Shown here piece by piece: positions 1 to 64,000 of a stretch of DNA of 64,000 nucleotides. The stretch lies in the IMG/VR virus record IMGVR_UViG_3300045988_155520, positions 192,001 through 256,000 of that record, one strand, 5' to 3'. Source of the stretch: a virus. A model generated the notes under the pieces. The model made no database searches. It saw only the letters and a list, made by a program, of their open reading frames with translations, and had not been told where the DNA came from. How positions within the stretch are numbered: the stretch's first letter is position 1; each line of letters begins with the position of its first letter. The translations under genes and the position numbers were made by a program.

Positions 1-1
1 T

Positions 2-247
2 TAAAAACTCTATCGCTGGTTTTACTTGTGTTTCGATACGTGGGTCATTAGGGCTTTTAAGCCACCATACCCAAGCACCTCTTCTTCCAATTCCACTCAT
101 AAAAGAAGCACCAAACTCATTCTTCAATTTATCTTTATATTGAAAGGTATTCTCACTACTTGAAGAATCTATATAAGCCATTAGCTTTTTCTTACCTTTG
201 TTGGTGGTGTAATATCCAGTCCTGTAATCAAAAATCTCGTTAATCAT
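2..247 (-). CDS. hypothetical protein, N-terminal part (ORF runs off the left window edge)
   Basis: ATG at 247-245, then an uninterrupted reverse frame to position 2 (MINEIFDYRTGYYTTNKGKK...GAWVWWLKSPNDPRIETQ). Absent from the ORF track only because it is edge-truncated. Confidence 0.5.
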   Translation of the reverse strand, partial: MINEIFDYRTGYYTTNKGKKKLMAYIDSSSSENTFQYKDKLKNEFGASFMSGIGRRGAWVWWLKSPNDPRIETQVKPAIEFL

Positions 248-381
248 TCTTTTTAAGTAATTTTAATATAAATATTTTGCATTATTAATTATGTATATAA
301 TTAAAGTTATACATATATTTATACATATAAAAAGATAATGTAAATACGAGTGAAATAATATGAGAAAATTAATTAAAGTAT

Positions 382-1206
382 ATGGAAACAATAGCTGAAT
401 TATTAATAAAAATATCAACCATAAAAAATGAATTAAAAGAAACCATTAATTGTTTGGGTGGATTTGCTGATAATGATTTTACAAAATATAAGGAATATTT
501 AATTAAATTTTATATTGAGGGAGGAGGGGCTAATGGAAATTATATTGAAAAGTTAGAAATACCATCTTATGTAACTAATATTAGTAATTATAGGTTTAAG
601 TTGTCAAAATTTAAAGAAGTGGTAGTACCCAGTAGTGTTCAAGTTATTAATGATGGGGCGTTTTGTTATAACTCAAATCTTAAAAAAGTTACATTGAATG
701 AAGGTGTTATGAGTATTGGGAGTGAGGTATTTAGTCAATGTACGAATTTGGAGGAAATTAATCTCCCTGATAGTTTAAGTTATATGAACAATAAATGTTT
801 TGATAATTGTCAAAAATTGAAATCAATAACTTTACCAAGTAATTTACAAGGTCTTGGACAGAGTTGCTTTAATCAATGTAAATCATTAACAGAGGTTACT
901 TTTCCTAAGAAAATTAAAAATACAGGAAGTTACAGTTTTGGATGGTGTAGTGGATTAACTACAGTAACAATTCCAAAAACAGTAGGAAGTATTAGTAATA
1001 GTACATTTACAAACTGCACATCTCTAAAAAAAGTTATATTTGTTGAGGGGGAAAAAGAACAAAATCCATTCTTTCCACCATTTATGATGCGAGGTGGAAT
1101 AATTGAAGATAGCGCTTTTGAAAATTGTAAATCGTTAACTGAAATTACAATACCTGATGATTTTGAGAACTTGAGTAGAAGAGTTTTTTATAATGCAGTA
1201 ATTTAA
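382..1206 (+). CDS. BspA-type leucine-rich-repeat protein, 5' portion; frame breaks inside a repeat
   Basis: Repeats of the form (I/L)PxSVxxIxxxAFxxCxxLxxV: VPSSVQVINDGAFCYNSNLKKVTL, LPDSLSYMNNKCFDNCQKLKSITL, IPKTVGSISNSTFTNCTSLKKV. Confidence 0.8.
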   Translation: METIAELLIKISTIKNELKETINCLGGFADNDFTKYKEYLIKFYIEGGGANGNYIEKLEIPSYVTNISNYRFKLSKFKEVVVPSSVQVINDGAFCYNSNLKKVTLNEGVMSIGSEVFSQCTNLEEINLPDSLSYMNNKCFDNCQKLKSITLPSNLQGLGQSCFNQCKSLTEVTFPKKIKNTGSYSFGWCSGLTTVTIPKTVGSISNSTFTNCTSLKKVIFVEGEKEQNPFFPPFMMRGGIIEDSAFENCKSLTEITIPDDFENLSRRVFYNAVI

Positions 1207-1211
1207 CAGGT

Positions 1212-1616
1212 GTGACACTTTCAAATAAAGTGATAAATATTGGTGATGAGGCATTTGGGAATTGTTTAAAACTAACGGAAGTAACGATTCCTGATAGTGT
1301 AAAATATATTGGTAAATTTTGTTTTTTTGGTTGCACTTCATTAACGGCACTTACAATACCGAGTGGTGTAATCGAAATAAATACAAGGATGTTTGGAAAC
1401 TGCACATCGTTAACAACACTTAATTTGTCTAAAAATATTAAGTCTATACATGATGGTATATTCTTTGGTTGTACACAGCCAATAAGAATTAATTATAATG
1501 GTACACGTAACGAATGGATAAGTATAAAAAGAGAAGAAACAGATATACCAAGTGGTAGTAAATTAGTATGTACTGATGGTGAATATACGCTTGACAGAAC
1601 ATTAACACCGTCATAA
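1212..1616 (+). CDS. BspA-type LRR protein, 3' portion of the same gene (frame open from 1194; no ATG, GTG at 1212)
   Basis: CSNLTGVTLSNKVINIGDEAFGNCLKLTEVTIPDSVKYIGKFCFFGCTSLTALTIPSGV continues the repeat that is cut off at 1194 in the other frame. Confidence 0.7.
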   Translation: MTLSNKVINIGDEAFGNCLKLTEVTIPDSVKYIGKFCFFGCTSLTALTIPSGVIEINTRMFGNCTSLTTLNLSKNIKSIHDGIFFGCTQPIRINYNGTRNEWISIKREETDIPSGSKLVCTDGEYTLDRTLTPS

Positions 1617-1746
1617 ATAAATGCAATTTATATAATGTGTGGAGAATTTTGTGGTTATCCAATTTTTAATTGATATTTATTAATAGCGAGCTATCCATTA
1701 GCTAAAGACTCATAGGTAGATTGCAGCATAGTAACGAATATTAAAT

Positions 1747-2013
1747 ATGGTTAATATAAAGAAGATAATAAATGAAGAGTTAAACAACATTGCTCAAGAA
1801 AAAGATGGTGGGCAAGTATATAATGGTATCATTAAAAGCCTTGACCATGTTGATATGGTTTTTGATTCAATTGAAGACGGTCTGAATATAGTCAGACAAG
1901 AAAATGGTTACACAAAACGAAAATTTTATAGACTTGCAAAAGATGCTCAACGCATACGAAAATCTATACAAAACCTAAGAGATATTATGAAAAAAACATA
2001 TTATAATATATAA
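1747..2013 (+). CDS. hypothetical protein
   Basis: 88-aa ATG ORF ending 3 nt before the next gene. N-terminus MVNIKKIINEELNNI resembles the N-termini of the 2815-3174 and 4408-4740 products. Confidence 0.65.
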   Translation: MVNIKKIINEELNNIAQEKDGGQVYNGIIKSLDHVDMVFDSIEDGLNIVRQENGYTKRKFYRLAKDAQRIRKSIQNLRDIMKKTYYNI

Positions 2014-2016
2014 ATT

Positions 2017-2727
2017 ATGAAAAACGTTAAATTATTTACAACAAAACAACTAAGAAGTGATTATGAAGACTCAAGTAACTACACAGAACCATACGTAAGT
2101 CTGGAAGAAGAGGGTAATGAAGTAAAATATAATAATATATCAATTATTAGAATTACAGTAAAAGATGGAGGAAATGCTACATTACAAGGAGGTATTACTC
2201 TTAAACCTGGAGAACATGTTATAAATATGAAACAGAATTATTCGTTACCACTTGGAATTACTAATGGAAAGGAGTACATTGAAGAAGTAGATTTATTTGA
2301 TTATAATGAGACATCTGTAGGACGTTCACTTTTTGAAGGTTTTACTAACTTAAGAAAAGTTTACCTATCTAATAAAATAACTGCTATAGAAGATTGGGCT
2401 TTCAACCGTTGTACTAACTTGGAAGAAGTTATAAATACTGAAAATATTTCCAGCATAGGACTTAACAGCTTCTCTGATTGTAGTAGTTTAGAAAAAATCA
2501 CATTCTCAGATAAAATTAACACTATTTCTCCTTATTCTTTTAAGAATAGTACCAGTTTAAAAAATATAATATTCAATTCGGATACTCCAAAAGATACATT
2601 TCTAAATATATTACAACAAATACCTACTATTCAAAGTATCTATGTTCCACAAGATGCGGTACGAACATATAAGACAGCTTCTGGATGGTCAAGTTATACT
2701 TCTATGATTAAACCAATAGAGCAATAG
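2017..2727 (+). CDS. BspA-type leucine-rich-repeat protein
   Basis: N-terminus ...YTEPYVSLEEEGNEVKYNN, then LRR units (KITAIEDWAFNRCTNLEEV, NISSIGLNSFSDCSSLEKITF, INTISPYSFKNSTSLKNIIF). Confidence 0.8.
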   Translation: MKNVKLFTTKQLRSDYEDSSNYTEPYVSLEEEGNEVKYNNISIIRITVKDGGNATLQGGITLKPGEHVINMKQNYSLPLGITNGKEYIEEVDLFDYNETSVGRSLFEGFTNLRKVYLSNKITAIEDWAFNRCTNLEEVINTENISSIGLNSFSDCSSLEKITFSDKINTISPYSFKNSTSLKNIIFNSDTPKDTFLNILQQIPTIQSIYVPQDAVRTYKTASGWSSYTSMIKPIEQ

Positions 2728-2748
2728 ATTGTAATTATACAATTTATA

Positions 2749-2786
2749 AATCGGTATTACTGCAGATTTTAGCAATAATACCGATT
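2749..2786. terminator. bidirectional hairpin between convergent genes
   Basis: AATCGGTATTA (2749-2759) pairs with TAATACCGATT (2776-2786). T-run follows on +, A-run precedes. Confidence 0.7.
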
Positions 2787-2814
2787 ATTATTTTATTAAT
2801 GAATAAATACAAAA

Positions 2815-3174
2815 TTAAACAGCTACAGCAGCCATTTCCACACCTCCAGCAGCGCCTTCAATACCACCAGCAAGACCTTCAGCACCTCCTGCCATTCCTT
2901 CCATTCCACCAGCAGAACCTTCTGAACTTCCACCTAAAGCATTTCCAGATAAGTTAGTGGAAGGAAGGTTGGAATTATTTGAAATATTTCCACCATTATT
3001 ATTCATTTTACCATCAACAGCATCTGAACCATTAGAATATCCATCTTTGAAATCTTTTATAGGATTCCATGACTTTATTTCATCTGGAACAAGTGAAGAT
3101 ACGCTACCATTTTCTTCAGTGTCTTCTTTTAAAAATCTTTTTATCTCTTCATTAACGATTTTTCTAATATTCAT
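2815..3174 (-). CDS. hypothetical protein with Gly/Ala-rich C-terminus
   Basis: 119-aa ORF. N-terminus MNIRKIVNEEIKRFLKE; C-terminus GGMEGMAGGAEGLAGGIEGAAGGVE. Last gene of a 4-gene reverse operon. Confidence 0.65.
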   Translation of the reverse strand: MNIRKIVNEEIKRFLKEDTEENGSVSSLVPDEIKSWNPIKDFKDGYSNGSDAVDGKMNNNGGNISNNSNLPSTNLSGNALGGSSEGSAGGMEGMAGGAEGLAGGIEGAAGGVEMAAVAV

Positions 3175-3177
3175 AAA

Positions 3178-3456
3178 CTATTTTTTTTCTTTATAAATAG
3201 TTTCATTTTCAAGATGGTCTATAAATTTATTAAGTTCACTTCTTAATAACTTCATTTTTTCTAAAAAATCGTATACGCTATCATCCTTACTCTTATGTAA
3301 TCTAATAGAGCCGTGGCAATCATTAACTTCGAGAAACAAATTGCGATACATATTATCTTGTGATTCAAATTCTCCATCATAACATACAACAGAACCTGTA
3401 GATGGAGAATCTTCTCTATTTAGCCACTTTCGAGTGGAATAAAATGTTTTAAACAT
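3178..3456 (-). CDS. hypothetical protein
   Basis: 92-aa ORF tightly packed between neighbours (3-nt gap, 8-nt overlap). Confidence 0.65.
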   Translation of the reverse strand: MFKTFYSTRKWLNREDSPSTGSVVCYDGEFESQDNMYRNLFLEVNDCHGSIRLHKSKDDSVYDFLEKMKLLRSELNKFIDHLENETIYKEKK

Positions 3457-3748
3457 ATTTTTCTAATTCTTTAACAAATTCAGCAGCATTTGGGCCGACA
3501 TGTTCCCATTCCTTCAAATCTTCCCAATTTCTTTTCAATTCTTCTTCGGAAGCATTATTTAAAAACTCATTCAGTTCTTTAAGTAATGAAGAGATAGACT
3601 CTTTATATTGTTCATGAATTTCATTCTCATCTGTAATAACATATGGACCTATTTCATTCAAATAGTCAAATTCTTCCATATCTTTATCTAAAATATCTTT
3701 TGGTGTATTATTGAAATATTCTTCAAGTTGTTCCACTAATTTTCCCAT
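3449..3748 (-). CDS. hypothetical acidic protein
   Basis: 99-aa ORF overlapping both neighbours, consistent with operon packing. Confidence 0.65.
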   Translation of the reverse strand: MGKLVEQLEEYFNNTPKDILDKDMEEFDYLNEIGPYVITDENEIHEQYKESISSLLKELNEFLNNASEEELKRNWEDLKEWEHVGPNAAEFVKELEKYV

Positions 3749-3974
3749 AATTATTAATATAATTCTTTAATTTCTTAATTTCATCTTTATTCCAATAATC
3801 GAAAACTAAAGATATAGCATATTCACCATTCTCTTCTTGTTTTATTCTCGGAGTTGACATACTTGAGTCTTTTAACAGAAAGTTCCCTAATAAAATTTTT
3901 TTTCCTATATTTTCTCTCTCTTTCTTAGCCTGCTCACACCAGTCATTATACATTTTTTCTACGTTCATTTCCAT
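3723..3974 (-). CDS. hypothetical protein
   Basis: 83-aa ORF, first gene downstream of the promoter at 3992-4024. Confidence 0.6.
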   Translation of the reverse strand: MEMNVEKMYNDWCEQAKKERENIGKKILLGNFLLKDSSMSTPRIKQEENGEYAISLVFDYWNKDEIKKLKNYINNYGKISGTT

Positions 3975-3991
3975 ATCTTATATTTTTTCAG

Positions 3992-4024
3992 CAAAAGTAC
4001 ACATAAAAAATTATATTACCAAAT
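3992..4024 (-). promoter_or_regulatory. Bacteroidota-type promoter for operon 3974-2815
   Basis: rc -7 CAAAAGTA (TActTTTG) at 3992-3999 and rc -33 ACCAAA at 4018-4023. Confidence 0.6.
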
Positions 4025-4050
4025 ATTTTAAATAAATTTATATATTATTA

Positions 4051-4084
4051 TTTGGTATTATGAAAAATAAACTATATCTTTGCA
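4051..4084 (+). promoter_or_regulatory. Bacteroidota-type promoter (divergent from 3992-4024)
   Basis: TTTGG at 4051-4055 and TAtcTTTG at 4075-4082. Confidence 0.6.
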
Positions 4085-4151
4085 ATAATAAAAATTCTGC
4101 TTCATTTTAATATACTATTAAAACGATGCAAAAATATTAAAATATATTCAC

Positions 4152-4310
4152 ATGACAGCAAAAGAAGAATTAATAGAAAAAATACTTGCATACGATAAAG
4201 CATTTAACGAGAAAACTAAGAACTATAAACAATTTGTTATATGCACAAATGCTGAAATAGCAAAACTGTTTAGAGAAAAATTAGAAGAAAATAATAATTC
4301 ACTAAAATAA
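4152..4310 (+). CDS. small hypothetical protein (52 aa)
   Basis: ATG 4152 to TAA 4308-4310 (MTAKEELIEKILAYDKAFNEKTKNYKQF...), ~70 nt downstream of the promoter. Below the ORF-track size cutoff. Confidence 0.45.
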   Translation: MTAKEELIEKILAYDKAFNEKTKNYKQFVICTNAEIAKLFREKLEENNNSLK

Positions 4311-4365
4311 CAAATGCTGATTAACATTATATTTATATTATATAAAAAAAATATTAATATAATGT

Positions 4366-4374
4366 CAAAAAAAA
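4366..4374 (+). repeat. A9 homopolymer separating ATG 4361 from the 4408 reading frame
   Basis: atgtcAAAAAAAAAttatt. As written, the frame gives MSKKNY-stop. Confidence 0.9.
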
Positions 4375-4407
4375 ATTATTAGATTAACCGAATCAGATAT
4401 ACATCGC

Positions 4408-4740
4408 ATGGTAGAGAATGCCACATATAGAATTATAAAAGAAATGTCCGAAAGCGGTGTGGATAAGGAAGGAAATAATTACTTCGCAGTTAATAAAAGA
4501 ACTGGTTTAATAGTTTATGGTTGGGATTACAGAGATTACGAACCATCTGAATTGAAAAGTTTTAAAAATGATTATTTCTTTCAAGATTTAAAAGACAACG
4601 ATTTGAATCCAAAAGATTACAAAATTGTAACTGGTAAATATCTACAAAGAAATGGCGTAGACATTAACGACCAAATGAATTGTTGGTCAAATAATGGAGA
4701 ATTGTCATGCGCAGAAGAACGTCAGCAAAATACGATTTAA
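4408..4740 (+). CDS. hypothetical protein; true N-terminus probably upstream, beyond an A9 tract
   Basis: 110-aa ORF. The same frame is open upstream (KKIIRLTESDIHRMVENAT) and reaches ATG 4361 only if the A-run 4366-4374 is one base shorter. Confidence 0.65.
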   Translation: MVENATYRIIKEMSESGVDKEGNNYFAVNKRTGLIVYGWDYRDYEPSELKSFKNDYFFQDLKDNDLNPKDYKIVTGKYLQRNGVDINDQMNCWSNNGELSCAEERQQNTI

Positions 4741-4760
4741 ACGCAATTTATTCATATGAA

Positions 4761-4799
4761 AAGTCACACTTCCTACTATAAAAATAGGTTGTGTGACTT
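4761..4799. terminator. bidirectional hairpin between convergent genes
   Basis: AAGTCACAC (4761-4769) pairs with GTGTGACTT (4791-4799), followed by TCTTTTTT. Confidence 0.75.
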
Positions 4800-4806
4800 C
4801 TTTTTT

Positions 4807-5586
4807 CTATTCTTCTTTATTCATATCACAATACTCGTCATAAGTAAACAAACTTAAATCATCCATTAATATACAAGCTGTAAAACAATCTATACAAGCA
4901 AAATCTTTATACATAACTGGAACTTCACCGACATTCGTGTGACCGAAGATTTGCATCTTGCAATCCCCAATTCTCTTGTCATCATAGAACTCTCTTAAGT
5001 CACACCATAAACAAGAACCAGTTTTATCATATCCACCACGCATTTCACCAATCTGACCAAGCAATCTTACAAATTTATCTCTTTTGTTTGCCTTATCAGA
5101 TACCTTGGTAGTGAATAAAACATCCCATTCGTCTTTGTCATACTTATTCTTAAGTTCTTTATACCAAGAATGACTAATTCCAGCATGAGAGAAGTACACA
5201 ATTTCTCCACCAATTTCTTCTCTACAAGCAAAACGCATATCAAGAGGTTTCATTACATCATTGAAAATTCCTTTAATTGTATTTTCAAATTTATCACTGT
5301 AACGTGTACTTACTGCAATATCATAAAAATAATCACTAATATAATGAAAATCATGATTACCTACAAGGAATCTATATAGATTAGGACTTAAATTCTTTGT
5401 AACGGTATCATATAAATCTAAGAAGTTTTTAATAGCATCCGTTTCAGTTATTCCCTCAGATGGATAAGGGTCAAAATAATCACCAATAAAGATAATTCTC
5501 TCTACATCCAACTTTCCATCAATCACATCTTGTATCGGCTTCTTCCAAAAATCCCGACCGTGTATATCTCCAATTAATAAAATCAT
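4807..5586 (-). CDS. calcineurin-like metallophosphoesterase (lambda-phosphatase-type fold)
   Basis: Ordered motifs LIGDIHGR, FIGDYFD, VGNHDF, FSHAG, IFGHT. Confidence 0.85.
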   Translation of the reverse strand: MILLIGDIHGRDFWKKPIQDVIDGKLDVERIIFIGDYFDPYPSEGITETDAIKNFLDLYDTVTKNLSPNLYRFLVGNHDFHYISDYFYDIAVSTRYSDKFENTIKGIFNDVMKPLDMRFACREEIGGEIVYFSHAGISHSWYKELKNKYDKDEWDVLFTTKVSDKANKRDKFVRLLGQIGEMRGGYDKTGSCLWCDLREFYDDKRIGDCKMQIFGHTNVGEVPVMYKDFACIDCFTACILMDDLSLFTYDEYCDMNKEE

Positions 5587-5680
5587 ATCATTTATTTTTT
5601 AAATTACTTTGCAAAGATACAATTTTTAATTTGAATAATAAGAAAAAGTTCGTTAAAAATATATAAATAACTGATTTATA

Positions 5681-5714
5681 TTTGCCTATATAAAGTATTA
5701 TGACTATCTTTGTA
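5681..5714 (+). promoter_or_regulatory. Bacteroidota-type promoter for 5754-8595 operon
   Basis: TTTGCC at 5681-5686 and TAtcTTTG at 5705-5712. Confidence 0.6.
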
Positions 5715-5753
5715 TCATATTAAAAAAATAGTAGTACATTAAAAATAAAATTT

Positions 5754-6527
5754 ATGGTATTTCAAATTGATAACAAGGATTTTGATTCTTCAATTTTTAC
5801 AAGATTCTCTAGTAATTCTAAATTTGTAAGATTATGTAATGAACTATACAATAGAATTGAGTGGGACTTAATGTTTACAAATGACAATGATGATAAAGAA
5901 TTTACATTTGAATACAAGCAAAACATTGTTGAATTTATTGATACAATAACACTTAGGGTTGTTATTATTCAAAACCGTATGTATAAACGTTTGCCTATTA
6001 TTCAATTTGATAATGATGAGGTAGTTAGTGGTACTAATCAGTTGAGTAATCCAACCGTCACTTTATTTTTGAATAGTATTGATAAAAAGGAATTTGTAGA
6101 GAATTTTGGTATGACAATAGATTTTCTAAATATTCTATGGAATACGATATACAAAAAGTACCACAATATTCAATGGGGTGAAATTCAATCTTTTGACCCA
6201 TTATCATGTGATATGACAATTCTTATTGAAATTTATAAATTATTTCCTCATTGGTCCCATGCAGGTATTACAATGCTTCATTTCACTGACCATGAAATGC
6301 TATTTCAAAAGATAATGAAAACTCAAGATGAAGTCTATTTCTTACAAAGATGGTTTTATACTATTGATGTTATTAATAAGGACGATAATGATTTTAAAAA
6401 TCATTTCACAAAAGCATTCAATGTAGATATTTCTGAATTTGAAAAATTAAGACAAAGGTTAATATTCATGTATTTGCTTTACTTGAGATATTACTCATTT
6501 ATTTCTAAAATGTTTTATAAAAAATAA
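5754..6527 (+). CDS. hypothetical protein, paralog of 6558-7352
   Basis: FTRFSSNSKFVRLCNELYNR and WFYTIDVINKDDNDFKNHFTKAF match FTSFSHDSKIVELCNELYEE and WLYTIDVTKKDDKEFEKLFTETF in the next gene. Confidence 0.75.
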   Translation: MVFQIDNKDFDSSIFTRFSSNSKFVRLCNELYNRIEWDLMFTNDNDDKEFTFEYKQNIVEFIDTITLRVVIIQNRMYKRLPIIQFDNDEVVSGTNQLSNPTVTLFLNSIDKKEFVENFGMTIDFLNILWNTIYKKYHNIQWGEIQSFDPLSCDMTILIEIYKLFPHWSHAGITMLHFTDHEMLFQKIMKTQDEVYFLQRWFYTIDVINKDDNDFKNHFTKAFNVDISEFEKLRQRLIFMYLLYLRYYSFISKMFYKK

Positions 6528-6557
6528 ATTGCATGTCAAACTAAAATAAAAACGAAT

Positions 6558-7352
6558 ATGAACGTACAAAGTTATAATAATAATTTTAATCTTTCAGAAT
6601 TTACAAGTTTCTCTCATGATTCTAAGATTGTGGAATTATGTAATGAATTATATGAAGAGGCAAAAAAGAATGTATATAAATGTAGTGAACATCTATCAGT
6701 AACATCGGTAAATAAATATACACCTATTGTAGATATTGAAATTTGTAATAGTTTATCAATGAGTATATCTATTTCACCAGATAACAATGTTAATATACCA
6801 TATTATATATTTAGTGATATGTTTCAGATGGTTAGTGATACTAACCAGTTCAATAATCTTACTATAGTTTTATATCTTACTAATTTTGAGAAAGAAAATT
6901 TTATAGAGTGTGCTGGACAAAGTATAGACCAAATTCTAAGAATTTATAATACAATCAATAAGAAAATAGATTATGATAAGTGGAATGATATAACTTCCAT
7001 TGATTCAACGAAAGAAAATATAACATATCTTTCAAGACAAATACTTAGCTTTTTGGAAGAAAATGCACGTATCGTTTATTGTATTAATAATCGTCCTGAA
7101 ACTTTAAACTCACAAGAACTGGACAAGATAAAAGAATATATAGATTTATTTAAGTGTTGGTTGTATACAATAGATGTCACGAAAAAAGATGATAAAGAAT
7201 TTGAAAAGTTATTTACTGAAACATTTTTTTCCTCTTATAATAGTAAACTCTCTGATTTTAATAACTTAAGAAATACTTTAATATTTGCATTATTCGAAAG
7301 TTTAAAACTTTACTCTATACTTCTAAAATATTTTAACAATGGAACAATATAA
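6558..7352 (+). CDS. hypothetical protein, paralog of 5754-6527
   Basis: Same length class and shared motifs. Its 3' end overlaps the methyltransferase start by 14 nt. Confidence 0.75.
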   Translation: MNVQSYNNNFNLSEFTSFSHDSKIVELCNELYEEAKKNVYKCSEHLSVTSVNKYTPIVDIEICNSLSMSISISPDNNVNIPYYIFSDMFQMVSDTNQFNNLTIVLYLTNFEKENFIECAGQSIDQILRIYNTINKKIDYDKWNDITSIDSTKENITYLSRQILSFLEENARIVYCINNRPETLNSQELDKIKEYIDLFKCWLYTIDVTKKDDKEFEKLFTETFFSSYNSKLSDFNNLRNTLIFALFESLKLYSILLKYFNNGTI

Positions 7353-8595
7353 GAGAACATATAATACAGAATGGGACTTTAACAATGTCAACACAAAAGA
7401 ATACACTCATTGCTATCACAAATATCCAGCAATGATGATTCCACAGGTGGCAAGAAAACTTATTGAAGAATATAGACCAGATGGTCAAATTAAAACCATT
7501 CTTGACCCATATATGGGAAGTGGTACAACTCTCGTAGAATCACTTCTTGCTAACATTAATGCTATCGGTACAGATATTAATCCGCTTGCAAGATTTATTA
7601 GTGAAATTAAGACAACCACATACGATATTAATGCGATTATTAACGATTATAAATTAATAGATAAAGAAATATTATCTTACGATATTAATAAAGCTGTAAA
7701 ACAAGATTATTCTCGTTTGATAAACTATCTGTACTGGTATAAAGAAGATGTCTTATTAAAACTTTCATACATAGAACAAACTATAAAAGTATGTGCATCA
7801 AGACCTAAATTCTTTTTGCTAATTTTAGCCGAACTTGTCAGAGAAGTATCTTACACAAGAAAAAGTGAATTTAAACGTTATAAAATGACTGATAAACAAA
7901 TCGCTAATTTTAATCCAGATGTGTTTGGTTTATTCTATAAAATAGTCGCACGGAATATTAAGGGGCTGAAAGAATTTAATGGAAAAATCTCACATGATAG
8001 ATGTATGAGTTCTGCACAGATATGTAACTTCAATAGTGTATACGAAATACCAAATGATATTATAGAAGATGAAACTATTGATATGGTTGTAACTTCACCG
8101 CCTTATGGGGATAGTAAAACAACTGTAGCTTATGGACAATTTTCAAGTTGGGCAAACCAATGGTTTAATTTCAATGACACAAAAAATATTGATAGACTAT
8201 TGATGGGAGGGGTAAAACAAACGGAAGAAACATTTACCACAACATCAATTAGAGAAGAATTAGACCAAATAAAAAATATAGACTATAATAGATATAAAGA
8301 TGTAATAGCATTCCTTAATGACTATAGTAACTCTATTAGAAATGTTGCAAAGAAAGTTAGAACAAAAGGAAAAATATGTTATGTGGTTGGATGTAGAACC
8401 GTGAAAGGTATACAGATTCCTCTTGACTATTTTACAGCCGAGATGTTTGAACAGAATAATTGCAAACATATAGAAACTATAGTTAGGAATATTCCAAGTA
8501 AAAGAATGCCATCTAAAAATAGTCCAACAAATAAAGTCGGAGAAACAGTAACAACAATGAATCACGAATATATCGTGATAATGGAAAAGATGTAA
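7339..8595 (+). CDS. DNA amino-methyltransferase (N6-adenine or N4-cytosine), SPPY type
   Basis: AdoMet motif ILDPYMGSGTTLVES preceded by HKYPAMMIPQVARKLI. Catalytic motif VVTSPPYGDSK lies ~190 aa later (order I then IV). Confidence 0.8.
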   Translation: MEQYKRTYNTEWDFNNVNTKEYTHCYHKYPAMMIPQVARKLIEEYRPDGQIKTILDPYMGSGTTLVESLLANINAIGTDINPLARFISEIKTTTYDINAIINDYKLIDKEILSYDINKAVKQDYSRLINYLYWYKEDVLLKLSYIEQTIKVCASRPKFFLLILAELVREVSYTRKSEFKRYKMTDKQIANFNPDVFGLFYKIVARNIKGLKEFNGKISHDRCMSSAQICNFNSVYEIPNDIIEDETIDMVVTSPPYGDSKTTVAYGQFSSWANQWFNFNDTKNIDRLLMGGVKQTEETFTTTSIREELDQIKNIDYNRYKDVIAFLNDYSNSIRNVAKKVRTKGKICYVVGCRTVKGIQIPLDYFTAEMFEQNNCKHIETIVRNIPSKRMPSKNSPTNKVGETVTTMNHEYIVIMEKM

Positions 8596-8675
8596 AACAA
8601 ATTGTTCAAAATAAATAATATGTTCAATAATAATGAACAAGTTAAAAATGTTGAACACAAATAAATTATAAAATA

Positions 8676-9374
8676 ATGAATAAAGAAATAAAAAACATAG
8701 ATGGTATACTTTATCAAGTAATAGACACTAAACTCTATTATAAAGGGACTTTATATATAATAAATCAATCAATAGATAAATTACCTGATAATTTAGTTGT
8801 AGATGGAGACCTTATTATTCATAATTGTTGTTTTTTAAAAAGAATACCTCATAAATTGAATGTTAATGGCTCATTGTATATCAATGAATGTAATATAAAA
8901 TCATTACCATGTAGTCTGAAAGTGAAAAATAATATAACACTTATCGGCTGTAGACAATTTACAACACTACCAAATAATTTAAATATTAATGGTCATCTTA
9001 CAATTGTAAATTCACCGATATTATCAATACCAGATAATATACATGTAGGACAGTCAATCACATTACGTTCAACCTCTATACAAAAACTCCCAAACAACTT
9101 AACAGTTAAAAGAGAACTTACTCTTAGTCATTGTTATGATTTAACTGTTTTACCAGAAAATTTAAAAGTAGAATATAATCTTATTCTGGATAGTTGCATT
9201 AACTTGAATACAATTTCAAAAAATACAATAGTCGGAAGTTATATGACTTTGAAAGATTGTTTTAAACTTACAGAACTACCAGAAGATTTAAAAGTAGGAA
9301 ATTTTATATTCTTAAAAACCTCATACTTAAATAATATACCAAATCACTTAAAAGAAAAGGTGATGGTTTCATAA
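8676..9374 (+). CDS. repeat protein (LPDNL-x-V-x-G-type ~23-aa LRR-like repeats), paralog 1 of 3
   Basis: LPDNLVVDGDLIIHNC, IPHKLNVNGSLYINEC, LPNNLNINGHLTIVNS, LPNNLTVKRELTLSHC, LPENLKVEYNLILDSC. Confidence 0.75.
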   Translation: MNKEIKNIDGILYQVIDTKLYYKGTLYIINQSIDKLPDNLVVDGDLIIHNCCFLKRIPHKLNVNGSLYINECNIKSLPCSLKVKNNITLIGCRQFTTLPNNLNINGHLTIVNSPILSIPDNIHVGQSITLRSTSIQKLPNNLTVKRELTLSHCYDLTVLPENLKVEYNLILDSCINLNTISKNTIVGSYMTLKDCFKLTELPEDLKVGNFIFLKTSYLNNIPNHLKEKVMVS

Positions 9375-9392
9375 ATTAAATGTTACGACAGA

Positions 9393-11456
9393 ATGAAACA
9401 AGAAAATAAAATATATAAAGAAATAGACGGTGTTAAATATGAAGTAAGAGATAATAAATACTTTTACGATGGTGACTTGAATATAGATAAAACAAATAAT
9501 GGTTATCTACCAGATAATTTAACTATATCAGGACATTTATATGCAGATAATTATGACAAAAATTTAGAACTCCCTAAAAACTTGACAGTTGGAGAAGATT
9601 TAAACTTGTATAATACACCAATAAAAACTTTACCGTCAGGTTTAATTGTAGGTGGAGATTTAGATGCAGACAATTGTACAATGCTGAAAGTTATACCTGA
9701 TTCATTAATTGTTGGAGGTAATTTAACTCTAAGCAATTGTACCAATCTCGTAGAACTATTAATTACTAAAGTTGGGGGGATATTAGATGTTGAAAACACA
9801 AAAATTAAAAAACTGCCAGATAATCTTATCGTTGGAGATTCCCTTTGGCTTGGATATACAAATATAACCGCATTACCAAATAAAATAACAGTAGGACGCT
9901 CCATTGATTTAAACGAAACCCCAATTGAATATATACCAAATGATATCGTTATTGGAGAAAATCTTATATTAAACAAATGTAAAAATATTTACACATTACC
10001 TGATAATATTACAATAGGTAATGACCTGTTTATTGAACGTTCAAATATTAAGACCTTACCACAAAATTTAACGGTGATAGGTGATTTGTTCTTATACTAT
10101 TACCAGAATATAAAAACTTTACCAGATAATATAATCGTACACGGAAATGTTTTTGCGGATGATTCAAGTATTAATAATACCTATGTTAATAAAATTATAC
10201 CCGAGAATGTAATCCATAAATTAAATGATTTACATAATATGGTGATTATATGGGAAAGAAATAATATAACATATATAAAAATAGGAAAACTCTTTACTGT
10301 AATTGATTCAAAATACCAAAACGTTTATCATGCACACGTACTCGGTGATGATACAAAACTATATATCTTAACTGACGGAGAAAATCATTGGGCATACGGA
10401 AAAACTAAAGAAGAAGCATGGATAAAACTTATGTACTCTATCAAAAGAGACCATATCATATACTATCATGATATGAGAATGAACACCAAAATTACAATAG
10501 AAGATGCTTCAAGTATGTTTAAAATAATAACAAATATATTTCATCAAGATATGAATAAAATTGATAACCCATTTAGATTTATACAACAAAAATATATTAC
10601 ATTAAATGATTTATATACACTGCTGAAACTACAATTCGGAAATGATGTGGTGGATAAATATATTAATGCCATAAATTCAACAGAACAATGCGATTGTACA
10701 GCGAAATATAACGATAATATTAAAACACTAACTGCATTTAAACCAATCATCATTACTCTTAATGGTGTGGGATTCTATAAAAAATTAAATCAAAAAATAC
10801 AAAAGCCATTCGATTCTAAGTTTAATAAACTTATGAATGAAACGCTTATATATCTTCTCGAAAATCTACCATATACAAAAGTTGGATATACATGGAGATA
10901 TGAAATGAATATCATTATTAATATTCCAACATATTTTAATACAAATGCACTGTGGAAAAGAGATGTATCAAAAATACAAAGTATTGTAGCATCAATGGCA
11001 AGCACATTCTTTACAAGAGAATATCATGAACTTTTCCAAACAGAAAATAATACAATACTCTTTGAATTTGATTGCCAAACATGGAATACACCAACAGTAG
11101 AAGATGCATATAATTGGTTAGTGTATAGACAAGAAGAATGTATTGATAATAGCATAAAACGTTTCGCAAGATTCTTCTTAACAATTGGAGAAATGAAAGG
11201 GAAGACATCAGAAGAACTTATCAAATATCTCATAGAACATTATAATACAAATTGGAATCATGAGAAAGCAGATAATAAGTTCGGAAGAATATTCATAAAA
11301 GAAAAAGTGATTCAATTCGATATAGATGAAAAAACAAATGAACAAAAAGTATATGGAAAAGAAGAATGGGAAAGATTATCAGTATTCTTCTTCACATTAA
11401 AAGATGAGAAAATAAAAGAGATTATTATCAACGAAATGAATAAAACAGATGAATAA
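9393..11456 (+). CDS. three-part protein: LPDNLTVGG-type repeats + shared central domain + C-terminal degenerate Thg1/TLP-like domain
   Basis: Repeats up to ~aa 260. Centre IWERNNITYIKIGKLFTVIDSKYQNVY...LTDGENHWAYGKTKEEA is shared with 11449-12648. C-terminus (about nt 10740-11310) has IIITLNGVGFYKKL, QKPFDSKFNKLMNE, LWKRDVSKIQSIVASMASTFFT, FDCQTWNTP...AYNWLVYRQEECIDNS. Confidence 0.7.
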   Translation: MKQENKIYKEIDGVKYEVRDNKYFYDGDLNIDKTNNGYLPDNLTISGHLYADNYDKNLELPKNLTVGEDLNLYNTPIKTLPSGLIVGGDLDADNCTMLKVIPDSLIVGGNLTLSNCTNLVELLITKVGGILDVENTKIKKLPDNLIVGDSLWLGYTNITALPNKITVGRSIDLNETPIEYIPNDIVIGENLILNKCKNIYTLPDNITIGNDLFIERSNIKTLPQNLTVIGDLFLYYYQNIKTLPDNIIVHGNVFADDSSINNTYVNKIIPENVIHKLNDLHNMVIIWERNNITYIKIGKLFTVIDSKYQNVYHAHVLGDDTKLYILTDGENHWAYGKTKEEAWIKLMYSIKRDHIIYYHDMRMNTKITIEDASSMFKIITNIFHQDMNKIDNPFRFIQQKYITLNDLYTLLKLQFGNDVVDKYINAINSTEQCDCTAKYNDNIKTLTAFKPIIITLNGVGFYKKLNQKIQKPFDSKFNKLMNETLIYLLENLPYTKVGYTWRYEMNIIINIPTYFNTNALWKRDVSKIQSIVASMASTFFTREYHELFQTENNTILFEFDCQTWNTPTVEDAYNWLVYRQEECIDNSIKRFARFFLTIGEMKGKTSEELIKYLIEHYNTNWNHEKADNKFGRIFIKEKVIQFDIDEKTNEQKVYGKEEWERLSVFFFTLKDEKIKEIIINEMNKTDE

Positions 11457-12648
11457 TGTAATAAAACAATTTGTTAAAGAAACTGGTTACAATTTAGAAA
11501 TAAGGAATGGAAAACCATATTATATTGGCGATTTGGATTTACGTGATATCACTATCTCATCTATTCCAAATGACCTAACTGTAGATGGAAATTTATTTCT
11601 AAAAGGCGATAACGCTAAATTGATGCCAGATAATTTAACAGTATTAGATAAATTATCAATATGGTGTGCTAATATTAAATCCTTACCTAATAATCTGATA
11701 GTAAGATATGGATTAGATTTTATAGACTCCACAATAGAAAATATCCCTAACAATACTGTTATTGGAGGATGGCTTAATTTAAGTGGTACAGCAATTACAG
11801 AGTTACCTGATAACCTAACCATTGGAGGAACTCTTTACCTACTTAATAGTAAAATCACTTCATTACCAAATAACTTAACTGTAGGAGGCGGAATTGATTT
11901 ATCTAATAGTTCAATTAAAACGATACCTCAAAACTTAACAGTACATACTTTTTTAGATTTAGGTGATACAAATATCACATCACTTCCAGATAATTTAACT
12001 GTAGGAGGTTATCTTGATTTGGAATATTCAAATATTATTAAAATTCCTAATAATTTAACTGTATATGGCTATCTTTGTTTGGAAGGCACAAAAATTGAAG
12101 AAGTACCAAATGATTCATTAATATATGGCTGTATATACTATAATGATAATCGTATGGTTCACCCATCACTCCCTTTAGAGGATTATGACAAACGTCAAAA
12201 ATTCCGAAATGAACCTATCTTCTGGGAATCTAATGGGGTGAGGTATATTAAAGTGGATGATATTCTTAGTATCATTGATTCTCAACATGGCAATGTTTAT
12301 CGCACTCATCAGGTCGGTTATGATAAAGAATTATATATTGTTACCGATGGAGAAAATAATTGGGCACATGGTGAAACCCTTAAAGAAGCAAAACTTGACC
12401 TAATTTATAAAATTTCAGACAGAGATACATCCGCTTACAAAAACATGTCACTTGATGATGTCTTGACGTTTGAAGAAGCTATTATAGCATATCGTACCAT
12501 TACTGGTGCATGTTCAGCTGGTACAAGAGATTTTATAGAACACCGACTACCAGAACCACGCAAGAAAACATATACAATAGGAGAAATTATTGAATTGACC
12601 GATAATGAATATGGTAGTGATAAATTTAAAGAGTTTTTTGGAAAATGA
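11449..12648 (+). CDS. repeat protein (LPDNLTVGG-type repeats + shared central domain), paralog 3 of 3
   Basis: LPDNLTIGGTLYLLNSKITSLPNNLTVGGGIDLSNSSIKTIPQNLTV..., then FWESNGVRYIKVDDILSIIDSQHGNVY...VTDGENNWAHGETLKEA. Confidence 0.75.
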   Translation: MNNVIKQFVKETGYNLEIRNGKPYYIGDLDLRDITISSIPNDLTVDGNLFLKGDNAKLMPDNLTVLDKLSIWCANIKSLPNNLIVRYGLDFIDSTIENIPNNTVIGGWLNLSGTAITELPDNLTIGGTLYLLNSKITSLPNNLTVGGGIDLSNSSIKTIPQNLTVHTFLDLGDTNITSLPDNLTVGGYLDLEYSNIIKIPNNLTVYGYLCLEGTKIEEVPNDSLIYGCIYYNDNRMVHPSLPLEDYDKRQKFRNEPIFWESNGVRYIKVDDILSIIDSQHGNVYRTHQVGYDKELYIVTDGENNWAHGETLKEAKLDLIYKISDRDTSAYKNMSLDDVLTFEEAIIAYRTITGACSAGTRDFIEHRLPEPRKKTYTIGEIIELTDNEYGSDKFKEFFGK

Positions 12649-12672
12649 TTATTAACAAGTTATTTAAAATAG

Positions 12673-12966
12673 ATGAAGAAAAATTTAAAATTAGAAAACT
12701 TACTTAGAGAATTTTTAAATATTATGGTAAAACGATATACTTGGCTTACTATAAAATTTGAATATAACGAAAATAAACAACAATATCTTGTATCATATTC
12801 ACCTAAAGATAGAATACAAAGTGATAATGAATTTATGACAGATAGTATGATGTTGGAAGATATGTTTAATGATTTTTTTGGAGAATATGCACCACTGTTC
12901 TGTGATGAAGAAGAATATTTCAAACTATCTCCTAATGCAGAAGTAATAAAATATGAAAGCAAATAG
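12673..12966 (+). CDS. hypothetical acidic protein
   Basis: 97-aa ORF with ordinary composition. The overlapping reverse ORF 12660-13016 is low-complexity and hydrophobic. Confidence 0.55.
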   Translation: MKKNLKLENLLREFLNIMVKRYTWLTIKFEYNENKQQYLVSYSPKDRIQSDNEFMTDSMMLEDMFNDFFGEYAPLFCDEEEYFKLSPNAEVIKYESK

Positions 12967-13009
12967 ATAAATAATAAAACTATAAAGTAATTTATATAGT
13001 ATACGAATA

Positions 13010-13040
13010 TAAGCATTGCGAAAATTAATCGTAGTGCTTA
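13010..13040 (+). terminator. hairpin + T-tract ending the forward block
   Basis: TAAGCATTGCG pairs with CGTAGTGCTTA (one wobble, one mismatch), followed by TTTT. Confidence 0.55.
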
Positions 13041-13426
13041 TTTTAGTTTTAATAAATCTATAGTAAAAAAAAAATGAAATATTAATATAGATACATAAAA
13101 AATGATGACCCTTCTGGAAAATATAAGAAAAAATTTTTTGGAAAATTTTTTTTGAAAGGGTATGGGTAAGAAAAAAGGCCCCATCATGGAAAACGGTGAA
13201 TTTTTTTGGAAAATTTTGGACGGAGAACCGTGGGCGTTCTCAAACACCCCCTTTTATGGCGGTGGGTAGGTGGGTTAAATAGGTGTCCCCCCCATAGGGT
13301 CTACCAATACTATATATTCAGTGAACAAATTAAAATTAAAGCATATTCTTTTTAATTCTAACCGCTTAATAAAATAAAATGATATAAGTTATCATATAAA
13401 TTATTTAAAGTCCTTACAGACGAAAT

Positions 13427-13463
13427 AAAAGGGGTACAGACAAATCAAACAAGTACCCCTTTT
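13427..13463 (-). terminator. hairpin + T-tract, last terminator of the reverse array
   Basis: AAAAGGGGTAC pairs with GTACCCCTTTT. The reverse strand continues TTTATTTCGTCTG. Confidence 0.8.
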
Positions 13464-13473
13464 CTCTATCATG

Positions 13474-13815
13474 CTACAATTTTTTATTTCTAATAACCCA
13501 GTCCGTTTTAATCCACTTTTTTAATGTATTAACCAACATCTTTCTTAATTGTGAAAGATTTTTACACCTCAAATATTTTGGTTCACACTCAATAACCTCA
13601 AATTTATCAAACGCCCTGCATAAACCTTTTTCAAGTAGTTTATTATGAAAGGTTGTTAATTCTTTTTTTTCCTCAACTGATAATATTTCAGACAGCATAA
13701 TAAAACCGACCCCCGAAAACAAATCTATATTATAGATTTTTAAAGTAAAGTTCTCATCAAATTCTAATTTGAGAACACATTTAAAAGTATATTCGCCTAC
13801 TTGTTTAATTTCCAT
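13474..13815 (-). CDS. hypothetical protein
   Basis: 113-aa ORF, 20 nt after the upstream gene. Confidence 0.65.
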   Translation of the reverse strand: MEIKQVGEYTFKCVLKLEFDENFTLKIYNIDLFSGVGFIMLSEILSVEEKKELTTFHNKLLEKGLCRAFDKFEVIECEPKYLRCKNLSQLRKMLVNTLKKWIKTDWVIRNKKL

Positions 13816-13835
13816 AGTCCAATATATTTAGTTAG

Positions 13836-14078
13836 TTACTTTACTTCAATTCCATATACGTAATACATATCGTATTCGCCCGAATTAATGTTTTCAAATA
13901 CTACTTTATAGTCGGTGGTTGTAACTTTAATATCCTTAGTAATTTTATCTTTGTGCTTTTGCACACACTCGTTCCAATATTTTTTAGCGTCCTCCTCCTT
14001 TTGGAAAAGTTCTAAAATCTTATCATACTCGCAATAATTGTTATGAGTAGTAAACCAAACACCATATACTTTATTCAT
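13836..14078 (-). CDS. hypothetical protein (weakly resembles 16676-16939 and 16978-17256)
   Basis: 80-aa ORF with a conserved leader and CATAATTC start context. Shares the ...EEDAKK... motif. Confidence 0.7.
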   Translation of the reverse strand: MNKVYGVWFTTHNNYCEYDKILELFQKEEDAKKYWNECVQKHKDKITKDIKVTTTDYKVVFENINSGEYDMYYVYGIEVK

Positions 14079-14152
14079 AATTCAATGATTTAATTTAACC
14101 GATACTTGAAATAGGGTGGTCGGTTGTTAACCCCTTTATTATTGATTGACGA

Positions 14153-14187
14153 TGCAAAGATAAGCAATTAATTTTAAACTACCAAAT
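14153..14187 (-). promoter_or_regulatory. Bacteroidota-type promoter
   Basis: rc -7 TGCAAAG at 14153-14159 and rc -33 ACCAAA at 14181-14186. Confidence 0.75.
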
Positions 14188-14238
14188 GTTTTATTAAAAA
14201 TATTCATAGCGTTAACTTTTATTAACAATTAAGTATTA

Positions 14239-14270
14239 TTCCTTCGTGTGTGCGTATATATAATATTATA
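14239..14270. repeat. intergenic-block core (alternating purine/pyrimidine), orientation A
   Basis: TTCCTTCGTGTGTGCGTATATATAATATTATA. Perfect Py/Pu alternation over 14245-14262. Confidence 0.8.
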
Positions 14271-14398
14271 ACAATAAAGTAAATTACGCTATTAGTTCAT
14301 TTATTTGCGTTCTAATACGTTTAATTAAAGAAATACTGTAATTATAGGTTTGTTTGAATAAAACCGCTTAAAAGTGAAATAAACCATATATAAACAAT

Positions 14399-14429
14399 AA
14401 AGGTAGTACCCTAAATTGATACTACCTTT
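14399..14429 (-). terminator. hairpin terminator
   Basis: AAAGGTAGTA pairs with TACTACCTTT, directly after the stop of 14437-15015. Confidence 0.8.
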
Positions 14430-14436
14430 CAAGTAT

Positions 14437-15015
14437 TTACTTTGTCAACATATCCCACAACATTTTTAGGTCGTGCGTTTTACCTATTTGCACAATGTTC
14501 TGTAGTTTATATGTAACAACCTTCGTTTGCTCCTCCATTTCAAGTCCTGCCTCCGTTTGTTTTGCATTGTCTTTTTTAGGTGCGGTATAAATCCAACTTT
14601 CAATGTCCGCACGTGTTGTGTCGTCTGTGACCACTTTGCCGTCTAATACAAAGACGTTTTCAAAAGTGGTTTTGTCTGAAGGGCGGTAATTCATTGTTAA
14701 ATAAAATTGTTCACTATCTTTGTCAGACTGAAGAATATAAGGGTACATACCTTCTACAAATTTCATTCCTTTTCGGGGTGCTGCTTTGTAGTCAGTATCA
14801 AGTCCCTTCTTTTCCAAAGTAGCGTTTACACTATTTACATAACTACCAAAACGGCAATTTGTTATTAGTGTCATTTTCTCTACCCTTCCCACGAAAGGAC
14901 AACTTTTACCTCCTCTAAATTTTGGTTCCGACTTTACAACCATTGCAGCACCAAACTTTGTGCTAATAGTCTTAACTAAATTGTAAACGCTTTCGATGTT
15001 TGTTGTATTATTCAT
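14437..15015 (-). CDS. hypothetical protein
   Basis: 192-aa ORF with conserved leader and promoter. No motif I can name. Confidence 0.75.
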   Translation of the reverse strand: MNNTTNIESVYNLVKTISTKFGAAMVVKSEPKFRGGKSCPFVGRVEKMTLITNCRFGSYVNSVNATLEKKGLDTDYKAAPRKGMKFVEGMYPYILQSDKDSEQFYLTMNYRPSDKTTFENVFVLDGKVVTDDTTRADIESWIYTAPKKDNAKQTEAGLEMEEQTKVVTYKLQNIVQIGKTHDLKMLWDMLTK

Positions 15016-15090
15016 AATTCAATGATAATTAATTTAACGGACATTTTATTTAGGTAGTCTGTTGTTATACCTTTTGTTATTGATTGACAT

Positions 15091-15125
15091 TGCAAAGATA
15101 GGCAATTAATTTGAGTTATGCAAAT
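15091..15125 (-). promoter_or_regulatory. Bacteroidota-type promoter
   Basis: rc -7 TGCAAAG at 15091-15097 and rc -33 GCAAA at 15120-15124. Confidence 0.7.
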
Positions 15126-15173
15126 AAAATAAAGTATTTAACATTATTTTAACAATAAAAACTACTCTTTGTT

Positions 15174-15395
15174 TTAATATCTATTGTGTCCATAATTCTT
15201 TTCCACGTAATGTTCACCGATTTTATTATAGATGTCTTCAATGTGGATAAGTATTAGACACACGAAATAGACACCTAAAAGAATAAACCACGCTGAAATA
15301 TTTTGACAGCCACTAAGAAGTAAGTAAGCGTTTACAATATACATTAATATTGTTGACAAACATACCAAGCCATATTGTATAAAAATTTTATTCAT
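15174..15395 (-). CDS. small membrane protein (two predicted TM segments)
   Basis: 73 aa, hydrophobic (LVCLSTILMYIVNAYLLL, AWFILLGVYFVCLILI). C-half resembles the product of 15458-15601. Confidence 0.65.
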   Translation of the reverse strand: MNKIFIQYGLVCLSTILMYIVNAYLLLSGCQNISAWFILLGVYFVCLILIHIEDIYNKIGEHYVEKNYGHNRY

Positions 15396-15457
15396 AATTC
15401 AATATCTTTAAATTTAACCAACTCTTTAATTAGGGTGGTCGGTTGTTTAACCCTTTG

Positions 15458-15601
15458 TTATTTATTTATCAAATAGACACCTAAAAACATAAAGCAATAT
15501 GAAATCATTTTCCAATCACTCAAAGTTGAGTAAGTGTGTGCAACATGAAGTAATATTATTAACAATAATATTAAACCAATCAGTATTATATTTCTTTTCA
15601 T
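15458..15601 (-). CDS. small membrane protein (47 aa), paralog of 15174-15395
   Basis: ATG 15601-15599 to stop 15460-15458: MKRNIILIGLILLLIILLHVAHTYSTLSDWKMISYCFMFLGVYLINK. Promoter lies 50 nt upstream. Below the track cutoff. Confidence 0.55.
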   Translation of the reverse strand: MKRNIILIGLILLLIILLHVAHTYSTLSDWKMISYCFMFLGVYLINK

Positions 15602-15652
15602 AATTCAATGTTTTTAAAAAATTTTGTGGGACTATTCTTATTTGATTGATGT

Positions 15653-15687
15653 TGCAAAGTTAAGCAATTTATTTCATTCCACAAAAT
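15653..15687 (-). promoter_or_regulatory. Bacteroidota-type promoter
   Basis: rc -7 TGCAAAG at 15653-15659 and rc -33 CACAAAA at 15680-15686. Confidence 0.7.
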
Positions 15688-15725
15688 TATTATAGTTAAT
15701 TAAAGTTAACGCACGTATTTTACTT

Positions 15726-15741
15726 GTACTTATATAAGTCA
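15726..15741. promoter_or_regulatory. 16-bp palindrome copy (GTACTTATATAAGTCA)
   Basis: Family GTACTTA-NN-TAAGTA. Lies just upstream of the GTTAA element and the promoter at 15653-15687. Confidence 0.7.
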
Positions 15742-15770
15742 GTGTTTGGATATTGATTTGGTTTATATGT

Positions 15771-15810
15771 CTTATACGTGTGTATATATAATATATATAT
15801 AATATAATAA
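15771..15810. repeat. intergenic-block core, orientation A (partial)
   Basis: CTTATACGTGTGTATATATAATATATATATAATATAATAA. Confidence 0.6.
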
Positions 15811-15811
15811 C

Positions 15812-15843
15812 AAAGGGACAGCAATATAAATTACTATCCCTTT
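15812..15843 (-). terminator. hairpin terminator
   Basis: AAAGGGA pairs with TCCCTTT after the stop of 15871-16182. Confidence 0.65.
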
Positions 15844-15870
15844 TATACAAGTTATCTATGTGTTTGTTTA

Positions 15871-16182
15871 TTAATACTCTTGTTCCTCAAAGTAGTCAAT
15901 AATCTCATCAATATTATCATTAATGGTTAACATAACATCGCCTGCTGTACCGCTAATTACATTTCCGTTTCTGTCATATTTAAAGAAACTATCGTATGGG
16001 TTAAACTTTCCGCTTGCGAGTTTGCGTGCAATTTCAAATGGTGGGTAGTCTGCAAAATGATTATCAAAGTCGCTCATTGCATACCATTTGTTTGGTGACT
16101 CTACAGCATCCCAATACTCTTCGGCATATTGAAATTTCTCTACTGGTGATAAAGTTTCCCACTTTTCATATAAATTTTCCAT
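15871..16182 (-). CDS. hypothetical acidic protein, paralog of 16296-16604
   Basis: MENLYEKWETLSPVEKFQYAEEYWDAVESPNKWYAM versus MERLYRIWKTLSPIDKFFYAQEYWKSVNSPKMWYGM. Confidence 0.75.
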   Translation of the reverse strand: MENLYEKWETLSPVEKFQYAEEYWDAVESPNKWYAMSDFDNHFADYPPFEIARKLASGKFNPYDSFFKYDRNGNVISGTAGDVMLTINDNIDEIIDYFEEQEY

Positions 16183-16264
16183 ATCTATATTTTACTTTTT
16201 ATTATGTATTTATTTGCTTTAAAAGTTGATTTAATCTTATATAATTATCATACACAATCTATTT

Positions 16265-16280
16265 GTACTTAATTAAGTAT
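16265..16280. promoter_or_regulatory. 16-bp palindrome copy (GTACTTAATTAAGTAT)
   Basis: In the 113-bp gap upstream of 15871-16182, which lacks a TGCAAAG-type promoter. Confidence 0.7.
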
Positions 16281-16295
16281 AGATGTAATAATAAT

Positions 16296-16604
16296 TTATA
16301 ATTCGTTTGCGTTATATTCTATAATGTTATCAATATCGGAATTAATATCCTTCATGACATCTTCTGCGTTTCCGCTAACTAAAAGATGATGTTCATTGTA
16401 TCTAAAGAAACTATCTCTTATATCAAACTCTCTTGGTTGTATTATGCTTAAAACATCAATAGGTTTGTAACCTTTTAACTTTGTATCTATTTCATTCATT
16501 CCATACCACATTTTTGGTGAGTTAACACTCTTCCAATACTCTTGTGCGTAAAAGAATTTATCTATAGGTGATAATGTCTTCCAAATTCTATATAAACGTT
16601 CCAT
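16296..16604 (-). CDS. hypothetical protein, paralog of 15871-16182
   Basis: See the motifs listed for 15871-16182. Confidence 0.75.
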   Translation of the reverse strand: MERLYRIWKTLSPIDKFFYAQEYWKSVNSPKMWYGMNEIDTKLKGYKPIDVLSIIQPREFDIRDSFFRYNEHHLLVSGNAEDVMKDINSDIDNIIEYNANEL

Positions 16605-16675
16605 ATATTATTAATTGTATATTTTATCTATTCTATTTAATAAATATGTTTATTTAGAATAAAAATAACTCCCTA

Positions 16676-16939
16676 TTAATAGAGAGTTATCTTCTTTATT
16701 TCAATTTTACTATACTCATCGCTATCTATTACATTAATATAAATTGCGTGTTCATTCTCATCTACAAAAATGTCGTCTATAGGAAACTCGTTTTCAAAGT
16801 AAGACATATCTTCTTTGATAAGTTCCTTCATTTTCTTTTTAGCGTCTTCCTCGTTGCTATACGCTGCAATAGTAGCATAGTATGTTTCTCCACACATTTG
16901 TGTTTCCTGTGTAACGATAAAAATATTCTTTCCTTCCAT
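16676..16939 (-). CDS. hypothetical protein
   Basis: 87-aa ORF with CATAATT start context. Confidence 0.7.
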   Translation of the reverse strand: MEGKNIFIVTQETQMCGETYYATIAAYSNEEDAKKKMKELIKEDMSYFENEFPIDDIFVDENEHAIYINVIDSDEYSKIEIKKITLY

Positions 16940-16977
16940 AATTATTCTTTGTTTTTATTTGTTAATAAATTTATCTG

Positions 16978-17256
16978 TTACTTTTCCCACTTATCAAGTA
17001 TTGTTTCGGTAATTCTCAATGTTGTGTGAACACTATTCTGAACTTCTGAAATGTGCATTATATCATCACTCTTTGTAATTATATAATCATTTTTATTCAT
17101 TTTGGAATATTCACTCTCGTAAATAGTTTCAAATGTTTCCTTCATTGCTTGTTTAGCACTTCTTTCACTACTAAATGTGCCAAGTACTAATACATCATTA
17201 GTAAACTTAACTTTTTCCTCCAACGTTAAAACGTACACTTTCTTAATTTGTTTCAT
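16978..17256 (-). CDS. hypothetical protein
   Basis: 92-aa ORF with CATAATTCTTATTTG context, downstream of the promoter at 17285-17319. Confidence 0.7.
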   Translation of the reverse strand: MKQIKKVYVLTLEEKVKFTNDVLVLGTFSSERSAKQAMKETFETIYESEYSKMNKNDYIITKSDDIMHISEVQNSVHTTLRITETILDKWEK

Positions 17257-17284
17257 AATTCTTATTTGTTTTCTGATTTACATT

Positions 17285-17319
17285 TGCAAAGTTAAGGATA
17301 ATAATTGATATTACCAAAT
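17285..17319 (-). promoter_or_regulatory. Bacteroidota-type promoter
   Basis: rc -7 TGCAAAG at 17285-17291 and rc -33 ACCAAA at 17313-17318. Confidence 0.75.
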
Positions 17320-17364
17320 TATATTTGACTGAATATGTATTATTCTTTTTCATAACCCTATATA

Positions 17365-17949
17365 TTAACTGAAATAAAGTAAATCAAAGAAGAATGTAAT
17401 CAAATCTTCCTTCTTCATATCTTTAATCTCAATCTTTATTTTATCATCTTCTTTCTCTCCCAATCGGACAAAATATAATTCTGTAGGTTTATTTACCAAA
17501 CTGAAATAACGTCCGCTTAATACACTTATATCGTCCGTGTGTTTAATTAATTCTTTTGTAAACTTGAAGATAATACGTTTAACATCGTCCTCCGTGTACT
17601 TATCATATCCTATAAAGAAAGATAAACTACACATGATACTATTTTTGGTTTTCTCGTCCAATTCGTGTGTAATCTCTTTAATTGCAATATTATTCCTAAA
17701 GGACCAACCATATAACCGAGCAAATACATACTCATTGTAATTCTCTCTTGCAATGACACGATTGTATTTATAATCATAATCAAAGCATATAGCAATCATA
17801 TTCCTATCTTTATCTGAAACATAAAAGCGTTTCATATTGTAGGCAAGTTTAATTACATTTACTTTGTAATTAACGTTCTCCAAAAATCCTTCAAAGTTAT
17901 TGTCTTTAATAACTTTATCCAAGATAGAATTTAAATTAGGACTTGTCAT
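17365..17949 (-). CDS. hypothetical protein
   Basis: 194-aa ORF with CATAATTAC context. Confidence 0.7.
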   Translation of the reverse strand: MTSPNLNSILDKVIKDNNFEGFLENVNYKVNVIKLAYNMKRFYVSDKDRNMIAICFDYDYKYNRVIARENYNEYVFARLYGWSFRNNIAIKEITHELDEKTKNSIMCSLSFFIGYDKYTEDDVKRIIFKFTKELIKHTDDISVLSGRYFSLVNKPTELYFVRLGEKEDDKIKIEIKDMKKEDLITFFFDLLYFS

Positions 17950-18000
17950 AATTACTTGTTTTTATTTGTTCTGTAGGACTATTCCTTTATTGTTTACGTA

Positions 18001-18035
18001 TGCAAAGGTAAGTAATTTATTTCAATTAACCAAAT
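18001..18035 (-). promoter_or_regulatory. Bacteroidota-type promoter
   Basis: rc -7 TGCAAAG at 18001-18007 and rc -33 AACCAAA at 18028-18034. Confidence 0.75.
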
Positions 18036-18058
18036 TATTTATGTTAATAAAAACAAAA

Positions 18059-18091
18059 AACCATAACTACTTATCTCAAGCGGTTATGGTT
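18059..18091 (-). terminator. terminator hairpin with conserved loop (copy 1 of 5)
   Basis: Stem AACCATAAC/GTTATGGTT, loop TACTTATCTCAAGCG. Confidence 0.75.
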
Positions 18092-18143
18092 TGACTAAAC
18101 AATTTAATAACTAAATTAATATTAACTACAAAACTTATCTATA

Positions 18144-18398
18144 CTAATCTATATTTGAGATTGAATGCCAGCCATTTTCTGTTTGTTTCCACGCAACTTC
18201 GAACTTTTCCTTCTTATCTCCAAAAGCAAGTTTAAGCACTGATACATCATTTCCAACGTCCGTTAGTGTTATCTCTGTTGCAAGTCCTCCTAACGTTTCA
18301 TTCACTCGTTCAGAAAGGATTTCTCGCTTTCTGAACTTTGCAGGTTTCCAATTCTTTAATAAGTTGGACTTTATTACATCTCTAAATGTATTACTCAT
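18144..18398 (-). CDS. hypothetical protein
   Basis: 84-aa ORF, 11 nt after the upstream gene. Confidence 0.65.
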   Translation of the reverse strand: MSNTFRDVIKSNLLKNWKPAKFRKREILSERVNETLGGLATEITLTDVGNDVSVLKLAFGDKKEKFEVAWKQTENGWHSISNID

Positions 18399-18409
18399 AA
18401 CCTTATATC

Positions 18410-18955
18410 TTACAAGTGAAAATTTGGTTTAATACGCTTATATGTATTCTCGTTTGGACACTTGTTACTTGATACAACAACGTCCGTTGCCCATGAGCTG
18501 ATAAATTTCAGTTCCCCTTCGTTAGGGTTGTAATCGTGGCACTTATCATAACTCAACTTGGTAAGGATAGGTAGTGGGTGCACAATCATATCCTTAACAT
18601 TTGGACAATCTTCAATGTCGACAAATTCCTTCTTTGTCTTATTGATAAAGTAACGGTACTCATTTGCTTTCAAGTCCTTTACATTCTCGTCAGTATTATT
18701 GATACGTGCAATATCCCAATGGTTATATTTTCCGTCTACCTCGTCCGCATAGTCACCTGCCCATACCATAGGATAACCTTTATACTTTCCGTCCTCATCA
18801 TTAATAAGAGTAGCAAAGGTATTAACAAATATATTACCCACGTAAGAATGTTCCATTAACTTGGAACCGCAGTTTAAGTCATGTGAGTGCAATGATGCAA
18901 TTACTTTTTTACTATCTTTTTTGTCAATAATGATAGGTTTAAAATATTGTCCCAT
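18410..18955 (-). CDS. hypothetical protein
   Basis: 181-aa ORF (MGQYFKPIIIDKKDSKK...LMEHSYVGNIFVN...VWAGDYAD) with CATAATTC context. Confidence 0.75.
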   Translation of the reverse strand: MGQYFKPIIIDKKDSKKVIASLHSHDLNCGSKLMEHSYVGNIFVNTFATLINDEDGKYKGYPMVWAGDYADEVDGKYNHWDIARINNTDENVKDLKANEYRYFINKTKKEFVDIEDCPNVKDMIVHPLPILTKLSYDKCHDYNPNEGELKFISSWATDVVVSSNKCPNENTYKRIKPNFHL

Positions 18956-18990
18956 AATTCTTAAATGTTTTGTTTGTTTTTAAATGATAG

Positions 18991-19025
18991 TGCAAAGATA
19001 AGCAATTATCATTACACTACCAAAT
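18991..19025 (-). promoter_or_regulatory. Bacteroidota-type promoter
   Basis: rc -7 TGCAAAG at 18991-18997 and rc -33 ACCAAA at 19019-19024. Confidence 0.75.
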
Positions 19026-19037
19026 AATTTTGTCTGT

Positions 19038-19376
19038 TTAACTTTTATTTAACATATTGCGGTACTTTGGATTTCCATAAAACAAAGCAATATGATAATA
19101 ATCAACCACACCACACATCCCTTCAATTCCCTTAATATCTTTTTCGGAAAGGTCTATTTTACGTGGATATTCCAAGATAATACTATCTTTGTCCGTCTTA
19201 GTTTCGGGAACTCCATTTACAATATTTACCTCCTCTGCAATTCCGTCTTTAAACAACATTTTGAACTCGTGTTCAGTACGTGGGTTTTTGTCATTAAAGA
19301 AAGGACCATATCCCATATTGATAAGAGTTTCGTCACAAATATAGATAGTGTCCCAATAACTTTCTAATACTTCCAT
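19038..19376 (-). CDS. hypothetical protein
   Basis: 112-aa ORF, 15 nt after the upstream gene. Confidence 0.7.
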   Translation of the reverse strand: MEVLESYWDTIYICDETLINMGYGPFFNDKNPRTEHEFKMLFKDGIAEEVNIVNGVPETKTDKDSIILEYPRKIDLSEKDIKGIEGMCGVVDYYHIALFYGNPKYRNMLNKS

Positions 19377-19391
19377 AATGCTTATTATTTA

Positions 19392-19688
19392 TTATAAAGA
19401 TGTTTCAAGTATAGCATTATAAACATTCATTTGACTAATACTATCGCATTTTTCGATAGATGTTTGTTCCCATTCATTCATACTATCATCTGTCATTAAG
19501 TCAACACAAATGTCATTACCAACAACAAAGGCTCTTATAACGGGATAATATTCTTTATCGCTTTCAATATAAGCCATAGCAGGAATATTCTCAACAAGTG
19601 CATATCCGTCTTCGTCAATAAAGCGCACTTCTTGTAAATCGTTATTTTTAAAAAAACGTATTACTCTTTGTTTAATTTCATTGTTCAT
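19392..19688 (-). CDS. hypothetical protein, paralog of 24061-24375
   Basis: IKQRVIRFFKNNDLQEVRFIDEDGYALVENIPAMAY versus LFRKHAISLMKANDIKELTFISNEGEWLIEDVPYVLC. Confidence 0.7.
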   Translation of the reverse strand: MNNEIKQRVIRFFKNNDLQEVRFIDEDGYALVENIPAMAYIESDKEYYPVIRAFVVGNDICVDLMTDDSMNEWEQTSIEKCDSISQMNVYNAILETSL

Positions 19689-19740
19689 AATTCTTAATGT
19701 TTTTAATTTGTTTGTTATTGAAATACATCTGCAAATTTAA

Positions 19741-19772
19741 CAAGGAAAATTTATATATTTGGATTTTCCTTG
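19741..19772 (-). terminator. hairpin terminator
   Basis: CAAGGAAAAT pairs with ATTTTCCTTG (perfect 10 bp) after the stop of 19789-20502. Confidence 0.8.
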
Positions 19773-19788
19773 TTAAATTATGTTTAGT

Positions 19789-20502
19789 TTAAGAATATAA
19801 TTTTTCTACAAATTCTATTACGTTTTTATAGAAGTTATAATATTTCTCACCACGTAATTTTGCAAAATCTAAAATTTCGTCCTTTGTTCCGTTGATAAAG
19901 AGCGTGGACCATTGATTATTAGAACGTGTATAAACAAAAGTGTGACCACCTTCCCAATTTTCATGACCTACATAGTAGTCAGCAGGTGACATTATTTTTG
20001 CATCACTAATAAAGCGTACAAAATCGTATATATAAGCGTCACCACAAACAATTGCATTATCTCTCACCAAGCAAGTACCTATTAAATTTGCATTGTCACA
20101 AACTTGTGCATTATCTAATAGAAGGGAATTACCATACACTTGTGCGTTATCCTTAACAATAGAACAACCTTCCATACGTGCGTTATTAAACACACGTGCG
20201 TTATCTTTAACTTTAGAATGTCCTCTTACTTGTGCATTACCAAATACCACTGCATTGCCACAAACTTGTGCAAAGCCGTCTATTATACCATTACCAAATA
20301 CCTTTGCATTGTCGTAAACTTTTCCGTCCAAGAATATCCAACAATTGCCTTCTTGTGAAAGATTATCTTCTTTCTCAATAAAACCACCTATACTACCCTT
20401 CTTGACATTTCCAAAGTCTTTAAGAGCCTCAACTCGATAAAGTTTGTGTCCGTCAAATGTATAACTTAAATCTTTTCTGATTTTATATTTCTTTGTTTCC
20501 AT
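19789..20502 (-). CDS. beta-helix-like repeat protein (family BH, 1 of 4)
   Basis: N-terminus KYKIRKDLSYTFDGHKLYRVEALKDFGNVKKGSIGGFIEKEDNLSQEGNCW, then repeats VFGNAQVRGHSKVKDNARVFNNARMEG...DNAQVYGNS...DNAQVCDNA. Confidence 0.8.
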   Translation of the reverse strand: METKKYKIRKDLSYTFDGHKLYRVEALKDFGNVKKGSIGGFIEKEDNLSQEGNCWIFLDGKVYDNAKVFGNGIIDGFAQVCGNAVVFGNAQVRGHSKVKDNARVFNNARMEGCSIVKDNAQVYGNSLLLDNAQVCDNANLIGTCLVRDNAIVCGDAYIYDFVRFISDAKIMSPADYYVGHENWEGGHTFVYTRSNNQWSTLFINGTKDEILDFAKLRGEKYYNFYKNVIEFVEKLYS

Positions 20503-20530
20503 AATTCTAATTTGTTTATTAATTTATGAT

Positions 20531-20566
20531 TGCAAAGTTAAATAATTAATTTCAATCTACCAAAGA
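20531..20566 (-). promoter_or_regulatory. Bacteroidota-type promoter
   Basis: rc -7 TGCAAAG at 20531-20537 and rc -33 ACCAAAG at 20559-20565. TTAAC x2 at 20578-20582 and 20589-20593. Confidence 0.75.
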
Positions 20567-20607
20567 AAATTACTAATTTAACATATAATTAACATTAAGT
20601 GCCTTTT

Positions 20608-20647
20608 GTGTATTATATATAATATATTACGCATACACATGAAGGAA
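20608..20647. repeat. intergenic-block core, orientation B
   Basis: GTGTATTATATATAATATATTACGCATACACATGAAGGA. Confidence 0.8.
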
Positions 20648-20761
20648 AAAATAAACTTATTCTAAAGCGTTCTAACCGCTTATTTTAGTGTTTATCTTAT
20701 AAGTTATCAAGTTTATATATCCAAGTCGTCAGAAACGAAATAAAGTGACAATAAATAGAAA

Positions 20762-20792
20762 AGTGGTACTACTTATCCCAAGCAATACCACT
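20762..20792 (-). terminator. terminator hairpin with conserved loop (copy 2 of 5)
   Basis: Stem AGTGGTA/TACCACT, loop CTACTTATCCCAAGCAA. Confidence 0.75.
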
Positions 20793-20825
20793 ATTAGCAT
20801 AAAAACAATTTATATTTAATAAGAT

Positions 20826-21347
20826 TTATTTCTTGTCATCAATTCCATAAACCTTCTTTACAAAAGGACGGATACTCTTTGTAGCCTTCTTAAATTGCTT
20901 TAGGTTCATTCCTCCGCACGCAATTTTGTTCATAATGTCATAGGCTCTCTTTTCAGTGTCCACGTATCTATACAATACGTTGTTTGTTCCGTCATGATGT
21001 ACACCCCTAAATCGTACATTCCACTCGTCCAAGTACCACTCGCACTCATCACATGATGTGTTCTGTAGAATGTCTGAAATGTCGTTGTACACCTTTGATG
21101 CAACACGTACACCATTCCATAGTCCAAGTTCTGCAAACGCTACTACATACCCCTTAAAATTAGTATATTTTTCAGAAAGATTATCTCTTTCGTCATCAAT
21201 GTACATATTATTTGTTTCGTCAATAACTCTCATTACGTTATTGTCTGAAAGGTCATTGAAGTTTTGTTCACGCATATATTCACGTGTTTCCTTCATTGTT
21301 TCCTCATCATAGAGGTCAATGTTTGTCCAAATTAAGCAACGTTTCAT
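20826..21347 (-). CDS. hypothetical protein
   Basis: 173-aa ORF with CATAATTCTAATTG context. Confidence 0.75.
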   Translation of the reverse strand: MKRCLIWTNIDLYDEETMKETREYMREQNFNDLSDNNVMRVIDETNNMYIDDERDNLSEKYTNFKGYVVAFAELGLWNGVRVASKVYNDISDILQNTSCDECEWYLDEWNVRFRGVHHDGTNNVLYRYVDTEKRAYDIMNKIACGGMNLKQFKKATKSIRPFVKKVYGIDDKK

Positions 21348-21398
21348 AATTCTAATTGTTTTAATTAAATTGTGTCAGCAATATCACTGATTTACATT

Positions 21399-21433
21399 TG
21401 CAAAAGTACGTATTTATTTTGACTTGTGCAAAT
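21399..21433 (-). promoter_or_regulatory. Bacteroidota-type promoter
   Basis: rc -7 TGCAAAAG at 21399-21406 and rc -33 GTGCAAA at 21426-21432. Confidence 0.7.
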
Positions 21434-21463
21434 TTTTAATATTTATAAATGTTAATCGAATTA

Positions 21464-21808
21464 TTATTTGTATATACTTAAGATGTTGAGAGTTTTAATA
21501 AACTCGTTCTGTAGTGTTTCTGATGCGTCTATACTTCGAACACTCCATGCAATAGGCTCGTTATCATCACACTCTCCACTCTTCCAATCGTGCAACTCAA
21601 ATAACTTCTCATTAACACTAATAACCCACGTGTAATGTATCTCTTTATCTTTACTTAATTTGTCCTTTGTCGGTTCTCCAAATACACTTTCTAAAACACT
21701 CTTCGCAATAGGTTTTGTTTGCGTAATAAATGTTGTACAAGTGTCGGGAATGTTATCCTCCTTCTGATATACTTCAATTTGAAGGTTATTAATATTTACT
21801 TGTTTCAT
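21464..21808 (-). CDS. hypothetical protein
   Basis: 114-aa ORF, 4 nt after the upstream gene. Confidence 0.7.
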   Translation of the reverse strand: MKQVNINNLQIEVYQKEDNIPDTCTTFITQTKPIAKSVLESVFGEPTKDKLSKDKEIHYTWVISVNEKLFELHDWKSGECDDNEPIAWSVRSIDASETLQNEFIKTLNILSIYK

Positions 21809-21812
21809 AATC

Positions 21813-22103
21813 TTAAACTAATATGTTAGTAAAAACTTTTTCGCACATATCATCTGATAATACACTATCTTCTGATGATGTAACCATTTCTCCATTAAGT
21901 AAATTAGTGGACGTAAAATAGAATTTATCTGTCTTCTTGTTATAAGAAACTCTTTTTACAGCACACATATAAACATCTTGATGATTAATTGATAATACTT
22001 CAATGTATGGACGTTCATTCAATTTCCTATCACTAAAATCTACAATGAACGTACGATTCTTTTTCATACGTGCGATAGCTTTCTTTCTATTATCTTGATA
22101 CAT
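21813..22103 (-). CDS. hypothetical protein, paralog of 25765-26097
   Basis: DNRKKAIARMKKNRTFIVDFSDRKLNERPYIEVLS versus QDRKDAINRMEKFNTFEVDFTIIVRSSRPSIRVVG. Confidence 0.7.
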   Translation of the reverse strand: MYQDNRKKAIARMKKNRTFIVDFSDRKLNERPYIEVLSINHQDVYMCAVKRVSYNKKTDKFYFTSTNLLNGEMVTSSEDSVLSDDMCEKVFTNILV

Positions 22104-22137
22104 AATTCTATTTGTTTAATTTTTTGTAAAGTGTGTA

Positions 22138-22362
22138 TTACTTTCTGTTTCGCTTTTGTAAACAAGTTGTAACATAATCAAATAGTTTATCTTCATTTAT
22201 GTTACCTTCCTTGTCTTCAAAGTCCGACAACGTTTTACCTTCAAACTGATATACACTATCTTTATCAGTGTTAATACCGAAATCTAAAGTAACTTTTATT
22301 CCTTTTATATTTGCACATGAATAATTCTTTATTGCACACGCACCAATTCTAACTTCTTTCAT
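22138..22362 (-). CDS. hypothetical protein
   Basis: 74-aa ORF with CATAATTCTATTTG context, downstream of the promoter at 22389. Confidence 0.7.
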   Translation of the reverse strand: MKEVRIGACAIKNYSCANIKGIKVTLDFGINTDKDSVYQFEGKTLSDFEDKEGNINEDKLFDYVTTCLQKRNRK

Positions 22363-22388
22363 AATTCTATTTGTTATTGATTTATATT

Positions 22389-22423
22389 TGCAAAGTTAAT
22401 GATATAAATCGAATATACAAAAT
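22389..22423 (-). promoter_or_regulatory. Bacteroidota-type promoter
   Basis: rc -7 TGCAAAG at 22389-22395 and rc -33 TACAAAA at 22416-22422. Confidence 0.7.
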
Positions 22424-22455
22424 TATTATAGTTAAACAAAGTTAATACATAAAAA

Positions 22456-22487
22456 TAACCGACATGACATTTGTTTCGTGTCGGTTA
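22456..22487 (-). terminator. hairpin terminator
   Basis: TAACCGACA pairs with TGTCGGTTA after the stop of 22501-22854. Confidence 0.8.
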
Positions 22488-22500
22488 TAAATTATGTCTT

Positions 22501-22854
22501 TTATATAGACATTTTCAAATAATCATTTACGTAATTCATAGTTTCTTTGTCTTCAAATATTTTATCACGATACTTGTTTACTAACTCAAGTGCCTCATTA
22601 TCGGTAACACTTTTAATATTATAATCTTTATCGCACGTATAAAAATTATGTCTAGTATTGAAGTTTATAAAGTTAAGTTGTTTTTTGAAATCTTTTCTAT
22701 TAAAGGAATGTACCCACTGACCATAATCACACATAGGGTGTAAAAATATTTCTTCATTATTATTGTTAGCAAATGTATTGTGTATAAAAATTTTCTCTTC
22801 AAGTTGAAGGGTGTCAAAAATTCTATTGAATCTTTTAAAATCTATATTAATCAT
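22501..22854 (-). CDS. hypothetical protein, paralog of the C-half of 22891-23532
   Basis: FIHNTFANNN...FYTCDKDYNIKSVTDNEALELVNKYRD versus LIHNEYALFN...YFVCDKERNTKSLTRREASDITFKYLT. Confidence 0.7.
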   Translation of the reverse strand: MINIDFKRFNRIFDTLQLEEKIFIHNTFANNNNEEIFLHPMCDYGQWVHSFNRKDFKKQLNFINFNTRHNFYTCDKDYNIKSVTDNEALELVNKYRDKIFEDKETMNYVNDYLKMSI

Positions 22855-22890
22855 AACTTTATTTTTAAATGTTACTTAAAAGTGTACTTA

Positions 22891-23532
22891 TTATTTATCT
22901 CCAAACAAGATAGGATATTTTTCATGTAATTTTTTCATAAAGTTAATATCATAATACATTTCAGTTAGATATTTGAAAGTTATATCTGATGCCTCCCTTC
23001 TTGTCAAACTCTTTGTATTCCTTTCTTTGTCACATACAAAGTATTTACTTTTTTTGTTAAACTTATCTTCACAAATTAATGGTTTCTTTCCACACTCAAT
23101 CTCCATATTTTTAAAAATATCGAAATATTCCATAGGGATTAGATAATCATCTACAGCGTTAAATAACGCATATTCATTGTGTATCAAAGTTCTTTCCTTA
23201 ACACTTAAAGTTTTAAATCTTTCCTCAAATTCATAAGGATATACGTTATTAAGAAAGTTTCTCTTAATACAATTGAATACCTCCCATTTAGAGTATGTAT
23301 CAATATCCATATCATTAAGAATATAATTGTTACCGCAATATGTTACGTAATATAGTAATCTATCATAATCGAAACAATCATCTATTATCACTTTATTAAC
23401 GGAAACATTGCAATAGTTTCCGTTAAAATCGGCACAAACTTCGGGTACATCATTTTTAAAGACGAATCCCTTTATATTATTCCTTCTCATAAAAGACATA
23501 AGGAAATATTTAAATTCTTCTCTATTATTCAT
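22891..23532 (-). CDS. hypothetical protein
   Basis: 213-aa ORF with CATAATTCTTATTTG context. Confidence 0.75.
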   Translation of the reverse strand: MNNREEFKYFLMSFMRRNNIKGFVFKNDVPEVCADFNGNYCNVSVNKVIIDDCFDYDRLLYYVTYCGNNYILNDMDIDTYSKWEVFNCIKRNFLNNVYPYEFEERFKTLSVKERTLIHNEYALFNAVDDYLIPMEYFDIFKNMEIECGKKPLICEDKFNKKSKYFVCDKERNTKSLTRREASDITFKYLTEMYYDINFMKKLHEKYPILFGDK

Positions 23533-23559
23533 AATTCTTATTTGTTATTAATTTATGTA

Positions 23560-23594
23560 TGCAAAAATAACAATAAACTTTCAAATAAACAAAT
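23560..23594 (-). promoter_or_regulatory. Bacteroidota-type promoter
   Basis: rc -7 TGCAAAA at 23560-23566 and rc -33 ACAAA at 23589-23593. TTAAC x2 at 23607-23611 and 23618-23622. Confidence 0.65.
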
Positions 23595-23653
23595 AAAAAT
23601 CTATATTTAACATATAATTAACTTTATTACTCTTGAGATATTATTTCGATATG

Positions 23654-23687
23654 CTATATATAATATATTACGCATACGCATGAAGGA
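23654..23687. repeat. intergenic-block core, orientation B
   Basis: CTATATATAATATATTACGCATACGCATGAAGGA, followed by GCGTTTTAAGCGTG at 23709-23722. Confidence 0.8.
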
Positions 23688-23846
23688 TATACAGTTAAAC
23701 CATAATTTGCGTTTTAAGCGTGTTTTATAGTCACTTTCTTATAACTTGTCAAGAATATAATTTAAGTCCGTCAAACACAAAATAAAACCCCACCAACGCA
23801 ATGTATTATATTACGTTGATAGGATTAAATTATGAAAGTATTTATT

Positions 23847-24071
23847 TTAATTGTTTTCGTCTTCTATCTTTTCAATTTCATAAGAATAAGCGGTTCTTTC
23901 CTCCCACCCATTTTTAATGTAAATTTCACTATCCCCTGCCACACCATTATCTCTCATTCTGAAAATAACCCATGTCAGTTCATTATCACCTTCACAGAAA
24001 CTTTCACTATCACTATTATAGCGTACCGAATCTCCGCAATAAAGTTCCTTTCCGTTCTTATCAGTTACCAT
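23847..24071 (-). CDS. hypothetical protein
   Basis: 74-aa ORF overlapping the upstream gene by 11 nt. The antisense ORF 23832-24104 is low-complexity. Confidence 0.6.
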   Translation of the reverse strand: MVTDKNGKELYCGDSVRYNSDSESFCEGDNELTWVIFRMRDNGVAGDSEIYIKNGWEERTAYSYEIEKIEDENN

Positions 24072-24375
24072 TTCCCAATTCCTTGTTTATGTCTTCTATT
24101 ATAGTTGAGTAAACATATTCCATTGTGTTATATAATGGGTCGTACTCGTTTAATCTATAAACATCATCACAATCATTTACAATAATTTGCAATTTATCAT
24201 CATCATTCAAGATGACTTTACTAACTGCCAAATCTAAAATATCTTCTTTTACTTGACAAAGAACATAAGGCACATCTTCGATTAACCATTCGCCTTCATT
24301 ACTGATAAACGTTAATTCTTTAATATCATTTGCTTTCATTAAAGAAATTGCGTGTTTTCTAAATAGTCCGTTCAT
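24061..24375 (-). CDS. hypothetical protein, paralog of 19392-19688
   Basis: See 19392-19688. CATAATTCTATTATTT context. Confidence 0.7.
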   Translation of the reverse strand: MNGLFRKHAISLMKANDIKELTFISNEGEWLIEDVPYVLCQVKEDILDLAVSKVILNDDDKLQIIVNDCDDVYRLNEYDPLYNTMEYVYSTIIEDINKELGNGN

Positions 24376-24402
24376 AATTCTATTATTTAAATTTGTTTGT
24401 TC

Positions 24403-24765
24403 TTACTTAATTTCGAATAGTGTTGAGAGTTTCTTAAGTTCATTCTTAATCCACATAGTATCTTCCAATACGTCCTTCAATTCATAGGGTGCACCATTCT
24501 TTCCGTGTCCGTCCCAATCAAGCCAAATGTAAGTTTCATATGATACATCATAACTCTCGTCATATTCTTTGAATGTTTTATAAATTTGTTCCTTTGTAGT
24601 GTTGTCCTTAAACTCGTACTCAAAAACAATATCACGTCCTGTAGGCGACCATTTTTCAATCGAAAGTTCAACTTGTTTCTCTTTTTCGTTGATTGTCGTG
24701 CTAACCTTCCACTCTGTATCTTTTAACTTATTCTCAAAATACTTTTCAATATTAACTAAATTCAT
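24403..24765 (-). CDS. hypothetical protein
   Basis: 120-aa ORF with CATAATTCTTAAATG context. Confidence 0.7.
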   Translation of the reverse strand: MNLVNIEKYFENKLKDTEWKVSTTINEKEKQVELSIEKWSPTGRDIVFEYEFKDNTTKEQIYKTFKEYDESYDVSYETYIWLDWDGHGKNGAPYELKDVLEDTMWIKNELKKLSTLFEIK

Positions 24766-24806
24766 AATTCTTAAATGTTTTAATTGTTAATGTTTTGAAT
24801 AACTGA

Positions 24807-24841
24807 TGCAAAGGTACAAATAAGTTTTTTATTATGCAAGT
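24807..24841 (-). promoter_or_regulatory. Bacteroidota-type promoter
   Basis: rc -7 TGCAAAG at 24807-24813 and rc -33 TGCAAG at 24835-24840. Confidence 0.65.
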
Positions 24842-24894
24842 AAAATTAAGTATTTAACATTTAATTAACATATCTATAATTTTAGATGTAAACC

Positions 24895-24935
24895 AAAGAA
24901 GATAAGCAATTATTCTCAAACTACTTACCTTCTTT
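24895..24935 (-). terminator. hairpin terminator
   Basis: AAAGAAGATAAG pairs with CTTACCTTCTTT (one mismatch) after the stop of 24942-25466. Confidence 0.7.
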
Positions 24936-24941
24936 GTTCAC

Positions 24942-25466
24942 TTATTTTTTACAACACAACTCTTGTATCTTGTCATAAAAGTTTTTCTCAAACTTATCAA
25001 AATTATTCAAAAAGTACTCCATATCATTTATTACGTCTTGAGGATATGGATATTCAAAAATATCTATTTTGTTCCAAAAAGTGCCGTAAAATACACCTTC
25101 CTGAGAAATCATAAGATTTTTTGGATTCTCTGTGCTACCGTTTTCCACACCGATATATTTTATTCTTTCTTTCTCATCATCATCACCTATAATTGCATAA
25201 CAACTAAGAAAACCTAATTTTTCATCCCAACCATTAGCAATTGCACATAAAGTACGTGTTTTATCACTTTCCTTTAATTTACTATGTTTAAGTGTACTAA
25301 CAAGCAAAAATCTATGCTTTATCAAATGATTTGCAGTATCTATCAAATCTATAATTCTATCACCCAAAGAAAGAATTTTATCTCTCAATGAAAACATTTT
25401 CTCCTTCTGTTTGTACTCTTCACTCTGCTTGTAAGCGTTGGCAATTTCGTTTTCAAACTTAATCAT
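24942..25466 (-). CDS. hypothetical protein
   Basis: 174-aa ORF with CATAATTCTAAATTG context. Confidence 0.75.
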   Translation of the reverse strand: MIKFENEIANAYKQSEEYKQKEKMFSLRDKILSLGDRIIDLIDTANHLIKHRFLLVSTLKHSKLKESDKTRTLCAIANGWDEKLGFLSCYAIIGDDDEKERIKYIGVENGSTENPKNLMISQEGVFYGTFWNKIDIFEYPYPQDVINDMEYFLNNFDKFEKNFYDKIQELCCKK

Positions 25467-25518
25467 AATTCTAAATTGTTTTAAATTGTTTGTTTCAGCA
25501 ATATTACTGATTTATGCT

Positions 25519-25553
25519 TGCAAATGTAAGGATAAAAATTCAAATACGCAAGT
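25519..25553 (-). promoter_or_regulatory. Bacteroidota-type promoter
   Basis: rc -7 TGCAAAT at 25519-25525 and rc -33 CGCAAG at 25547-25552. Confidence 0.6.
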
Positions 25554-25600
25554 AAATTTCTTATTTTAACTTTTAATTAACATTTGAATGATTATAGAAG

Positions 25601-25630
25601 ATTATATAATATACACATACGCATGAATGA
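25601..25630. repeat. intergenic-block core, orientation B
   Basis: ATTATATAATATACACATACGCATGAATGA, followed by GCGTTTTAAGACGT at 25642-25655. Confidence 0.75.
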
Positions 25631-25720
25631 ATCTAATATATGCGTTTTAAGACGTTTAAATAATAGTAACCTTATATGTACCTATAAAGTTGAATATAAG
25701 CTATTAGATAACAAAAGAAA

Positions 25721-25756
25721 ACCTCATAAAGGTATTTGTATATTCCTTCATGAGGT
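25721..25756 (-). terminator. hairpin terminator
   Basis: ACCTCATAAAGG pairs with CCTTCATGAGGT after the stop of 25765-26097. Confidence 0.75.
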
Positions 25757-25764
25757 AACTATGT

Positions 25765-26097
25765 TTATATTTTCTTGTACACTGATATATTGATATAATT
25801 CAACACTTCATTAAATACAAAATCGCACATAGAATAAGAAAACTCATCTTCATTTAATCTCTTTTCTATTCGTGTGTTGTATGTTTCGTATTTCAAAGTA
25901 AATACGTCTTTATTTTTATCATATTGTACTTCATTTATTATGATTGTACATACACACCCTTCACCAACAACCCTTATAGAAGGGCGTGAACTTCTTACTA
26001 TGATAGTAAAATCAACTTCAAACGTATTGAATTTTTCCATACGATTTATAGCATCTTTCCTATCTTGTTCTATGTATGTCTTATATATTCCCTCCAT
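25765..26097 (-). CDS. hypothetical protein, paralog of 21813-22103
   Basis: See 21813-22103. Confidence 0.7.
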   Translation of the reverse strand: MEGIYKTYIEQDRKDAINRMEKFNTFEVDFTIIVRSSRPSIRVVGEGCVCTIIINEVQYDKNKDVFTLKYETYNTRIEKRLNEDEFSYSMCDFVFNEVLNYINISVYKKI

Positions 26098-26172
26098 TAT
26101 TGTTTATTTTATTATGTAATACAATCATATTTACTTGTTTTATTCATTTGCAAGTATATTAACTTGTTTTAC

Positions 26173-26397
26173 TTACTTTGCTGTAATTGTTACCTTTGTA
26201 AGTTTCAACCACTGATATCCTAAAGCACTTTTACGCTTTTTATTTGCGCACGCTGCAATATTTCCAATGGTTGCACGATTGTTACTTCCTAAAGCAATTG
26301 CAGCCTCCGTGCATGAATTATAACGTGCAATTACTTTGCCGTCCTTCACTTGTGCAACGGCTACTGATTGATATTTCTTTTTCTTATTTTCTCCCAT
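26173..26397 (-). CDS. stand-alone NUMOD1/IENR1-like DNA-binding protein (homing-endonuclease-type HTH module, no nuclease domain)
   Basis: VAVAQVKDGKVIARYNSCTEAAIALGSNNRATIGNIAACANKKRKSALGYQWLKL fits the pattern V-Q-d-G-i-f-S-eAA-lG-I-c-gkRk-GY-W. Confidence 0.45.
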   Translation of the reverse strand: MGENKKKKYQSVAVAQVKDGKVIARYNSCTEAAIALGSNNRATIGNIAACANKKRKSALGYQWLKLTKVTITAK

Positions 26398-26413
26398 ATT
26401 ATTGTCCTTCCTT

Positions 26414-26608
26414 TTAATCTAACTTAATCGGAGAAATACCACAAGTTTTTAACATTTCATTTACTTTGTCCATGTTTGTTTCTCTTTCAGCACCAACTTC
26501 CTCCAAAAAATCTTGCAACGTTTGCCCGATAAATGATATACCTCCAAAAGGTGTGTTATCATCTTCTAACTTCACATTGAGATATTTGCTTACTGACTTG
26601 TTACTCAT
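26414..26608 (-). CDS. hypothetical protein
   Basis: 64-aa ORF, 16 nt upstream of 26397. Confidence 0.6.
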   Translation of the reverse strand: MSNKSVSKYLNVKLEDDNTPFGGISFIGQTLQDFLEEVGAERETNMDKVNEMLKTCGISPIKLD

Positions 26609-26740
26609 GACTTCTAATTTTATATATTTATTTAATTATATTCTTATATTTAGATATATTAATGTATTTATATCTTTTTATAATTGTTTATTTATTCATA
26701 TCCTCCCTTCACTTGAAAGGAGGTTATGAATATTTTGTTT

Positions 26741-27094
26741 TTAATCGGTTGTTTGAATAAAGTAATTTAAATCATCACCTTTGAAAGTAGAGAGTGCTTT
26801 ATCTCGTGCAACATAATAGAGTTCAGTGTACAATCTTGTAAGTTGCTCATTTCCTCTCTCATGTAATTCCCATGCCTTGATGTTAAGAGCCATAGTAAAC
26901 TCTGTAAAATATTTCACATCGTCCTTCCACTCTTTTACAATACGATTAAAGGTTTCCTCAATTGCCTTCTGTCCTCCCATTAATTCTGCAATTGTTAAAT
27001 CACTTGAAAATGTTGTAAAACGTTCATATCCGCTTTCAGCCATGACATTTTCAAAGTAATTTTCTGACATCATTGCTGCTTGAAATACGTTCAT
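26741..27094 (-). CDS. hypothetical protein
   Basis: 117-aa ORF with CATAATTCTTATTTG context. Confidence 0.75.
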   Translation of the reverse strand: MNVFQAAMMSENYFENVMAESGYERFTTFSSDLTIAELMGGQKAIEETFNRIVKEWKDDVKYFTEFTMALNIKAWELHERGNEQLTRLYTELYYVARDKALSTFKGDDLNYFIQTTD

Positions 27095-27153
27095 AATTCT
27101 TATTTGTTTTAATTTGTTATATGGGAATATTCCCTTGTTGTTTTGAATTACGA

Positions 27154-27188
27154 TGCAAAGATAGTAATAAAAGTTGGAATGTACAAGT
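27154..27188 (-). promoter_or_regulatory. Bacteroidota-type promoter
   Basis: rc -7 TGCAAAG at 27154-27160 and rc -33 TACAAG at 27182-27187. Confidence 0.65.
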
Positions 27189-27438
27189 AAATTTTTCTTT
27201 TTAACTTGAGATTAACATTTCTATAAATTTATGTTAATTTATTTAGATAATAACTTTGCAATTGAAGTATAAATTAATAAATTAGCTATAAGGCTGTTTA
27301 TTTTCGTTATAAGGGACTTTATACTACAAAGTGGTATATTTACTCATAAAACAAAAAATAAAGCGTCAAAACGCAAATATTTAAATTATTTCAGTTGGAA
27401 TGATGATAGTTTTATTATTTTCAAATTTTCTGCAAAAG

Positions 27439-27475
27439 TTTCCTTCGTGCGTGCGCATGCGTATATATTATATCT
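27439..27475. repeat. intergenic-block core, orientation A (longest alternating tract)
   Basis: TTTCCTTCGTGCGTGCGCATGCGTATATATTATATC. Perfect 23-nt Py/Pu alternation over 27446-27468. Confidence 0.85.
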
Positions 27476-27779
27476 AGTAATAATAATATAATACTAGTAA
27501 TTAATATATAATTAAAATATAATATCTAGTATATAATAAATTAATTATATATTCTAGTATTAATTTATAATATTATAAAAAGAAAAAAATATAAAAAAAG
27601 AAAAAGTTAAAACTTTCAGAGTGCAATAGAAAAGTCATTGTTTGGAAAGTTTTTATTTTTAATAAAAATCATATTCCAACTTTAGATTTAAAAATTACCG
27701 TGGCCAGGCCATGAAAAACGGAAAAAATTGAAGGAATTTTCACTTTTCAGAATTTTTTGAGTAGAGTAGAAAAAGAATA

Positions 27780-27818
27780 AACGGCTCAGATTAGCGTTTA
27801 TTTGCTCTCTAAGCCGTT
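27780..27818 (-). terminator. hairpin terminator
   Basis: AACGGCT pairs with AGCCGTT. The reverse strand continues TATTCTTTTTC. Confidence 0.6.
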
Positions 27819-27865
27819 ATAACCACATTTGCAGTATAATTGTACTCTAAATCAAAAACAAGCCG

Positions 27866-28522
27866 TTAGAACGCAACAAATAGGGTTTTATCGTAAATCA
27901 TTTCTGTTGAGTAACATTGTACAGCCAAACGGCACATACGCAGTCCAAAGTTTTCAGGAGAACCAAGTTCACCTTCGTTCCATAGTTCGTTTATCTGCTT
28001 TAAGACAATAATTTTACCATAAGTTTTGTTTAACCTTTCCAAAGTGTTGTACAATCTTCTGCAGGCGTTTTCGTCATAGCAAAGATACCTTCTTTCTCCA
28101 AACTCATTAATATCTTTGTTTTCACGATGCAAACTAACTTCATAATACATTAGCGGTCTTAAATTAGGAATAAACTTGTTTAGTTTATCAAACGAAGGAC
28201 ATGGTTTTTTATATAACCCCACTTTGTAATAAATTTTACCAATTCTTTCCTCTATGCGTTCTACTTTTACCAAACAGCCATAATTTTCCTTATAACTATC
28301 TACTATTTCAAGAACACTGAAACGTCCTACCTTATAGTGGTGAAGTATTGCAGAATTATTATTAAAAGATATTTCGGTAATTTCTAACTTTATCTTTGCT
28401 GTAAAAGTTAAAATAAGTTCTGAAAAATTATTTGTTCTATCTTTCAATAACTTGTCAACCGCAGTAGAAATTGTTTCGTTTAAAAACTCTTTCAAATCAT
28501 CTAAATAGTGAATTTCTTTCAT
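27866..28522 (-). CDS. hypothetical protein
   Basis: 218-aa ORF with CATAATTCTATTTG context. Confidence 0.75.
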   Translation of the reverse strand: MKEIHYLDDLKEFLNETISTAVDKLLKDRTNNFSELILTFTAKIKLEITEISFNNNSAILHHYKVGRFSVLEIVDSYKENYGCLVKVERIEERIGKIYYKVGLYKKPCPSFDKLNKFIPNLRPLMYYEVSLHRENKDINEFGERRYLCYDENACRRLYNTLERLNKTYGKIIVLKQINELWNEGELGSPENFGLRMCRLAVQCYSTEMIYDKTLFVAF

Positions 28523-28573
28523 AATTCTATTTGTTTTAAATTGTTTGTTTCAGCACTATTACTGATTTATATT

Positions 28574-28608
28574 TGCAAAGATAAGCATAAATTTTCAAAC
28601 CACCAAAT
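28574..28608 (-). promoter_or_regulatory. Bacteroidota-type promoter
   Basis: rc -7 TGCAAAG at 28574-28580 and rc -33 ACCAAA at 28602-28607. Confidence 0.75.
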
Positions 28609-28660
28609 TTATAACGTTAAATGATGTTAAACAAAAACTTTAATTGAATTAAATAAAAAA

Positions 28661-28695
28661 GTAGTGTGCTAACTATATAAGTAAAAACACACTAC
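28661..28695 (-). terminator. hairpin terminator
   Basis: GTAGTGTG pairs with CACACTAC after the stop of 28722-29276. Confidence 0.75.
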
Positions 28696-28721
28696 CATAA
28701 ACAAATGTATAGAATTATGAA

Positions 28722-29276
28722 TTAATAATCAAGTTCAATATATCCGTCAGAGATAAGTTCATGTAAAGAAACCTCGTCTAAAAGTTTATTAATCAAAAAC
28801 TCTCTCAATACCTTCTTAAAAGATACTTTTGAATCACTATCAGTATCAAAGGCAAAATCATACCAAACATCAGCATTGAAATATGTATCAACAAGTTCCA
28901 ACAACTCACTATTTGTTTTCTTTTCTAACAAGTTTTTATAACCTTTAGAAAGAAACAGAAAATATTTGAGGATAAGTTCCAAATCTTCATTTTTTGTATT
29001 AGTCGTTGAAATCTGAATTTTATTATATGTTCGAGAAATTTTATCTATTGTCAAACTTATAAGAATAATATCATCATTAACATTTAAATACCAACTATCC
29101 GCATTATAATCAATTCTCGTATTTGGTACACCAAGTATGCGAATAATATCATCAATAGGTAAATTAACGGTCCTATTATACTTTTCCTTAAATTTGATAT
29201 CACTATAATCATCAAATTCCTCATCATACAAAGCATTAATAATTGAATTAACCTTTGGAAAATCAATCTGTAGCAT
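28722..29276 (-). CDS. hypothetical protein, paralog of 31264-31815
   Basis: SWYLNVNDDIILISLTIDK...ELLELVDTYFNADVWYDF...LISDGYIE versus TWYLQIHEGIYTLTFSKDD...ELIKITNHYFSKEIWYEY...LIKDGFW. Confidence 0.75.
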   Translation of the reverse strand: MLQIDFPKVNSIINALYDEEFDDYSDIKFKEKYNRTVNLPIDDIIRILGVPNTRIDYNADSWYLNVNDDIILISLTIDKISRTYNKIQISTTNTKNEDLELILKYFLFLSKGYKNLLEKKTNSELLELVDTYFNADVWYDFAFDTDSDSKVSFKKVLREFLINKLLDEVSLHELISDGYIELDY

Positions 29277-29331
29277 AACTCTTAAATGTTTTAGTTTGTT
29301 TTTGTGGGACTATTCCCTTGTTGTTTATGTT

Positions 29332-29366
29332 TGCAAAGGTACGGATAAAAAGTCATATAAACAAAT
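29332..29366 (-). promoter_or_regulatory. Bacteroidota-type promoter
   Basis: rc -7 TGCAAAG at 29332-29338 and rc -33 ACAAA at 29361-29365. Confidence 0.7.
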
Positions 29367-29384
29367 TATCCGTACTAAATAATG

Positions 29385-30119
29385 TTAACAACCTTTACAA
29401 CTTTCAATGTCGTTGTATGTTTCCTCTACATACTTAACAATTCGTTCATAGTTACGACCGCTTAACTCACTATCTTCATAAGCCTTCTTTATTAGTTCCT
29501 CGCTTGTTCCATAGAAACAACCTACTTTCCACATATTATTAGGACGTGTGTACGTGAAATAACGTCCGCTACTCCATATGTTCTTTCCAACATAATAATC
29601 AGACATTTCCTTAATTTCAACATTACCACATATCACTGCTTTACCTTTGACAGAAGTTTTAATAACTGAATTACCAAAAACAAGTACATTATCGGTAATT
29701 AAAGCATGACTATAAATCATGGCATTCTCATAAACTTGTGCATAATCATGAAGACTTGCATTTTCAAATATTTGGGCATTATCTGATAAAATAACATTAT
29801 CAAAAATCTTTGCATTGCCAAATACTTTTACATTGTCATAAACGGTCACATCATCAAAGATTTTTGCATTGTCATATATTTGTGCATAACCTGTAACAGT
29901 AGCGTTTCCACAAACACGTGCGTCACCATATACCATTGCCTCATGATAAATCCAACAATTACCTTTTTGAGAAAGGTTTTCCTCCTTCTCAACCCAACCG
30001 CCTAAGTCACCCTTATGAAGATTTCTAAAATCTCGTAATAGTTCAATACGATAGAGTTTGTGACCATTATATGACATTGTAAGGTCTTCTCTCAACTTAA
30101 ACTTCTTTTCTGTTTTCAT
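29385..30119 (-). CDS. beta-helix-like repeat protein (family BH, 2 of 4)
   Basis: Start moved to ATG 30119 (MKTEKKFKLREDL, CATAATTC context), parallel to the paralog starts. The track ORF extends 16 codons into the leader. Confidence 0.8.
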   Translation of the reverse strand: MKTEKKFKLREDLTMSYNGHKLYRIELLRDFRNLHKGDLGGWVEKEENLSQKGNCWIYHEAMVYGDARVCGNATVTGYAQIYDNAKIFDDVTVYDNVKVFGNAKIFDNVILSDNAQIFENASLHDYAQVYENAMIYSHALITDNVLVFGNSVIKTSVKGKAVICGNVEIKEMSDYYVGKNIWSSGRYFTYTRPNNMWKVGCFYGTSEELIKKAYEDSELSGRNYERIVKYVEETYNDIESCKGC

Positions 30120-30162
30120 AATTCTATTTGTTTTAATTGTTTGTTTACTATTGAAATACGAT

Positions 30163-30198
30163 TGCAAAATTAATCATAATAATTGAAACTACCAAAAA
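30163..30198 (-). promoter_or_regulatory. Bacteroidota-type promoter
   Basis: rc -7 TGCAAAA at 30163-30169 and rc -33 ACCAAAA at 30191-30197. Confidence 0.7.
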
Positions 30199-30300
30199 TA
30201 TTATATTAATAAAAGTTAACTACATACTAAAAATAAAAGTGACATAACCTTCATATAGGAAAGTTACGCCACTATAAACAAATTATCGAACTATGAACAT

Positions 30301-30654
30301 TTAAATTTCGTCCTCCTTCTCATCAAATTCCTTTTTAAGACTCTCTTCAATAGCATTGATAACTTTATTGTTAATCGGTAATTCCGAAGATAGATACAAT
30401 GTCTTAAACCTTCCATTATCACCATTAACAAACATAGCCTTGAATATTTGTCCGTTATAATTCAAATACCAATCAGTATGTTTACTGAAAGTATGTACGG
30501 GTCTTCCTAATTGATTAACAATATCCCTACGAATTAAGTCCACATCAACAACGGACATATCAATAAGATTTAATTCATAGTCAATCTTATCAAACTCTTC
30601 CTCTGTATATGATTTCAAGTCCTCCAAATGTTTTTTTAAAAACGTCTGTTTCAT
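30301..30654 (-). CDS. hypothetical protein, paralog of 34597-34926
   Basis: Start taken at ATG 30654 (CATAATTCTAAATG). DVDLIRRDIVNQLG...WYLNYNGQIFKAMFVNGDNGRFKTLYLSSEL versus DVDLTRKDVSTILK...WYLDYKGKIIKLMFVMNDNERYKRLYISSEL. Confidence 0.75.
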   Translation of the reverse strand: MKQTFLKKHLEDLKSYTEEEFDKIDYELNLIDMSVVDVDLIRRDIVNQLGRPVHTFSKHTDWYLNYNGQIFKAMFVNGDNGRFKTLYLSSELPINNKVINAIEESLKKEFDEKEDEI

Positions 30655-30679
30655 AATTCTAAATGTTTTAGTTGTTTTA

Positions 30680-30976
30680 TTAAAAGTTATTGTCAAGATA
30701 TTTTAACAACTCACGAAAAGTATCACCAGTAAAAGAATCTGTACTGATAGGGGCATTATCTTCCTCTAAATCATCATAATAACAAAAATTGTAATATAAT
30801 ATATCATTTTCAATGTAAAGACTTTGTAGTTCAATTTCTACATCATCTTCATTAATATAAAAATCATTTTCTATTGTTATCTTTCCTCCTTTGTTCTCAA
30901 CAAATTCTTTAATAGCATCGACAATAGACTTTTTAATATCATCATATTGCTTGATAAGTTCTTTAATTTTATCCAT
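30680..30976 (-). CDS. hypothetical acidic protein
   Basis: 98-aa ORF with CATAATTTTAAT context. Confidence 0.7.
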   Translation of the reverse strand: MDKIKELIKQYDDIKKSIVDAIKEFVENKGGKITIENDFYINEDDVEIELQSLYIENDILYYNFCYYDDLEEDNAPISTDSFTGDTFRELLKYLDNNF

Positions 30977-30998
30977 AATTTTAATATTGATTTATGAC

Positions 30999-31034
30999 TG
31001 CAAAGATAGATAATAAATCTCAAACAGCCAAAAG
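30999..31034 (-). promoter_or_regulatory. Bacteroidota-type promoter
   Basis: rc -7 TGCAAAG at 30999-31005 and rc -33 GCCAAAA at 31027-31033. TTAAC x2 at 31046-31050 and 31057-31061. Confidence 0.75.
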
Positions 31035-31084
31035 AAATTAAATGTTTAACATATAATTAACAATTCAAAAACAAACGCTATATT

Positions 31085-31114
31085 GATATAATATATACGC
31101 ATACGAATGAAAGA
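31085..31114. repeat. intergenic-block core, orientation B
   Basis: GATATAATATATACGCATACGAATGAAAGA, followed by GCGTTTTAAGACGT at 31136-31149. Confidence 0.75.
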
Positions 31115-31211
31115 ATTATCAAACATGAAATAAAAGCGTTTTAAGACGTTGAAATACATCTAAGTGAACAATTATACTAAACTATAGTTTAAAACGCTTA
31201 GAACGAAAGAA

Positions 31212-31249
31212 AAGCGGTATATAAGCAATTCTATGCAAATACACCGCTT
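31212..31249 (-). terminator. hairpin terminator
   Basis: AAGCGGT pairs with ACCGCTT (the stem extends with one mismatch) after the stop of 31264-31815. Confidence 0.7.
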
Positions 31250-31263
31250 AAACATTTATAGAA

Positions 31264-31815
31264 TTATGTTTGCCAAAAGCCGTCTTTTATAAGTTTATCT
31301 ATATCTAAATGAGTTGAAATCAACCTACATAACCAATCTTTTAAAAGTTTGTTATGTGGTTCCGTACTCTCCCCTTCGATTTGTAGAAAATACTCGTACC
31401 AAATTTCTTTACTGAAATAATGGTTTGTTATTTTAATAAGTTCGTCATTTGACAAGTTATGTAGTTTTTCTCTAAAACTAATTTCATACTTTGTGAAATA
31501 GTTTAATAACTTATCGGCAATTTCCAAGCTACATTCCTTTGTACCTTTAATTTTAAGGTAACAATAGTTTGTACTATCTACATCATCTTTTGAAAATGTA
31601 AGAGTATAGATACCTTCGTGAATTTGTAAATACCATGTAGCACTATATGGTTCACTATTTGCAGCCCTTCCCAATTGAAAAAAGAGTTCCATAGTAGGAT
31701 ATTCAATCTTTTTGACACAAAGCATATTAAAATTATTCAACTTGTCTTTTTCTATCTCGTCATGTTGAAGGGATATTGCATAAGTGCCTAAATGTAAACC
31801 GAAAATAGGTAACAT
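31264..31815 (-). CDS. hypothetical protein, paralog of 28722-29276
   Basis: See 28722-29276. Confidence 0.7.
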   Translation of the reverse strand: MLPIFGLHLGTYAISLQHDEIEKDKLNNFNMLCVKKIEYPTMELFFQLGRAANSEPYSATWYLQIHEGIYTLTFSKDDVDSTNYCYLKIKGTKECSLEIADKLLNYFTKYEISFREKLHNLSNDELIKITNHYFSKEIWYEYFLQIEGESTEPHNKLLKDWLCRLISTHLDIDKLIKDGFWQT

Positions 31816-31846
31816 AAATGTATGTTTTGAAAATTAATATTATTAT

Positions 31847-31877
31847 AAGTGCTATCAACATTCAATCAATAGCACTT
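31847..31877 (-). terminator. hairpin
   Basis: AAGTGCTAT pairs with ATAGCACTT after the stop of 31895-32776. Confidence 0.65.
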
Positions 31878-31894
31878 ATATTTTGTTATCTTAC

Positions 31895-32776
31895 TTACTT
31901 CTTTCTTACAAAATACTTTCCGTCGTAAAAGTCGTAAATATCATATGTAGGGTTTTTGCTACAGATATTTTTCAAAGGTTCATATAAGAACTCTGAAATT
32001 TCCTCATAACTTTCTTTGTCATTATCATATATCTCTTCCTTTTTGTAAGCACATTCCAAATCATACTTGCTTGTGTTGAGAAATGACATAGAACACTCGT
32101 CATTATCATAAATGATTTGAATGTTATTCTCATTGAGTTTATCCTTCATCTTCATAAACTCATCAACAAGTTCCTTCTGCTCGTCTGTTAGCGAAAGTGC
32201 CTTGAGAATACCCTCCTTAATAGTTTCAGTTCCGTTCTCTGATACTTTAATATCATTCCAAGCCAAAGCCTCCTCCCTTGTCTTGTAAATACCCTTGAAA
32301 GCGTTATCATACTTTCCATTCTCTCCATATATAATAGGTGCACCTATGTGTACCTCCTCAACATCACCATTTGCAAACTTGTAAGATACAAAATCATAGA
32401 AATTAGTACCGCCATTATTAACAAGTTGTGCAGGCAATTCACGTACCGATGTTAAACCATTCAAGAAGTCTACAAGTGACAACTCCTCCTCGATACGGAT
32501 ATCCTTCTCATAGTCCTCTACAGAATTGTAAGCGACAAAATTTTTCATTATCTTGCCTTCAAAAGGTTTCTGTGACACTTCAAAGAAAGTAACACCATTT
32601 TTATTTTTGGAAATTACTTTCTCCTCACTTCCCTTTGATGTGACCATGTAAAGAATAACACCGCTTAATGTATCAACACTATGAAACTTGATAGAACACA
32701 ATGTAAGAACATTGTTAATCATTACATACGCATCAACATTTGAAGATGTAATCACACGAATAGTTAAATTTTCCAT
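31895..32776 (-). CDS. hypothetical protein
   Basis: 293-aa ORF with CATAATTCTTAATTTG context. Confidence 0.8.
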   Translation of the reverse strand: MENLTIRVITSSNVDAYVMINNVLTLCSIKFHSVDTLSGVILYMVTSKGSEEKVISKNKNGVTFFEVSQKPFEGKIMKNFVAYNSVEDYEKDIRIEEELSLVDFLNGLTSVRELPAQLVNNGGTNFYDFVSYKFANGDVEEVHIGAPIIYGENGKYDNAFKGIYKTREEALAWNDIKVSENGTETIKEGILKALSLTDEQKELVDEFMKMKDKLNENNIQIIYDNDECSMSFLNTSKYDLECAYKKEEIYDNDKESYEEISEFLYEPLKNICSKNPTYDIYDFYDGKYFVRKK

Positions 32777-32812
32777 AATTCTTAATTTGTTTGTTTATTA
32801 CTGAATTGTGAG

Positions 32813-32847
32813 TGCAAAGGTAAGCAATTATTTTTATACTACCAAAT
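32813..32847 (-). promoter_or_regulatory. Bacteroidota-type promoter
   Basis: rc -7 TGCAAAG at 32813-32819 and rc -33 ACCAAA at 32841-32846. Confidence 0.75.
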
Positions 32848-32870
32848 ATTTCCTTACTTTAAACTTTTAT

Positions 32871-33512
32871 TTAACACTTATCTTCCAAACAATCTATTAG
32901 GTGTTGTAATAAATTGTATGTTCCCTCTATACTAAGCGCACCTAAAGGGAAAGTCTGTGTATTTGCTTTCAACATAACACGTTTATCTTCCACGCTTATG
33001 CTTTTAAAACTTTCTTCATTTGTAGCTATGCAAGTGTGGAACATATCGCAATCTTCAAAGATAAAAGTTCTCTCGTCCTCGTCTGAAAGAAGTTCGATAA
33101 ACTTTTTTTCAATATCCTTACGTAACTTGTAAATTTTATCATCAAAATACAAGAAATTTTGACAATAATACTCAATAGCAAGATACACTGCGTTATCGGT
33201 ATGGTAATAACAATCATTGCGACTAATATATCCTTCTTTGTCTACAAATACATGAGAAGACAAATCGGTAGTATTAACTACCTTGATGTATATATCGTCC
33301 TTAGTTAATAAATCGCCACGAACTAACTTAATATCAGTTACCTCTGTGTCGTAAACTTCTCCCTGCTTATTTGCAAGAAGAACGCATGGTGTATCGGTAT
33401 CTCTACCATAATTTGCATTATCTGTAATTGATATGTGGGTAATTTCATTATCCAACATCAACTTAATAGCTGTTTCTCTGTTTCTTTCTAAAACAGAATT
33501 TAATGATTCCAT
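32871..33512 (-). CDS. hypothetical protein (N-terminus resembles 37521-38171)
   Basis: 213-aa ORF. SVLERNRETAIKLML versus NLVERKRNEVISMLK. Confidence 0.75.
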   Translation of the reverse strand: MESLNSVLERNRETAIKLMLDNEITHISITDNANYGRDTDTPCVLLANKQGEVYDTEVTDIKLVRGDLLTKDDIYIKVVNTTDLSSHVFVDKEGYISRNDCYYHTDNAVYLAIEYYCQNFLYFDDKIYKLRKDIEKKFIELLSDEDERTFIFEDCDMFHTCIATNEESFKSISVEDKRVMLKANTQTFPLGALSIEGTYNLLQHLIDCLEDKC

Positions 33513-33556
33513 AACTCTAAATGTTTTGTTTAATTGTTTGTTTATTGATTTACGTT

Positions 33557-33591
33557 TGCAAAGATACTAACTTAATTGCAAACTGCCAAAC
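33557..33591 (-). promoter_or_regulatory. Bacteroidota-type promoter
   Basis: rc -7 TGCAAAG at 33557-33563 and rc -33 GCCAAA at 33585-33590. Confidence 0.75.
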
Positions 33592-33634
33592 ATATTTCTG
33601 ATTTTAACACTTATTTAACATATCACTTTATAGG

Positions 33635-33672
33635 TTATATATTATATACGCACACACAATATATTATATAAT
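33635..33672. repeat. intergenic-block core, orientation B (degenerate)
   Basis: TTATATATTATATACGCACACACAATATATTATATAAT, followed by ACGTTTTAAGACGT at 33683-33696. Confidence 0.65.
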
Positions 33673-33775
33673 CTCAAATAAGACGTTTTAAGACGTGAGA
33701 ATTACTCACGACTTGTAATTTATCATCGTATAACTTATAAAGTATTAGAATGAAAATAAACCACACATAAAAGGA

Positions 33776-33810
33776 AATCTATCACTACTTATCACAAGCA
33801 ATGATAGATT
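33776..33810 (-). terminator. terminator hairpin with conserved loop (copy 3 of 5)
   Basis: Stem AATCTATCA/TGATAGATT, loop CTACTTATCACAAGCAA. Confidence 0.8.
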
Positions 33811-33836
33811 AATAAAAAAAACAAACTAAATTATAA

Positions 33837-33844
33837 CCTATTCC
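33837..33844. repeat. 8-bp direct repeat CCTATTCC (left copy) flanking the orphan scaffold
   Basis: The identical octamer recurs at 33982-33989. Confidence 0.8.
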
Positions 33845-33981
33845 GATAGTTGTTCGTTAACAAATCCTAACAAAAACGTCAGCTTTGTTACTAATCATCT
33901 GTAAGCATTTCAACCTACAGCGGAGCTATCTTTCATCGCCCGTATTAAGATGTTACGGGCACCATTAAGGTCTCTGTGAAC
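33845..33981 (-). ncRNA. orphan omega-RNA-like scaffold: ORF-less copy of the TnpB 3' end / right end
   Basis: Hand alignment to 53652-53788 gives ~14 mismatches in ~137 nt with no gaps. Only the last 24 TnpB codons (VHRDLNGARNILIRAMKDSSAVG-stop) remain, preceded by an in-frame TGA. All four predicted stems are retained. Confidence 0.65.
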
Positions 33982-33989
33982 CCTATTCC
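33982..33989. repeat. 8-bp direct repeat CCTATTCC (right copy)
   Basis: Identical to 33837-33844. Contains the stop codon of the 31-aa ORF 33983-34078. Confidence 0.8.
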
Positions 33990-34078
33990 TTCATATTATC
34001 TATTTTATCCTTCCACTCATCGTAACTATGTGACGTTATAATCATGATTATAACTACCACCAAAATATAAATCATCAT
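33983..34078 (-). CDS. small hydrophobic peptide (31 aa)
   Basis: ATG 34078-34076 shares its A with the TGA stop of 34078-34440 (TGATG coupling). MMIYILVVVIIMIITSHSYDEWKDKIDNMKE. Below the track cutoff. Confidence 0.45.
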   Translation of the reverse strand: MMIYILVVVIIMIITSHSYDEWKDKIDNMKE

Positions 34079-34440
34079 CATTCTTTTGTCCGTGCATAAG
34101 TTCCTACAAGTTCGTCCAAAATAGCTATCCAATCTCCATAGTGAAAATCAGAACAATATTTTAAATCTTCTGTGAACTCTTCATTGTTAGCAATGTAAGT
34201 AATATCAATTGTTTCCGTTTCGTCATTTACAGACAATTCTTTTACATTGATATCCAACAATGAGTTATCCGACCACCCATCAAAATCAGGTGCCAAAGTT
34301 GAATAGATAACTTCCACTTTACCCCCACATGATATAACAATATCACGCATAACATTCAATACTTCCTCCGCACTCTTTTCTAAATTCTCTCGTGCTGACA
34401 TTGAAAGTTCCGAAAACTTTAATTTAAATGATTTATCCAT
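34078..34440 (-). CDS. hypothetical acidic protein
   Basis: 120-aa ORF with CATAATTCTTTAT context. Confidence 0.75.
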   Translation of the reverse strand: MDKSFKLKFSELSMSARENLEKSAEEVLNVMRDIVISCGGKVEVIYSTLAPDFDGWSDNSLLDINVKELSVNDETETIDITYIANNEEFTEDLKYCSDFHYGDWIAILDELVGTYARTKE

Positions 34441-34468
34441 AATTCTTTATATTTAATTTGTTTACGCT

Positions 34469-34503
34469 TGCAAAGTTAAGAAAATAAATTGAACTATCCA
34501 AAT
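34469..34503 (-). promoter_or_regulatory. Bacteroidota-type promoter
   Basis: rc -7 TGCAAAG at 34469-34475 and rc -33 TCCAAA at 34497-34502. Confidence 0.75.
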
Positions 34504-34541
34504 ATTTTATACTAATAAAAGTTAATAGTCTATTAAATTAA

Positions 34542-34580
34542 AAGTAGTATGTCAACCATATTAGTTAAAACACACTACTT
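34542..34580 (-). terminator. hairpin terminator
   Basis: AAGTAGT pairs with ACTACTT (the stem extends with one mismatch) after the stop of 34597-34926. Confidence 0.7.
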
Positions 34581-34596
34581 GAAAAAAAATATTGAA

Positions 34597-34926
34597 CTAT
34601 TTTTTGAAACTTTCTCCGATTGCATTAATAACATCATCACTTACATTTAATTCAGATGATATATATAGACGCTTATATCTCTCATTGTCATTCATAACAA
34701 ACATAAGTTTGATGATTTTTCCTTTATAATCTAAATACCAAATATGAGGTGACAAAACAGATTTACTATCGGTTTTTAATATAGTAGATACGTCCTTGCG
34801 TGTTAAGTCCACGTCAATAATAGTCCTATCAAAAAGAGTTTTAAAAAACTCACTAATCTTATTAGATTCATTTTTTGAATAAGACTTTAAATCTTTTATC
34901 TTATTATTTAAATTAATTGCATTCAT
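34597..34926 (-). CDS. hypothetical protein, paralog of 30301-30654
   Basis: See 30301-30654. Confidence 0.75.
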   Translation of the reverse strand: MNAINLNNKIKDLKSYSKNESNKISEFFKTLFDRTIIDVDLTRKDVSTILKTDSKSVLSPHIWYLDYKGKIIKLMFVMNDNERYKRLYISSELNVSDDVINAIGESFKK

Positions 34927-34954
34927 AATTTCTATTTGTTTATTGATTTACGAC

Positions 34955-34989
34955 TACAAAGATAATTATTTAATTTGATATATCCAAAT
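34955..34989 (-). promoter_or_regulatory. Bacteroidota-type promoter
   Basis: rc -7 TACAAAG at 34955-34961 and rc -33 TCCAAA at 34983-34988. Confidence 0.65.
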
Positions 34990-35125
34990 AGATTTTATAT
35001 TTTAATATTAATTTAACACTTGATAGAATATTTGCTTTGTAAGACGTTAAAACAAACTATCTATATAAGTTATCAGATAAAACAAAAGAACTCTTTAGAA
35101 ACGAAATAAAGTGCATAAAACAAAA

Positions 35126-35160
35126 AATCTACCATGACTTATCACAAGCAATGGTAGATT
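35126..35160 (-). terminator. terminator hairpin with conserved loop (copy 4 of 5)
   Basis: Stem AATCTACCAT/ATGGTAGATT, loop GACTTATCACAAGCA. Confidence 0.8.
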
Positions 35161-35212
35161 ATGAAAAACATTGACTAACTAACCAACTAAATTATTTTCT
35201 ATTGTATTTTTT

Positions 35213-35563
35213 TTAATCAAAATATATCCTATCAACTAAAGACAAAACGTCTTCCATGTGCATAGCATCAATATTTACCCACTTATCACACTTCTGTCCA
35301 TTTTCGACAACAACATGACCTTCAAAACTTGTAAAGTAATCAGTTTTATTGCTTCTTACTTTGTCGATATATAATAGCGAACAAGTTTTATTAATAGCTG
35401 TGCCTTGTAAAAGATAACACTTGAAAGGGTAGTTATTATTCAACACAGAAACACCTTCTTGTCCATACTTTTCAATTTCAGTTTTAACTTCATCAAAACA
35501 TTCACGATAGTAATTAGAAATATCGTCTAAATATCCCTTGATAATAGCTTGATTGTTTGTCAT
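35213..35563 (-). CDS. hypothetical protein, paralog of 35569-35922
   Basis: CDKWVNIDAMHMEDVLSLVDRIYF versus CDEWIAINDFDIETAFGIIGCIKF. Confidence 0.7.
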   Translation of the reverse strand: MTNNQAIIKGYLDDISNYYRECFDEVKTEIEKYGQEGVSVLNNNYPFKCYLLQGTAINKTCSLLYIDKVRSNKTDYFTSFEGHVVVENGQKCDKWVNIDAMHMEDVLSLVDRIYFD

Positions 35564-35568
35564 AACGT

Positions 35569-35922
35569 TTACTTGCTTTGTTCAAATTTAATACAACCAA
35601 TAATACCAAATGCTGTTTCAATGTCAAAATCATTGATTGCTATCCACTCATCGCACACTTCATGGTTATTAGTTACCACGTGTACTTCAAGTATCGGTTC
35701 GGGCAATACACTATCAGCGACACGAATAGCGTTAATCTCGTAACGTACAGATTCGCAATCATCGTAAACAGCGTCCGCAACATAATTCTCATCGTCCCAA
35801 ACAACAGGTAAACCCTTCTCTCCAAATGGTTTCAAATAATTTACAACATAAGCAATTGTCATGTTATATCGGTTATATGTTTCATACATTAACCTATCAA
35901 ATTCTTTTTGAAATTCTTTCAT
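35569..35922 (-). CDS. hypothetical protein, paralog of 35213-35563
   Basis: 117-aa ORF with CATAATTCTAAATG context. Confidence 0.7.
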   Translation of the reverse strand: MKEFQKEFDRLMYETYNRYNMTIAYVVNYLKPFGEKGLPVVWDDENYVADAVYDDCESVRYEINAIRVADSVLPEPILEVHVVTNNHEVCDEWIAINDFDIETAFGIIGCIKFEQSK

Positions 35923-35946
35923 AATTCTAAATGATTATTAGTTTGT

Positions 35947-36120
35947 TTATTCAATTTCAATATCGGTAAATTCAGTGTCAACTACTCTCATACCTTCAAT
36001 CTCATCAGCTGTTACTGAATAAGTACATTCTGTACCAAATGTATCTAATAACTCTTCTTCTGTCATGTTTTCGTCATGTTCAACCAAAACACTAATTGTT
36101 AATTGTAGTCTTGTTTTCAT
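35947..36120 (-). CDS. small acidic protein (57 aa)
   Basis: ATG 36120-36118 (CATAATTCC) to stop 35949-35947: MKTRLQLTISVLVEHDENMTEEELLDTFGTECTYSVTADEIEGMRVVDTEFTDIEIE. Promoter lies 40 nt upstream. Below the track cutoff. Confidence 0.6.
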   Translation of the reverse strand: MKTRLQLTISVLVEHDENMTEEELLDTFGTECTYSVTADEIEGMRVVDTEFTDIEIE

Positions 36121-36159
36121 AATTCCTTTTTGTTTGTTTGTTTGTTAATTGATTTGTAG

Positions 36160-36194
36160 TGCAAAGGTAATGAAATAAATTGAAACTACAAAAT
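36160..36194 (-). promoter_or_regulatory. Bacteroidota-type promoter
   Basis: rc -7 TGCAAAG at 36160-36166 and rc -33 TACAAAA at 36187-36193. Confidence 0.7.
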
Positions 36195-36213
36195 ATTCCA
36201 TTACTATTAACAT

Positions 36214-36531
36214 TTATTTAACACTAATAAAGTTTTTGTTCTTATTGAATTGATTAAAAACATCAACACAAATTGTCATTTCGCTATATACGTTGTCTAC
36301 ATACATAGTCCTTGCCCATTCTTTTGCCTCCTCTAAAGTTGGAAAACTATTAGTAGGTGTCCTATCATCATATTCCCTATAGAAATCATAACAAGTTTTA
36401 TTTAAGTAAGAAGATTTACTAATTTTGCATATTCCTTCACTTGTTACGGCTAATAAATCACCTTCCATTTCAAACCATTCAAGACAAACAGACTTGGCTG
36501 CAATCTGACTTATGTTAATCTCTTTTTCCAT
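36214..36531 (-). CDS. hypothetical protein
   Basis: 105-aa ORF, 10 nt after the upstream gene. Confidence 0.7.
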   Translation of the reverse strand: MEKEINISQIAAKSVCLEWFEMEGDLLAVTSEGICKISKSSYLNKTCYDFYREYDDRTPTNSFPTLEEAKEWARTMYVDNVYSEMTICVDVFNQFNKNKNFISVK

Positions 36532-36541
36532 AGGTAATTTA

Positions 36542-36790
36542 TTATAAATTCATTTCATATACTGCCTTCATGTTTCCTATCTTATTAATCTCAACATGAC
36601 AAGATTTATCAGACTTCTTACAATAGTAAACGTCCTCCGCTATTGAAGATGCACAATTTTCCAAATAACTCTTATCATTATTGAATGTAAGAAATTTTCT
36701 CGCAAGTTCCAAACCGCTATAAGTGCCGTTCTCTATTTCCTTTGCGTGTTCTCTAATTGATAGAATAGGGTTTATATATACATTATTCAT
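36542..36790 (-). CDS. hypothetical protein
   Basis: 82-aa ORF. Confidence 0.65.
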   Translation of the reverse strand: MNNVYINPILSIREHAKEIENGTYSGLELARKFLTFNNDKSYLENCASSIAEDVYYCKKSDKSCHVEINKIGNMKAVYEMNL

Positions 36791-36823
36791 ATTTCTAAAT
36801 TTAATATATGTTAAAAAAATATG

Positions 36824-37426
36824 TTAACAATCTCCAATCATAGGAGGACATATTAAATCAAATAATTGTTCCTCAACAACCTTCTTGAAAATATGATATA
36901 ACATAATTTGGTCTTTTAATCGTAATTGATTTATATATATCCATTTGTCACTAACCTTATCATAGAACCTTATTGAACCATTATCACATACAACCTTTGT
37001 AAAAGTGAAATGTCCATTTACATTTGGTATGGTACGAACATTCTCATTAGCAATAATTTCATTATTATTTAAAGCTAAGAAAGTTGCAAACTTGTCAATT
37101 ATTTTCTGAGACAAATCACTTTCTTCCTCGCTTAATTCATAAATTGTTTCAGTCAATGAAATAGCCTTATAGATATGATTTAAACCATGTTCACTTGATA
37201 AATCAGACATAGGGATAAATTTATTATCCAAACAATCAAGTCTATTAACGCAATGGAAATAAATATCGCCCTTACTAAGTACAATGTTGCATACATCATA
37301 CTCTTCAATATCTTTTCTAACAATAGGACAATTATTAACGAATGAAATATTATTACGATATTTCTTTTGCATATACATACGCAAATTATTTACATCACTC
37401 TCGCTAAATTTTAATAATTTACTCAT
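36824..37426 (-). CDS. hypothetical protein
   Basis: 200-aa ORF with CATAATTCTTAATTTG context. Confidence 0.75.
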   Translation of the reverse strand: MSKLLKFSESDVNNLRMYMQKKYRNNISFVNNCPIVRKDIEEYDVCNIVLSKGDIYFHCVNRLDCLDNKFIPMSDLSSEHGLNHIYKAISLTETIYELSEEESDLSQKIIDKFATFLALNNNEIIANENVRTIPNVNGHFTFTKVVCDNGSIRFYDKVSDKWIYINQLRLKDQIMLYHIFKKVVEEQLFDLICPPMIGDC

Positions 37427-37455
37427 AATTCTTAATTTGTTTTATTGATTTACAA

Positions 37456-37490
37456 TGCAAAAGTAGGAAATTAATTTGATATACACAAAT
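37456..37490 (-). promoter_or_regulatory. Bacteroidota-type promoter
   Basis: rc -7 TGCAAAAG at 37456-37463 and rc -33 CACAAA at 37484-37489. Confidence 0.7.
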
Positions 37491-37520
37491 AATCCCTTAC
37501 TTTTAACTAAAATTTAACGT

Positions 37521-38171
37521 TTACATACTAATATAAAGGTTTTTATTCTCACCACCTTCTGTGAGGATATAGAAGTGTCTACATATCGTAATTTTATCTT
37601 CAAAGGTAAGTTCATTGAAGTTGATATATGTTTCACTTGCATTGTCATATGCAAACATTTCCCCTTCTTTAAATTTAATTTCGGTAAATTCATACCAAAG
37701 TTTCCCAAACTCATCATCAAAACCTTTTTTAATAAAACATGGTTCTAACTCGTTGTCAGTATCGGAAATTACATTACCAAACATTTCAAACATTCGTAAG
37801 AAATTATTTTCCAAAGCCGTTGTAATGAATTTAAAATTACGGAATACCATAGAAAGTGTATCATCTGTAAAGCCTATATGTTCATAAATAATAAGTTCTC
37901 CTTCATTATAGGAACTTAAAACATTTTCAATAGGTAATGAACAAATTTCACCATGTTCTGTTGTACCACTAACCATTAACTTATTGTTAATAAGTGTTAA
38001 TTCCTTAACATCTAAAGTAACAATAGAATTTGTATCTTCTTTGTCCTTGCTTGGAATAACAAATTTAACTTGTGGATATGGTGCCGTCAAAAAATATGTT
38101 GAATTATTCTTTTTCAACATAGAAATTACTTCATTTCTCTTTCTCTCTACTAAATTTGTATAAGCACTCAT
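37521..38171 (-). CDS. hypothetical protein (N-terminus resembles 32871-33512)
   Basis: 216-aa ORF with CATAATTCTTATATT context. Confidence 0.75.
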   Translation of the reverse strand: MSAYTNLVERKRNEVISMLKKNNSTYFLTAPYPQVKFVIPSKDKEDTNSIVTLDVKELTLINNKLMVSGTTEHGEICSLPIENVLSSYNEGELIIYEHIGFTDDTLSMVFRNFKFITTALENNFLRMFEMFGNVISDTDNELEPCFIKKGFDDEFGKLWYEFTEIKFKEGEMFAYDNASETYINFNELTFEDKITICRHFYILTEGGENKNLYISM

Positions 38172-38210
38172 AATTCTTATATTTTAATTTGTTTATAATT
38201 GAATTGTGGG

Positions 38211-38245
38211 TGCAAAGATAAAAAAATAACTTGAATTATACAAAT
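38211..38245 (-). promoter_or_regulatory. Bacteroidota-type promoter
   Basis: rc -7 TGCAAAG at 38211-38217 and rc -33 TACAAA at 38239-38244. Confidence 0.7.
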
Positions 38246-38266
38246 AATCCAAGTTAATAAAAGTTA

Positions 38267-38361
38267 ATTACCTTGCGGTAAAGTGTTACAAACATCACAA
38301 AAATTGGTGCGATAGTAATAGATACGTTGTGATTACCTTTCGGTATTATATTACAAACATC
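38267..38361. repeat. two copies of a 30-bp direct repeat, 65-bp period
   Basis: ATTACCTTGCGGTAAAGTGTTACAAACATC (38267-38296) and ATTACCTTTCGGTATTATATTACAAACATC (38332-38361) match at 25 of 30 positions. Confidence 0.8.
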
Positions 38362-38366
38362 TTTAT

Positions 38367-38531
38367 TTATTTTCTCTTTGGTTTATTCTTTTTCCTTCTA
38401 TTACGCTTATTGCTGTACGGTGTTGACCCACTTCTATTTTTACCTTCCGACTTAAATTTCCTAAGCATATAATCATGCAAATAGTCAGTAGTTGGTTTTA
38501 ACTCCCAAGCAATACTTCTAAAATCTTCCAT
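38367..38531 (-). CDS. small protein with a highly basic tail (54 aa)
   Basis: ATG 38531-38529 to stop 38369-38367: MEDFRSIAWELKPTTDYLHDYMLRKFKSEGKNRSGSTPYSNKRNRRKKNKPKRK. Promoter lies 27 nt upstream. Below the track cutoff. Confidence 0.5.
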   Translation of the reverse strand: MEDFRSIAWELKPTTDYLHDYMLRKFKSEGKNRSGSTPYSNKRNRRKKNKPKRK

Positions 38532-38557
38532 ATTTTCTAAATGTTTTGATAATTTGC

Positions 38558-38592
38558 CACAAAGATAGATAATATTTTTAACATAACCAAAT
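38558..38592 (-). promoter_or_regulatory. Bacteroidota-type promoter
   Basis: rc -7 CACAAAG at 38558-38564 and rc -33 ACCAAA at 38586-38591. Confidence 0.6.
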
Positions 38593-38637
38593 AATACATA
38601 GCATTTAACTATAATTTAACATCCTATGTACTACTTT

Positions 38638-38653
38638 GTACTTATTTAAGTAT
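38638..38653. promoter_or_regulatory. 16-bp palindrome copy (GTACTTATTTAAGTAT)
   Basis: Overlaps the stop of 38646-39398. Lies upstream of the GTTAA element and the promoter at 38558-38592. Confidence 0.7.
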
Positions 38654-39398
38654 GACTCTCTATGTTATTATACATTTCTTCTACATATTTAATAACTCTT
38701 TCGTACTCTTGTCCGCTTAACTTACTATCTTCATAAGCCTTCTTGATAAGTTCCTCACTTGTACCATAGAAACAACCTACCTTCCACTTCTTATTTGAAC
38801 GTGTATAAACAAAGTAACGACCACTACTCCATGTATTCTTTCCAACATAGTAGTCAGTAATTGATTTTATTTCAGCGTCTCCACATATATGAATGTTCCC
38901 GTATATTTCAGTGTAACCATGAACTTTAACATTATCATAAATTTGTACATCATTGAATATATAAGCATTTCCATAAATATATGCACATCCAAATACCTTT
39001 ACATTGTTATAAATTTGTGCGTTATTAGAAATTCTTGCATTATCAAAAATGTGTGCATTATCATATACTGAAACATCATTTTGTAAAATTGCGCAATCTT
39101 GTATTTTTGAATTACCTCCTACTTCTGCATTGTCAGTAACAATAGCATATCCAAATACCTTCGCATTGCCACAAACTATAGCTTTTCCACTGACATGAGC
39201 ATTCTGAAATACCATTGCTTCATCATACACCCAACATGTTCCTCTTTGAGATAGATTTTCTTCTTTCTCAATCCATCCCCCTAAATCACCCTTCTTGATT
39301 TGATAAAAATCTCTTAGTGCTTCTATTCTATAAAGGGTAATGCCATTGAACTCCTTTGAAATATCAGTTCTAATTTTATACTTGTTTATCGCATTCAT
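38646..39398 (-). CDS. beta-helix-like repeat protein (family BH, 3 of 4)
   Basis: KYKIRTDISKEFNGITLYRIEALRDFYQIKKGDLGGWIEKEENLSQRGTCW plus GNAxV/DNAxI repeats. C-terminus DYYVGKNTWSSGRYFVYTRSNKKWKVGCFYGTSEELIKKAYEDS is nearly identical to that of 29385-30119. Confidence 0.8.
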   Translation of the reverse strand: MNAINKYKIRTDISKEFNGITLYRIEALRDFYQIKKGDLGGWIEKEENLSQRGTCWVYDEAMVFQNAHVSGKAIVCGNAKVFGYAIVTDNAEVGGNSKIQDCAILQNDVSVYDNAHIFDNARISNNAQIYNNVKVFGCAYIYGNAYIFNDVQIYDNVKVHGYTEIYGNIHICGDAEIKSITDYYVGKNTWSSGRYFVYTRSNKKWKVGCFYGTSEELIKKAYEDSKLSGQEYERVIKYVEEMYNNIESHT

Positions 39399-39407
39399 GT
39401 TCTATTT

Positions 39408-39423
39408 GTACTTATTTAAGTAT
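39408..39423. promoter_or_regulatory. 16-bp palindrome copy (GTACTTATTTAAGTAT)
   Basis: Fills the 30-nt gap between 39429-39872 and 38646-39398, 9 nt upstream of ATG 39398. Confidence 0.7.
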
Positions 39424-39428
39424 GGTTA

Positions 39429-39872
39429 TTATACTAATTCAGTATGTTCTAAAATATCATTTCCTCCAACTCTTGCAAAACCTGCAATTTTAGAATGACC
39501 TAAAACTTTAGCATTATGACATACCCATGCATCTCCGTACACTTCTGCGTAATCAAATACTTCTGCGTTATCACTTATATACGCATTTTCACATAGATTA
39601 GCATTACCATATACTCGGACCTCATTAAACAATCTTGCTTTATCACGAACTTTAGCATTGTCAAATACTTTGGCATTCTCACGGACGAAGGCATTACCAT
39701 ATACCCAACAGTCGCCTTCTTGAGATAGATTTTCCCCTTTCTCAATCCAACCACCAATATCTCCCTTTTTTACATCACTAAAGTCCTTTAACGCTTCAAT
39801 ACGATAAAGGGTAATACCACCATCAAGTTTTAATGACATATCTTCTCTAATTCTGTATTTCTTTTCTTCCAT
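39429..39872 (-). CDS. beta-helix-like repeat protein, C-terminally short (family BH, 4 of 4)
   Basis: Start taken at MEEKKYRIREDM (ATG 39872), parallel to the paralogs. Lacks the DYYVGKN...YTR C-terminal domain. Confidence 0.7.
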   Translation of the reverse strand: MEEKKYRIREDMSLKLDGGITLYRIEALKDFSDVKKGDIGGWIEKGENLSQEGDCWVYGNAFVRENAKVFDNAKVRDKARLFNEVRVYGNANLCENAYISDNAEVFDYAEVYGDAWVCHNAKVLGHSKIAGFARVGGNDILEHTELV

Positions 39873-40053
39873 AATTTCATTTATAATTGAATGATACAAA
39901 ATTACAAAGAAAAAATCAATTATCCAAATTAATTAATTATGTTTAACAAACTTATTTATTTTCGTTTTAAGAAGCTTTATTCAACCAAACATATAAATTT
40001 ATAGTCTACATTCCGAAATACTCTCACAGGTGCTTAAAATAGTAAAATCTTTA

Positions 40054-40077
40054 AATATGTACGCATGTGTATATTAT
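40054..40077. repeat. intergenic-block core, orientation A (short)
   Basis: ATATGTACGCATGTGTATATTATG. Confidence 0.5.
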
Positions 40078-40147
40078 GCCAACACTTATATAGAACTTGT
40101 GTAACTGTTAAAAAATACTTATCATATAAAATTAATGGACCAAATAT

Positions 40148-40180
40148 TTTGTCAATTAAAAGAAATGTCTTACCTTTGCA
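40148..40180 (+). promoter_or_regulatory. Bacteroidota-type promoter (forward)
   Basis: TTTG at 40148-40151 and TAccTTTG at 40171-40178. Confidence 0.65.
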
Positions 40181-40258
40181 TTGTGATTGAGAAAAACAGG
40201 TACTCTTTCACATATCCGACAGGAATGGTTCCTTTCTGGATACATACACACACTACCT

Positions 40259-40274
40259 GTACTTATTTAAGTAT
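40259..40274. promoter_or_regulatory. 16-bp palindrome copy (GTACTTATTTAAGTAT) abutting a start codon
   Basis: Its last two bases are the AT of ATG 40273. Confidence 0.7.
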
Positions 40275-40590
40275 GATAAATCGTTGTAAATCAACAAAGG
40301 TGTCTTATATTCAGTCACCTGAAAATATTGATAATGTAGAACTTAATGGAGATTATAAGCAGGAGGTTTATATTGATTTAACCAAGGAACAACTGGAAGC
40401 TTACAACCTTCATGTCAGAGAGTTCGAAAAAGAAAAATTGAACGGGTTGGATACTCATTCAATATTAAAGGAAGGTGTCAATAATTTGGATTCAAATGGA
40501 CTCCTTCAGATATTGTTCTATTTCAATGTTGAAACCGATGAACAATTCAAAGTATATAGAAATACAATTGTTCAAGTAAGTGTTTCTTAA
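40273..40590 (+). CDS. hypothetical protein
   Basis: Start moved to ATG 40273 (MINRCKSTKVSY...) because the track ORF (from 40135) would contain its own promoter at 40148-40180. Confidence 0.55.
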   Translation: MINRCKSTKVSYIQSPENIDNVELNGDYKQEVYIDLTKEQLEAYNLHVREFEKEKLNGLDTHSILKEGVNNLDSNGLLQILFYFNVETDEQFKVYRNTIVQVSVS

Positions 40591-40669
40591 AAGGAGGTAT
40601 TAGGTTAATAAAGATTTTGAATGAAGTTTTTTCATAGTTTAAAATTAAGTTATTATTTATTATAGTGGA

Positions 40670-40711
40670 GTGCACGATGAAGGACTAAAGCGTTAGAACA
40701 CCCACGTGCAC
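40670..40711. repeat. compact version of the intergenic block inside an inverted repeat
   Basis: GTGCACG-ATGAAGGACTAAAGCGTTAGAACACC-CACGTGCAC. Confidence 0.55.
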
Positions 40712-40758
40712 AGAAGCTATAAAACGTTATTAAACCACTTTTACAGGGGTATTAAAGT

Positions 40759-40774
40759 GTACTTATTTAAGTCA
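40759..40774. promoter_or_regulatory. 16-bp palindrome copy (GTACTTATTTAAGTCA)
   Basis: In non-coding DNA. Confidence 0.65.
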
Positions 40775-41333
40775 GACACAGAAAGCATCATCACATTGTA
40801 CGATGCTAATTATTAAAAATGACTCACTTTAATTCCTGAAATATATCCAACATAAACAAGAAGTATCTCGAAATAGGTCGCATGATACGCAGATTAAACA
40901 TGGATGATGTGTCAAGTAATCCTTTACAGATGGTACATTATATGGTATATTATACCAAGGGTGTGAATTATATATAAACATATAAATATATATTCTTCTC
41001 TACTACTCTGATGATTACTATCAACAAATACATATAATATAAGGTTATACAGAACAGACATGCAAGCAGAGATAATGTATACATACTATATATGATACGA
41101 TAATGATATAAGATACTACATCCATCATAACATGATACATATATCTTCTGTTCCAAATTAGAACACATGCTTATATGATAAGATACAAATACGATTAATA
41201 ATAGGATATAAAGATTATATATACTATCAAGATGAGAATAATAGATACAATATAAAGAAGAAAAGATATAAAAAGTATATGCAATAAAGATATAAATAAT
41301 AAGCCTTCAATCTACAGAATTTTTGAGGCGTAT

Positions 41334-41349
41334 GTACTTAATTAAGTAT
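41334..41349. promoter_or_regulatory. 16-bp palindrome copy (GTACTTAATTAAGTAT)
   Basis: In non-coding DNA. About 55 nt downstream on + is the hairpin 41405-41434 followed by CTTTTATT. Confidence 0.65.
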
Positions 41350-41404
41350 GGACTTTATGTAAAAGAAAAATATAACCACTATATAAAACGAGAATGTAAA
41401 TGCT

Positions 41405-41434
41405 AAGGGGTGTCCTAATTACGGAACATCCCTT
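41405..41434 (+). terminator. hairpin + T-tract in non-coding DNA
   Basis: AAGGGGTGT pairs with ACATCCCTT (one wobble), followed by CTTTTATT. Confidence 0.45.
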
Positions 41435-41688
41435 CTTTTATTATATCAATTTTCTTATTATAATATGATGCAGTACGTGCCAGTATGGGTGGGCAGGTAG
41501 GCGGTTGTGTACCATAATGTGTACACGAGGTGGGTGGGATGGTAGATAGAAAACTTGCATAAATATTGCATATGAGTTAAACACTATGAAAGACATTTAA
41601 ACAATAATTTACAAATTATAGATTGTTAAATGAATTAACATAATGTATCTTTTATCCTTCTTTTTCTACGTAATTTTTGGGCAAGTAT

Positions 41689-41704
41689 GTACTTATATAA
41701 GTAT
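41689..41704. promoter_or_regulatory. 16-bp palindrome copy (GTACTTATATAAGTAT)
   Basis: In non-coding DNA. Confidence 0.65.
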
Positions 41705-42040
41705 AACTTATTGATTATCAAGTAATATACAGTTTTCTGTATATTGTTAATTAGTGTTTATGTATATAGTAGTCTGTTTATCATAATAATATGTTATCTA
41801 ATATAATAATCTAAATCAAATAGTTCAATTAACAAATCTAAACCATATTCATGCATAAAACAAAATCCTTTCATTCCTCTAATATATTAACTAAAAACCG
41901 CACAATGGGAGTAACAACAACCACTGTGCGGAACAACAAAATAAAACAATAAAAAATTAAAATTATACAGATTAATTAAATTTCAACTATTGTCAACAAA
42001 ATTCCAATACCTAATGACAAAATAGATAAAAGCATCATGT

Positions 42041-42154
42041 TTAGGAAAAAATTCTTTGCATCATCTGTATCCATTCCTGTTCTAATATATATCCCATCAA
42101 TGAAAATGCCATTAAACAACATAATAAAGCACAAAAAATAAATAACAAATTCAT
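42041..42154 (-). CDS. small hydrophobic peptide (37 aa)
   Basis: ATG 42154-42152, MNLLFIFCALLCCLMAFSLMGYILEQEWIQMMQRIFS, 25 nt downstream of the promoter at 42179-42213. Confidence 0.35.
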   Translation of the reverse strand: MNLLFIFCALLCCLMAFSLMGYILEQEWIQMMQRIFS

Positions 42155-42178
42155 AATGTATATCTTTTTAAAACTGTT

Positions 42179-42213
42179 TGCAAAGATAAAGAATAAATCT
42201 TGTTGTACCAAAT
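42179..42213 (-). promoter_or_regulatory. Bacteroidota-type promoter (divergent pair with 42247-42283)
   Basis: rc -7 TGCAAAG at 42179-42185 and rc -33 ACCAAA at 42207-42212. Confidence 0.7.
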
Positions 42214-42246
42214 AAACAGAATAATATTATTAACTTTTAACACAAA

Positions 42247-42283
42247 ATTGTTGGATATATGAAAATTATAATATAACTTTGCA
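42247..42283 (+). promoter_or_regulatory. Bacteroidota-type promoter for the forward module
   Basis: ATTG at 42247-42250 (imperfect -33) and TAacTTTG at 42274-42281. Confidence 0.55.
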
Positions 42284-42310
42284 CCATATTAAAATAAAAA
42301 GAATAAATAT

Positions 42311-42676
42311 ATGGATATAAACGAAAAAGCAAGAGAATACGCTAATAAAAGATTTAAAGATAAAACTGGAGAATCTAACTTTATCAATCTTGATAAAAAG
42401 ATATTCACATATAATGATATCAAAAATGCTTTCATTAAAGGTTTTGAATGCATCAATCAAAATGTAAAGATTCAATGGCACGAAGAACCATATTGTTTCA
42501 AAGCCGATTTGCCTTTCATTAATATGATTATTAAAAAGGAAACAAATAATCAATATGTAGGATATATTAATAAAGAAAGAATCAATCTACCAAATTATAT
42601 TGATGAAACAAATATAAATGAAGTAATGAGATTTATGTCCGATAGAATTATTACTAATGTAAGAGATTATGAATAA
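42311..42676 (+). CDS. hypothetical protein
   Basis: 121-aa ORF, first gene after the promoter. Confidence 0.7.
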   Translation: MDINEKAREYANKRFKDKTGESNFINLDKKIFTYNDIKNAFIKGFECINQNVKIQWHEEPYCFKADLPFINMIIKKETNNQYVGYINKERINLPNYIDETNINEVMRFMSDRIITNVRDYE

Positions 42677-43073
42677 AGAACAACTTAAAATTGATGATTA
42701 TACTTCTTTCATAAAGAGATTAAATAATATAAAATCATTGGAAGAAACTTTAAAAGAAAAATTTTCAGATGACAAAATCCAAATAAAAGATGTTATTGAA
42801 TATTGTCAAATAAGTTATTGTTTAGGTGTTAGTGATGCAAAAGAAAGATTAAAAGATTTGGAATGGGATACTAACAATACCGCATACGGATATAAAGTTA
42901 AATATGAAATATATCCATCAGATTTTGGTGGTATTTATCAACTCTTTATTAATAACAATAAATATGGTAATTTCAATAACCTCAATGAAGCAAGAGAGAA
43001 AGCGCAAGAACATTACAAGTCAAGATTAAATGAATTATTCTATGGATATGAAATTGAAGGAAAACAATTATAA
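42669..43073 (+). CDS. hypothetical protein, paralog of 43030-43422
   Basis: DLEWDTNNTAYGYKVKY...NLNEAREKAQEHY versus KLEWNEDNIAYGFNNKF...VDGAKEAALAYN. Confidence 0.7.
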   Translation: MNKEQLKIDDYTSFIKRLNNIKSLEETLKEKFSDDKIQIKDVIEYCQISYCLGVSDAKERLKDLEWDTNNTAYGYKVKYEIYPSDFGGIYQLFINNNKYGNFNNLNEAREKAQEHYKSRLNELFYGYEIEGKQL

Positions 43074-43422
43074 ATCTATCTTAGAACGCATTAATCACTA
43101 CGTAAGGCGCAAAAGTAACTTCGGTGATACATTACCAACCAAAGATGCTTTATTCGCCTTAGAGATAACGTATGGGGCTGCAATCAACGATATTATTGAT
43201 AGAATAAGTAAGTTAGAATGGAATGAAGATAATATAGCTTACGGGTTTAATAATAAATTCCACGTCAACATTAATGCAGACACTATGCATCCAGAACTCT
43301 ATATTAATGACGCAATCCAAGCTGAATACATTACAGTAGACGGAGCAAAAGAAGCAGCACTGGCATATAATACTGATAAGATAAGAGAAGAACTTGATAT
43401 TGTAAGTAAAGAAAATGGATAA
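43030..43422 (+). CDS. hypothetical protein, paralog of 42669-43073 (start may be 43042 or 43048)
   Basis: 130-aa ORF. Three in-frame ATGs lie within the 44-nt overlap. Confidence 0.65.
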   Translation: MNYSMDMKLKENNYKSILERINHYVRRKSNFGDTLPTKDALFALEITYGAAINDIIDRISKLEWNEDNIAYGFNNKFHVNINADTMHPELYINDAIQAEYITVDGAKEAALAYNTDKIREELDIVSKENG

Positions 43423-43990
43423 GGATTTATTAACACCCGAAAGTAAAATGGAATTACGAAAAGGGGATTTCATTGTAAACACAGTTAATGACGATATTGT
43501 TATTGTTAAAGAGCCTGTAGATTTTGGAATAATATCAAAAGCATATAATAATTGTCAAGATAGTTCCATTATTGCCCGAGAGTTTATTTTAGGTGAAAAG
43601 TTTATATGTAATATAGGAACTTGGAGAAAAGCTACTCACGAAGAAAAGAATGAGTTTATTCAGGAACTTAAAGAACATGGTCATGAATGGGTTGAAGATG
43701 CAAAAGAATTATATTATGGTGGTAAAAGAACACCGATAGATTTTGAAAATAATCCTCCAAATAAAAATGATATCATTGTAAGAAGTGATGGTTTGATATA
43801 CGCAGAGTATCATCAAATGAATAGTACCAAAAATATATTCTTTGGAAAACTATGTATCTTTAGTGATAGAATGTATTTGGATGATTTGGTTATCATTGAT
43901 GATATGGCTTATACAGATGATTTGGAGTGGTATCATGCAAATGATAGAGAAATAGCAGTATTTAACAAATTACTTAAAACAAAGAAATAA
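43415..43990 (+). CDS. repeat-module protein (2 modules)
   Basis: Modules of the form KGDFIV...WRKATHEEKNEFIQELKEHGHEWVEDAKEL. Confidence 0.7.
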   Translation: MDKDLLTPESKMELRKGDFIVNTVNDDIVIVKEPVDFGIISKAYNNCQDSSIIAREFILGEKFICNIGTWRKATHEEKNEFIQELKEHGHEWVEDAKELYYGGKRTPIDFENNPPNKNDIIVRSDGLIYAEYHQMNSTKNIFFGKLCIFSDRMYLDDLVIIDDMAYTDDLEWYHANDREIAVFNKLLKTKK

Positions 43991-43991
43991 A

Positions 43992-45467
43992 ATGGATAAA
44001 ATTCAAAAATTCGAATCAGGCACTTATATCACTAATGGAGAAATGAGTGGTATAGTTAAATGTTACTCAGCTGATATGTTTTATTTTCATAATAGATTCC
44101 CAGAAGAAGGAGGGAGTATATTTTTATACATAGCTTTTCTTAATGCAGATGATAAGCATACTATTCTCAAAGAAACGAAAACTTTTAATGATGGCTCATT
44201 CCGTGAAATGAATGATTCTGAAATTAATGAATTTAATCAAATGCTCTTGAAAAACGGATATATATGGGACGATGATTCTATGAAAGTCATTAAAATGGAA
44301 GCAACAGTCTCATCGGTTAATCAAGAAAATAAAACTGAAGAAATGAAAGAAACTAAACCAAAGTTCAAGACAGGTGATTTCCTTACAAGTATTGACGGAG
44401 TCGAAACATTTATCTTCATGAGATACGAAGAAGATGAATGGTTGTTAGGATGGAATATAGTATACGGTATAGACGAATGTTGTAATAAGTGTGAGGTGCA
44501 AAGATTTAATCCTGCACATCCTTGGCAATATTCAACCGATTATGAGAAACAACAATTTCTCTACAGACTAAGAGGCACATGTTATGTTTGGCATGATGAT
44601 GTAAAAGAAATGCGTAAGGAATATGAGTTAGATGATGATAAACTCAAATGTGGTGACGTTATTTATTTCAGAGATGGAGAAACTGTTATCTTCAAGGGAA
44701 TAACTGCTGATAAACTCAAGATGAGAGTATGGCATGCACCTACAGATGGTAACGTCTTAACTGAGTATAATAGATTTATTCCTTGGAAATATGCTACAGC
44801 TAATCAACAAGATTATATTCGTGATATATTAAAATTAAATGGATATGTATGGGATAAGGATGAAAATAACTTCTTCTCACACCCAAGAATGATAACTACT
44901 AATATTAGTGATAATTCCATTTCAATTCCAAATGAAATTCAACCTATCAATATTCCAGACGGATATATAGCAACTATTGAGAATGGAAAGATTTATTTCA
45001 CCAAAGAGTTTAAGGATGGTGATTTTATTAAAACGAAAACTGACTGTGCAATAGCAATCTTTAAAGAAATATCAGATGGAGGAGAGATTATTGGATACGC
45101 TGAATATTTTACTAAGAGTGACGGTTTTCTTATGGCAGAGGATGTTATCGGACACCATTTAAATCAATGGACAAAAGCTACAGATGAAGATATACAATTG
45201 TTCAAAGATAAATTGGCAGAACAGAATTATAAGTGGAATGAGGAATTAAAGCAACTTGTAGATTTATGCTGGATGCCTGAAATTGGAGAAACGTATTACT
45301 TTATTAATAGATATTTTAAGGTGATTAAAGCAAGAAATATTAATAGTAAAGCACAGCGAAAATATATATCATTACATAATTGTTTTAAGACAGAAGAAGA
45401 TGCAACGGAACTCTTAAAGGAACTGAAGCAAATGTTTGTAAACTATAATAAACAAAAATATGAATAA
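43992..45467 (+). CDS. repeat-module protein (about 5 modules)
   Basis: FREMNDSEINEFNQMLLKNGYIWDDDSMKV; YSTDYEKQQFLYRLRGTCYVWHDDVKEM; KYATANQQDYIRDILKLNGYVWDKDENNF; WTKATDEDIQLFKDKLAEQNYKWNEELKQL. Confidence 0.8.
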   Translation: MDKIQKFESGTYITNGEMSGIVKCYSADMFYFHNRFPEEGGSIFLYIAFLNADDKHTILKETKTFNDGSFREMNDSEINEFNQMLLKNGYIWDDDSMKVIKMEATVSSVNQENKTEEMKETKPKFKTGDFLTSIDGVETFIFMRYEEDEWLLGWNIVYGIDECCNKCEVQRFNPAHPWQYSTDYEKQQFLYRLRGTCYVWHDDVKEMRKEYELDDDKLKCGDVIYFRDGETVIFKGITADKLKMRVWHAPTDGNVLTEYNRFIPWKYATANQQDYIRDILKLNGYVWDKDENNFFSHPRMITTNISDNSISIPNEIQPINIPDGYIATIENGKIYFTKEFKDGDFIKTKTDCAIAIFKEISDGGEIIGYAEYFTKSDGFLMAEDVIGHHLNQWTKATDEDIQLFKDKLAEQNYKWNEELKQLVDLCWMPEIGETYYFINRYFKVIKARNINSKAQRKYISLHNCFKTEEDATELLKELKQMFVNYNKQKYE

Positions 45468-46341
45468 TGTTTTTAAGAACGGAGATATTATTACCAGTGT
45501 AAACACCACTGGTATCTTCAAAGATTATGATAAATCTACAGATAAGATAACGTTCTGGGTAGAAATTACATGGTCTGTTGACCCTACTGTTGAAATAAAT
45601 GCTGTTGCTACGGGTATTGAATACTTTACCAAAGCAACTCCAAGAAAAGAAATAGAAGCCGTTAATTTCTTAAATAAAGAGGGATATATATGGGATGATA
45701 AAAATGGTGTGTTAATAGATACCTATGCAAATCTTACTTATGATATCATCAAAAAGCATTTACTTGAAAATAGTTGGTATACAAATGATGAAACTGGTGA
45801 ATGTTTCCTAATGAGAGATTATATTTCTAAAAAGGATGGGGTTATCGGGACATACGCATTCATTGATAAAGATAATTTCATCCATATTGATGAAAATGTT
45901 TTTAAAATAGATGGCAATTGGAGATGTGTAAGAAGAAGTGAAGAGGAACATCTATTTGATAGATTAAGTCGAGTGGGCTATCTTTGGAATGATGTAACGG
46001 ATGAATTGGTCTATGTTGGTAAATATAATCTATCAAGCAAAGAAAAGGATAGATTAACAAAAGGAGATTTTATTGTTGATGAAACAAAAAATGAAATATT
46101 CATTTTAAAAGAACAAGATTATTTTATAACAGTTAGTGTCAAAAATTACACGCCTTATTATAAAACATGGGCTTCAATGAAACTTGGTAAACCAAAAAGT
46201 ATCTCTGTAACTAATGAGAAATATCCAATGTATTCAACACTAAGATACGCAACATTACCAGAAATAAATGATTTCCTCCAAGTTCTTAAAGATAATGGTT
46301 ATACTTGGAATAATAAAACAAAACAATTAATAGAAGAATAA
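45460..46341 (+). CDS. repeat-module protein (about 3 modules)
   Basis: TKATPRKEIEAVNFLNKEGYIWDDKNGVL; RRSEEEHLFDRLSRVGYLWNDVTDEL; RYATLPEINDFLQVLKDNGYTWNNKTKQL. Confidence 0.8.
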   Translation: MNNVFKNGDIITSVNTTGIFKDYDKSTDKITFWVEITWSVDPTVEINAVATGIEYFTKATPRKEIEAVNFLNKEGYIWDDKNGVLIDTYANLTYDIIKKHLLENSWYTNDETGECFLMRDYISKKDGVIGTYAFIDKDNFIHIDENVFKIDGNWRCVRRSEEEHLFDRLSRVGYLWNDVTDELVYVGKYNLSSKEKDRLTKGDFIVDETKNEIFILKEQDYFITVSVKNYTPYYKTWASMKLGKPKSISVTNEKYPMYSTLRYATLPEINDFLQVLKDNGYTWNNKTKQLIEE

Positions 46342-46344
46342 AAT

Positions 46345-46752
46345 ATGAATACAAGACAAAACGTATATATAGGATTATTATCCTTTACACTCTTTAATTT
46401 GTCAGCATATCAATTTTTGACATTAAACGATTATTTGAATTATTATTATTTAGTTTTTGTGTTCTTCTTTATTAATCAATCATTCATTGTAATGAATATA
46501 TTTGATATAATAACATTTGATGAAGAAAAAGATATAAAAGAAATCATTCAAAAAAATATTCAACTATATAGTATAGGGCAAGTAATTCTTATCACAGCAA
46601 TAAACATTATAATGATTGTCTTAGGATTTAACATACTATATGGAATCATCAACATAGGAACATATTATATCCTACTATATATCTTATATAAAATATCAAA
46701 GAATGTAATTACAAATTCAAAATCACAACATATTAAGAGAAAAACTATATAA
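46345..46752 (+). CDS. membrane protein (multi-TM)
   Basis: 135 aa with hydrophobic segments (VYIGLLSFTLFNL, YYLVFVFFFINQSFIVM, VILITAINIIMIVLGFNILYGIINIGTYYILLYILY). Confidence 0.65.
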   Translation: MNTRQNVYIGLLSFTLFNLSAYQFLTLNDYLNYYYLVFVFFFINQSFIVMNIFDIITFDEEKDIKEIIQKNIQLYSIGQVILITAINIIMIVLGFNILYGIINIGTYYILLYILYKISKNVITNSKSQHIKRKTI

Positions 46753-46775
46753 AGAATACATAATACTAATATTTA

Positions 46776-46816
46776 TAGGTAAGCAAATATATAATATACT
46801 GCTTGCCTATTTTTTT
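46776..46816 (+). terminator. hairpin + T7
   Basis: TAGGTAAGCA pairs with TGCTTGCCTA (one wobble), followed by TTTTTTT. Confidence 0.8.
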
Positions 46817-46847
46817 ATAACTAATAAATTCAACAAAAAACAAAGTA

Positions 46848-47117
46848 ATGCGGATGAAAAAGACGTACTACCGAAAAACACCACCTAAAAAGTTTGAACC
46901 AGATAAATGCCACTGGACAAGAACTGACAAAAATAGATGGAAAAGTAAAGTCACTTACGAAACAGAAGACGATGCCGAAGAATGGCTTAAACAGCACCCT
47001 AAACTAATACAACAAGGAATGGTATCATATGTCTGCCCCATATGCAATAAATGGCACTGTGGACATAATACAATAGATAAAGACACAAAACAACTACTTA
47101 AAAATAATTTTAACTAA
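46848..47117 (+). CDS. small Cys/His-containing protein
   Basis: 89 aa, with ...DKCHW...YVCPICNKWHCGH suggesting a zinc-binding knuckle. Confidence 0.6.
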   Translation: MRMKKTYYRKTPPKKFEPDKCHWTRTDKNRWKSKVTYETEDDAEEWLKQHPKLIQQGMVSYVCPICNKWHCGHNTIDKDTKQLLKNNFN

Positions 47118-47132
47118 TATAAAAACAATAAT

Positions 47133-47164
47133 CCCTCAATAGATAATAATATGCCTATTGAGGG
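47133..47164. terminator. hairpin terminator
   Basis: CCCTCAATAG pairs with CTATTGAGGG (perfect 10 bp), followed by GTTTT. Confidence 0.8.
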
Positions 47165-47173
47165 GTTTTAATG

Positions 47174-47338
47174 TTATTTGTGACGTTTATATTGAGGTCC
47201 TGTAGTATATTCAGGATTATAAGGACAAACACCGCCAGCGCCCTTGCGATTAATCAAATCGTCAATAGTCTTAGCATCATGTTCGCATCCAACTTATATC
47301 ACACTGCATAATGGTCTTATATAATTAATCTTTTTCAT
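47174..47338 (-). pseudogene. small ORF interrupted by an in-frame TAA
   Basis: ATG 47338: MKKINYIRPLCSVI-stop(47296-47294)-VGCEHDAKTIDDLINRKGAGGVCPYNPEYTTGPQYKRHK-stop. The second part has no start codon of its own. Confidence 0.3.
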
Positions 47339-47367
47339 ATTCAATATAAAAATCATCATAATAACAA

Positions 47368-47400
47368 ATGTGTGTCTACCTATCACAGGCAAACACACAT
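47368..47400 (-). terminator. terminator hairpin with conserved loop (copy 5 of 5)
   Basis: Stem ATGTGTGT/ACACACAT, loop CTACCTATCACAGGCAA (15 of 17 identical to the 33776 copy). Confidence 0.75.
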
Positions 47401-47467
47401 CATATCTAATTATTAAAATCTAAACAAACTAAAATTTATATTTAAGTAATTATGAATCTCTTTAAAA

Positions 47468-47529
47468 GCGAGAGGGGATGCTGACCGCAGCAATCTCACT
47501 AAAAGGTCACGACATCGACCCTCTCACGC
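47468..47529 (-). ncRNA. structured element (long bulged hairpin + T-tract) 3' of the tRNA-like sequence
   Basis: Reverse strand reads GCGTGAGAGGG...(inner GCTG-CGGT-CAGC hairpin)...CCCCTCTCGC followed by TTTT. Confidence 0.4.
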
Positions 47530-47539
47530 ACCAAACTGA

Positions 47540-47609
47540 GCTGGATTATGGAATCGAACCACTCCTCTGTATTGGAAAAACACAGCGTGCACCATTACAC
47601 CTTATCCGC
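47540..47609 (-). tRNA. tRNA-like sequence with a defective acceptor stem (possible tRNA pseudogene or tRNA-derived RNA; anticodon loop reads UUUUCCA, so UUC if it is a tRNA)
   Basis: Reverse strand: GCGGATAAGGTGTAATGGTGCACGCTGTGTTTTTCCAATACAGAGGAGTGGTTCGATTCCATAATCCAGC. Canonical T-arm GGTTCGATTCC and a 5-bp anticodon stem TGTGT/ATACA, but GCGGATA and ATCCAGC pair poorly. Confidence 0.35.
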
Positions 47610-47743
47610 ATATAAAATAGGAAGCAAAGTTGTTTAAATAAACCAATATTATATTCTGTATTAATACTGCTGTACGCTTCCACTAAGTATATATAAGTCT
47701 GAGTATGGAACTCAGAGGAGAATAAGACTTCTCTAAATCACAA

Positions 47744-47778
47744 TGCAAAGATACTACTTTTATTTTAAACTGCCAAAT
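47744..47778 (-). promoter_or_regulatory. Bacteroidota-type promoter driving the tRNA-like locus
   Basis: rc -7 TGCAAAG at 47744-47750 and rc -33 GCCAAA at 47772-47777. No ORF follows. Confidence 0.7.
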
Positions 47779-48541
47779 AAAATCATATAATTTTATATAC
47801 ATTAACTAAATTGATAAATAAGATAATTAATATAAACACTATTTAATACTATATTCCCAATTTTTTAAATTTTCAAAATTTTATAAAAAATTTTATTTTT
47901 TTTGTAAAAATGGACACCAAACAGTCCTTCCTGCACGTTTTCATCAATTTTCCTCCCTTGCAGTTACACTCCCTCGCAGACATACCTCAAAAGTCCTCCC
48001 TTGCAGTATATCTCTCCGAAAGTGTCCATTCAAGTTCCATTCCTTCCCCATTCCTCCCTTTCCCTACAAACTATATCATTCCACTATTCTCCCTTGCAGT
48101 TACACTTTCTTACAGTTGTCACTCATTCACATTTCCACTTGCTGTATATCTCCCTTTGCTGTTATACTTCTTTCCTATATATAATGACATATATAAAATC
48201 ATATATATTATTTCTATAATTTTATCTTATAATATCTCTATATCTCTATTCTTCTATAATATTTCAATATATCTATGTTTTTCTTTAATATTATATTTTC
48301 ATATCATGTATATATTTATCTATATTTCAATAACTCTATATTTCAGATAAGGATATTTCTATATAATATTATTTTTATCCTATCTTATTTCTTATTATAT
48401 CTCTATATAGTTAAAATTATTTCATAGTATATTTTTTCTTTCTTTTTATAGTTGGAAGGTAAGGATTTGTATTATGTACATATATGTTTATTTATAGTGG
48501 ATATATTAGTATTATATAGTTTATTCTTTCAATACTTTATT

Positions 48542-48772
48542 TTATCTATCTTTAGTTTCTTTATTCTTTCCAATTTGTTTTATTTCATCAAGTCGTTTTC
48601 TTCCTTCGTTTAAGACCTTATAATATGCCATAATTTCTTTATAAGACTTTTCATATTGTTCTTTGTTTTTAATATATTCCTTTTTGCTTTCTCTATAATC
48701 TCTTTCAGCGTTTGGACTAAGAAAAATGGGAGAATCATCATCTTTAAAATATCTTTCTTTAATATCTTTCAT
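48542..48772 (-). CDS. hypothetical lysine-rich protein
   Basis: 76-aa ORF. A weaker promoter-like TGCAAAT lies at 48819-48825. Confidence 0.6.
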   Translation of the reverse strand: MKDIKERYFKDDDSPIFLSPNAERDYRESKKEYIKNKEQYEKSYKEIMAYYKVLNEGRKRLDEIKQIGKNKETKDR

Positions 48773-48985
48773 ACTTGATTTATTTTTATTTCAATTAAAT
48801 AAGTTATCTTCTTACATTTGCAAATATACATATAATATTTTATATTGGCAAGGATTTTTGTTTTATTATTAGATAGTTTGGTGATATATATATATATAAA
48901 GAAAAGAGAGAACATGAATTATATTATATTCACATTCTCTCCTATATTAGAATAAGTATTTTCTTACATTATTTACTTTATTCAA

Positions 48986-49537
48986 TTACAAATGGTCAAA
49001 TCTTAAATGCAGACCTTTTGTTCGTTTCTCTGGTTCATGGTTATCCATATATTTAGAAAAATCTCTATGAACTTTACTTAACACATCTACTGTAGGGTGG
49101 TCAGGATTCGCTCTATTAACTCTTAATAAAATTGGATTATTATTACTATCAAAATAACAAGCAATCTCTCCTACGAAATCTCTCACATCGCTATCCTTTC
49201 TTTTTAGACCTGTTAATGTAAATTTGGTCACTAATCTACCGTCTTCTATCAAATCAAGAGAATCTGGCGTAATTGTTAAATTACATAAAAATAATGAAAT
49301 TTCATTATAAGTTAATCCTCGAATGCTTTCAATATTTTTAGAGTTATAGAATCCTTCACCTCTTATTGTTTCGTCATTAGACATGTCTTGTACAGTTGTC
49401 TTCACAGGTATATCTTCATTAGTAATATAGTTTCCATTTGAACCATTAATTAAAGAAGATTCAGAATAAGTATAGAACTTAAAATTTATATAGAATAGCT
49501 TATCTACTCCCCCCATTTTCTTTAACAAGTGCGACAC
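48986..49537 (-). CDS. hypothetical protein, main part of a gene split at a G6 tract; paralog of 49647-49937
   Basis: TLTGLKRKDSDVRDFVGEIACYFDSNNNPILL versus FSFDGLKRKDNGQRDYIGQIACYCDKNKQPFVL. The only start in this frame is GTG. Confidence 0.7.
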   Translation of the reverse strand: MSHLLKKMGGVDKLFYINFKFYTYSESSLINGSNGNYITNEDIPVKTTVQDMSNDETIRGEGFYNSKNIESIRGLTYNEISLFLCNLTITPDSLDLIEDGRLVTKFTLTGLKRKDSDVRDFVGEIACYFDSNNNPILLRVNRANPDHPTVDVLSKVHRDFSKYMDNHEPEKRTKGLHLRFDHL

Positions 49538-49610
49538 GTAGTTGATTTAAATTCGTTTCTTTATCCTTGTTAAATTCTGTCATTGAATTAAAGATATTAA
49601 TGTATTTCAT
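49500..49610 (-). CDS. 5' fragment (36 aa) of the same gene, in a different frame
   Basis: ATG 49610: MKYINIFNSMTEFNKDKETNLNQLRVALVKENGGSR-stop. Removing one G from the run at 49509-49514 gives ...VKENGGVDKLFYINF... continuous with 48986-49537. Confidence 0.6.
   Translation of the reverse strand: MKYINIFNSMTEFNKDKETNLNQLRVALVKENGGSR
49509..49514 (-). repeat. G6 (C6 on +) homopolymer at the frame break
   Basis: tactCCCCCCatttt. Confidence 0.9.
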
Positions 49611-49646
49611 AATATTTGTTTATATTTTTTTAATGTTATTTCAAAT

Positions 49647-49937
49647 TTAGAACTTTGATACTGATTTATATAATTTAGTTCTGTAATCAGGCAGATATGT
49701 ATCATTATATTTGGAAAATGAATCTATTTCTACCCTCCCCCCTTGTGCCTTTTTAAGAACAAATGGTTGTTTATTTTTATCGCAATAACAAGCAATTTGA
49801 CCTATATAATCTCTTTGACCATTATCTTTTCTTTTTAGACCGTCAAATGAAAAGATTGTTGTTAATTTTTCTTCTTGATTATATTGAAGAACAAATATAT
49901 TTCCATTAGCATCAACAAATGTTGTTATTTGTTCCAC
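49647..49937 (-). CDS. hypothetical protein, paralog of 48986-49610 (GTG start; degenerate extra repeat upstream)
   Basis: The frame stays open upstream to 49997 without an ATG (VVFNFDGLRSKEDKSIRDC...), repeating the F-x-F-DGL-(K/R) motif. Confidence 0.55.
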   Translation of the reverse strand: MEQITTFVDANGNIFVLQYNQEEKLTTIFSFDGLKRKDNGQRDYIGQIACYCDKNKQPFVLKKAQGGRVEIDSFSKYNDTYLPDYRTKLYKSVSKF

Positions 49938-50098
49938 ACAATCTCTTATACTCTTATCTTCCTTACTTCTAAGTCCATCAAAATTAAATACAACTTATCT
50001 AACAGATTTGTGTTATAAGTGGTTACAAGCGATTCTAAAGTATATCTATCAAGAATATTAGAATATATATAAAAAGTTAGGTATATTATAAATAAAAA

Positions 50099-50126
50099 CT
50101 GGAGAGAACTTGATTATTCTCTCCAG
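50099..50126 (-). terminator. hairpin terminator
   Basis: CTGGAGAGAA pairs with TTCTCTCCAG (perfect 10 bp) after the stop of 50139-50573. Confidence 0.8.
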
Positions 50127-50138
50127 TTTACCTATTAA

Positions 50139-50573
50139 TTAGTGATAATATTTTTTCAATCCTGTAAGAAGATAATGTATTGTATCAGTTATCAGGCATG
50201 TATTTCTTTGCAAATAAATATCAATATATTCATTCAGTGGCATTATGGGATACTCCATTTGCCACCTTTTAAGAAGATGCCATGTGAAGTCTGCCAATGC
50301 AAAATTTTCAGAAGATGTTTTTGAAAAAACGAAATTAACGTTTAACCATTCCAATGCTTGAAATGCTACATCAAAATATTTACTGACTTGTATCCATAAT
50401 TCTTCACTAACAAAGCAATCGACCTTACGTTTAATCTTTGCATCTCCATAATGCACGGATACAATAATTTTACCAACATCGTCTTTGATATCTGATAGTT
50501 TATATGTGAAGCGAGTTGGTAAATTTGGAACTTCTTCATGTCCTGTTATTGCAAATGTAAATTTACGTTTCAT
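50139..50573 (-). CDS. hypothetical protein
   Basis: 144-aa ORF. Its start overlaps the stop of the upstream gene by 1 nt. Confidence 0.7.
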   Translation of the reverse strand: MKRKFTFAITGHEEVPNLPTRFTYKLSDIKDDVGKIIVSVHYGDAKIKRKVDCFVSEELWIQVSKYFDVAFQALEWLNVNFVFSKTSSENFALADFTWHLLKRWQMEYPIMPLNEYIDIYLQRNTCLITDTIHYLLTGLKKYYH

Positions 50574-51370
50574 TATATTGTTTTTGCTGTTTGAATTAAA
50601 TCATATATTGCAGAAAAACTGTGTTCCAATTCTTTTTCAATTAAATACATTGAATCATCAATACTAACTGATTCCCAACACATATAATAAGACTTCTCCA
50701 AACCTACTTTTAATGCTGCTCTAAAGAAATCATAAAAAGCTGACATTTCGCTATTTTTTGTCTTGTGAAAAATTTTAAAAGACTTTGTATGTCTTTCTTT
50801 ATCGTCAGAGTCTTTCAATACATATACATAATTAACATTTACAAAATTATCTTCTGAATAAAATGAACATGTAAGAAATCTTATGGTAAAGAACTTCATA
50901 TCACTAACATTTTCATCTACCGTAATTCCAATTGTATACGGAGATAAAGTTGATGAGTCTTCGTCTTCGTCCTCTTCCATTATCTTTTCTTCTAAGATGC
51001 GTGCATATTCTTTAAAGAAAGCGGACTCAAATTCTTGTTGAATAAAATAGTGGAAAAGAAAATCTTCATCACGTTTGAAATGAGGTAATAATGCTTTAAT
51101 ATTTTTTTCAACTTCTTTAGCAACACTTTCAAAAGATGGAAGAATAATATTATAAGCCATTTCTGATTGATTTTCAAATACTTTAACTTCTTCCTTTTCT
51201 AACAAATCTTCTTGTGTATATTCATCAGCAGTCCATGTATAGCCGACTTCAATACACTTCTTAGCTGGATTCAAGAAGCACATCATTTTATTCACATACA
51301 TATCTCCAAGATAAATTCCATCTTGAAAGAGGCATGCATTGATAGGATATTTTTCATTTTTTCCTTCCAT
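50573..51370 (-). CDS. hypothetical protein, paralog of 51387-52172
   Basis: MEGKNEKYPINACLFQDGIYLGDMYVNKMMC versus MKEKEINYPTNIQVFKDGLNLGDLCLTKMNC. Confidence 0.75.
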   Translation of the reverse strand: MEGKNEKYPINACLFQDGIYLGDMYVNKMMCFLNPAKKCIEVGYTWTADEYTQEDLLEKEEVKVFENQSEMAYNIILPSFESVAKEVEKNIKALLPHFKRDEDFLFHYFIQQEFESAFFKEYARILEEKIMEEDEDEDSSTLSPYTIGITVDENVSDMKFFTIRFLTCSFYSEDNFVNVNYVYVLKDSDDKERHTKSFKIFHKTKNSEMSAFYDFFRAALKVGLEKSYYMCWESVSIDDSMYLIEKELEHSFSAIYDLIQTAKTI

Positions 51371-51386
51371 ATTATTTACAATTTAA

Positions 51387-52172
51387 TTATTTACTTAATT
51401 CTTTGAAGACTTGAATATGTGCGTAAGTAACTAAGAAACTTTTATTAAGTTCTTCTGTTATTGCGTCTTCTTCACTACAATATTGTCTAACATAATTCCA
51501 TTCATGTTTAGCATTATTTAGACCAGCAAATACAGCTAATTTAAAAATTGGATAATAGTCTATGATATCTCCAACATTATTATCTTTAAGAACTCTAAGT
51601 GTCGTTGAATATATAAAATCAGTAGAATACTCACCTGTATATTTGTATCTATATTTTACTAATAGAGTATTACTTAACGCATCAAAAAAACAACTTAAAT
51701 GAATGATTGAAATTTTTTCAAAATCCACCTTGTTATCTTCGTTAATAACATCGAGTACTATAGAATCTTCATCTATATTTTCAGTTACATTTTCTTTTTG
51801 AATGTGTGCAATAGTTTTATAGAAACACTGTTCAAAAGTTTCTTTAATTGTACATAAAGCTATGTCGACATCCATATCCACACCTTTAAGAGAAATACTT
51901 TTCATAATCATTAAGCCTTCCGCTTCTTTAACAGCATTTTCAAAAATCGCTAAAATTATTTCAAATGTATCTTCGTCTTCATCTTTTAGAATATGGAAAG
52001 TTTCAGTCCATTTGGAATTGTCATCTTTATAATTATATTTCATCTTAAGTACTATACGCTTAAGTGGGATATCAATTTTACAGTTCATTTTTGTGAGACA
52101 TAAATCCCCCAAATTTAAACCATCTTTAAACACTTGAATATTTGTTGGATAGTTTATTTCTTTTTCCTTCAT
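51387..52172 (-). CDS. hypothetical protein, paralog of 50573-51370
   Basis: See 50573-51370. Overlaps the upstream gene by 4 nt. Confidence 0.75.
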   Translation of the reverse strand: MKEKEINYPTNIQVFKDGLNLGDLCLTKMNCKIDIPLKRIVLKMKYNYKDDNSKWTETFHILKDEDEDTFEIILAIFENAVKEAEGLMIMKSISLKGVDMDVDIALCTIKETFEQCFYKTIAHIQKENVTENIDEDSIVLDVINEDNKVDFEKISIIHLSCFFDALSNTLLVKYRYKYTGEYSTDFIYSTTLRVLKDNNVGDIIDYYPIFKLAVFAGLNNAKHEWNYVRQYCSEEDAITEELNKSFLVTYAHIQVFKELSK

Positions 52173-53002
52173 AAGTTTTGATAAACTAATTTTATTTGTG
52201 AAACAATATTTTTTATATATTCTTTATTAACATTCTTTTCATCAAAGTTTTCTTCAGAAATAATAGAAGGAATTTTCTTAAATAAATCCAAAGCATAGAT
52301 TGATTTCATACCAACTGGATATCGTAAAATATAGTCATTGAATTTTTGTAAAAGAAAATTTATTTTATCTTCGTCCTCTATCCATTGTTCAGTAGTATAT
52401 TCCCATAAAGTATATGTATAAACTTCTTTGTAGATTGTATCATCTTCCGATGTAGTTGTGATACGCAATACGACCGTTCCATTATCTTCATCAATTGGCT
52501 CGTAAGTATAAGATACTTGGATAACATCTTCAGAACAATATTTCCATTTACATCTATCAACATAATATGTAAATTGTTTAACAAGACTCATTTTCTTATA
52601 AACAGATTTAAATAATTCACCCTCGTTATAGTTGGTAAGTATAAATGCTTTATAAGCCAATGCAAGTTTATCTTCAAATATTTGTTTAATTGTTTTTTCA
52701 ACAACGTTAATATCTGTTACATTTTTTAATGATTTTATGCAAACTTTTTTAGCATCATCAAGAACATAAGGAAGATAAGAAGTTGTATTATAACTATCTC
52801 CAATAGTATATTCAACAAATATCATTTCGTCTACGACTTTCACTTCTTCTCCATTAATATCACTGTATTCATAAATTAGATGATATGTGTTATATGCCAT
52901 GCTTGATTCACATTTCATTGAATGAATGGTAATGGAACCAAATTGACTTGGCTCTGTAATTAGTTGTACTACATTCGGGCTTATTCTGTTTGAAATTTCC
53001 AT
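52169..53002 (-). CDS. hypothetical protein (distant member of the same family)
   Basis: 277-aa ORF. ...QFGSITIHSMKCES... lies at the position equivalent to the N-terminal motif of the two paralogs. Confidence 0.7.
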   Translation of the reverse strand: MEISNRISPNVVQLITEPSQFGSITIHSMKCESSMAYNTYHLIYEYSDINGEEVKVVDEMIFVEYTIGDSYNTTSYLPYVLDDAKKVCIKSLKNVTDINVVEKTIKQIFEDKLALAYKAFILTNYNEGELFKSVYKKMSLVKQFTYYVDRCKWKYCSEDVIQVSYTYEPIDEDNGTVVLRITTTSEDDTIYKEVYTYTLWEYTTEQWIEDEDKINFLLQKFNDYILRYPVGMKSIYALDLFKKIPSIISEENFDEKNVNKEYIKNIVSQIKLVYQNL

Positions 53003-53016
53003 ATTCTTTTATATTA

Positions 53017-53493
53017 TTACATATCTCTTTCACTAAAATAGTTTATCATTTCATCATATAGGGCAAGTTGCATTTCCGTGCAAGGAATAGATAACAGAGT
53101 AAACTTTCGAAAAAGAAATAAATCTTCGCTAAAAGAATTACAAGATATGTCCCAATTAAAGAATATATTGACAGCAAAATGTAATAAATCTGACAAATCA
53201 TTGATGTTAATCTTAGTTTTATTACAAAGATAAAAGTTATCAATACAGTCGAGTAAAAGAGGAAGTTTATCCTCTATTTCAATCCAGAGATATAGATTCA
53301 ATTCATCAATAACTTCTTCATTGATAGTAGACATTTCATCATCTTTAGAAAATGAATCCACACGCATAACAACGTTACCATACTCTTCAATAACGTCAGA
53401 AAGTTCGATATAACAACTAATCATTTTAATATCATTATGACCATCCATTGTTACACCATAAGAAAAATTATTTATATCTTTACAATAGTCCAT
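53017..53493 (-). CDS. hypothetical protein (start moved)
   Basis: Start taken at ATG 53493 (MDYCKDINNF...). The track ORF runs to 53670 and would include its own promoter (53515-53550) and the TnpB element end. Confidence 0.65.
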   Translation of the reverse strand: MDYCKDINNFSYGVTMDGHNDIKMISCYIELSDVIEEYGNVVMRVDSFSKDDEMSTINEEVIDELNLYLWIEIEDKLPLLLDCIDNFYLCNKTKININDLSDLLHFAVNIFFNWDISCNSFSEDLFLFRKFTLLSIPCTEMQLALYDEMINYFSERDM

Positions 53494-53514
53494 ATCATGT
53501 ATATTTTTATTTGG

Positions 53515-53550
53515 TGCAAAGATAGCAAAAAATACTTTACCATACAAATA
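53515..53550 (-). promoter_or_regulatory. Bacteroidota-type promoter for operon 53493-50139
   Basis: rc -7 TGCAAAG at 53515-53521 and rc -33 TACAAA at 53544-53549. Confidence 0.7.
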
Positions 53551-53640
53551 ATAAAAGTTAAAAAAACAAAAGAGAGAAGCGACATTATTCATCACTTCTC
53601 TCTTTAATTTATAAAAAATATTTTTTGAATAACATGTTTC

Positions 53641-53651
53641 GTGAATACGCC
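53641..53651. repeat. direct repeat GTGAATACGCC flanking the TnpB element (right-end side)
   Basis: Matches GTTAATACGCC at 55151-55161 (10 of 11). Confidence 0.8.
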
Positions 53652-53800
53652 GATAGTTGTTCGTTAACAAATCCTAACAATAGTGTCAGCCTTGTTACTA
53701 ATCATCCACAGGTATCTCAACCTGCAGCGGAGCTATCTCTCATCGCCCGTATTAAGATGTTACGGGCACCATTAAGGTCTCTATGGACCTTAATTCCATC
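53652..53800 (-). ncRNA. omega-RNA (reRNA) scaffold candidate overlapping the tnpB 3' end
   Basis: Four hairpins on the reverse strand: GCCCGTA/TACGGGC (53745-53767), CTGCAGGT/ACCTGTGG, TAACAA/TTGTTA, TTGTT/AACAA. Ends at the element boundary. Confidence 0.6.
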
Positions 53801-55066
53801 ATACATAAACCACTCTTTTCCACCCAAGTTAGTCATTAACTCACCAGTAAAGCTATTGGTCTTGCTTGTGTATGACTCATTTTGTTCTACATACGCCACA
53901 CCGCACTCCTTGCACTTTTGCTTCAATCTCTCCTTAAACTCAAAGAATCGAAGGGATAGCATAGAGCGTACAATACTCTTACGTAGCTTCCTACCTTTCT
54001 TCGTCATTCCTTTTACCTCGAAAGGAGGGAATACTACGACAGAAAAATTGTGCACAAGGTAGTTTATACACTGCCAGTGCAATTCATCAACCAAGTCTTG
54101 TATTCTGTGGTACGTCCTATTAAGCGTGCGCTTCAGTTTACCTTTCTTCTTCTTATCCTTTGTTAATGCCAACCTGCTTAGCAGGTGGTCACGCTTAAGG
54201 TTAAGTGTTAGTATTCTGTCAAAGGCGTGTACACCAAGCCATCCAAATCGTCCATCTTCACTGAAGTAGGTAAGGAAATTCCTAACCCCAGGGTCTAAGG
54301 CAACAATACCACCTTGGCTTTCGGTCGGCATGGTTGTTATCTTCTGAGGTACGGAAAGATACCATCTTCCGTGGTCATAAATGAGACGACAATCACAGAT
54401 GTCATTTTTAAAAAACTCTCTTTCAGAGAACTTGAGTTTACCACTGATAGTGCGGTAAATTCCACTTGTTGACACAGCGGATTTAGGAATGTAACAACTC
54501 TGAACAGGGTTTTTACGAGTCTTATAATGCAACTTAAATGGTTTACCAGACTTCTTTGTTTTATTGCAGTTTGTCCACCATGAAGTGTAAGCGTCCTTTA
54601 CTGCAATCTTCTTTATCTGATATGGCACAGATTTAATATAGCTTTCAGTAAATTCAGCTAAGATTGTAGTACTCATTTTCATCCACCCTTTAATTTCAAT
54701 TTCTTTGCCGTTAAAGTGTTTAATGCAAGTATTGTACACCTTTCTTTCAACGCCAAACCACTGCTTAAAGAGTTGCTTTTGCTGTTGTGATGGATAAATC
54801 CTTATCCGTCTTGCCTTCGTCACTATAGTTCCTGGGTCTATGCATTCTTTATGTAAATGTATAAAGAGTTGCAAATAAGTATTCTGTGGGTTATTATTCT
54901 TAGATGTGACTTGTTTTGTAGAAAACCATGGTTTAACATTCATTGCACAGGAAGTGTTATCACATTCTGACATAGCACATTCTATGTCTTTGTGTGACAA
55001 CAAGTGTGAACTAATGCTTTTACATAAATCATCATAAAAAGTCTTATGGTCTTCCTGTACAGTCAT
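53717..55066 (-). CDS. tnpB: TnpB-like RNA-guided nuclease (IS605 OrfB family)
   Basis: RIRIYPSQQQKQLFKQWFGVERKVYN; GIVALDPGVRNFLT (RuvC-I D); VVFPPFEVKGMTKK (RuvC-II region); ESYTSKT...VHRDLNGARNILIR (RuvC-III D). Confidence 0.85.
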   Translation of the reverse strand: MTVQEDHKTFYDDLCKSISSHLLSHKDIECAMSECDNTSCAMNVKPWFSTKQVTSKNNNPQNTYLQLFIHLHKECIDPGTIVTKARRIRIYPSQQQKQLFKQWFGVERKVYNTCIKHFNGKEIEIKGWMKMSTTILAEFTESYIKSVPYQIKKIAVKDAYTSWWTNCNKTKKSGKPFKLHYKTRKNPVQSCYIPKSAVSTSGIYRTISGKLKFSEREFFKNDICDCRLIYDHGRWYLSVPQKITTMPTESQGGIVALDPGVRNFLTYFSEDGRFGWLGVHAFDRILTLNLKRDHLLSRLALTKDKKKKGKLKRTLNRTYHRIQDLVDELHWQCINYLVHNFSVVVFPPFEVKGMTKKGRKLRKSIVRSMLSLRFFEFKERLKQKCKECGVAYVEQNESYTSKTNSFTGELMTNLGGKEWFMYDGIKVHRDLNGARNILIRAMRDSSAAG

Positions 55067-55150
55067 TATTTTTTATTTCTCTATTTAAAATATAATAAAA
55101 CCATAGGCTTTATCAAGTTATTATAAAAAATTATTAGTAACTGAAGAATA

Positions 55151-55161
55151 GTTAATACGCC
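55151..55161. repeat. direct repeat GTTAATACGCC flanking the TnpB element (left-end side)
   Basis: See 53641-53651. Confidence 0.8.
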
Positions 55162-55323
55162 TCAATTTTATATATTTTTGTATTTATATATGTATATTAT
55201 AATATATTGATTATCAGATAGTTACAATATCTAAATAATTAACATTTATGATAACAGAACTTAATGAGGGCCGTGCGTTGATACGTATGTTTATTTGCTA
55301 AAATATCACATCATTTCATGTAT

Positions 55324-56991
55324 CTATCCAAATATTTCTCTAATATCCATTGGTGTAATGGTTGTAAATTCATTGAGTTTCTCGAAGTCCTTTAATGAAA
55401 CATTAGAGAAAAACCCTTTATTTTGTTTGAGAGCTATACCATGTGTTTTACACATAATCAAGTATACACATTCTTCAGGAACATCTTTCGATGGTGTAAC
55501 ATAGAAAGTCTCTTCTATTGGAAGCTGAGTTAGTAGCCCAAATTTTTCAGAAATAACAAACATTCCATCTTCATCTTGAATTAAGTATAAGGTTTGTTCA
55601 CCTTCTCCTATCTTGCTAATGATGTCTGCCCAATATATATAAATTTCACATGTATCTGTATTTATTACAGAAATTTGATTATCTTTAAAACAAACCAACC
55701 TACCATATTGGTATACACATTTATCCACAGACTCATCAAACATGACCTTATTAGTTTTTTTATCTATTACTTGTTTATCTCCATCATCATCAGTCAGTAT
55801 AAGAATATTTTGATAGTTATCTAATTCCCTAATAGAAATCTCTTTTAACTTTTCCAAGGTCTTTGCGTTATAAATTCCGCCACCATCTTCTTCTTCATCA
55901 GTATTGGCGACAAATAAAAGACCATTATTTTCAATTGTGTCTATCCATTCATCACCGAAAGCTGCCTCGTGAATTAAACCATTCCTATCAATTAGAGCAC
56001 AAATTTCATATCCTTCATCAGTTTCACCTTGATAGACAACATAGTTTTTACTGTTGAAACAAACATTATCGTTAAAGTTGTAACCATAAATGTACAAATT
56101 GCCAGTTGTTTTATTCTGACACAATTTAAAACCATAATTCAAATTATCATCCAAAACTTCCACACCTTCAGGAATTAAACTCTGAATATCATCTGGATTA
56201 AATATACTATATATATCAGTTCCAATTAATTTAGAAAGTTGTTCTGGAGTCATTACAGAGTCGTTACCTCCGTTGTCATGATTCCATCTACAGGTTACTG
56301 TATTTACAGAACCATCATGTCTAAAAGATAGGGCAATCATCGAAAGTCCATATTCATCCAATGGACAATTTGGGCCTACCTTTCTTGGAACATTTTCAAA
56401 ACCTTCTTTTAATAAGAAATAAAACAAACCCTTACCTATACCGACATAATTAATGAAATCCTGTGAACGGTGAGTTACACACCATGTGGTGTAATCGCTA
56501 TATTCAGATGCCTCTGAAAACGATGGGATTGGAACAATTGTATAGCCATTATTATGTCCATTACTCTGTCCATAATGTGCGGTATTTTCTCTATTAGCCT
56601 TATCCGCTTGATGAACATAGCCTTCAAAATTTCTAAAAAACTCATCCAATGGCATACCATTAAGATTCTGGTCAAGATTTAGTTCCTTAGATTTGGCTGC
56701 TGCAACACTAATAAATTTGTTAAGTTTTAATAATGTGTCAGCATTTATTGATTTAGGATTCTGTAATAAAAATCTTACAACCGCTGGAAACAAATGAAAG
56801 TTTTCTTTACGTACACTTGGTATGTCATGCAATACTTTCTCTGTAAACTCTTTATCATTTGTATTTGGGGATAGTTCTCTAACCATTTTTCTTGCAAGGG
56901 ATTGGTTCTTTGAAGCACGGTTCTCAGTAATTAAACGACTTCTTTTAAATAAACTTGCGAACTGGTTTTTGTCTATAATAATTCTTCTCAT
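55324..56991 (-). CDS. hypothetical protein sharing a ~110-aa domain with 57564-58577
   Basis: GPNCPLDEYGLSMIALSFRHDGSVNTVTCRWNHDNGGNDSVMTPEQLSKLIGTDIYSIF versus GDNAPLDEYGLSMIAVSFRKDGEINSVTSRWGHKNDGNDNIMSSKQLSHLIGTDIYSV. Confidence 0.8.
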   Translation of the reverse strand: MRRIIIDKNQFASLFKRSRLITENRASKNQSLARKMVRELSPNTNDKEFTEKVLHDIPSVRKENFHLFPAVVRFLLQNPKSINADTLLKLNKFISVAAAKSKELNLDQNLNGMPLDEFFRNFEGYVHQADKANRENTAHYGQSNGHNNGYTIVPIPSFSEASEYSDYTTWCVTHRSQDFINYVGIGKGLFYFLLKEGFENVPRKVGPNCPLDEYGLSMIALSFRHDGSVNTVTCRWNHDNGGNDSVMTPEQLSKLIGTDIYSIFNPDDIQSLIPEGVEVLDDNLNYGFKLCQNKTTGNLYIYGYNFNDNVCFNSKNYVVYQGETDEGYEICALIDRNGLIHEAAFGDEWIDTIENNGLLFVANTDEEEDGGGIYNAKTLEKLKEISIRELDNYQNILILTDDDGDKQVIDKKTNKVMFDESVDKCVYQYGRLVCFKDNQISVINTDTCEIYIYWADIISKIGEGEQTLYLIQDEDGMFVISEKFGLLTQLPIEETFYVTPSKDVPEECVYLIMCKTHGIALKQNKGFFSNVSLKDFEKLNEFTTITPMDIREIFG

Positions 56992-57050
56992 TATTTTAAT
57001 ATTAATATATAAAAATAAATATTAAATTTAACATTAAAAGCAAAAAAAAA

Positions 57051-57076
57051 ACTTGACAGAAATACATCTATCAAGT
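57051..57076 (-). terminator. hairpin + T10
   Basis: ACTTGACAG pairs with CTATCAAGT (one mismatch). The A10 at 57041-57050 is a T-tract on the reverse strand. Confidence 0.7.
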
Positions 57077-57102
57077 TATGTGATTTTAACAACTTTCTTA
57101 GT

Positions 57103-57489
57103 TTAATTAGAGGTTGCTCTCTTCATTCTGCAACTCAAAGTGCCTAAATAGTTATGCATGGCTTGAAGTTGTTCATTCAATAGGTTCCTATCAGTTTCTT
57201 CTAAAGAAGCAAATGAATCTGAATCTATGAATTTTTCCAATTTTTCAATACGTTCATCCAATTCATCCAGTTCTAATTTCATTCTATCAATGAATGAATC
57301 AGCTAATGCGAAGTTCTCTTCAAAAAATGATTTTGGAGTCCAAGTAAGCTCACCATAATGATTTTCCACTAAATAACCATCCATTTCTTCATCACAATCC
57401 ATGTTGAATGGAAGTACGCCATCGGGTACATCTTTTAATTTCATAGGCTCAGCCATACAACAAGTTGTCTTTGATAAATATTTCTTCAT
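57103..57489 (-). CDS. hypothetical protein with C-terminal coiled-coil; paralog of 59537-59866
   Basis: KKYLSKTTCCMAEPMKLKD...LDERIEKLEKFIDSDSF versus KKVSQTTYCMDEAMKSND...INERLEKLEKFIDPDSL. Confidence 0.75.
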   Translation of the reverse strand: MKKYLSKTTCCMAEPMKLKDVPDGVLPFNMDCDEEMDGYLVENHYGELTWTPKSFFEENFALADSFIDRMKLELDELDERIEKLEKFIDSDSFASLEETDRNLLNEQLQAMHNYLGTLSCRMKRATSN

Positions 57490-57510
57490 AACATATATTT
57501 TTTAATACTC

Positions 57511-57545
57511 TGCAAAGATATAGAAAAAATATAATATCTCAAAAT
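57511..57545 (-). promoter_or_regulatory. Bacteroidota-type promoter
   Basis: rc -7 TGCAAAG at 57511-57517 and rc -33 CTCAAAA at 57538-57544. Confidence 0.65.
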
Positions 57546-57563
57546 TTCAATATATAAAATATG

Positions 57564-58577
57564 TTAAAAATCTATTATTGATTCATGACCTAATTCTTTT
57601 CCTGTTTTCGCATCAAATTTAACTATGACTCTTCCAAGTTCGATATAAAGAACGTTATCTTTAATATAAGCATTTCGTATAGTTCTTGATTGAGAAACAA
57701 AGGATAAACCATTTATAGTTGCACATACATCGTAAGAATTATCAGTATGTAAAACTATAACATCTTTACCTGCGAAGTATTTTTTAACCGAATTACTTTT
57801 ATCTGTTACCAAATAATCATTTGCTTGCTTATCATAGACCAATTTAAAACCGTCTTTTAAGTTCTTTACCAACTTCAAACTATCTGTATGTTGTTCGTTA
57901 TCTCTTAAATCGTGTTTAATCTCTCTGGTTAAGTCTATTACTACATCTCTACCAAAATCAAATTGTTTATTCAATACTATTGCATCACGTCCATGAAAAT
58001 ATTCTACATCTTCTAAGAATTTATCAGTTACCAAATAATCATTCTTAGATTTATCATAGAATAGCATTAATCTATCTGCTATTTTCTTAATATATCTCCA
58101 ATCTTTAGGATAAGAAATATTGTTATACACGGTGTTTTTTGTTACAGAGTATATATCAGTACCTATAAGGTGAGAAAGCTGCTTAGAAGACATTATATTG
58201 TCATTTCCGTCATTCTTATGACCCCACCTGCTTGTAACACTATTAATTTCACCATCTTTTCTAAATGACACTGCTATCATTGATAAACCGTATTCATCCA
58301 ATGGTGCGTTATCTCCCTCCTCTTCTGGTATTGAAGCAAATTCTTTCTTTAATATAAAATAGAAATAACCACCATTACGTATAAATTTCAGGAATGTATT
58401 TTTATCTTTGGTAAAGTTCCAATTTGCATAATTAGAATATGTATTTGCTTCCTCAAACGTTCTTATCAAAGCAAGCATGTGACCGTTAAATTCACCATAA
58501 GGACCTCTTTCTTCATTCATAATCTTCAGAACTATATTCTTAAATTGTTGCTCATTAATACGTACTAATCTTCTCAT
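57564..58577 (-). CDS. hypothetical protein sharing a domain with 55324-56991
   Basis: See 55324-56991. The N-termini are also alike (MRRLVRINEQQFKNIV versus MRRIIIDKNQFASLF). Confidence 0.8.
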   Translation of the reverse strand: MRRLVRINEQQFKNIVLKIMNEERGPYGEFNGHMLALIRTFEEANTYSNYANWNFTKDKNTFLKFIRNGGYFYFILKKEFASIPEEEGDNAPLDEYGLSMIAVSFRKDGEINSVTSRWGHKNDGNDNIMSSKQLSHLIGTDIYSVTKNTVYNNISYPKDWRYIKKIADRLMLFYDKSKNDYLVTDKFLEDVEYFHGRDAIVLNKQFDFGRDVVIDLTREIKHDLRDNEQHTDSLKLVKNLKDGFKLVYDKQANDYLVTDKSNSVKKYFAGKDVIVLHTDNSYDVCATINGLSFVSQSRTIRNAYIKDNVLYIELGRVIVKFDAKTGKELGHESIIDF

Positions 58578-58706
58578 TAATTTATCTTTTATTTATAAAT
58601 ACCATAATTAACACAAAAGATAATATAGATAAAAATATAACAAATAAATATATATTATATAATCAAAGTATTATTTATTATAATAATAACAAATATTTTT
58701 TAATCT

Positions 58707-58823
58707 ATGAGTACATATTTAAAAATCTTTGATGATAACGACCAAAGACTGAATTATGAGTTTGGAGACACTTATGTAAAACCTTATGTGTCAGTAATAA
58801 ATGAAGAAAATGGGGGGGGGTAG
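58707..58823 (+). CDS. 5' fragment (38 aa) of a BspA-type LRR gene, ending just after a G9 tract
   Basis: MSTYLKIFDDNDQRLNYEFGDTYVKPYVSVINEENGGG-stop. ...PYVSVINEEN... parallels ...PYVSLEEEGN... at the N-terminus of 2017-2727. Confidence 0.6.
   Translation: MSTYLKIFDDNDQRLNYEFGDTYVKPYVSVINEENGGG
58812..58820 (+). repeat. G9 homopolymer at the frame break
   Basis: aaatGGGGGGGGGtagtag. Confidence 0.9.
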
Positions 58824-58855
58824 TAGACCCTCACTACAATGTACCAGATGATATT

Positions 58856-59485
58856 TTGAGTATCGTTACAAAGTTTGATAAATCTATTGCATATCTAACA
58901 GGTGAAGGAGAAATAACTAAACAAAAATTACCTGATGCACCTATAATAAAAGCTATATTAACTAATAGATGTACTGGTATAGGTCCGTCAGCATTTAAAC
59001 ATAATATCTTACAGAAAATTACTATTTCCAATACGGTAACTTCAATAGGTAGTAATGCTTTTGAAGATTGCTACGGATTAGAAAATATTTCATTACCACA
59101 ATCATTAAAAACGATAGGAGATAAAGCTTTTAGTGGCTGTTGGGCAACAAATCTTGCAATACCAGATGGTGCTAAAACCATTGGGAATGATGCTATAAAT
59201 AACTGTCCAAAATTGGAGACCTTAGTATTACCAGCATCATTAGAAAATATAGGAAATAACTTAAACTTTGAAAACTGTCGGAAGCTATCTCAAATTGTTT
59301 TATATGGAAGTGTTTCCAGATTAAATGACGACTTTAAAGAATTTTTGAGCAGTAATAATGAGTTTAAAAATCAAAATAGAACATATGGAAGTCTAAGCAT
59401 AACTGTAGAAGCATCTATTGCAGCAGAATATGAAGACTTTAAAAATAGGATAAATGGTAATTTCAACATTAATATAATGTATTAA
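58856..59485 (+). CDS. BspA-type LRR protein, main part (frame open from ~58808; only a TTG start at 58856)
   Basis: ISNTVTSIGSNAFEDCYGLENISLPQSLKTIGDKAFSGCWATNLAIPDGAKTIGNDAINNCPKLETLVLPASLENIG. Confidence 0.75.
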   Translation: MSIVTKFDKSIAYLTGEGEITKQKLPDAPIIKAILTNRCTGIGPSAFKHNILQKITISNTVTSIGSNAFEDCYGLENISLPQSLKTIGDKAFSGCWATNLAIPDGAKTIGNDAINNCPKLETLVLPASLENIGNNLNFENCRKLSQIVLYGSVSRLNDDFKEFLSSNNEFKNQNRTYGSLSITVEASIAAEYEDFKNRINGNFNINIMY

Positions 59486-59494
59486 AACAAAAAT

Positions 59495-59524
59495 ACGAGC
59501 TGTGAAACAAAATCATTAGCTCGT
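59495..59524. terminator. bidirectional hairpin between convergent genes
   Basis: ACGAGCT pairs with AGCTCGT, followed by CTTTTTG. Confidence 0.7.
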
Positions 59525-59536
59525 CTTTTTGTTAGT

Positions 59537-59866
59537 CTACAAATTATCTTTTCTACCATTATTCGGGTTATGAACGTCGTTCTTTGTTACAGAACAACCA
59601 TTAGATTGAGTTGGTTCACCAGGAGTAAATCTACCTCCTGTTATTGAACCACCACAAAACATATCACACATTTCTATATATTCATCTACAGTCATCAACG
59701 AATCAGGGTCAATAAACTTTTCCAGTTTTTCAAGACGTTCATTGATTTTTCTTAATTCATTGATTTTTGCATCGTAATCAAAACTATCATTAGATTTCAT
59801 AGCTTCGTCCATACAATAAGTTGTCTGTGAAACTTTTTTTTCTATTTTAACCATAATATTTAACAC
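59537..59866 (-). CDS. hypothetical protein, short paralog of 57103-57489
   Basis: 109 aa. Overlaps the 3' end of the Panacea-like gene by 20 nt. Confidence 0.65.
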   Translation of the reverse strand: MLNIMVKIEKKVSQTTYCMDEAMKSNDSFDYDAKINELRKINERLEKLEKFIDPDSLMTVDEYIEMCDMFCGGSITGGRFTPGEPTQSNGCSVTKNDVHNPNNGRKDNL

Positions 59867-60368
59867 TATTTCTTATCATTTTTGTTGGAATTATTATATT
59901 AAAATTACCATTTGTTAAAGCAACGTCATAACAAATTTTCCAACAAGACCATTTCTGAACAATATCTACCAATTTAGTAGGTTGATAATATAGGATGTTT
60001 GGATTTTTTTCAAGTAATAAATTTATTGCTTCATCGACCACTTGTTTACTATCATTATCTAAATCAATACTAACACTATCGTTCTTTATGTTACAGGAGG
60101 AATTGGTAATAGAGTATTTTGATAAGATATCTGCTGCAATAAATTCACAAACATCTTCTTCTACTGGACCAAATGGTTTTGCTACAAACTTATTGAAAAT
60201 TTCTGTTAGTTGTTTATTCTCATCTGTTGAAAACAAACCAACAGTTAAAAACAATAATCTAATTAACTTAGGTGCAGTAAATGTATCTGTTTTATTATTG
60301 TTTTTACGTATTAATGCATCTACAAAATATTCAAAAAATAAACTTTTAGCTTTCATACTCTTATTCAT
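59847..60368 (-). CDS. Panacea-domain (DUF4065, SocA/GepA-like) protein, tentative
   Basis: AKSLFFEYFVDALI...TFTAPKLIRLLFLTVGLFSTDENKQLTEIFNKFVAKPFGPVEEDVCEFI fits the pattern a-YF...KLxKLLYLxxG...lFxexFxAWxxGPVxxxvY. Confidence 0.45.
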   Translation of the reverse strand: MNKSMKAKSLFFEYFVDALIRKNNNKTDTFTAPKLIRLLFLTVGLFSTDENKQLTEIFNKFVAKPFGPVEEDVCEFIAADILSKYSITNSSCNIKNDSVSIDLDNDSKQVVDEAINLLLEKNPNILYYQPTKLVDIVQKWSCWKICYDVALTNGNFNIIIPTKMIRNSVKYYG

Positions 60369-60960
60369 TTTTATGCATATTCAGATGATAATTTTCTTTT
60401 AATTCTTCATATCTGTCAAGAATGAGTTTCTTATCATCTTCAGTAAGTTTTTCAGCTTCTTCTTTTGTTTGAAAGTAGTTTCCTGCGAGCCATGCCAAAC
60501 TATTACTATGGATTATATCTTCAATAGATTCTTTTACTGTATTTTCTTCCAAATTATAATAGAAGAATCGTTCATTGTCATTTGCATCAAATTGATATCG
60601 TTTTAGATAACTATTCCAAGATACGTTCTTAAATTTTCTACATATGTTTTGTAAGTAGACGTAATGGTCAAAATATCCCTTTTCCCACTTATATTCTTCA
60701 GTATTATCAATTTCTACTGTGGTATCGAATTTAATTCCTTCTGAAGGTGAAAAATAACAAAAAACTTTAGCTTTAGTTTCTGTAATATACTCATTAAATA
60801 ATGCATAAATAGTTTCGTCTCTATTTTGCATTCTCATAATATCTTCTTTTTCAAACTTAGGATATTCAATCTGTTCGAAAGAGACTACACCATCTTCAAT
60901 AACTGGTTTGTAACCATCTGGAATATCTATGCGGTCACATTCGTCAAAAATAATTTTCAT
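60361..60960 (-). CDS. hypothetical protein related to the 43992-46341 repeat-module family
   Basis: IDIPDGYKPVIEDGVVSFEQ parallels INIPDGYIATIENGKIYFTKE in 43992-45467. Overlaps the next gene by 8 nt. Confidence 0.7.
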   Translation of the reverse strand: MKIIFDECDRIDIPDGYKPVIEDGVVSFEQIEYPKFEKEDIMRMQNRDETIYALFNEYITETKAKVFCYFSPSEGIKFDTTVEIDNTEEYKWEKGYFDHYVYLQNICRKFKNVSWNSYLKRYQFDANDNERFFYYNLEENTVKESIEDIIHSNSLAWLAGNYFQTKEEAEKLTEDDKKLILDRYEELKENYHLNMHKNE

Positions 60961-60981
60961 ATTCTTAAAATTACTAAATTA

Positions 60982-61185
60982 TTAATAAACATCATTTAAA
61001 AATTTATAAACTGCGAATACACATAATGGGAATAATGATGATATAACGTACATTATTCGAACAAAAACAATACCATAAAAATCAGAACTTATCCATTCCA
61101 AATTCCATAGAATAATAGCAAAGATAATGTACAGTGAGGTAAAACTTGTAATCGTAATGCAAGCTACTTTTGAAAACTTCTTCAT
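60982..61185 (-). CDS. small membrane protein (two TM segments)
   Basis: 67 aa: VACITITSFTSLYIIFAIILW and IMYVISSLFPLCVFAVY. Confidence 0.6.
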   Translation of the reverse strand: MKKFSKVACITITSFTSLYIIFAIILWNLEWISSDFYGIVFVRIMYVISSLFPLCVFAVYKFLNDVY

Positions 61186-61197
61186 ATTATTTTTTTT

Positions 61198-61794
61198 TTA
61201 AAATTTATCTCTCACATCAGTTTCTTGAACTATTCCATCTTTAACAGTATAATATGTGTCTGGTTTATACATTTTACCATCAACAACATACATTAATTCT
61301 CGTTCAGTTTCAAATGTATTATTTTCTTTATTATATCTTACGTCAGAAATGTTAACGATAGTTCCGACCGAAGCTATAACTATATCTCCGAAGCCATGGG
61401 CATAAATAGTACATTTTTCACCATCACATCTAACTTGATTTCCATTTCCTAAAGTATGGATTTTACAATCATTACCATGGTTTATTATAGTTGGAGAATC
61501 AGCATGAACAATAATAGAACAATTGTTGCCATAGTTTTCAATGTATCCACCTCTCTTCATCAACGATATTTTACAATGTTTACCACTATTAACGACATTT
61601 GTATTACAACCATTACAATACATATCAACTAAATCACCAGTATTATATATCTTAGCCAAGCTACCAGTTCCTAATATCGTTGTATATGAAGCATCATTTG
61701 TAATTTCAGTTTTGATTCTATTGTAAAACAATGTTTTATTTTCACAATGATTAACAAATGATTCATCGCTGAAAGGGATTTTCGTTATGTCCAT
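61198..61794 (-). CDS. hypothetical protein with short Gly/Asn/Cys-rich repeats (beta-solenoid-like)
   Basis: NGCNTNVVNSGKHCKISLMKRGGYIENYGNNCSIIVHADSPTIINHGNDCKIHTLGNGNQVRCDGEKCTIYAHGFGD. Confidence 0.7.
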   Translation of the reverse strand: MDITKIPFSDESFVNHCENKTLFYNRIKTEITNDASYTTILGTGSLAKIYNTGDLVDMYCNGCNTNVVNSGKHCKISLMKRGGYIENYGNNCSIIVHADSPTIINHGNDCKIHTLGNGNQVRCDGEKCTIYAHGFGDIVIASVGTIVNISDVRYNKENNTFETERELMYVVDGKMYKPDTYYTVKDGIVQETDVRDKF

Positions 61795-61815
61795 ATATTC
61801 TCTTATTAATTACAC

Positions 61816-61850
61816 TGCAAAGATAATAAAACTATTCAATACAACAAAAT
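61816..61850 (-). promoter_or_regulatory. Bacteroidota-type promoter
   Basis: rc -7 TGCAAAG at 61816-61822 and rc -33 AACAAAA at 61843-61849. Confidence 0.65.
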
Positions 61851-61872
61851 AAAAATAGTTAAAAAAATAAAA

Positions 61873-61896
61873 GTGGAATACAAAAACATATTCCAC
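61873..61896 (-). terminator. hairpin terminator
   Basis: GTGGAATA pairs with TATTCCAC. The reverse strand continues TTTTATTTTTTT. Confidence 0.8.
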
Positions 61897-61905
61897 TAAT
61901 CCTAT

Positions 61906-62154
61906 TCACCAAGAAATACGGAGATATACACTTCCGTTAAAACCTTGACTTTCTTCAGCTACAGAAAAACCACTTTTCACCAACTCAGAACATATATAAT
62001 CATTCCATAAATCTCTATCATAAATATACGTTTCCCGTACACCCAAAAGAGCGTCGTGTTTTAATATATCGTTAAGTTTTTCAATTCTCTTAATATTGCC
62101 TTCAGTATCTTTTGAAAATTCAATTAATTCATTTGGAGATATAAAATTTACCAT
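61906..62154 (-). CDS. hypothetical protein, paralog of 62195-62443
   Basis: FISPNELIEFSKDTEGNIKRIEKLNDIL...YIYDRDLWNDYICSELVKSGFSV versus FSTPDELIKISENRKNNAEKIEKINDML...FIYEKELWNDEILSELSQNGFTI. Confidence 0.75.
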   Translation of the reverse strand: MVNFISPNELIEFSKDTEGNIKRIEKLNDILKHDALLGVRETYIYDRDLWNDYICSELVKSGFSVAEESQGFNGSVYLRISW

Positions 62155-62194
62155 AACTATATATTTTTTTATAAATTATCAGACTACTATTAGT

Positions 62195-62443
62195 TCACCA
62201 AGAAATATAAAGAGAAGGGTCTTCGAAAAATCCCTCTTTCTCTTCAGTAATTGTAAAACCATTTTGAGATAATTCAGAAAGAATTTCATCATTCCATAAC
62301 TCTTTCTCATAAATAAAAATTTCTCGTTTACCATCACTTGCAGCTTCTATTAACATATCGTTAATTTTCTCAATTTTTTCTGCATTATTTTTTCTATTTT
62401 CAGAAATCTTAATTAATTCATCTGGTGTTGAAAATTTTGTCAT
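62195..62443 (-). CDS. hypothetical protein, paralog of 61906-62154
   Basis: See 61906-62154. Confidence 0.75.
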   Translation of the reverse strand: MTKFSTPDELIKISENRKNNAEKIEKINDMLIEAASDGKREIFIYEKELWNDEILSELSQNGFTITEEKEGFFEDPSLYISW

Positions 62444-62455
62444 AACTATATATTT

Positions 62456-63193
62456 TTATATTGTAAATAATTTCTCTATTGGTTTCTTTGTGATTGTTTG
62501 ATTTAAAGAACATAATACAGGTTTCTCCCATATACATTCAAAATCATCTGGCATATTGTATTCAGAAACAAAAACTTTATATCCATCTTTACTACGCTCT
62601 CGACACCATTGATAGAATGCCTCGTAATCGAATGTTTTTGAAGTACTGTACTGTTTTACGCCTTTATATGGAATATCGCAATACACAATACATTTATCGG
62701 TTGGTGGAAGTATGAATTTATCATAATTCTCACAAGAGAAAACTATATCTTTAATTGCAGGTAATTGATTCATTACGTTTCTAATTGATTCAGAAATGTA
62801 ATCTCGTGGTTTACCATTACTTCCTTGCACATTATGACCACTATATCCACCAGCAAAGAAACGACCGTTAAAACTTGCCATATGACCTATCCAACCTAAT
62901 TCTGCTTTAGTGAAAGTTGAATAATCACATTTATTATATGCCTCACGTGCTTTGTTATAAAGTTCTCTTTCAATTGTAGTTTCTCCAACCCATTCATTTT
63001 GGAGAGCTTTCCACATTTCAATTAAGAACTCATTATTATCATTGGATAATCTGATAAAGTCACGAGGAACTTTATCTATTAAATTACAGCCACCACAAAA
63101 TAGGTCAACAAAATAATCACCTTTATTTAGCTTACCTGTCATAAGTGGTATAATCTCACTTGCCGTTCTATTTTTTGAACCTTGATATTTCAT
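62456..63193 (-). CDS. dam: D12-class (Dam-type) N6-adenine DNA methyltransferase
   Basis: MKYQGSKNR (YxGxK), DLFCGGCNL (AdoMet motif) and VYCDIPYKG (DPPY-type catalytic motif), in Dam order. Confidence 0.85.
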   Translation of the reverse strand: MKYQGSKNRTASEIIPLMTGKLNKGDYFVDLFCGGCNLIDKVPRDFIRLSNDNNEFLIEMWKALQNEWVGETTIERELYNKAREAYNKCDYSTFTKAELGWIGHMASFNGRFFAGGYSGHNVQGSNGKPRDYISESIRNVMNQLPAIKDIVFSCENYDKFILPPTDKCIVYCDIPYKGVKQYSTSKTFDYEAFYQWCRERSKDGYKVFVSEYNMPDDFECIWEKPVLCSLNQTITKKPIEKLFTI

Positions 63194-63200
63194 GAACTAT

Positions 63201-63527
63201 TTAAACTTTTAATCCTATAGCTTCAAACCAATTCCATATTTTGATATATTTATCAGTATCATATTGAAAGCTACCAGTAACAAAATAATTAATTGGCATC
63301 ATAATAAACATTATTAATATTAGGATTATAGCCAATGGCATAGTTAATCTCAAAAGGGCAGGAACTTTCTTCTTATGGACCATGAAAAATCTCACATTAG
63401 ATTGAGAAAATCTTCTATATAGTTCATCACGTGATAGGTCTTTAAGTTCTGGAAAAATCTTATCAAAATCTGGAATATAGTTCATACTTCCAAATGATGT
63501 TACATTTTCTAATTTTGTAAAAATCAT
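63201..63527 (-). CDS. hypothetical membrane-anchored protein
   Basis: 108 aa with a central TM segment (LRLTMPLAIILILIMFIMMPINYFV). Confidence 0.6.
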   Translation of the reverse strand: MIFTKLENVTSFGSMNYIPDFDKIFPELKDLSRDELYRRFSQSNVRFFMVHKKKVPALLRLTMPLAIILILIMFIMMPINYFVTGSFQYDTDKYIKIWNWFEAIGLKV

Positions 63528-63537
63528 ATTTATCTAT

Positions 63538-63966
63538 TTATTTTATCTCAAAGAAATCAAAAGAAAATCTATATTTAAAGAAACGTGAAAGATATTCATC
63601 TAACATTTCAGTAAAAAAATAATTATAAAAATATAGCTTCTTATTATTTTGCGTCGATGATATTGTTAAAACGTCGCATTTTTTGCCACGTTTCATGTTT
63701 TTTGCAATAACATCTTGTAAAATTAAGTCATCACTACAGAAATCTATAGTTTTACAGTTTACTCGTAAAATATTCGTTCCATCTATTTTTAGAATATTCG
63801 CAATGTTTGATAAATCATCTGTTAAATCTAAAATATTATTTTCAACATAAAAATTTTTAGACAAACCAAAATGGTCATATTTATTATCTGTTAATTTCTT
63901 TATCTCGTAAGATAATTTAACTTCTTCAATTTCATATTCTAAATCGTAAAGTTTTATTCGTAACAT
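63538..63966 (-). CDS. hypothetical protein
   Basis: 142-aa ORF, 10 nt upstream of the next gene. Confidence 0.65.
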   Translation of the reverse strand: MLRIKLYDLEYEIEEVKLSYEIKKLTDNKYDHFGLSKNFYVENNILDLTDDLSNIANILKIDGTNILRVNCKTIDFCSDDLILQDVIAKNMKRGKKCDVLTISSTQNNKKLYFYNYFFTEMLDEYLSRFFKYRFSFDFFEIK

Positions 63967-64000
63967 ATTTCTGTTCTAAATAAATTATTACTATTATCTT

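Follow-up and report, generated by a model that had tools for sequence, protein, structure and literature searches.

A Thg1/TLP-like domain with replaced metal ligands, fused or coupled to leucine-rich-repeat proteins in a clade of large oral phages

Thg1 and the Thg1-like proteins (TLPs) are, to our knowledge, the sole known polymerases working in the 3'-5' direction. What TLPs do biologically in bacteria, archaea and phages is still largely open (PMC5041481), and among the studied members of the superfamily no non-enzyme was found in the literature searched. The locus described here raises the question of what such a fold may do in a large phage, in which it is joined to leucine-rich repeats (LRRs) and has lost both residues that hold the metal. 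The gene in question (9393..11456, + strand; 687 aa according to the list of open reading frames) lies in a window of 64 kb, by which we mean the whole stretch of viral DNA analysed. Its product is an exact copy of the metagenomic protein P0001, found on contigs of 250-313 kb from human oral metagenomes. We propose, giving this reading about an even chance of being correct, that the C-terminal 254 aa are a true member of the Thg1/TLP superfamily which has turned into a non-catalytic binding or adaptor module (a pseudoenzyme) of a scaffold complex.

The fusion gene and its surroundings

The protein consists of five parts, in order an N-terminal cap, eleven LRRs, a central beta subdomain, a helical linker and the C-terminal Thg1/TLP domain, all encoded, like the whole gene, on the + strand. 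The cap (aa 1-32; 9393..9488) is common to the LRR paralogs of this locus: it aligns to the N-terminus of the 399-aa paralog encoded downstream, and its motif IDG..Y.V.D.K.YYxGdL is present also in the 232-aa protein encoded upstream. The short bacterial-type LRRs (aa 33-262; 9489..10178) were delimited by their register and spacing. Their consensus is LxLxxTxIxxLPDNLxVGG, and eleven units spaced by 20-21 aa fit the short-type pattern LxxLxLxx(N/T/C)xLxxLPxx, in agreement with the approximately eleven LPDNLTVGG-type repeats noticed in the preliminary description of this DNA. No Pfam LRR model matched the fusion protein, and the matches to NCBIfam XopL (E=0.004) and to the SlrP LRR were weak; homologs of the repeat block carry Pfam LRR_14, LRR_4 or LRR_EndoS, with PF23598, PF12799, PF23952 and PF13306 among their matches. 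The metagenomic protein P0002 differs from the fusion protein solely in having one additional 20-aa repeat unit. No secretion signal was recognised on inspection of the fusion protein by eye.

The repeats are followed by a central domain, which had been described as shared with the neighbouring paralog. Indeed, aa 13-418 align over the entire 399-aa paralog (34% identity, E=2e-64), and the collinear arrangement of cap, LRRs and central domain is that of an unnamed phage family of 'LRR + central domain' scaffolds, whose central-domain HMM recognises the fusion protein with E=9e-61. The beta subdomain (aa 263-357; 10179..10463) is, by alignment and residue census, a degenerate copy. Eight polar residues of the central domain that are 97-100% conserved in 31 non-fusion members, namely D298, H335, K349, R353, R377, C383, Y402 and E406, are changed to G, Y, S, D, K, F, I and D, respectively, in the fusion protein, the first four of them belonging to the beta subdomain. 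The helical subdomain, or linker (aa 358-433; 10464..10691), is homologous to the tails of central domains, with the family motif ITGAC changed to ITNIF. It is also the part kept at the N-terminus of free-standing Thg1-like proteins (see below), to which it is 38% identical, as against 21% to the tail of the paralog. The central domain was modelled by AF2 with a pLDDT of 81; no relatives were found in Pfam or PHROGs, by a profile search of PDB sequences or by fold comparison with the PDB (best E 0.66), and in BFVD its matches were other unnamed phage LRR proteins only.

The fusion gene is flanked upstream by the LRR-only paralog (232 aa; 8676..9374, + strand), which occupies the same place in relatives, either intact or as a remnant. 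Downstream of it lies the 399-aa paralog, composed of LRRs and an intact central domain (11449..12648, + strand); at every locus examined this gene, encoding 399-415 aa, shares 8 nt with the Thg1-like gene, its ATG overlapping the stop of the latter. The Thg1-like gene, whether fused or free, is always translationally coupled to an LRR + central-domain paralog. The + strand unit ends with a conserved 97-aa gene to which no function was assigned (12673..12966), and a terminator-like hairpin (13009-13041) is located 3' of it. The promoter scan gave no more matches than chance would produce in DNA so rich in AT (genome GC 28%), and neither tRNA genes nor Rfam RNAs were detected in the 64-kb window or in seven related loci.

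The surroundings form an accessory block which is hypervariable and includes several LRR paralogs as well as a DNA methyltransferase, a setting which suggests a role of the Thg1-like gene in host takeover or counter-defence. As a separate observation, the LRR + central-domain family of large oral phages is encoded in regions that are hypervariable and probably serve interaction with the host.

The Thg1/TLP-like domain and its catalytic centre

The C-terminal part (aa 434-687; 10692..11453) was delimited by profile matches and an AF2 model, and comprises the palm, the fingers and a long beta-hairpin. The relationship to Thg1 and TLPs, previously put forward from sequence motifs, was borne out by Pfam (PF04446; 60.6 bits, the curated threshold being 29.2; E=2e-16), by PHROG 4717, 'tRNA-His guanylyltransferase' (E=7e-29 over aa 441-649), and by PDB sequences (4kgk, BtTLP, E=3e-14; 3otb, E=1e-4). 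HMMER alignments to 4kgk and 3otb placed each of the five sequence blocks named in the preliminary description on the corresponding Thg1/TLP block. The domain had been given a length of approximately 190 aa (10740..11310, i.e. aa 450-640), which has to be corrected to about 250 aa. When the AF2 model (pLDDT 85, pTM 0.84) was compared with known structures by Foldseek, the best 32 PDB matches were all Thg1 or TLPs, with TM of 0.61-0.84, and the matches after these had E>0.05; the alignment underlying the model consists mostly of canonical Thg1/TLPs, so that the model takes the fold partly by construction. An exhaustive HMMER search collected 2270 relatives from the Thg1/TLP family, among which the protein and its closest kin form an isolated branch: members of this clade match with E<1e-170, whereas the next-best relative outside it has E=5e-28. 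The fold and most of the family-conserved core residues are kept. Of 27 conserved columns 21 are retained in the domain, and the six that are changed are all at the catalytic centre.

The first catalytic motif, R-x-D-G-R-x-F-H/S in the family, is remodelled to T455-L-N457-G-V459-G-F-Y462 (10755..10778, + strand). In human numbering, the Mg ligand D29 is replaced by N457, R27 by T455, R31 by V459 and H34 by Y462, and N32 corresponds to G460, as read straight from the motif NGVGFY against human DGRNFH. The second motif, Q-S-D-E-I in the family, has become W501-R502-Y503-E504-M505 (10893..10907, + strand), with the Mg ligand D76 replaced by Y503 and S75 by R502; this WRYEM block is identical at the nucleotide level in all 13 loci examined. 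Further on, D524 stands in place of R92, and Q562 (11076..11078, + strand) in place of an invariant R/K (human R130). The metal ligands of Thg1 are human D29 and D76, the third carboxylate, a Glu, making no contact with the metal (PMC3701042). The two carboxylates lost here are therefore exactly both Mg2+ ligands, and the Glu is retained as E504. The earlier statement that two of three carboxylates are replaced (RIDG to TLNG and SDE to RYE) was upheld by both the alignment and the family census.

These changes are not confined to the ligands of the metal. The roles of D29, R27 and H34 in Thg1 were described previously (PMC3701042, PMC4820378, PMC9508852), and R130 (or R114) was shown to clamp the triphosphate of the incoming NTP together with R27, R92 and K95 (PMC4820378). 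This clamp is dismantled in the fusion protein, with T455 (K in some members of the clade), D524 and Q562 at three of its positions and K527 alone kept. As for residues of the activation step, K44 is kept as K471 and S75 is replaced by R502; of the residues that contact the nucleotide, H34 and N32 are both changed. D76A serves as the standard inactive control in this field, and R27A on its own abolishes guanylylation (PMC5041481, PMC9508852, PMC3701042). Replacement of the metal-binding Asp residues and of most residues holding the triphosphate is fixed in the whole clade of oral jumbo phages, every member having D29 changed to N, D76 to Y, S75 to R, R27 to T or K, R130 to Q, R92 to D and H34 to Y. 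D128, elsewhere invariant, varies between D, N and Y within the clade. Among the 146 nearest family representatives, S75, D76 and E77 are each present in 146/146, R/K130 likewise in 146/146, and D29 in 141/146. No intermediates with partial erosion were found, all 45 non-clade sequences of the alignment and all 146 representatives being canonical. The question whether homologs in other phages keep the catalytic Asp and Glu can be answered in the affirmative, as the canonical phage TLPs examined retain D...QSDE...(R/K).

The preliminary description left a choice between catalytic erosion and a different chemistry. Replacement of both metal ligands plus S75, R27, R130, R92 and H34 favours the former, and the erosion goes further than was noticed there. 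The latter would require a metal-independent or single-metal reaction involving R502, Y503, N457 and E504, for example formation of a covalent Tyr-nucleotidyl or Tyr-RNA species, or (de)capping of 5' ends. Arginine can stand in for the charge of a metal, and tyrosine is the nucleophile in other nucleic-acid enzymes. The substitutions are, moreover, specific, invariant and concentrated at the active site, in which E504, K527, K471 and R579 are kept. On the other hand, such a chemistry has no precedent in the superfamily, the two Asp residues are used by the nearest relatives as well as by all solved structures, the arginines of the triphosphate clamp are dismantled too, and D128 is no longer constrained. 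We therefore regard an enzyme of this kind as distinctly improbable.

Conservation, distribution and possible function of the domain

Loss of catalytic residues would also be expected of a decaying remnant of a once-active phage TLP, drifting to loss, and the changes of D to N and D to Y do follow the AT bias of the genome. This explanation is largely refuted by the finding that the Thg1-like domain is under purifying selection. Its dN/dS is 0.14-0.42, and that of every segment of the fusion is 0.26-0.36 when compared with a P0004-type relative; 160 of 254 positions of the domain are invariant across 11 clusters. No other part of the protein is as well conserved, the domain being 87% identical between fusion types as against 48% for the LRR part, and it is intact at 13/13 loci, whereas everything N-terminal of it was repeatedly rearranged. 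Together with the retained 21 of 27 family columns, this makes decay hardly credible. Selection for the fold in a clade that has dismantled the two-metal site points to a second, non-catalytic use of this fold.

The remodelled domain is confined to a single clade of human oral phage contigs (250-313 kb), in which it occurs either fused to the LRR scaffold or, in sister phages, as free-standing proteins of 326-333 aa, so that fused, partly fused and free forms are met at one locus. It is always accompanied by the helical subdomain, which stems from the central domain found in the LRR scaffold family. The free-standing forms were considered as possible artefacts of frameshifts or split genes and this was rejected, as each has its own ATG approximately 10 nt past the stop of the upstream LRR gene or its remnant. 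No members of the clade, and no hint of a prophage or host, were found in 185,579 GTDB species genomes; megablast detected nothing similar to the locus among 50,697 deposited phages, and tblastn with two other proteins of the window gave no clue to lineage or host.

One could imagine that the domain is a decoy or a dominant-negative protein, a role often played by pseudoenzyme paralogs, which mimics an active TLP and either poisons the TLP tetramer of the host or a rival phage, or titrates a host factor or a defence sensor responding to TLPs or to the RNAs they make. Possible targets exist, since a canonical TLP is carried by 113 deposited phage genomes, and the location within a hypervariable accessory block would suit such a function. 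Formation of mixed tetramers is, however, unlikely with the nearest canonical relatives being merely about 30-35% identical, the family HMM found no second, canonical TLP in the 64-kb window, and no hit was obtained with the PADLOC defence models, none of whose families is related. This leads us to consider a decoy quite unlikely.

R579-Q580 (11127..11132, + strand), retained and invariant across the clade, correspond to human R147-Q148 and are taken as equivalent to R136-N137 of MaTLP, an assignment resting on the family column census. In MaTLP, R136-N137 read the 5'-terminal base pair and the alpha-phosphate of the RNA, and the roles of the retained binding elements discussed here are those established in the same structural study of the MaTLP-tRNA complex (PMC4820378). 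K527, K471, D474 and N586 are kept as well. The beta-hairpin is present in the AF2 model, with K-x-x-W where the family has a conserved R-x-x-W, and with a net charge of 0, against +2.8 +/- 1.9 for canonical TLPs, it is the less basic of the two. As judged from these residues, binding of tRNA or of RNA 5' ends, which the preliminary description linked to an effector that might sequester or sense host tRNA, would be compatible with the retained R579/Q580, K527 and beta-hairpin. The lack of tRNA genes and Rfam RNAs in the window and the related loci, and so of a candidate RNA ligand nearby, speaks against it. The loss of four phosphate-contacting arginines could, nevertheless, end binding of RNA ends as well as catalysis, and the bulky W/R/Y/M substitutions might merely fill the cleft.

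These latter considerations bear on the possibility that the domain is purely architectural, kept for its dimer-of-dimers tetramers, in order to oligomerise the LRR/central-domain scaffolds and provide avidity for a protein target, without binding RNA or nucleotides. Both Thg1 and TLPs are tetramers (PMC3701042, PMC4820378), and with most phosphate-binding arginines and both metal ligands gone, a hairpin that is not basic and a cleft that could be plugged, such a module is conceivable. It accounts less well for the free-standing forms devoid of any LRR, which are common and equally conserved, for the strict fixation rather than drift of the W-R-Y substitutions, and for the invariance of K527, R579, N586, D474 and E504, which lie near the active site and have no obvious structural role. 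A solely architectural function thus appears to us unlikely.

According to the pseudoenzyme reading that we prefer, the Thg1-like domain would no longer add nucleotides. What used to be the substrate cleft would bind something without performing chemistry on it, the likeliest ligand being a tRNA-like RNA end or a nucleotide. W501, R502, Y503 and Y462 would now line this cleft, next to which R579/Q580, K527, K471 and the elbow-binding beta-hairpin are still present. The domain would serve for recognition, or as an adaptor, within a complex; a protein partner would be bound there by the LRR solenoids, and an activity may come from the 399-aa paralog, whose central domain is intact and has a conserved Asp/His/Lys/Arg/Cys site. 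That the two proteins may form a complex is suggested by gene order and linker homology. A more specific version of this model, in which the domain is a non-catalytic reader of RNA 5' or tRNA acceptor ends with an aromatic/arginine pocket (W501-R502-Y503, Y462) in place of the metal site, and recognises the substrate for a phage effector complex of a new type whose LRR solenoids capture a host protein and whose 399-aa paralog performs some reaction by its central domain, is tentative and, taken as a whole, rather doubtful. If an RNA-end reader in an effector complex were the true answer, it would be the first pseudoenzyme of the Thg1 family and part of a new phage machine for host takeover or counter-defence. 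The clade would also represent a natural 'substrate-trap' version, which could reveal the in vivo ligands of phage TLPs, and its coupling to LRR scaffolds offers a handle on the widespread, uncharacterised phage family of LRR + central-domain proteins.

Relation to known Thg1/TLPs, LRR effectors and inactive enzyme subunits

In line with the preliminary description, to whose author this architecture was not familiar, we found no description of an LRR-Thg1 protein, or of an inactive Thg1 or TLP, in the literature searched. The TLPs of B. thuringiensis (4kgk/4kgm) and M. acetivorans (5axk-5axn) share the fold (Foldseek TM <=0.84) and the length of the domain, which displays TLP-type features: no match to the Thg1C Pfam model, a KPFD motif, S at human N155 and the long beta-hairpin. 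The Arg reading the acceptor end and K95 are conserved in bacterial and archaeal TLPs, as in the fusion protein. Identity to these proteins is, however, only about 22-30%, both Mg2+ ligands, S75, R27, R31, R92, R130 and H34 are replaced, and the domain is here built into an LRR scaffold or coupled to one.

Canonical TLPs are phage-borne too, PHROG 4717 including those of Bacillus, Aeromonas, Erwinia and Fusobacterium phages and of Prevotella Lak megaphages. Among deposited sequences, the domain is best matched by the TLP of a Lak megaphage (32% identity, E about 1e-25), and the 'M...K' subgroup of phage TLPs (P0279, P0172) is the nearest in sequence. In contrast to the fusion protein, the canonical phage TLPs examined are single-domain proteins with the catalytic residues kept, and none is fused to LRRs. 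An anecdotal observation is that at one locus (L013) a canonical TLP adjoins a PcfJ protein, which is devoid of LRRs, in an element of 67% GC.

The repeat part resembles short bacterial-type LRR effectors (IpaH/SspH/SlrP, XopL, YopM), in which tandem LRRs of 20-21 aa likewise carry the LPxxL segment; the residue of the Asn ladder is Thr or Cys in the fusion protein, and the partner domains are here the uncharacterised central domain and the remodelled Thg1-like domain. A repeat block of the LPDNL type occurs also in the Endozoicomonas proteins P0063 and P0074, but is fused there to NEL E3-ligase domains. By Pfam, the fusion protein contains neither NEL (PF14496) nor any other E3 domain, the former being limited to the distant LRR relatives P0061, P0063, P0073 and P0074.

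An analogy of principle is offered by ADAT3 with ADAT2 and by Trm6 with Trm61, in which ADAT3 and Trm6 are catalytically dead paralog subunits of tRNA enzymes. The logic may be alike, an inactivated enzyme fold being kept to bind the substrate of an active protein or to act as its scaffold. The folds are unrelated, and the presumed active partner proposed here, the central domain of the 399-aa paralog, would belong to a different family from the Thg1-like domain which it accompanies.

Relationship of the C-terminal domain to the Thg1/TLP family

The open reading frame at 9393..11456 (+) encodes a 687-aa product, within which the region 10740..11310, singled out in the preliminary description, corresponds to aa 450-640. 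Its resemblance to tRNA-His guanylyltransferase (Thg1) and Thg1-like proteins (TLPs), proposed there from sequence blocks, was borne out by database searches: the Pfam profile PF04446 (Thg1) matched aa 443-567 (60.6 bits, curated cutoff 29.2, E=2e-16), PHROG 4717 ('tRNA-His guanylyltransferase') matched aa 441-649 (E=7e-29), and phmmer retrieved from the PDB the Bacillus thuringiensis TLP 4kgk (E=3e-14) and human THG1 3otb (E=1e-4). All five blocks paired with the predicted Thg1 blocks in residue-by-residue alignments.

An AlphaFold2 model of aa 434-687, built on a 56-sequence Thg1/TLP alignment (A3), reached a mean pLDDT of 85 and a pTM of 0.84; its best 32 Foldseek matches in the PDB were all Thg1/TLP structures (4kgm, TM 0.84, E=1e-16), followed by generic palm domains at E>0.05. 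Since A3 consists mostly of canonical family members, the fold of this model is partly imposed, and we take the independent evidence for homology to lie in the sequence statistics rather than in the model. The domain spanning aa 434-687 is a Thg1/TLP homolog and belongs to that fold family. When 1.84 billion representatives were searched exhaustively with HMMER, 2270 family members were returned; only the two representatives of its own clade, an oral phage group, scored below 1e-30, the next relative following at 5e-28.

Active site and selection

Replacements were read from the alignment to human THG1, from a 153-sequence MAFFT alignment and from A3. In the window protein, human R27 is replaced by T455 (K in some relatives), D29 by N457, R31 by V459, H34 by Y462, Q74-S75-D76-E77-I78 by W501-R502-Y503-E504-M505, R92 by D524, R130 by Q562 and D150 by E582. 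Among the nearest family representatives, S75, D76, E77, K95, D128 and R147 were each found in 146 of 146, as was R/K at position 130, and D29 in 141 of 146. Of 27 columns conserved in at least 80% of the family, 21 are kept, and the six that differ (D29, Q74, S75, D76, I78, D150) all lie at the catalytic centre. No partly eroded forms intermediate between canonical TLPs and the clade were found in A3. Position D128 varies between D, N and Y within the clade, as expected if catalytic constraint was lifted. The active site has been genuinely eroded, in a specific manner and throughout the clade.

The ligands of the two Mg2+ ions in B. thuringiensis TLP are D30 and D75 (D29 and D76 in human THG1); E76 (human E77), the last of the three carboxylates, is directed away from the metals, and the D75A substitution nearly abolishes activity (PMC3701042). 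In the complex of Methanosarcina acetivorans TLP with tRNA, Mg A and Mg B are held by D21 and D69, the incoming NTP is clamped by R19, R83, K86 and R114, the 5'-terminal base pair and alpha-phosphate are read by R136 and N137, and the tRNA elbow is bound by a beta-hairpin (PMC4820378). D76A is the standard catalytically inactive TLP (PMC5041481); in human Thg1 neither adenylylation nor guanylylation survives it, and guanylylation is lost with R27A (PMC9508852). Equivalents of both D76 and R27, together with further residues, are missing from the window protein. An enzyme with a new chemistry is one of the main rival explanations of such a site.

Family residues retained include K471 (human K44), D474 (D47), E504 (E77), K527 (K95), R579-Q580 (R147-Q148), N586 (N154) and the KxGR motif preceding the hairpin. 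The hairpin itself carries K-x-x-W at the position of the canonical R-x-x-W, and its net charge is 0, compared with +2.8 +/- 1.9 in canonical TLPs. In 11 protein clusters from the clade (79-93% identity), 160 of 254 domain positions are invariant. The dN/dS ratio (Nei-Gojobori) of the domain was 0.14-0.42 across five phage loci; comparison of the full fusion with a relative of the P0004 cluster type gave 0.26 for the LRRs, 0.36 for the central beta subdomain, 0.36 for the linker and 0.28 for the Thg1-like domain. The latter is not decaying and is under purifying selection; these ratios largely exclude a decaying relic.

Scaffold, central domain and locus

The window protein comprises a cap (aa 1-32), eleven LRRs of 20-21 aa each (aa 33-262), a central beta subdomain (aa 263-357), a helical subdomain (aa 358-433) and the Thg1-like domain (aa 434-687). 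Its residues 13-418 align to the whole downstream 399-aa paralog, 11449..12648 (+), with E=2e-64. The identical metagenomic protein, P0001, was found on contigs from human oral metagenomes, 250-313 kb long and with ~28% GC, which point to a jumbo phage without a close deposited relative; they are identified as phage from their size, their gene content and the IMG/VR membership of relatives. In a collection of 5.8 billion proteins, the fusion occurred only in six clusters, P0001-P0006. In sister phages, this dead domain is joined either to the helical subdomain alone (326-333 aa) or to LRRs and the helical subdomain (519 aa). That these forms are split genes was rejected, as they possess their own ATG ~10 nt past the upstream LRR-only gene of the 232-aa type (8676..9374 (+) in the window) or its remnant. 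At every locus examined, the 3' end of the Thg1-like gene shares 8 nt with the beginning of an LRR and central-domain gene of 399-415 aa, which is followed by a conserved 97-aa gene and then, in the window, by a terminator-like hairpin. The Thg1-like domain is always tied, physically or by translational coupling, to this scaffold.

Divergence along the locus is mosaic. Between the window and loci L006/L007, dS was 0.03 for the 399-aa paralog and 0.34-0.39 for the Thg1-like domain, a contrast between adjacent genes (9393..11456 and 11449..12648) that reveals breakpoints of recent recombination at or close to their boundary. Between the two fusion types, dS was ~1.1 for the LRR part and 0.26 for the Thg1-like domain. 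The module therefore behaves as a cassette recombining onto different scaffold N-termini. P0002 (707 aa; L018 3001.. against window 9393..10178) differs from the window gene solely by one extra 20-aa LRR unit and matches its DNA exactly over all aligned codons (dN = dS = 0), an LRR copy-number polymorphism in otherwise identical phages.

The central domain (~145 aa, beta sheet plus helices; aa 256-399 of the paralog, homologs P0007-P0078) is a widespread C-terminal part of phage LRR proteins. Neither fold nor sequence comparison yielded a relative in the PDB, none was found in Pfam, and the BFVD matches of the domain were solely other uncultured-phage LRR proteins. In 31 diverse non-fusion members D298, D328, H335, K349, R353, Y358, Y376, R377, the motif ITGAC with C383, Y402 and E406 are (near-)invariant, which suggests an active or ligand-binding site. 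The invariant D, D, H, K, R, Y, Y and C, with the motifs TDG..AHG and YRxITGAC.GT, look like the site of an unknown enzyme or ligand binder. Most are replaced in the Thg1-like fusions (G298, Y335, S349, D353, F376, K377, N381-I382-F383, I402, D406); all are intact in the coupled paralog. Other family members terminate directly after the central domain, which marks the added Thg1-like part as a peculiarity of this phage clade.

LPDNLTVGG-type LRRs form a promiscuous module in bacteria and phages (P0029-P0120); it occurs in N- or C-terminal fusion with PcfJ, the most common partner, and with NEL E3 ligase, DnaJ, cytidylyltransferase and other domains. In a 67% GC element (L013 2761..5849; also L014, L015) a 678-aa PcfJ-domain protein is immediately followed downstream by a canonical TLP, P0304, in the vicinity of an RNA ligase, an NTP_transf_2 protein, a Macro domain and an AcrVA2-like gene; a recurring TLP/PcfJ/LRR association is possible. 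A different LRR class is represented by a 274-aa BspA-type LRR_5 protein (382..1206 (+), Pfam E=1.5e-49), conserved in relatives at 232-317 aa. Tandem paralogs of 257 aa (5754..6527) and 264 aa (6558..7352) match no family; all relatives have one or two copies upstream of the LRR block. The N6/N4 DNA methyltransferase, within 6558..8595 with the 264-aa gene, is confined at this locus to window-type phages (L004, L018) and absent from L001, L006, L007, L009 and L017, its surroundings being a hotspot of gene gain and loss. TnpB/IS605 OrfB-like genes with a Cas12f1-like TNB domain (53717..55066 (-); L006 3736..5106; L009 1855..3057) occupy different positions within the same accessory region, which suggests active transposition. 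Two PHROG 7964 paralogs of unknown function (29385..30167 (-), 38646..39398 (-)) are ~45% identical to Streptococcus temperate phage proteins, mis-annotated in some records as 'glycerol kinase'.

Possible function and relation to known systems

In the Thg1-like domain fixed in this clade, the two-metal site is absent and the triphosphate clamp is mostly gone; such a domain would not catalyse nucleotide addition. The remodelled cleft (W501, R502, Y503, Y462), the retained RNA-end readers and the hairpin could instead provide binding without turnover, the likeliest ligand being either the end of an RNA (a 5' end or the acceptor end of a tRNA) or a nucleotide. The domain may form a complex with LRR scaffolds, possibly including the intact central domain of the 399-aa paralog, and serve in it for recognition or as an adaptor. 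Besides new chemistry, the main rivals to such a binding role are a purely architectural tetramerisation module and a decoy or dominant-negative protein.

Since 113 deposited phage genomes have a canonical TLP annotated, a phage-borne TLP is in itself not new. In the literature searched, neither an inactive Thg1/TLP nor an LRR-Thg1 fusion was found; the domain described here appears to be a Thg1-family pseudoenzyme on an LRR scaffold, a variant for which we found no description. It shares the fold family of Thg1/TLP enzymes but lacks their defining catalytic features, and should be of relevance to specialists in tRNA enzymes and in phages.

Follow-up and report, generated by a model that had tools for sequence, protein, structure and literature searches.

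The closest known analogue of the gene array described here is the hyperplastic region of T4-like phages, in which the genes are flanked by PeSLs (PMC2839356, PMC4122927). Cassette turnover in the array resembles that of the variable early-gene regions known in T4-type phages; its signals, however, are of a Bacteroidota style. The mRNAs of Bacteroidota carry no Shine-Dalgarno sequence and favour A at positions -3, -6 and -11 to -15 (PMC7366714). The window (the 64-kb stretch of DNA that was analysed) comes from an uncultured phage-like genome of ~250-330 kb found in human oral metagenomes, represented by a contig of 250,705 bp with relatives of 300-330 kb, and the lineage is catalogued in IMG/VR as viral genomes.

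Gene Content and Genomic Setting

The array occupies 13474..39928 on the minus strand (Table 1). Its 50 long, non-overlapping ORFs, lying between 13474 and 39899, are all in one orientation, as the first-pass annotation had stated, and the ~55 genes given there are reduced to about 50. The ORFs specify 47-293 aa (median 113 aa), and gene calls made independently on the source contig and publicly available agree with this set. A predicted pI of 5.5 or lower was found for 29 of the 50 products. The proteins of the array, about 50 in all, are small, mostly acidic and restricted to the lineage, and their genes form 26 insulated transcription units.

Genes flanking the array encode a Thg1-like protein, a dNMP kinase (T4-gp1-like), a UvrD helicase, DNA methylases, TnpB and a crAss001_48-related protein. 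A host look-up, in which TnpB was searched against genome contigs, gave no match. Genes for capsid, terminase, tail and packaging functions were found neither in the window nor in the flanks examined, so that the identification as a phage relies on the IMG/VR listing and the phage-typical genes.

Table 1. Features of the array, by type and in descending position (hairpin energies in kcal/mol; promoters named by the first gene of the unit).
Feature	Position	Strand	Details
ORF	39429..39899	-	156 aa; F1, YdcK-like beta-helix, N-terminal half only
ORF	38646..39398	-	250 aa; F1, YdcK-like beta-helix
ORF	38367..38531	-	54 aa; basic
ORF	37521..38171	-	216 aa; in 0/13 relatives covering site
ORF	36824..37426	-	200 aa
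ORF	36542..36790	-	82 aa
ORF	36214..36531	-	105 aa
ORF	35947..36120	-	57 aa; very acidic
ORF	35569..35922	-	117 aa; F7
ORF	35213..35563	-	116 aa; F7
ORF	34597..34926	-	109 aa; F6
ORF	34078..34440	-	120 aa
ORF	32871..33512	-	213 aa; weak F5 member (N-domain)
ORF	31895..32776	-	293 aa; largest in array; no family or PDB match
ORF	31264..31815	-	183 aa; F6
ORF	30680..30976	-	98 aa; very acidic
ORF	30301..30696	-	131 aa (117 aa from first ATG); F6
ORF	29385..30167	-	260 aa (244 aa from ATG); F1, YdcK-like beta-helix
ORF	28722..29276	-	184 aa; F6
ORF	27866..28522	-	218 aa; only 14 clusters among 5.8 billion proteins, all >=75% identical
ORF	26741..27094	-	117 aa
ORF	26414..26608	-	64 aa; in every relative compared
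ORF	26173..26397	-	74 aa; basic (pI 10.2); in every relative compared
ORF	25765..26097	-	110 aa; F5
ORF	24942..25466	-	174 aa; other cassette here in L013, L015, L017
ORF	24403..24765	-	120 aa; alleles of relatives divergent (56-73%)
ORF	24061..24375	-	104 aa; F5; AF2 model: helix, small beta-barrel, helix
ORF	23847..24071	-	74 aa
ORF	22891..23532	-	213 aa; F5 N-domain, C-domain shared with 22501
ORF	22501..22854	-	117 aa; similar to C-half of 22891
ORF	22138..22362	-	74 aa
ORF	21813..22103	-	96 aa; F5
ORF	21464..21808	-	114 aa
ORF	20826..21347	-	173 aa
ORF	19789..20502	-	237 aa; F1, YdcK-like beta-helix
ORF	19392..19688	-	98 aa; F5
ORF	19038..19376	-	112 aa
ORF	18410..18955	-	181 aa; family of 125 clusters, diverse phage-like contigs; AF2 pLDDT 95, no PDB or BFVD match
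ORF	18144..18398	-	84 aa
ORF	17365..17949	-	194 aa
ORF	16978..17256	-	92 aa; F4
ORF	16676..16939	-	87 aa; F4
ORF	16296..16604	-	102 aa; F2
ORF	15871..16182	-	103 aa; F2
ORF	15674..15850	-	58 aa; doubtful (TTG start, hairpin inside)
ORF	15458..15601	-	47 aa; hydrophobic, F3
ORF	15174..15395	-	73 aa; hydrophobic, F3
ORF	14437..15015	-	192 aa
ORF	13836..14078	-	80 aa; absent from L003, L005
ORF	13474..13815	-	113 aa; absent from L003, L005
Promoter of 39429	39897..39928	-	-33 TTTG / -7 TAnnTTTG; motif match
Promoter of 38367	38560..38591	-	motif match
Promoter of 37521	38213..38244	-	motif match
Promoter of 36824	37458..37489	-	motif match
Promoter of 35947	36162..36192	-	motif match
Promoter of 34597	34957..34988	-	motif match
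Promoter of 34078	34471..34502	-	motif match
Promoter of 32871	33559..33590	-	joined to promoter at 31001 by L015 deletion
Promoter of 31895	32815..32846	-	motif match
Promoter of 30680	31001..31032	-	joined to promoter at 33559 by L015 deletion
Promoter of 29385	30165..30196	-	true start of 29385 probably ATG at 30119
Promoter of 28722	29334..29365	-	motif match
Promoter of 27866	28576..28607	-	motif match
Promoter of 26741	27156..27187	-	-33 CTTG variant
Promoter of 24942	25521..25552	-	-33 CTTG variant
Promoter of 24403	24809..24840	-	-33 CTTG variant
Promoter of 22891	23562..23593	-	motif match
Promoter of 22138	22391..22421	-	motif match
Promoter of 20826	21401..21432	-	motif match
Promoter of 19789	20533..20564	-	motif match
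Promoter of 18410	18993..19024	-	motif match
Promoter of 17365	18003..18034	-	motif match
Promoter of 16978	17287..17318	-	motif match
Promoter of 15458	15655..15685	-	motif match
Promoter of 14437	15093..15124	-	long leader, possible pseudoknot
Promoter of 13836	14155..14186	-	long leader, possible pseudoknot
Terminator-like hairpin	35126..35160	-	-15.2; T-rich tail; conserved loop TTGTGATAAGT
Terminator-like hairpin	34542..34580	-	-15.4
Terminator-like hairpin	33776..33810	-	conserved loop GCTTGTGATAAGTAG
Hairpin	31844..31880	-	-18.1
Terminator-like hairpin	31212..31249	-	-20.1
Terminator-like hairpin	30238..30273	-	-19.0
Terminator-like hairpin	28660..28696	-	-15.2
Terminator-like hairpin	27780..27818	-	-20.0
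Hairpin	26693..26732	-	-22.3; no T tail
Terminator-like hairpin	25721..25756	-	-16.8
Hairpin	24894..24936	-	-21.5
Terminator-like hairpin	23786..23826	-	-20.5
Terminator-like hairpin	22448..22496	-	-16.5
Terminator-like hairpin	20762..20792	-	-16.8; conserved loop GCTTGGGATAAGTAG
Terminator-like hairpin	18058..18092	-	-14.4; conserved loop GCTTGAGATAAGTAG
Terminator-like hairpin	14391..14439	-	-16.4
Composite spacer	20503..20825	-	about 300 nt: terminator, ACG(Y)CTTAAAACGC, TTCATGCGTATGCGTAATATATTATATA, GTTAA-N6-GTTAA, promoter, leader; homologues at 23533-23846, 25467-25764, 30977-31263, 33513-33815, 34927-35212

Promoters, Leaders and Terminators

The units share a common layout, consisting in order of a GTTAA-N6-GTTAA direct repeat, a promoter (-33 TTTG, -7 TAnCTTTGCA), a short A-rich leader that lacks a Shine-Dalgarno sequence and ends in AGAATT-ATG, one to four ORFs, and a stem-loop (16 cases) that is mostly followed by a T-rich tail. 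The motif TTTG-N18-22-TAnnTTTG was found at 44 sites in the window, compared to 4.6 +/- 2.3 expected from shuffles. Inside the array there are 23 intergenic sites on the minus strand, and three further promoters with CTTG at -33 bring the promoter-bearing units to 26, in agreement with the earlier estimate of at least 25; the remaining 24 genes share a promoter within operons of 2-4 genes. Promoter density is 1.0 per kb inside the array versus about 0.3 per kb outside, and the strand bias of the motif is kept across 14 relatives (222 versus 59 sites). The motif corresponds to the published sigma-ABfr consensus (PMC7366714), and the sigma-70 consensus showed no enrichment. A promoter of the same type lies beyond the limit drawn in the first-pass annotation, at 42181..42212 (-), with two tiny hydrophobic ORFs under its control and a terminator at about 41900-41945.

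Immediately upstream of the start codon, T is present at -1 in 44 of the 50 array genes and at -2 in 40, while A is present at -3 in 39 and at -4 in 40. G occupies -5 in 29/50, versus 0/47 genes outside the array, and the AGAATT-ATG start context is specific to the array. SD-like motifs were seen in just two of the 50 leaders. The TTTGCA with which the previously described, nearly invariant leader begins belongs to the -7 box, of which it forms the end. Hairpins of -14 kcal/mol or lower were detected in 15 of 32 intergenic gaps (0-1 in shuffles), and a wider scan gave 16 strong hairpins, 12 of them with at least six T in the following 10 nt.

The regulatory DNA is itself repetitive. Within the array, 79 blastn matches were found, mostly between one intergenic segment and another, the repeats being 50-270 nt long and 70-88% identical, and the long spacers can be aligned over about 300 nt. 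Further conserved motifs of these spacers, ACGTCTTAAAACGC and TTCATGCGTATGCGTAATATATTATATA (both orientations), have no obvious function as promoter elements, and 4-5 conserved palindromes (TACTTAnnTAAGTA) are clustered at the array head.

Paralogous Families and Predicted Functions

Paralogy was tested by blastp, phmmer and hhalign, which placed 23 of the 50 proteins in seven families (F1-F7). Nine of the ten paralog sets proposed previously were recovered (15871/16296, 19392/24061, 21813/25765, 22501/22891, 28722/31264, 30301/34597, 35213/35569, 15174/15458 and the four beta-helix proteins), and 32871/37521 was rejected (BLASTP E = 0.84). The N-terminal motif said to be common to many members is also real but weak, with hhalign linking 19392, 24061, 22891, 32871, 21813 and 25765 at 56-87% probability, and a profile of this domain retrieved just 23 clusters from 1.84 billion representative proteins. 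Paralogs are only 23-57% identical (aa), hence they are old and their duplication is not recent.

Most array products have no match in Pfam, PHROG, NCBIfam, PADLOC or PDB, and no similarity to a known protein of anti-defence or host takeover was seen for any of them. The previous statement that no function could be assigned applies to all except the four YdcK-like beta-helix proteins, a type common to many phages. One member has weak homing-endonuclease/NUMOD-type matches of marginal significance (E = 5e-4 to 9e-3).

Cassette Turnover among Relatives

Across 18 related loci the array appears as a syntenic scaffold with gain, loss and replacement of cassettes, which bears out the earlier view of an accessory region reshuffled by cassette. 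Few central genes (about 5-7 of 35) are common to every relative, and for most genes one or more close relatives lack a copy; 22501/22891 are present in 5/13, and 37521, which none of the 13 relatives covering its site has, is unique to the source genome. Whole-cassette differences occur even between genomes with a 100% identical 218-aa array protein. Orthologs are 52-100% identical, with mosaic identities at adjacent genes (e.g., 59-68% beside 97-100%). Since the scaffold is clear, turnover takes place on a conserved frame; the cassette turnover implied by the phrase 'repeated cassette duplication and shuffling' stands, but not recent duplication or free shuffling.

Several junctions fall within the repeated regulatory DNA. 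In L015, 31032-33542 is missing, with a 49-nt overlap within two promoters, the cassette of 37521 has a 42-nt overlap at its junction, an 89-nt spacer repeat lies on either side of a 1.9-kb insert, and the replaced cassette at 24942 is bounded by two promoters. Junctions in coding DNA also occur (e.g., 30682|35568 in L014). Compared with the array as a whole, the core promoter interval contains more breakpoints than expected (13/38, p = 2e-4; 7/27, p = 0.03), but no excess is seen against the rest of the intergenic DNA (12/29 and 6/17 versus 40% expected), so repeat-mediated recombination is plausible rather than proven.

Purifying selection acts on the array genes, with a median dN/dS of 0.23 for 72 ortholog pairs (flanking genes 0.25), so that the variation lies in gene content and not in fast sequence change. 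The array is thus diversifying, as had been suggested, by gene content and allele replacement, but not by positive selection on sequence.

Discussion

Could the array be a conserved, syntenic core module with an essential function, the outcome named beforehand as contrary to an accessory role? The scaffold, the orthologs at 52-100% identity and a purifying selection as strong as in the flanks would fit, but the presence/absence matrix contradicts it, with at least one close relative lacking most genes, one gene confined to the source genome, and strains with an identical marker protein differing by whole cassettes, making this exceedingly improbable. It is very doubtful, too, that the element is a megaplasmid or similar large mobile element. 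The missing virion genes and the large flanking proteins without PHROG match would suit such an element, but not the IMG/VR cataloguing, nor the Thg1-like, T4-gp1-like, crAss001_48-related and phage-shared YdcK-like proteins, and conjugation or replication-partition genes were not seen in the window and flanks examined.

Regarding expression, the cassettes may be real but their genes not early lytic, being expressed constitutively, or in a carrier, lysogenic or plasmid-like state, from host-type promoters (as moron-type, superinfection-exclusion or fitness genes). Morons likewise have a host-type promoter and individual terminator, promoters of this type precede genes outside the array, a role in exclusion or at the membrane is conceivable for two pairs of small hydrophobic proteins, and the palindromes at the array head suggest control by a regulator. 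We regard this as unlikely, as the 64 kb and the flanks examined showed neither an integrase nor a repressor or partition gene, and the dense, uniformly oriented set of 26 strong consensus promoters is reminiscent of early regions in lytic phages (PMC2839356). That a dedicated system (site-specific or homing) recognizing the extra spacer motifs drives turnover, instead of general homologous recombination between regulatory repeats, seems decidedly improbable: the conserved spacer motifs, the endonuclease-like member and the many breakpoints in spacers outside the core promoter point towards it, but the array carries no integrase or recombinase, the endonuclease-type matches are marginal, and the overlaps at the junctions (42-89 nt) are in keeping with homologous exchange.

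The reading we favour, and consider probable, is that the array is a hyperplastic accessory-gene region of an uncultured, jumbo-phage-size, phage-like genome with Bacteroidota-type signals, from the human mouth. Its host sigma-A-type promoters would be read by the host RNA polymerase immediately after infection and the genes would thus be early, as the host-type promoters suggest. The regulatory repeats may provide dispersed homology at which recombination swaps cassettes, by analogy with PeSLs in T4-like phages, and the products may target the host, with roles in takeover, anti-defence or exclusion.

Results

Layout of the array

The region at 13474-39899 carries 50 non-overlapping ORFs of 47–293 aa (median 113 aa), all on the minus strand; its plus-strand ORFs are all short, each overlapping a minus-strand ORF, and public gene calls on the source contig, made independently, give the same single-strand picture. 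The first-pass annotation had described about 55 small genes on one strand in promoter-leader-ORF-terminator cassettes. The single strand was upheld and the count is corrected to about 50, and the full cassette is valid for roughly half of the units, because strong hairpins number 15–16; the rest of the genes form tight operons of two to four genes with intergenic gaps of 4–38 nt. The G+C content of the window is 26–34%, largely 27–30%, and GC skew is negative throughout the array. No tRNAs were found in the window, and an Rfam search gave no family at the gathering threshold, GC-rich patches and long leaders yielding chance-level matches alone. Across 72 ortholog pairs the Nei-Gojobori dN/dS ratio has a median of 0.23, with four pairs above 0.5 and none above 1 (flanking genes, 0.25), so gene-wide positive selection was rejected; the array ORFs are real genes under purifying selection.

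Several non-coding features were seen in and beside the array (see the table). An AT-rich block of palindromic and tandem repeats at 27462-27605, inside the 771-nt gap 27095-27865, coincides with the point, about 310–340 nt downstream of the gene for the 218-aa protein 27866, at which four independent IMG/VR contigs of the lineage stop; possible explanations are an assembly breakpoint, a site that forms hairpins, or a link to genome ends or replication. The array is separated from a plus-strand module by 1.7 kb without called genes (40600-42310), which contains palindromes and one GC-rich patch. GC-rich patches with CCCACC(T/C)ACC-type repeats lie one each side of the array, at 13100-13310 and 41430-41560, and look like genes for structured non-coding RNAs. 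The palindrome TACTTAnnTAAGTA occurs eight times in the window against 0.85 expected, its copies clustering at the head of the array and in the gene-poor stretch at 40.6–42.3 kb; the cluster (3–5 sites) keeps its position in most relatives, and the palindromes appear operator-like. Finally, a 154-nt segment at 33843-33995, which lies in the 565-nt gap of the array and separates gene 34078 from its terminator, is 89% identical to 53650-53803, which comprises the 3' end of the TnpB gene and downstream DNA. It is missing from the related locus L017 (junction 33844|33982) and looks like a solo TnpB-end or omega-RNA-like mini-insertion.

Coordinates of features in and around the array (window positions unless a related locus is named; genes are named by the lower coordinate of their ORF)
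Feature	Coordinates or members	Strand	Remarks
687-aa fusion protein	9393-11456		C-terminal Thg1-like (tRNA-His guanylyltransferase) domain
BspA-type leucine-rich-repeat proteins	382-1206, 2017-2727, 11449-12648, 58856-59485
Paralog family F1		minus	four YdcK-like beta-helix proteins
Paralog family F2	15871, 16296	minus
Paralog family F3	15174, 15458	minus
Paralog family F4	16676, 16978	minus
Paralog family F5	19392, 24061, 22891, 32871, 21813, 25765	minus	loose N-terminal-domain family; 22501 matches the C-half of 22891
Paralog family F6	28722, 31264, 30301, 34597	minus
Paralog family F7	35213, 35569	minus
Gene 18410	18410-18955	minus	181 aa
45-nt leader insert	14087-14140, 15024-15080, 15404-15450	minus	fourth copy: L003, ~13340-13400
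Leader mini-hairpin CAGTAATATTGCTG	near 21375-21395, 25495-25515, 28550-28570
Leader mini-hairpin GGGAATAGTCCC	near 15630, 17975, 27125, 29305
Palindrome TACTTAnnTAAGTA	15727, 16266, 38639, 39409, 40260, 40760, 41335, 41690
Cassette-type promoter	42181-42212	minus	upstream of two tiny hydrophobic ORFs (37 and 20 aa)
Terminator (predicted)	~41900-41945		after the 37- and 20-aa ORFs
TnpB (IS605 OrfB) gene	53717-55066
128-aa protein	57103-57489	minus	crAss001_48-related domain, Pfam PF21825, E = 2.3e-19
Bacteroidota-type promoter	57513-57543		own promoter of the 128-aa protein
GP88-domain cassette	L012 13049-14690; L014 12549-14190; L006 13363-14988		in related loci

Promoters, leaders and spacers

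The pattern TTTG-N18-22-TAnnTTTG has 44 matches in the window against 4.6 ± 2.3 in dinucleotide shuffles, and 23 intergenic minus-strand matches lie in the array. Three more array units have CTTG at −33 with the same −7 box, giving 26 promoter-bearing units where at least 25 had been claimed; the TTTGCA previously assigned to the leader is the last part of the −7 box. Predicted promoters stand at about 1.0 per kb in the array versus about 0.3 per kb outside it, and their strand bias is kept in 14 related loci (222 versus 59 sites). The primary sigma factor of Bacteroidota, sigma-ABfr, has the consensus TAnnTTTG at −7 and TTTG at −33, with a spacing of about 19–21 nt (PMC7366714), and the array promoters conform to this definition in both elements. 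Promoters of the E. coli sigma-70 type were rejected because a scan of the window for them was at chance level. Alignment of the 26 promoters gave the extended consensus TGTTAAAT-N-AA-N-GTTAAA ... TTATTTGG ... TTAnCTTTGCA ... TAAATCAATAA, part of which is a direct repeat, GTTAA-N6-GTTAA, about 20–40 nt upstream of the −33 element.

The −7 box and the ATG are 24–77 nt apart (median 41). The leaders are A-rich, with a Shine-Dalgarno-like motif in 2 of 50, and the start context is strongly biased: A at −6 in 33 of the 50 genes, G at −5 in 29, A at −4 in 40, A at −3 in 39, T at −2 in 40 and T at −1 in 44, with A at each of −11 to −15 in 28–35. The almost invariant leader reported in the first-pass annotation is real and specific to the array, since the start context of genes outside it is merely A-rich, with G at −5 in 0 of 47. 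Initiation in Bacteroidota proceeds without Shine-Dalgarno sequences and is adenine-dependent, with A enriched at −3, −6 and −11 to −15 (PMC7366714), a mode that the array context fits. Some leaders contain inserts. In genes 13836, 14437 and 15174 the leader has a 45-nt insert, GGGGTTAACAACCGACCACCC...TCGGTT, for which an H-type pseudoknot fold is possible; over its four copies 95% of cells pair versus 17–50% with the partners slid, and there is one compensatory pair. This putative pseudoknot is compatible with its four sequences, a sample too small for statistical support, and has no Rfam match. Two mini-hairpins, CAGTAATATTGCTG and GGGAATAGTCCC, are inserted in three and four otherwise similar leaders, respectively.

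Among 32 intergenic gaps (those of at least 60 nt were counted), 15 have a stop codon closely followed by a hairpin of −14 kcal/mol or stronger, compared with 0–1 in shuffled sequence; a wider scan gave 16 strong hairpins, 12 of them with six or more T in the next 10 nt. Several of these terminator-like hairpins have a common inner stem-loop, GCTTGnGATAAGTAG, with differing outer stems. Comparison of the window with itself produced 79 matches, mostly between intergenic segments of the array (50–270 nt, 68–88% identity), and six long spacers can be aligned over about 300 nt in the common order terminator, TTTATTTCGTTTCTAA, TGATAACTTATAAG, ACGTCTTAAAACGC, TTCATGCGTATGCGTAATATATTATATA, GTTAA repeats, promoter and leader. 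Judged by these matches, the regulatory DNA of the array is a dispersed repeat family.

Cassette turnover among relatives

The window was compared with 18 related loci, including L003, L005-L007, L012-L019, L022, L025, L027 and L029. They form a syntenic scaffold with orthologs of 52–100% amino acid identity in conserved order, on which whole cassettes are gained and lost. Both L003 and L005 are without genes 13474, 13836, 15174 and 15458; L003 has a beta-helix paralog in place of gene 16978, and L005 is without genes 22138-23532. Gene 37521 is missing in 13 of the 13 loci covering its site, genes 22501/22891 are present in 5 of 13 loci, genes 29385, 30301, 30680, 31264, 34597 and 35947 are essentially restricted to the closest clade, and about 5–7 of 35 central genes are universal among the relatives. 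Even relatives with an identical (100%) 218-aa protein differ by multi-gene indels. Identities are mosaic, genes 24403 (59%), 25765 (63%) and 35569 (68%) each adjoining genes at 97–100%. Relatives also have a three-gene cassette that is not in the window, encoding a GP88-domain protein (284–289 aa, Pfam PF17338) and proteins of 123 and 73 aa, inserted in the long spacer that precedes the promoter of 24942 in the window.

In four cases the junctions are clean. L015 is without 31032-33542 (three genes), the flanks overlapping by 49 nt within the promoters at 31001 and 33559. Promoters at 37458 and 38213 border the 37521 cassette, with a 42-nt overlap. In L012 and L016 a 1.9-kb insert lies between 89-nt repeats from the long spacer at 25601-25689, and the 24942 cassette has been replaced within the interval from the promoter at 24809 to that at 25521. 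Against the array as a whole, breakpoints are over-represented in the core promoter interval (13/38, p = 2e-4, and 7/27, p = 0.03), and against other intergenic DNA they are not, so that recombination via the regulatory repeats appears well illustrated by these cases but is not proven as a general rule. As read from these comparisons, the route of diversification is change of gene content together with allele replacement.

Proteins and families

The array products are often acidic (pI of 5.5 or below in 29 of 50), and two pairs of small proteins are hydrophobic. All-against-all comparisons by blastp, phmmer and hhalign, with profiles enriched by orthologs from the relatives, placed 23 of the 50 proteins in seven families (F1–F7 in the table). 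Nine of the ten paralog sets proposed earlier were recovered, and the pair 32871/37521 was rejected (E = 0.84). Family F1 is that of the YdcK-type left-handed beta-helix phage proteins, such as orf229 of Streptococcus phage Sfi19: the NCBIfam model YdcK_fam matches four array proteins (best E = 1.9e-28), and there are further matches to Pfam Hexapep and B_solenoid_ydck. Its four copies here, and five or more in some relatives, constitute an expansion. Protein 38646 has 34–47% identity to proteins of many phages. Beyond the beta-helix family, no array product had a significant functional match in Pfam, PHROGs, NCBIfam or PADLOC, and none matched a catalogued defence or anti-defence family in these profiles; one member had marginal endonuclease-type matches. 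Searches of PDB sequences with 18410, 17365 and the 293-aa protein 31895 gave nothing significant.

The 218-aa protein has just 14 homolog clusters in 5.8 billion proteins, each at least 75% identical. The F5 domain profile matched just 23 clusters among 1.84 billion representative proteins; the domain either stands alone, in proteins of about 100 aa, or forms the N-terminal part of others of about 200 aa. In its AF2 model (pLDDT 84) a small beta-barrel lies between two helices. The model had no significant match in the PDB, and a weak Tudor/SH3-like resemblance (E above 0.1) was set aside. The exception among array proteins is 18410, whose family has 125 clusters on diverse large phage-like contigs, in two of which its neighbours include SIR2, NADAR, methylase and acetyltransferase genes. 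Its G, Y, N, P, L and W positions are invariant and H, D and E nearly so, with conserved motifs KLMEHS, WAGDYAD, IHPLP and GNGRGGGDY. Since the AF2 model (pLDDT 95, pTM 0.92) found no match in a fold search of the PDB and BFVD, 18410 may be an enzyme of undescribed fold.

The element and its flanks

Exact copies of the array proteins are present on a human oral metagenome contig of 250,705 bp, and relatives reach 300–330 kb. IMG/VR catalogues the lineage as viral, as found in a scan with a JGI homolog of the 218-aa protein; a scan with the 293-aa protein gave no match, nor did a near-identity DNA search of 50,697 phage records or a search of genome contigs with TnpB as a clue to the host. The expression signals point to Bacteroidota as the host phylum. 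In the window and the flanks reached, no virion genes were seen and no T4 core genes were recognised, a T4-gp1-like dNMP kinase domain alone being found, in relatives. The flanks encode BspA-type leucine-rich-repeat proteins (that of 399 aa has more than 1,600 homologs), DNA methyltransferases, a Thg1-like fusion, a metallophosphatase, TnpB and a crAss001_48-related protein, to which relatives add UvrD helicase, thioredoxin and dNMP kinase. The Thg1 domain has its closest counterparts in Prevotella Lak megaphages and Bacillus jumbo phages, and the crAss001_48-related protein, of 128 aa, is labelled 'Sequestin' in precomputed annotations.

Discussion

The literature searched contained no account of the lineage and none of comparable arrays in phages of Bacteroidota. 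The closest known system is the architecture of promoter-early stem-loop (PeSL) cassettes in the hyperplastic regions of T4-like phages, where ORFans lie between recurrent promoter/terminator cassettes through which closely related phages come to differ by indels and replacements (Arbiol et al. 2010, PMC2839356; Comeau et al. 2014, PMC4122927). Each system is built on a recurring composite motif between genes, which combines a host-sigma-type promoter and AT-rich DNA upstream of it with a stem-loop terminator and signals for translation, and which mainly precedes small ORFans in variable regions. In PeSL regions the junctions of indels and replacements fall at these motifs; in the array they do so in four clean cases with overlaps of 42–89 nt, without enrichment over other intergenic DNA. 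The array differs in its promoter class (Bacteroidota −33/−7 rather than sigma-70), in a leader without Shine-Dalgarno sequence and with a fixed AGAATT-ATG context, in a stem-loop that lies upstream of the promoter module rather than within it, and in the additional GTTAA-N6-GTTAA repeat and spacers of about 300 nt with further conserved motifs. Unlike PeSL regions, it occupies a continuous 26 kb on one strand, and its phage lineage is apparently unrelated. PeSL cassettes are further characterised by promoter and terminator activity and by the formation of mini-circles; in the array, promoters and terminators are predicted.

Other systems share fewer of these features. The host-takeover module of SPO1, the early regions of T4 and the pre-early region of T5 are dense clusters of small genes, mostly of unknown function, with many strong promoters for the host RNA polymerase, and are thought to redirect the host early in infection. 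The array resembles them in its dense small genes and many predicted host-type promoters, and no homology of its genes to theirs was found. With integron cassette arrays it has in common a single direction and small, variable, swappable gene cassettes, but neither an integrase domain nor attC-like sites occur in it, and its units carry individual promoters and terminators where integron cassettes depend on a single common Pc promoter. A bolder reading, which we regard as improbable, is that in Bacteroidota jumbo phages the 100–300-nt modules form a system dedicated to cassette exchange and control, in which a phage factor would bind GTTAA-N6-GTTAA, ACGTCTTAAAACGC and TTCATGCGTATGCGTAATATATTATATA, both setting the time of expression and guiding recombination; on this view the array would serve as an integron-like, integrase-free counter-defence store, with some novel folds (the 18410 family).

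The reading preferred here takes the array as a probable hyperplastic accessory region: host RNA polymerase would read its units, and the repeated regulatory modules would double as homology for cassette exchange. From analogy, promoter type and the small, acidic, orphan products, we infer that the genes are expressed early and that their products act on the host, in takeover, anti-defence or exclusion. The first-pass annotation had proposed a diversifying accessory or early-gene arsenal built by cassette duplication and shuffling, and this is partly supported: cassette turnover holds, and 'diversifying' applies to gene content and alleles and not to selection on sequence.

The array offers 26 natural, predicted strong Bacteroidota promoter-leader modules with a fixed start context, which are potential parts for engineering Bacteroides and Prevotella, and about 50 orphan proteins under purifying selection, with seven expanded families, that are candidates for host-takeover or anti-defence screens in oral Bacteroidota. 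A third resource is the widespread family of 18410, whose structure is predicted with confidence and matches no known fold. The array would be of greater interest still if its spacer motifs direct recombination or timing, or if the orphan families are counter-defence proteins. The principle of PeSLs and hyperplastic regions, that regulatory repeats drive early genes and permit their swapping, would be extended to an apparently unrelated lineage of uncultured phages whose hosts belong to another phylum, which suggests convergent evolution of genome architecture.
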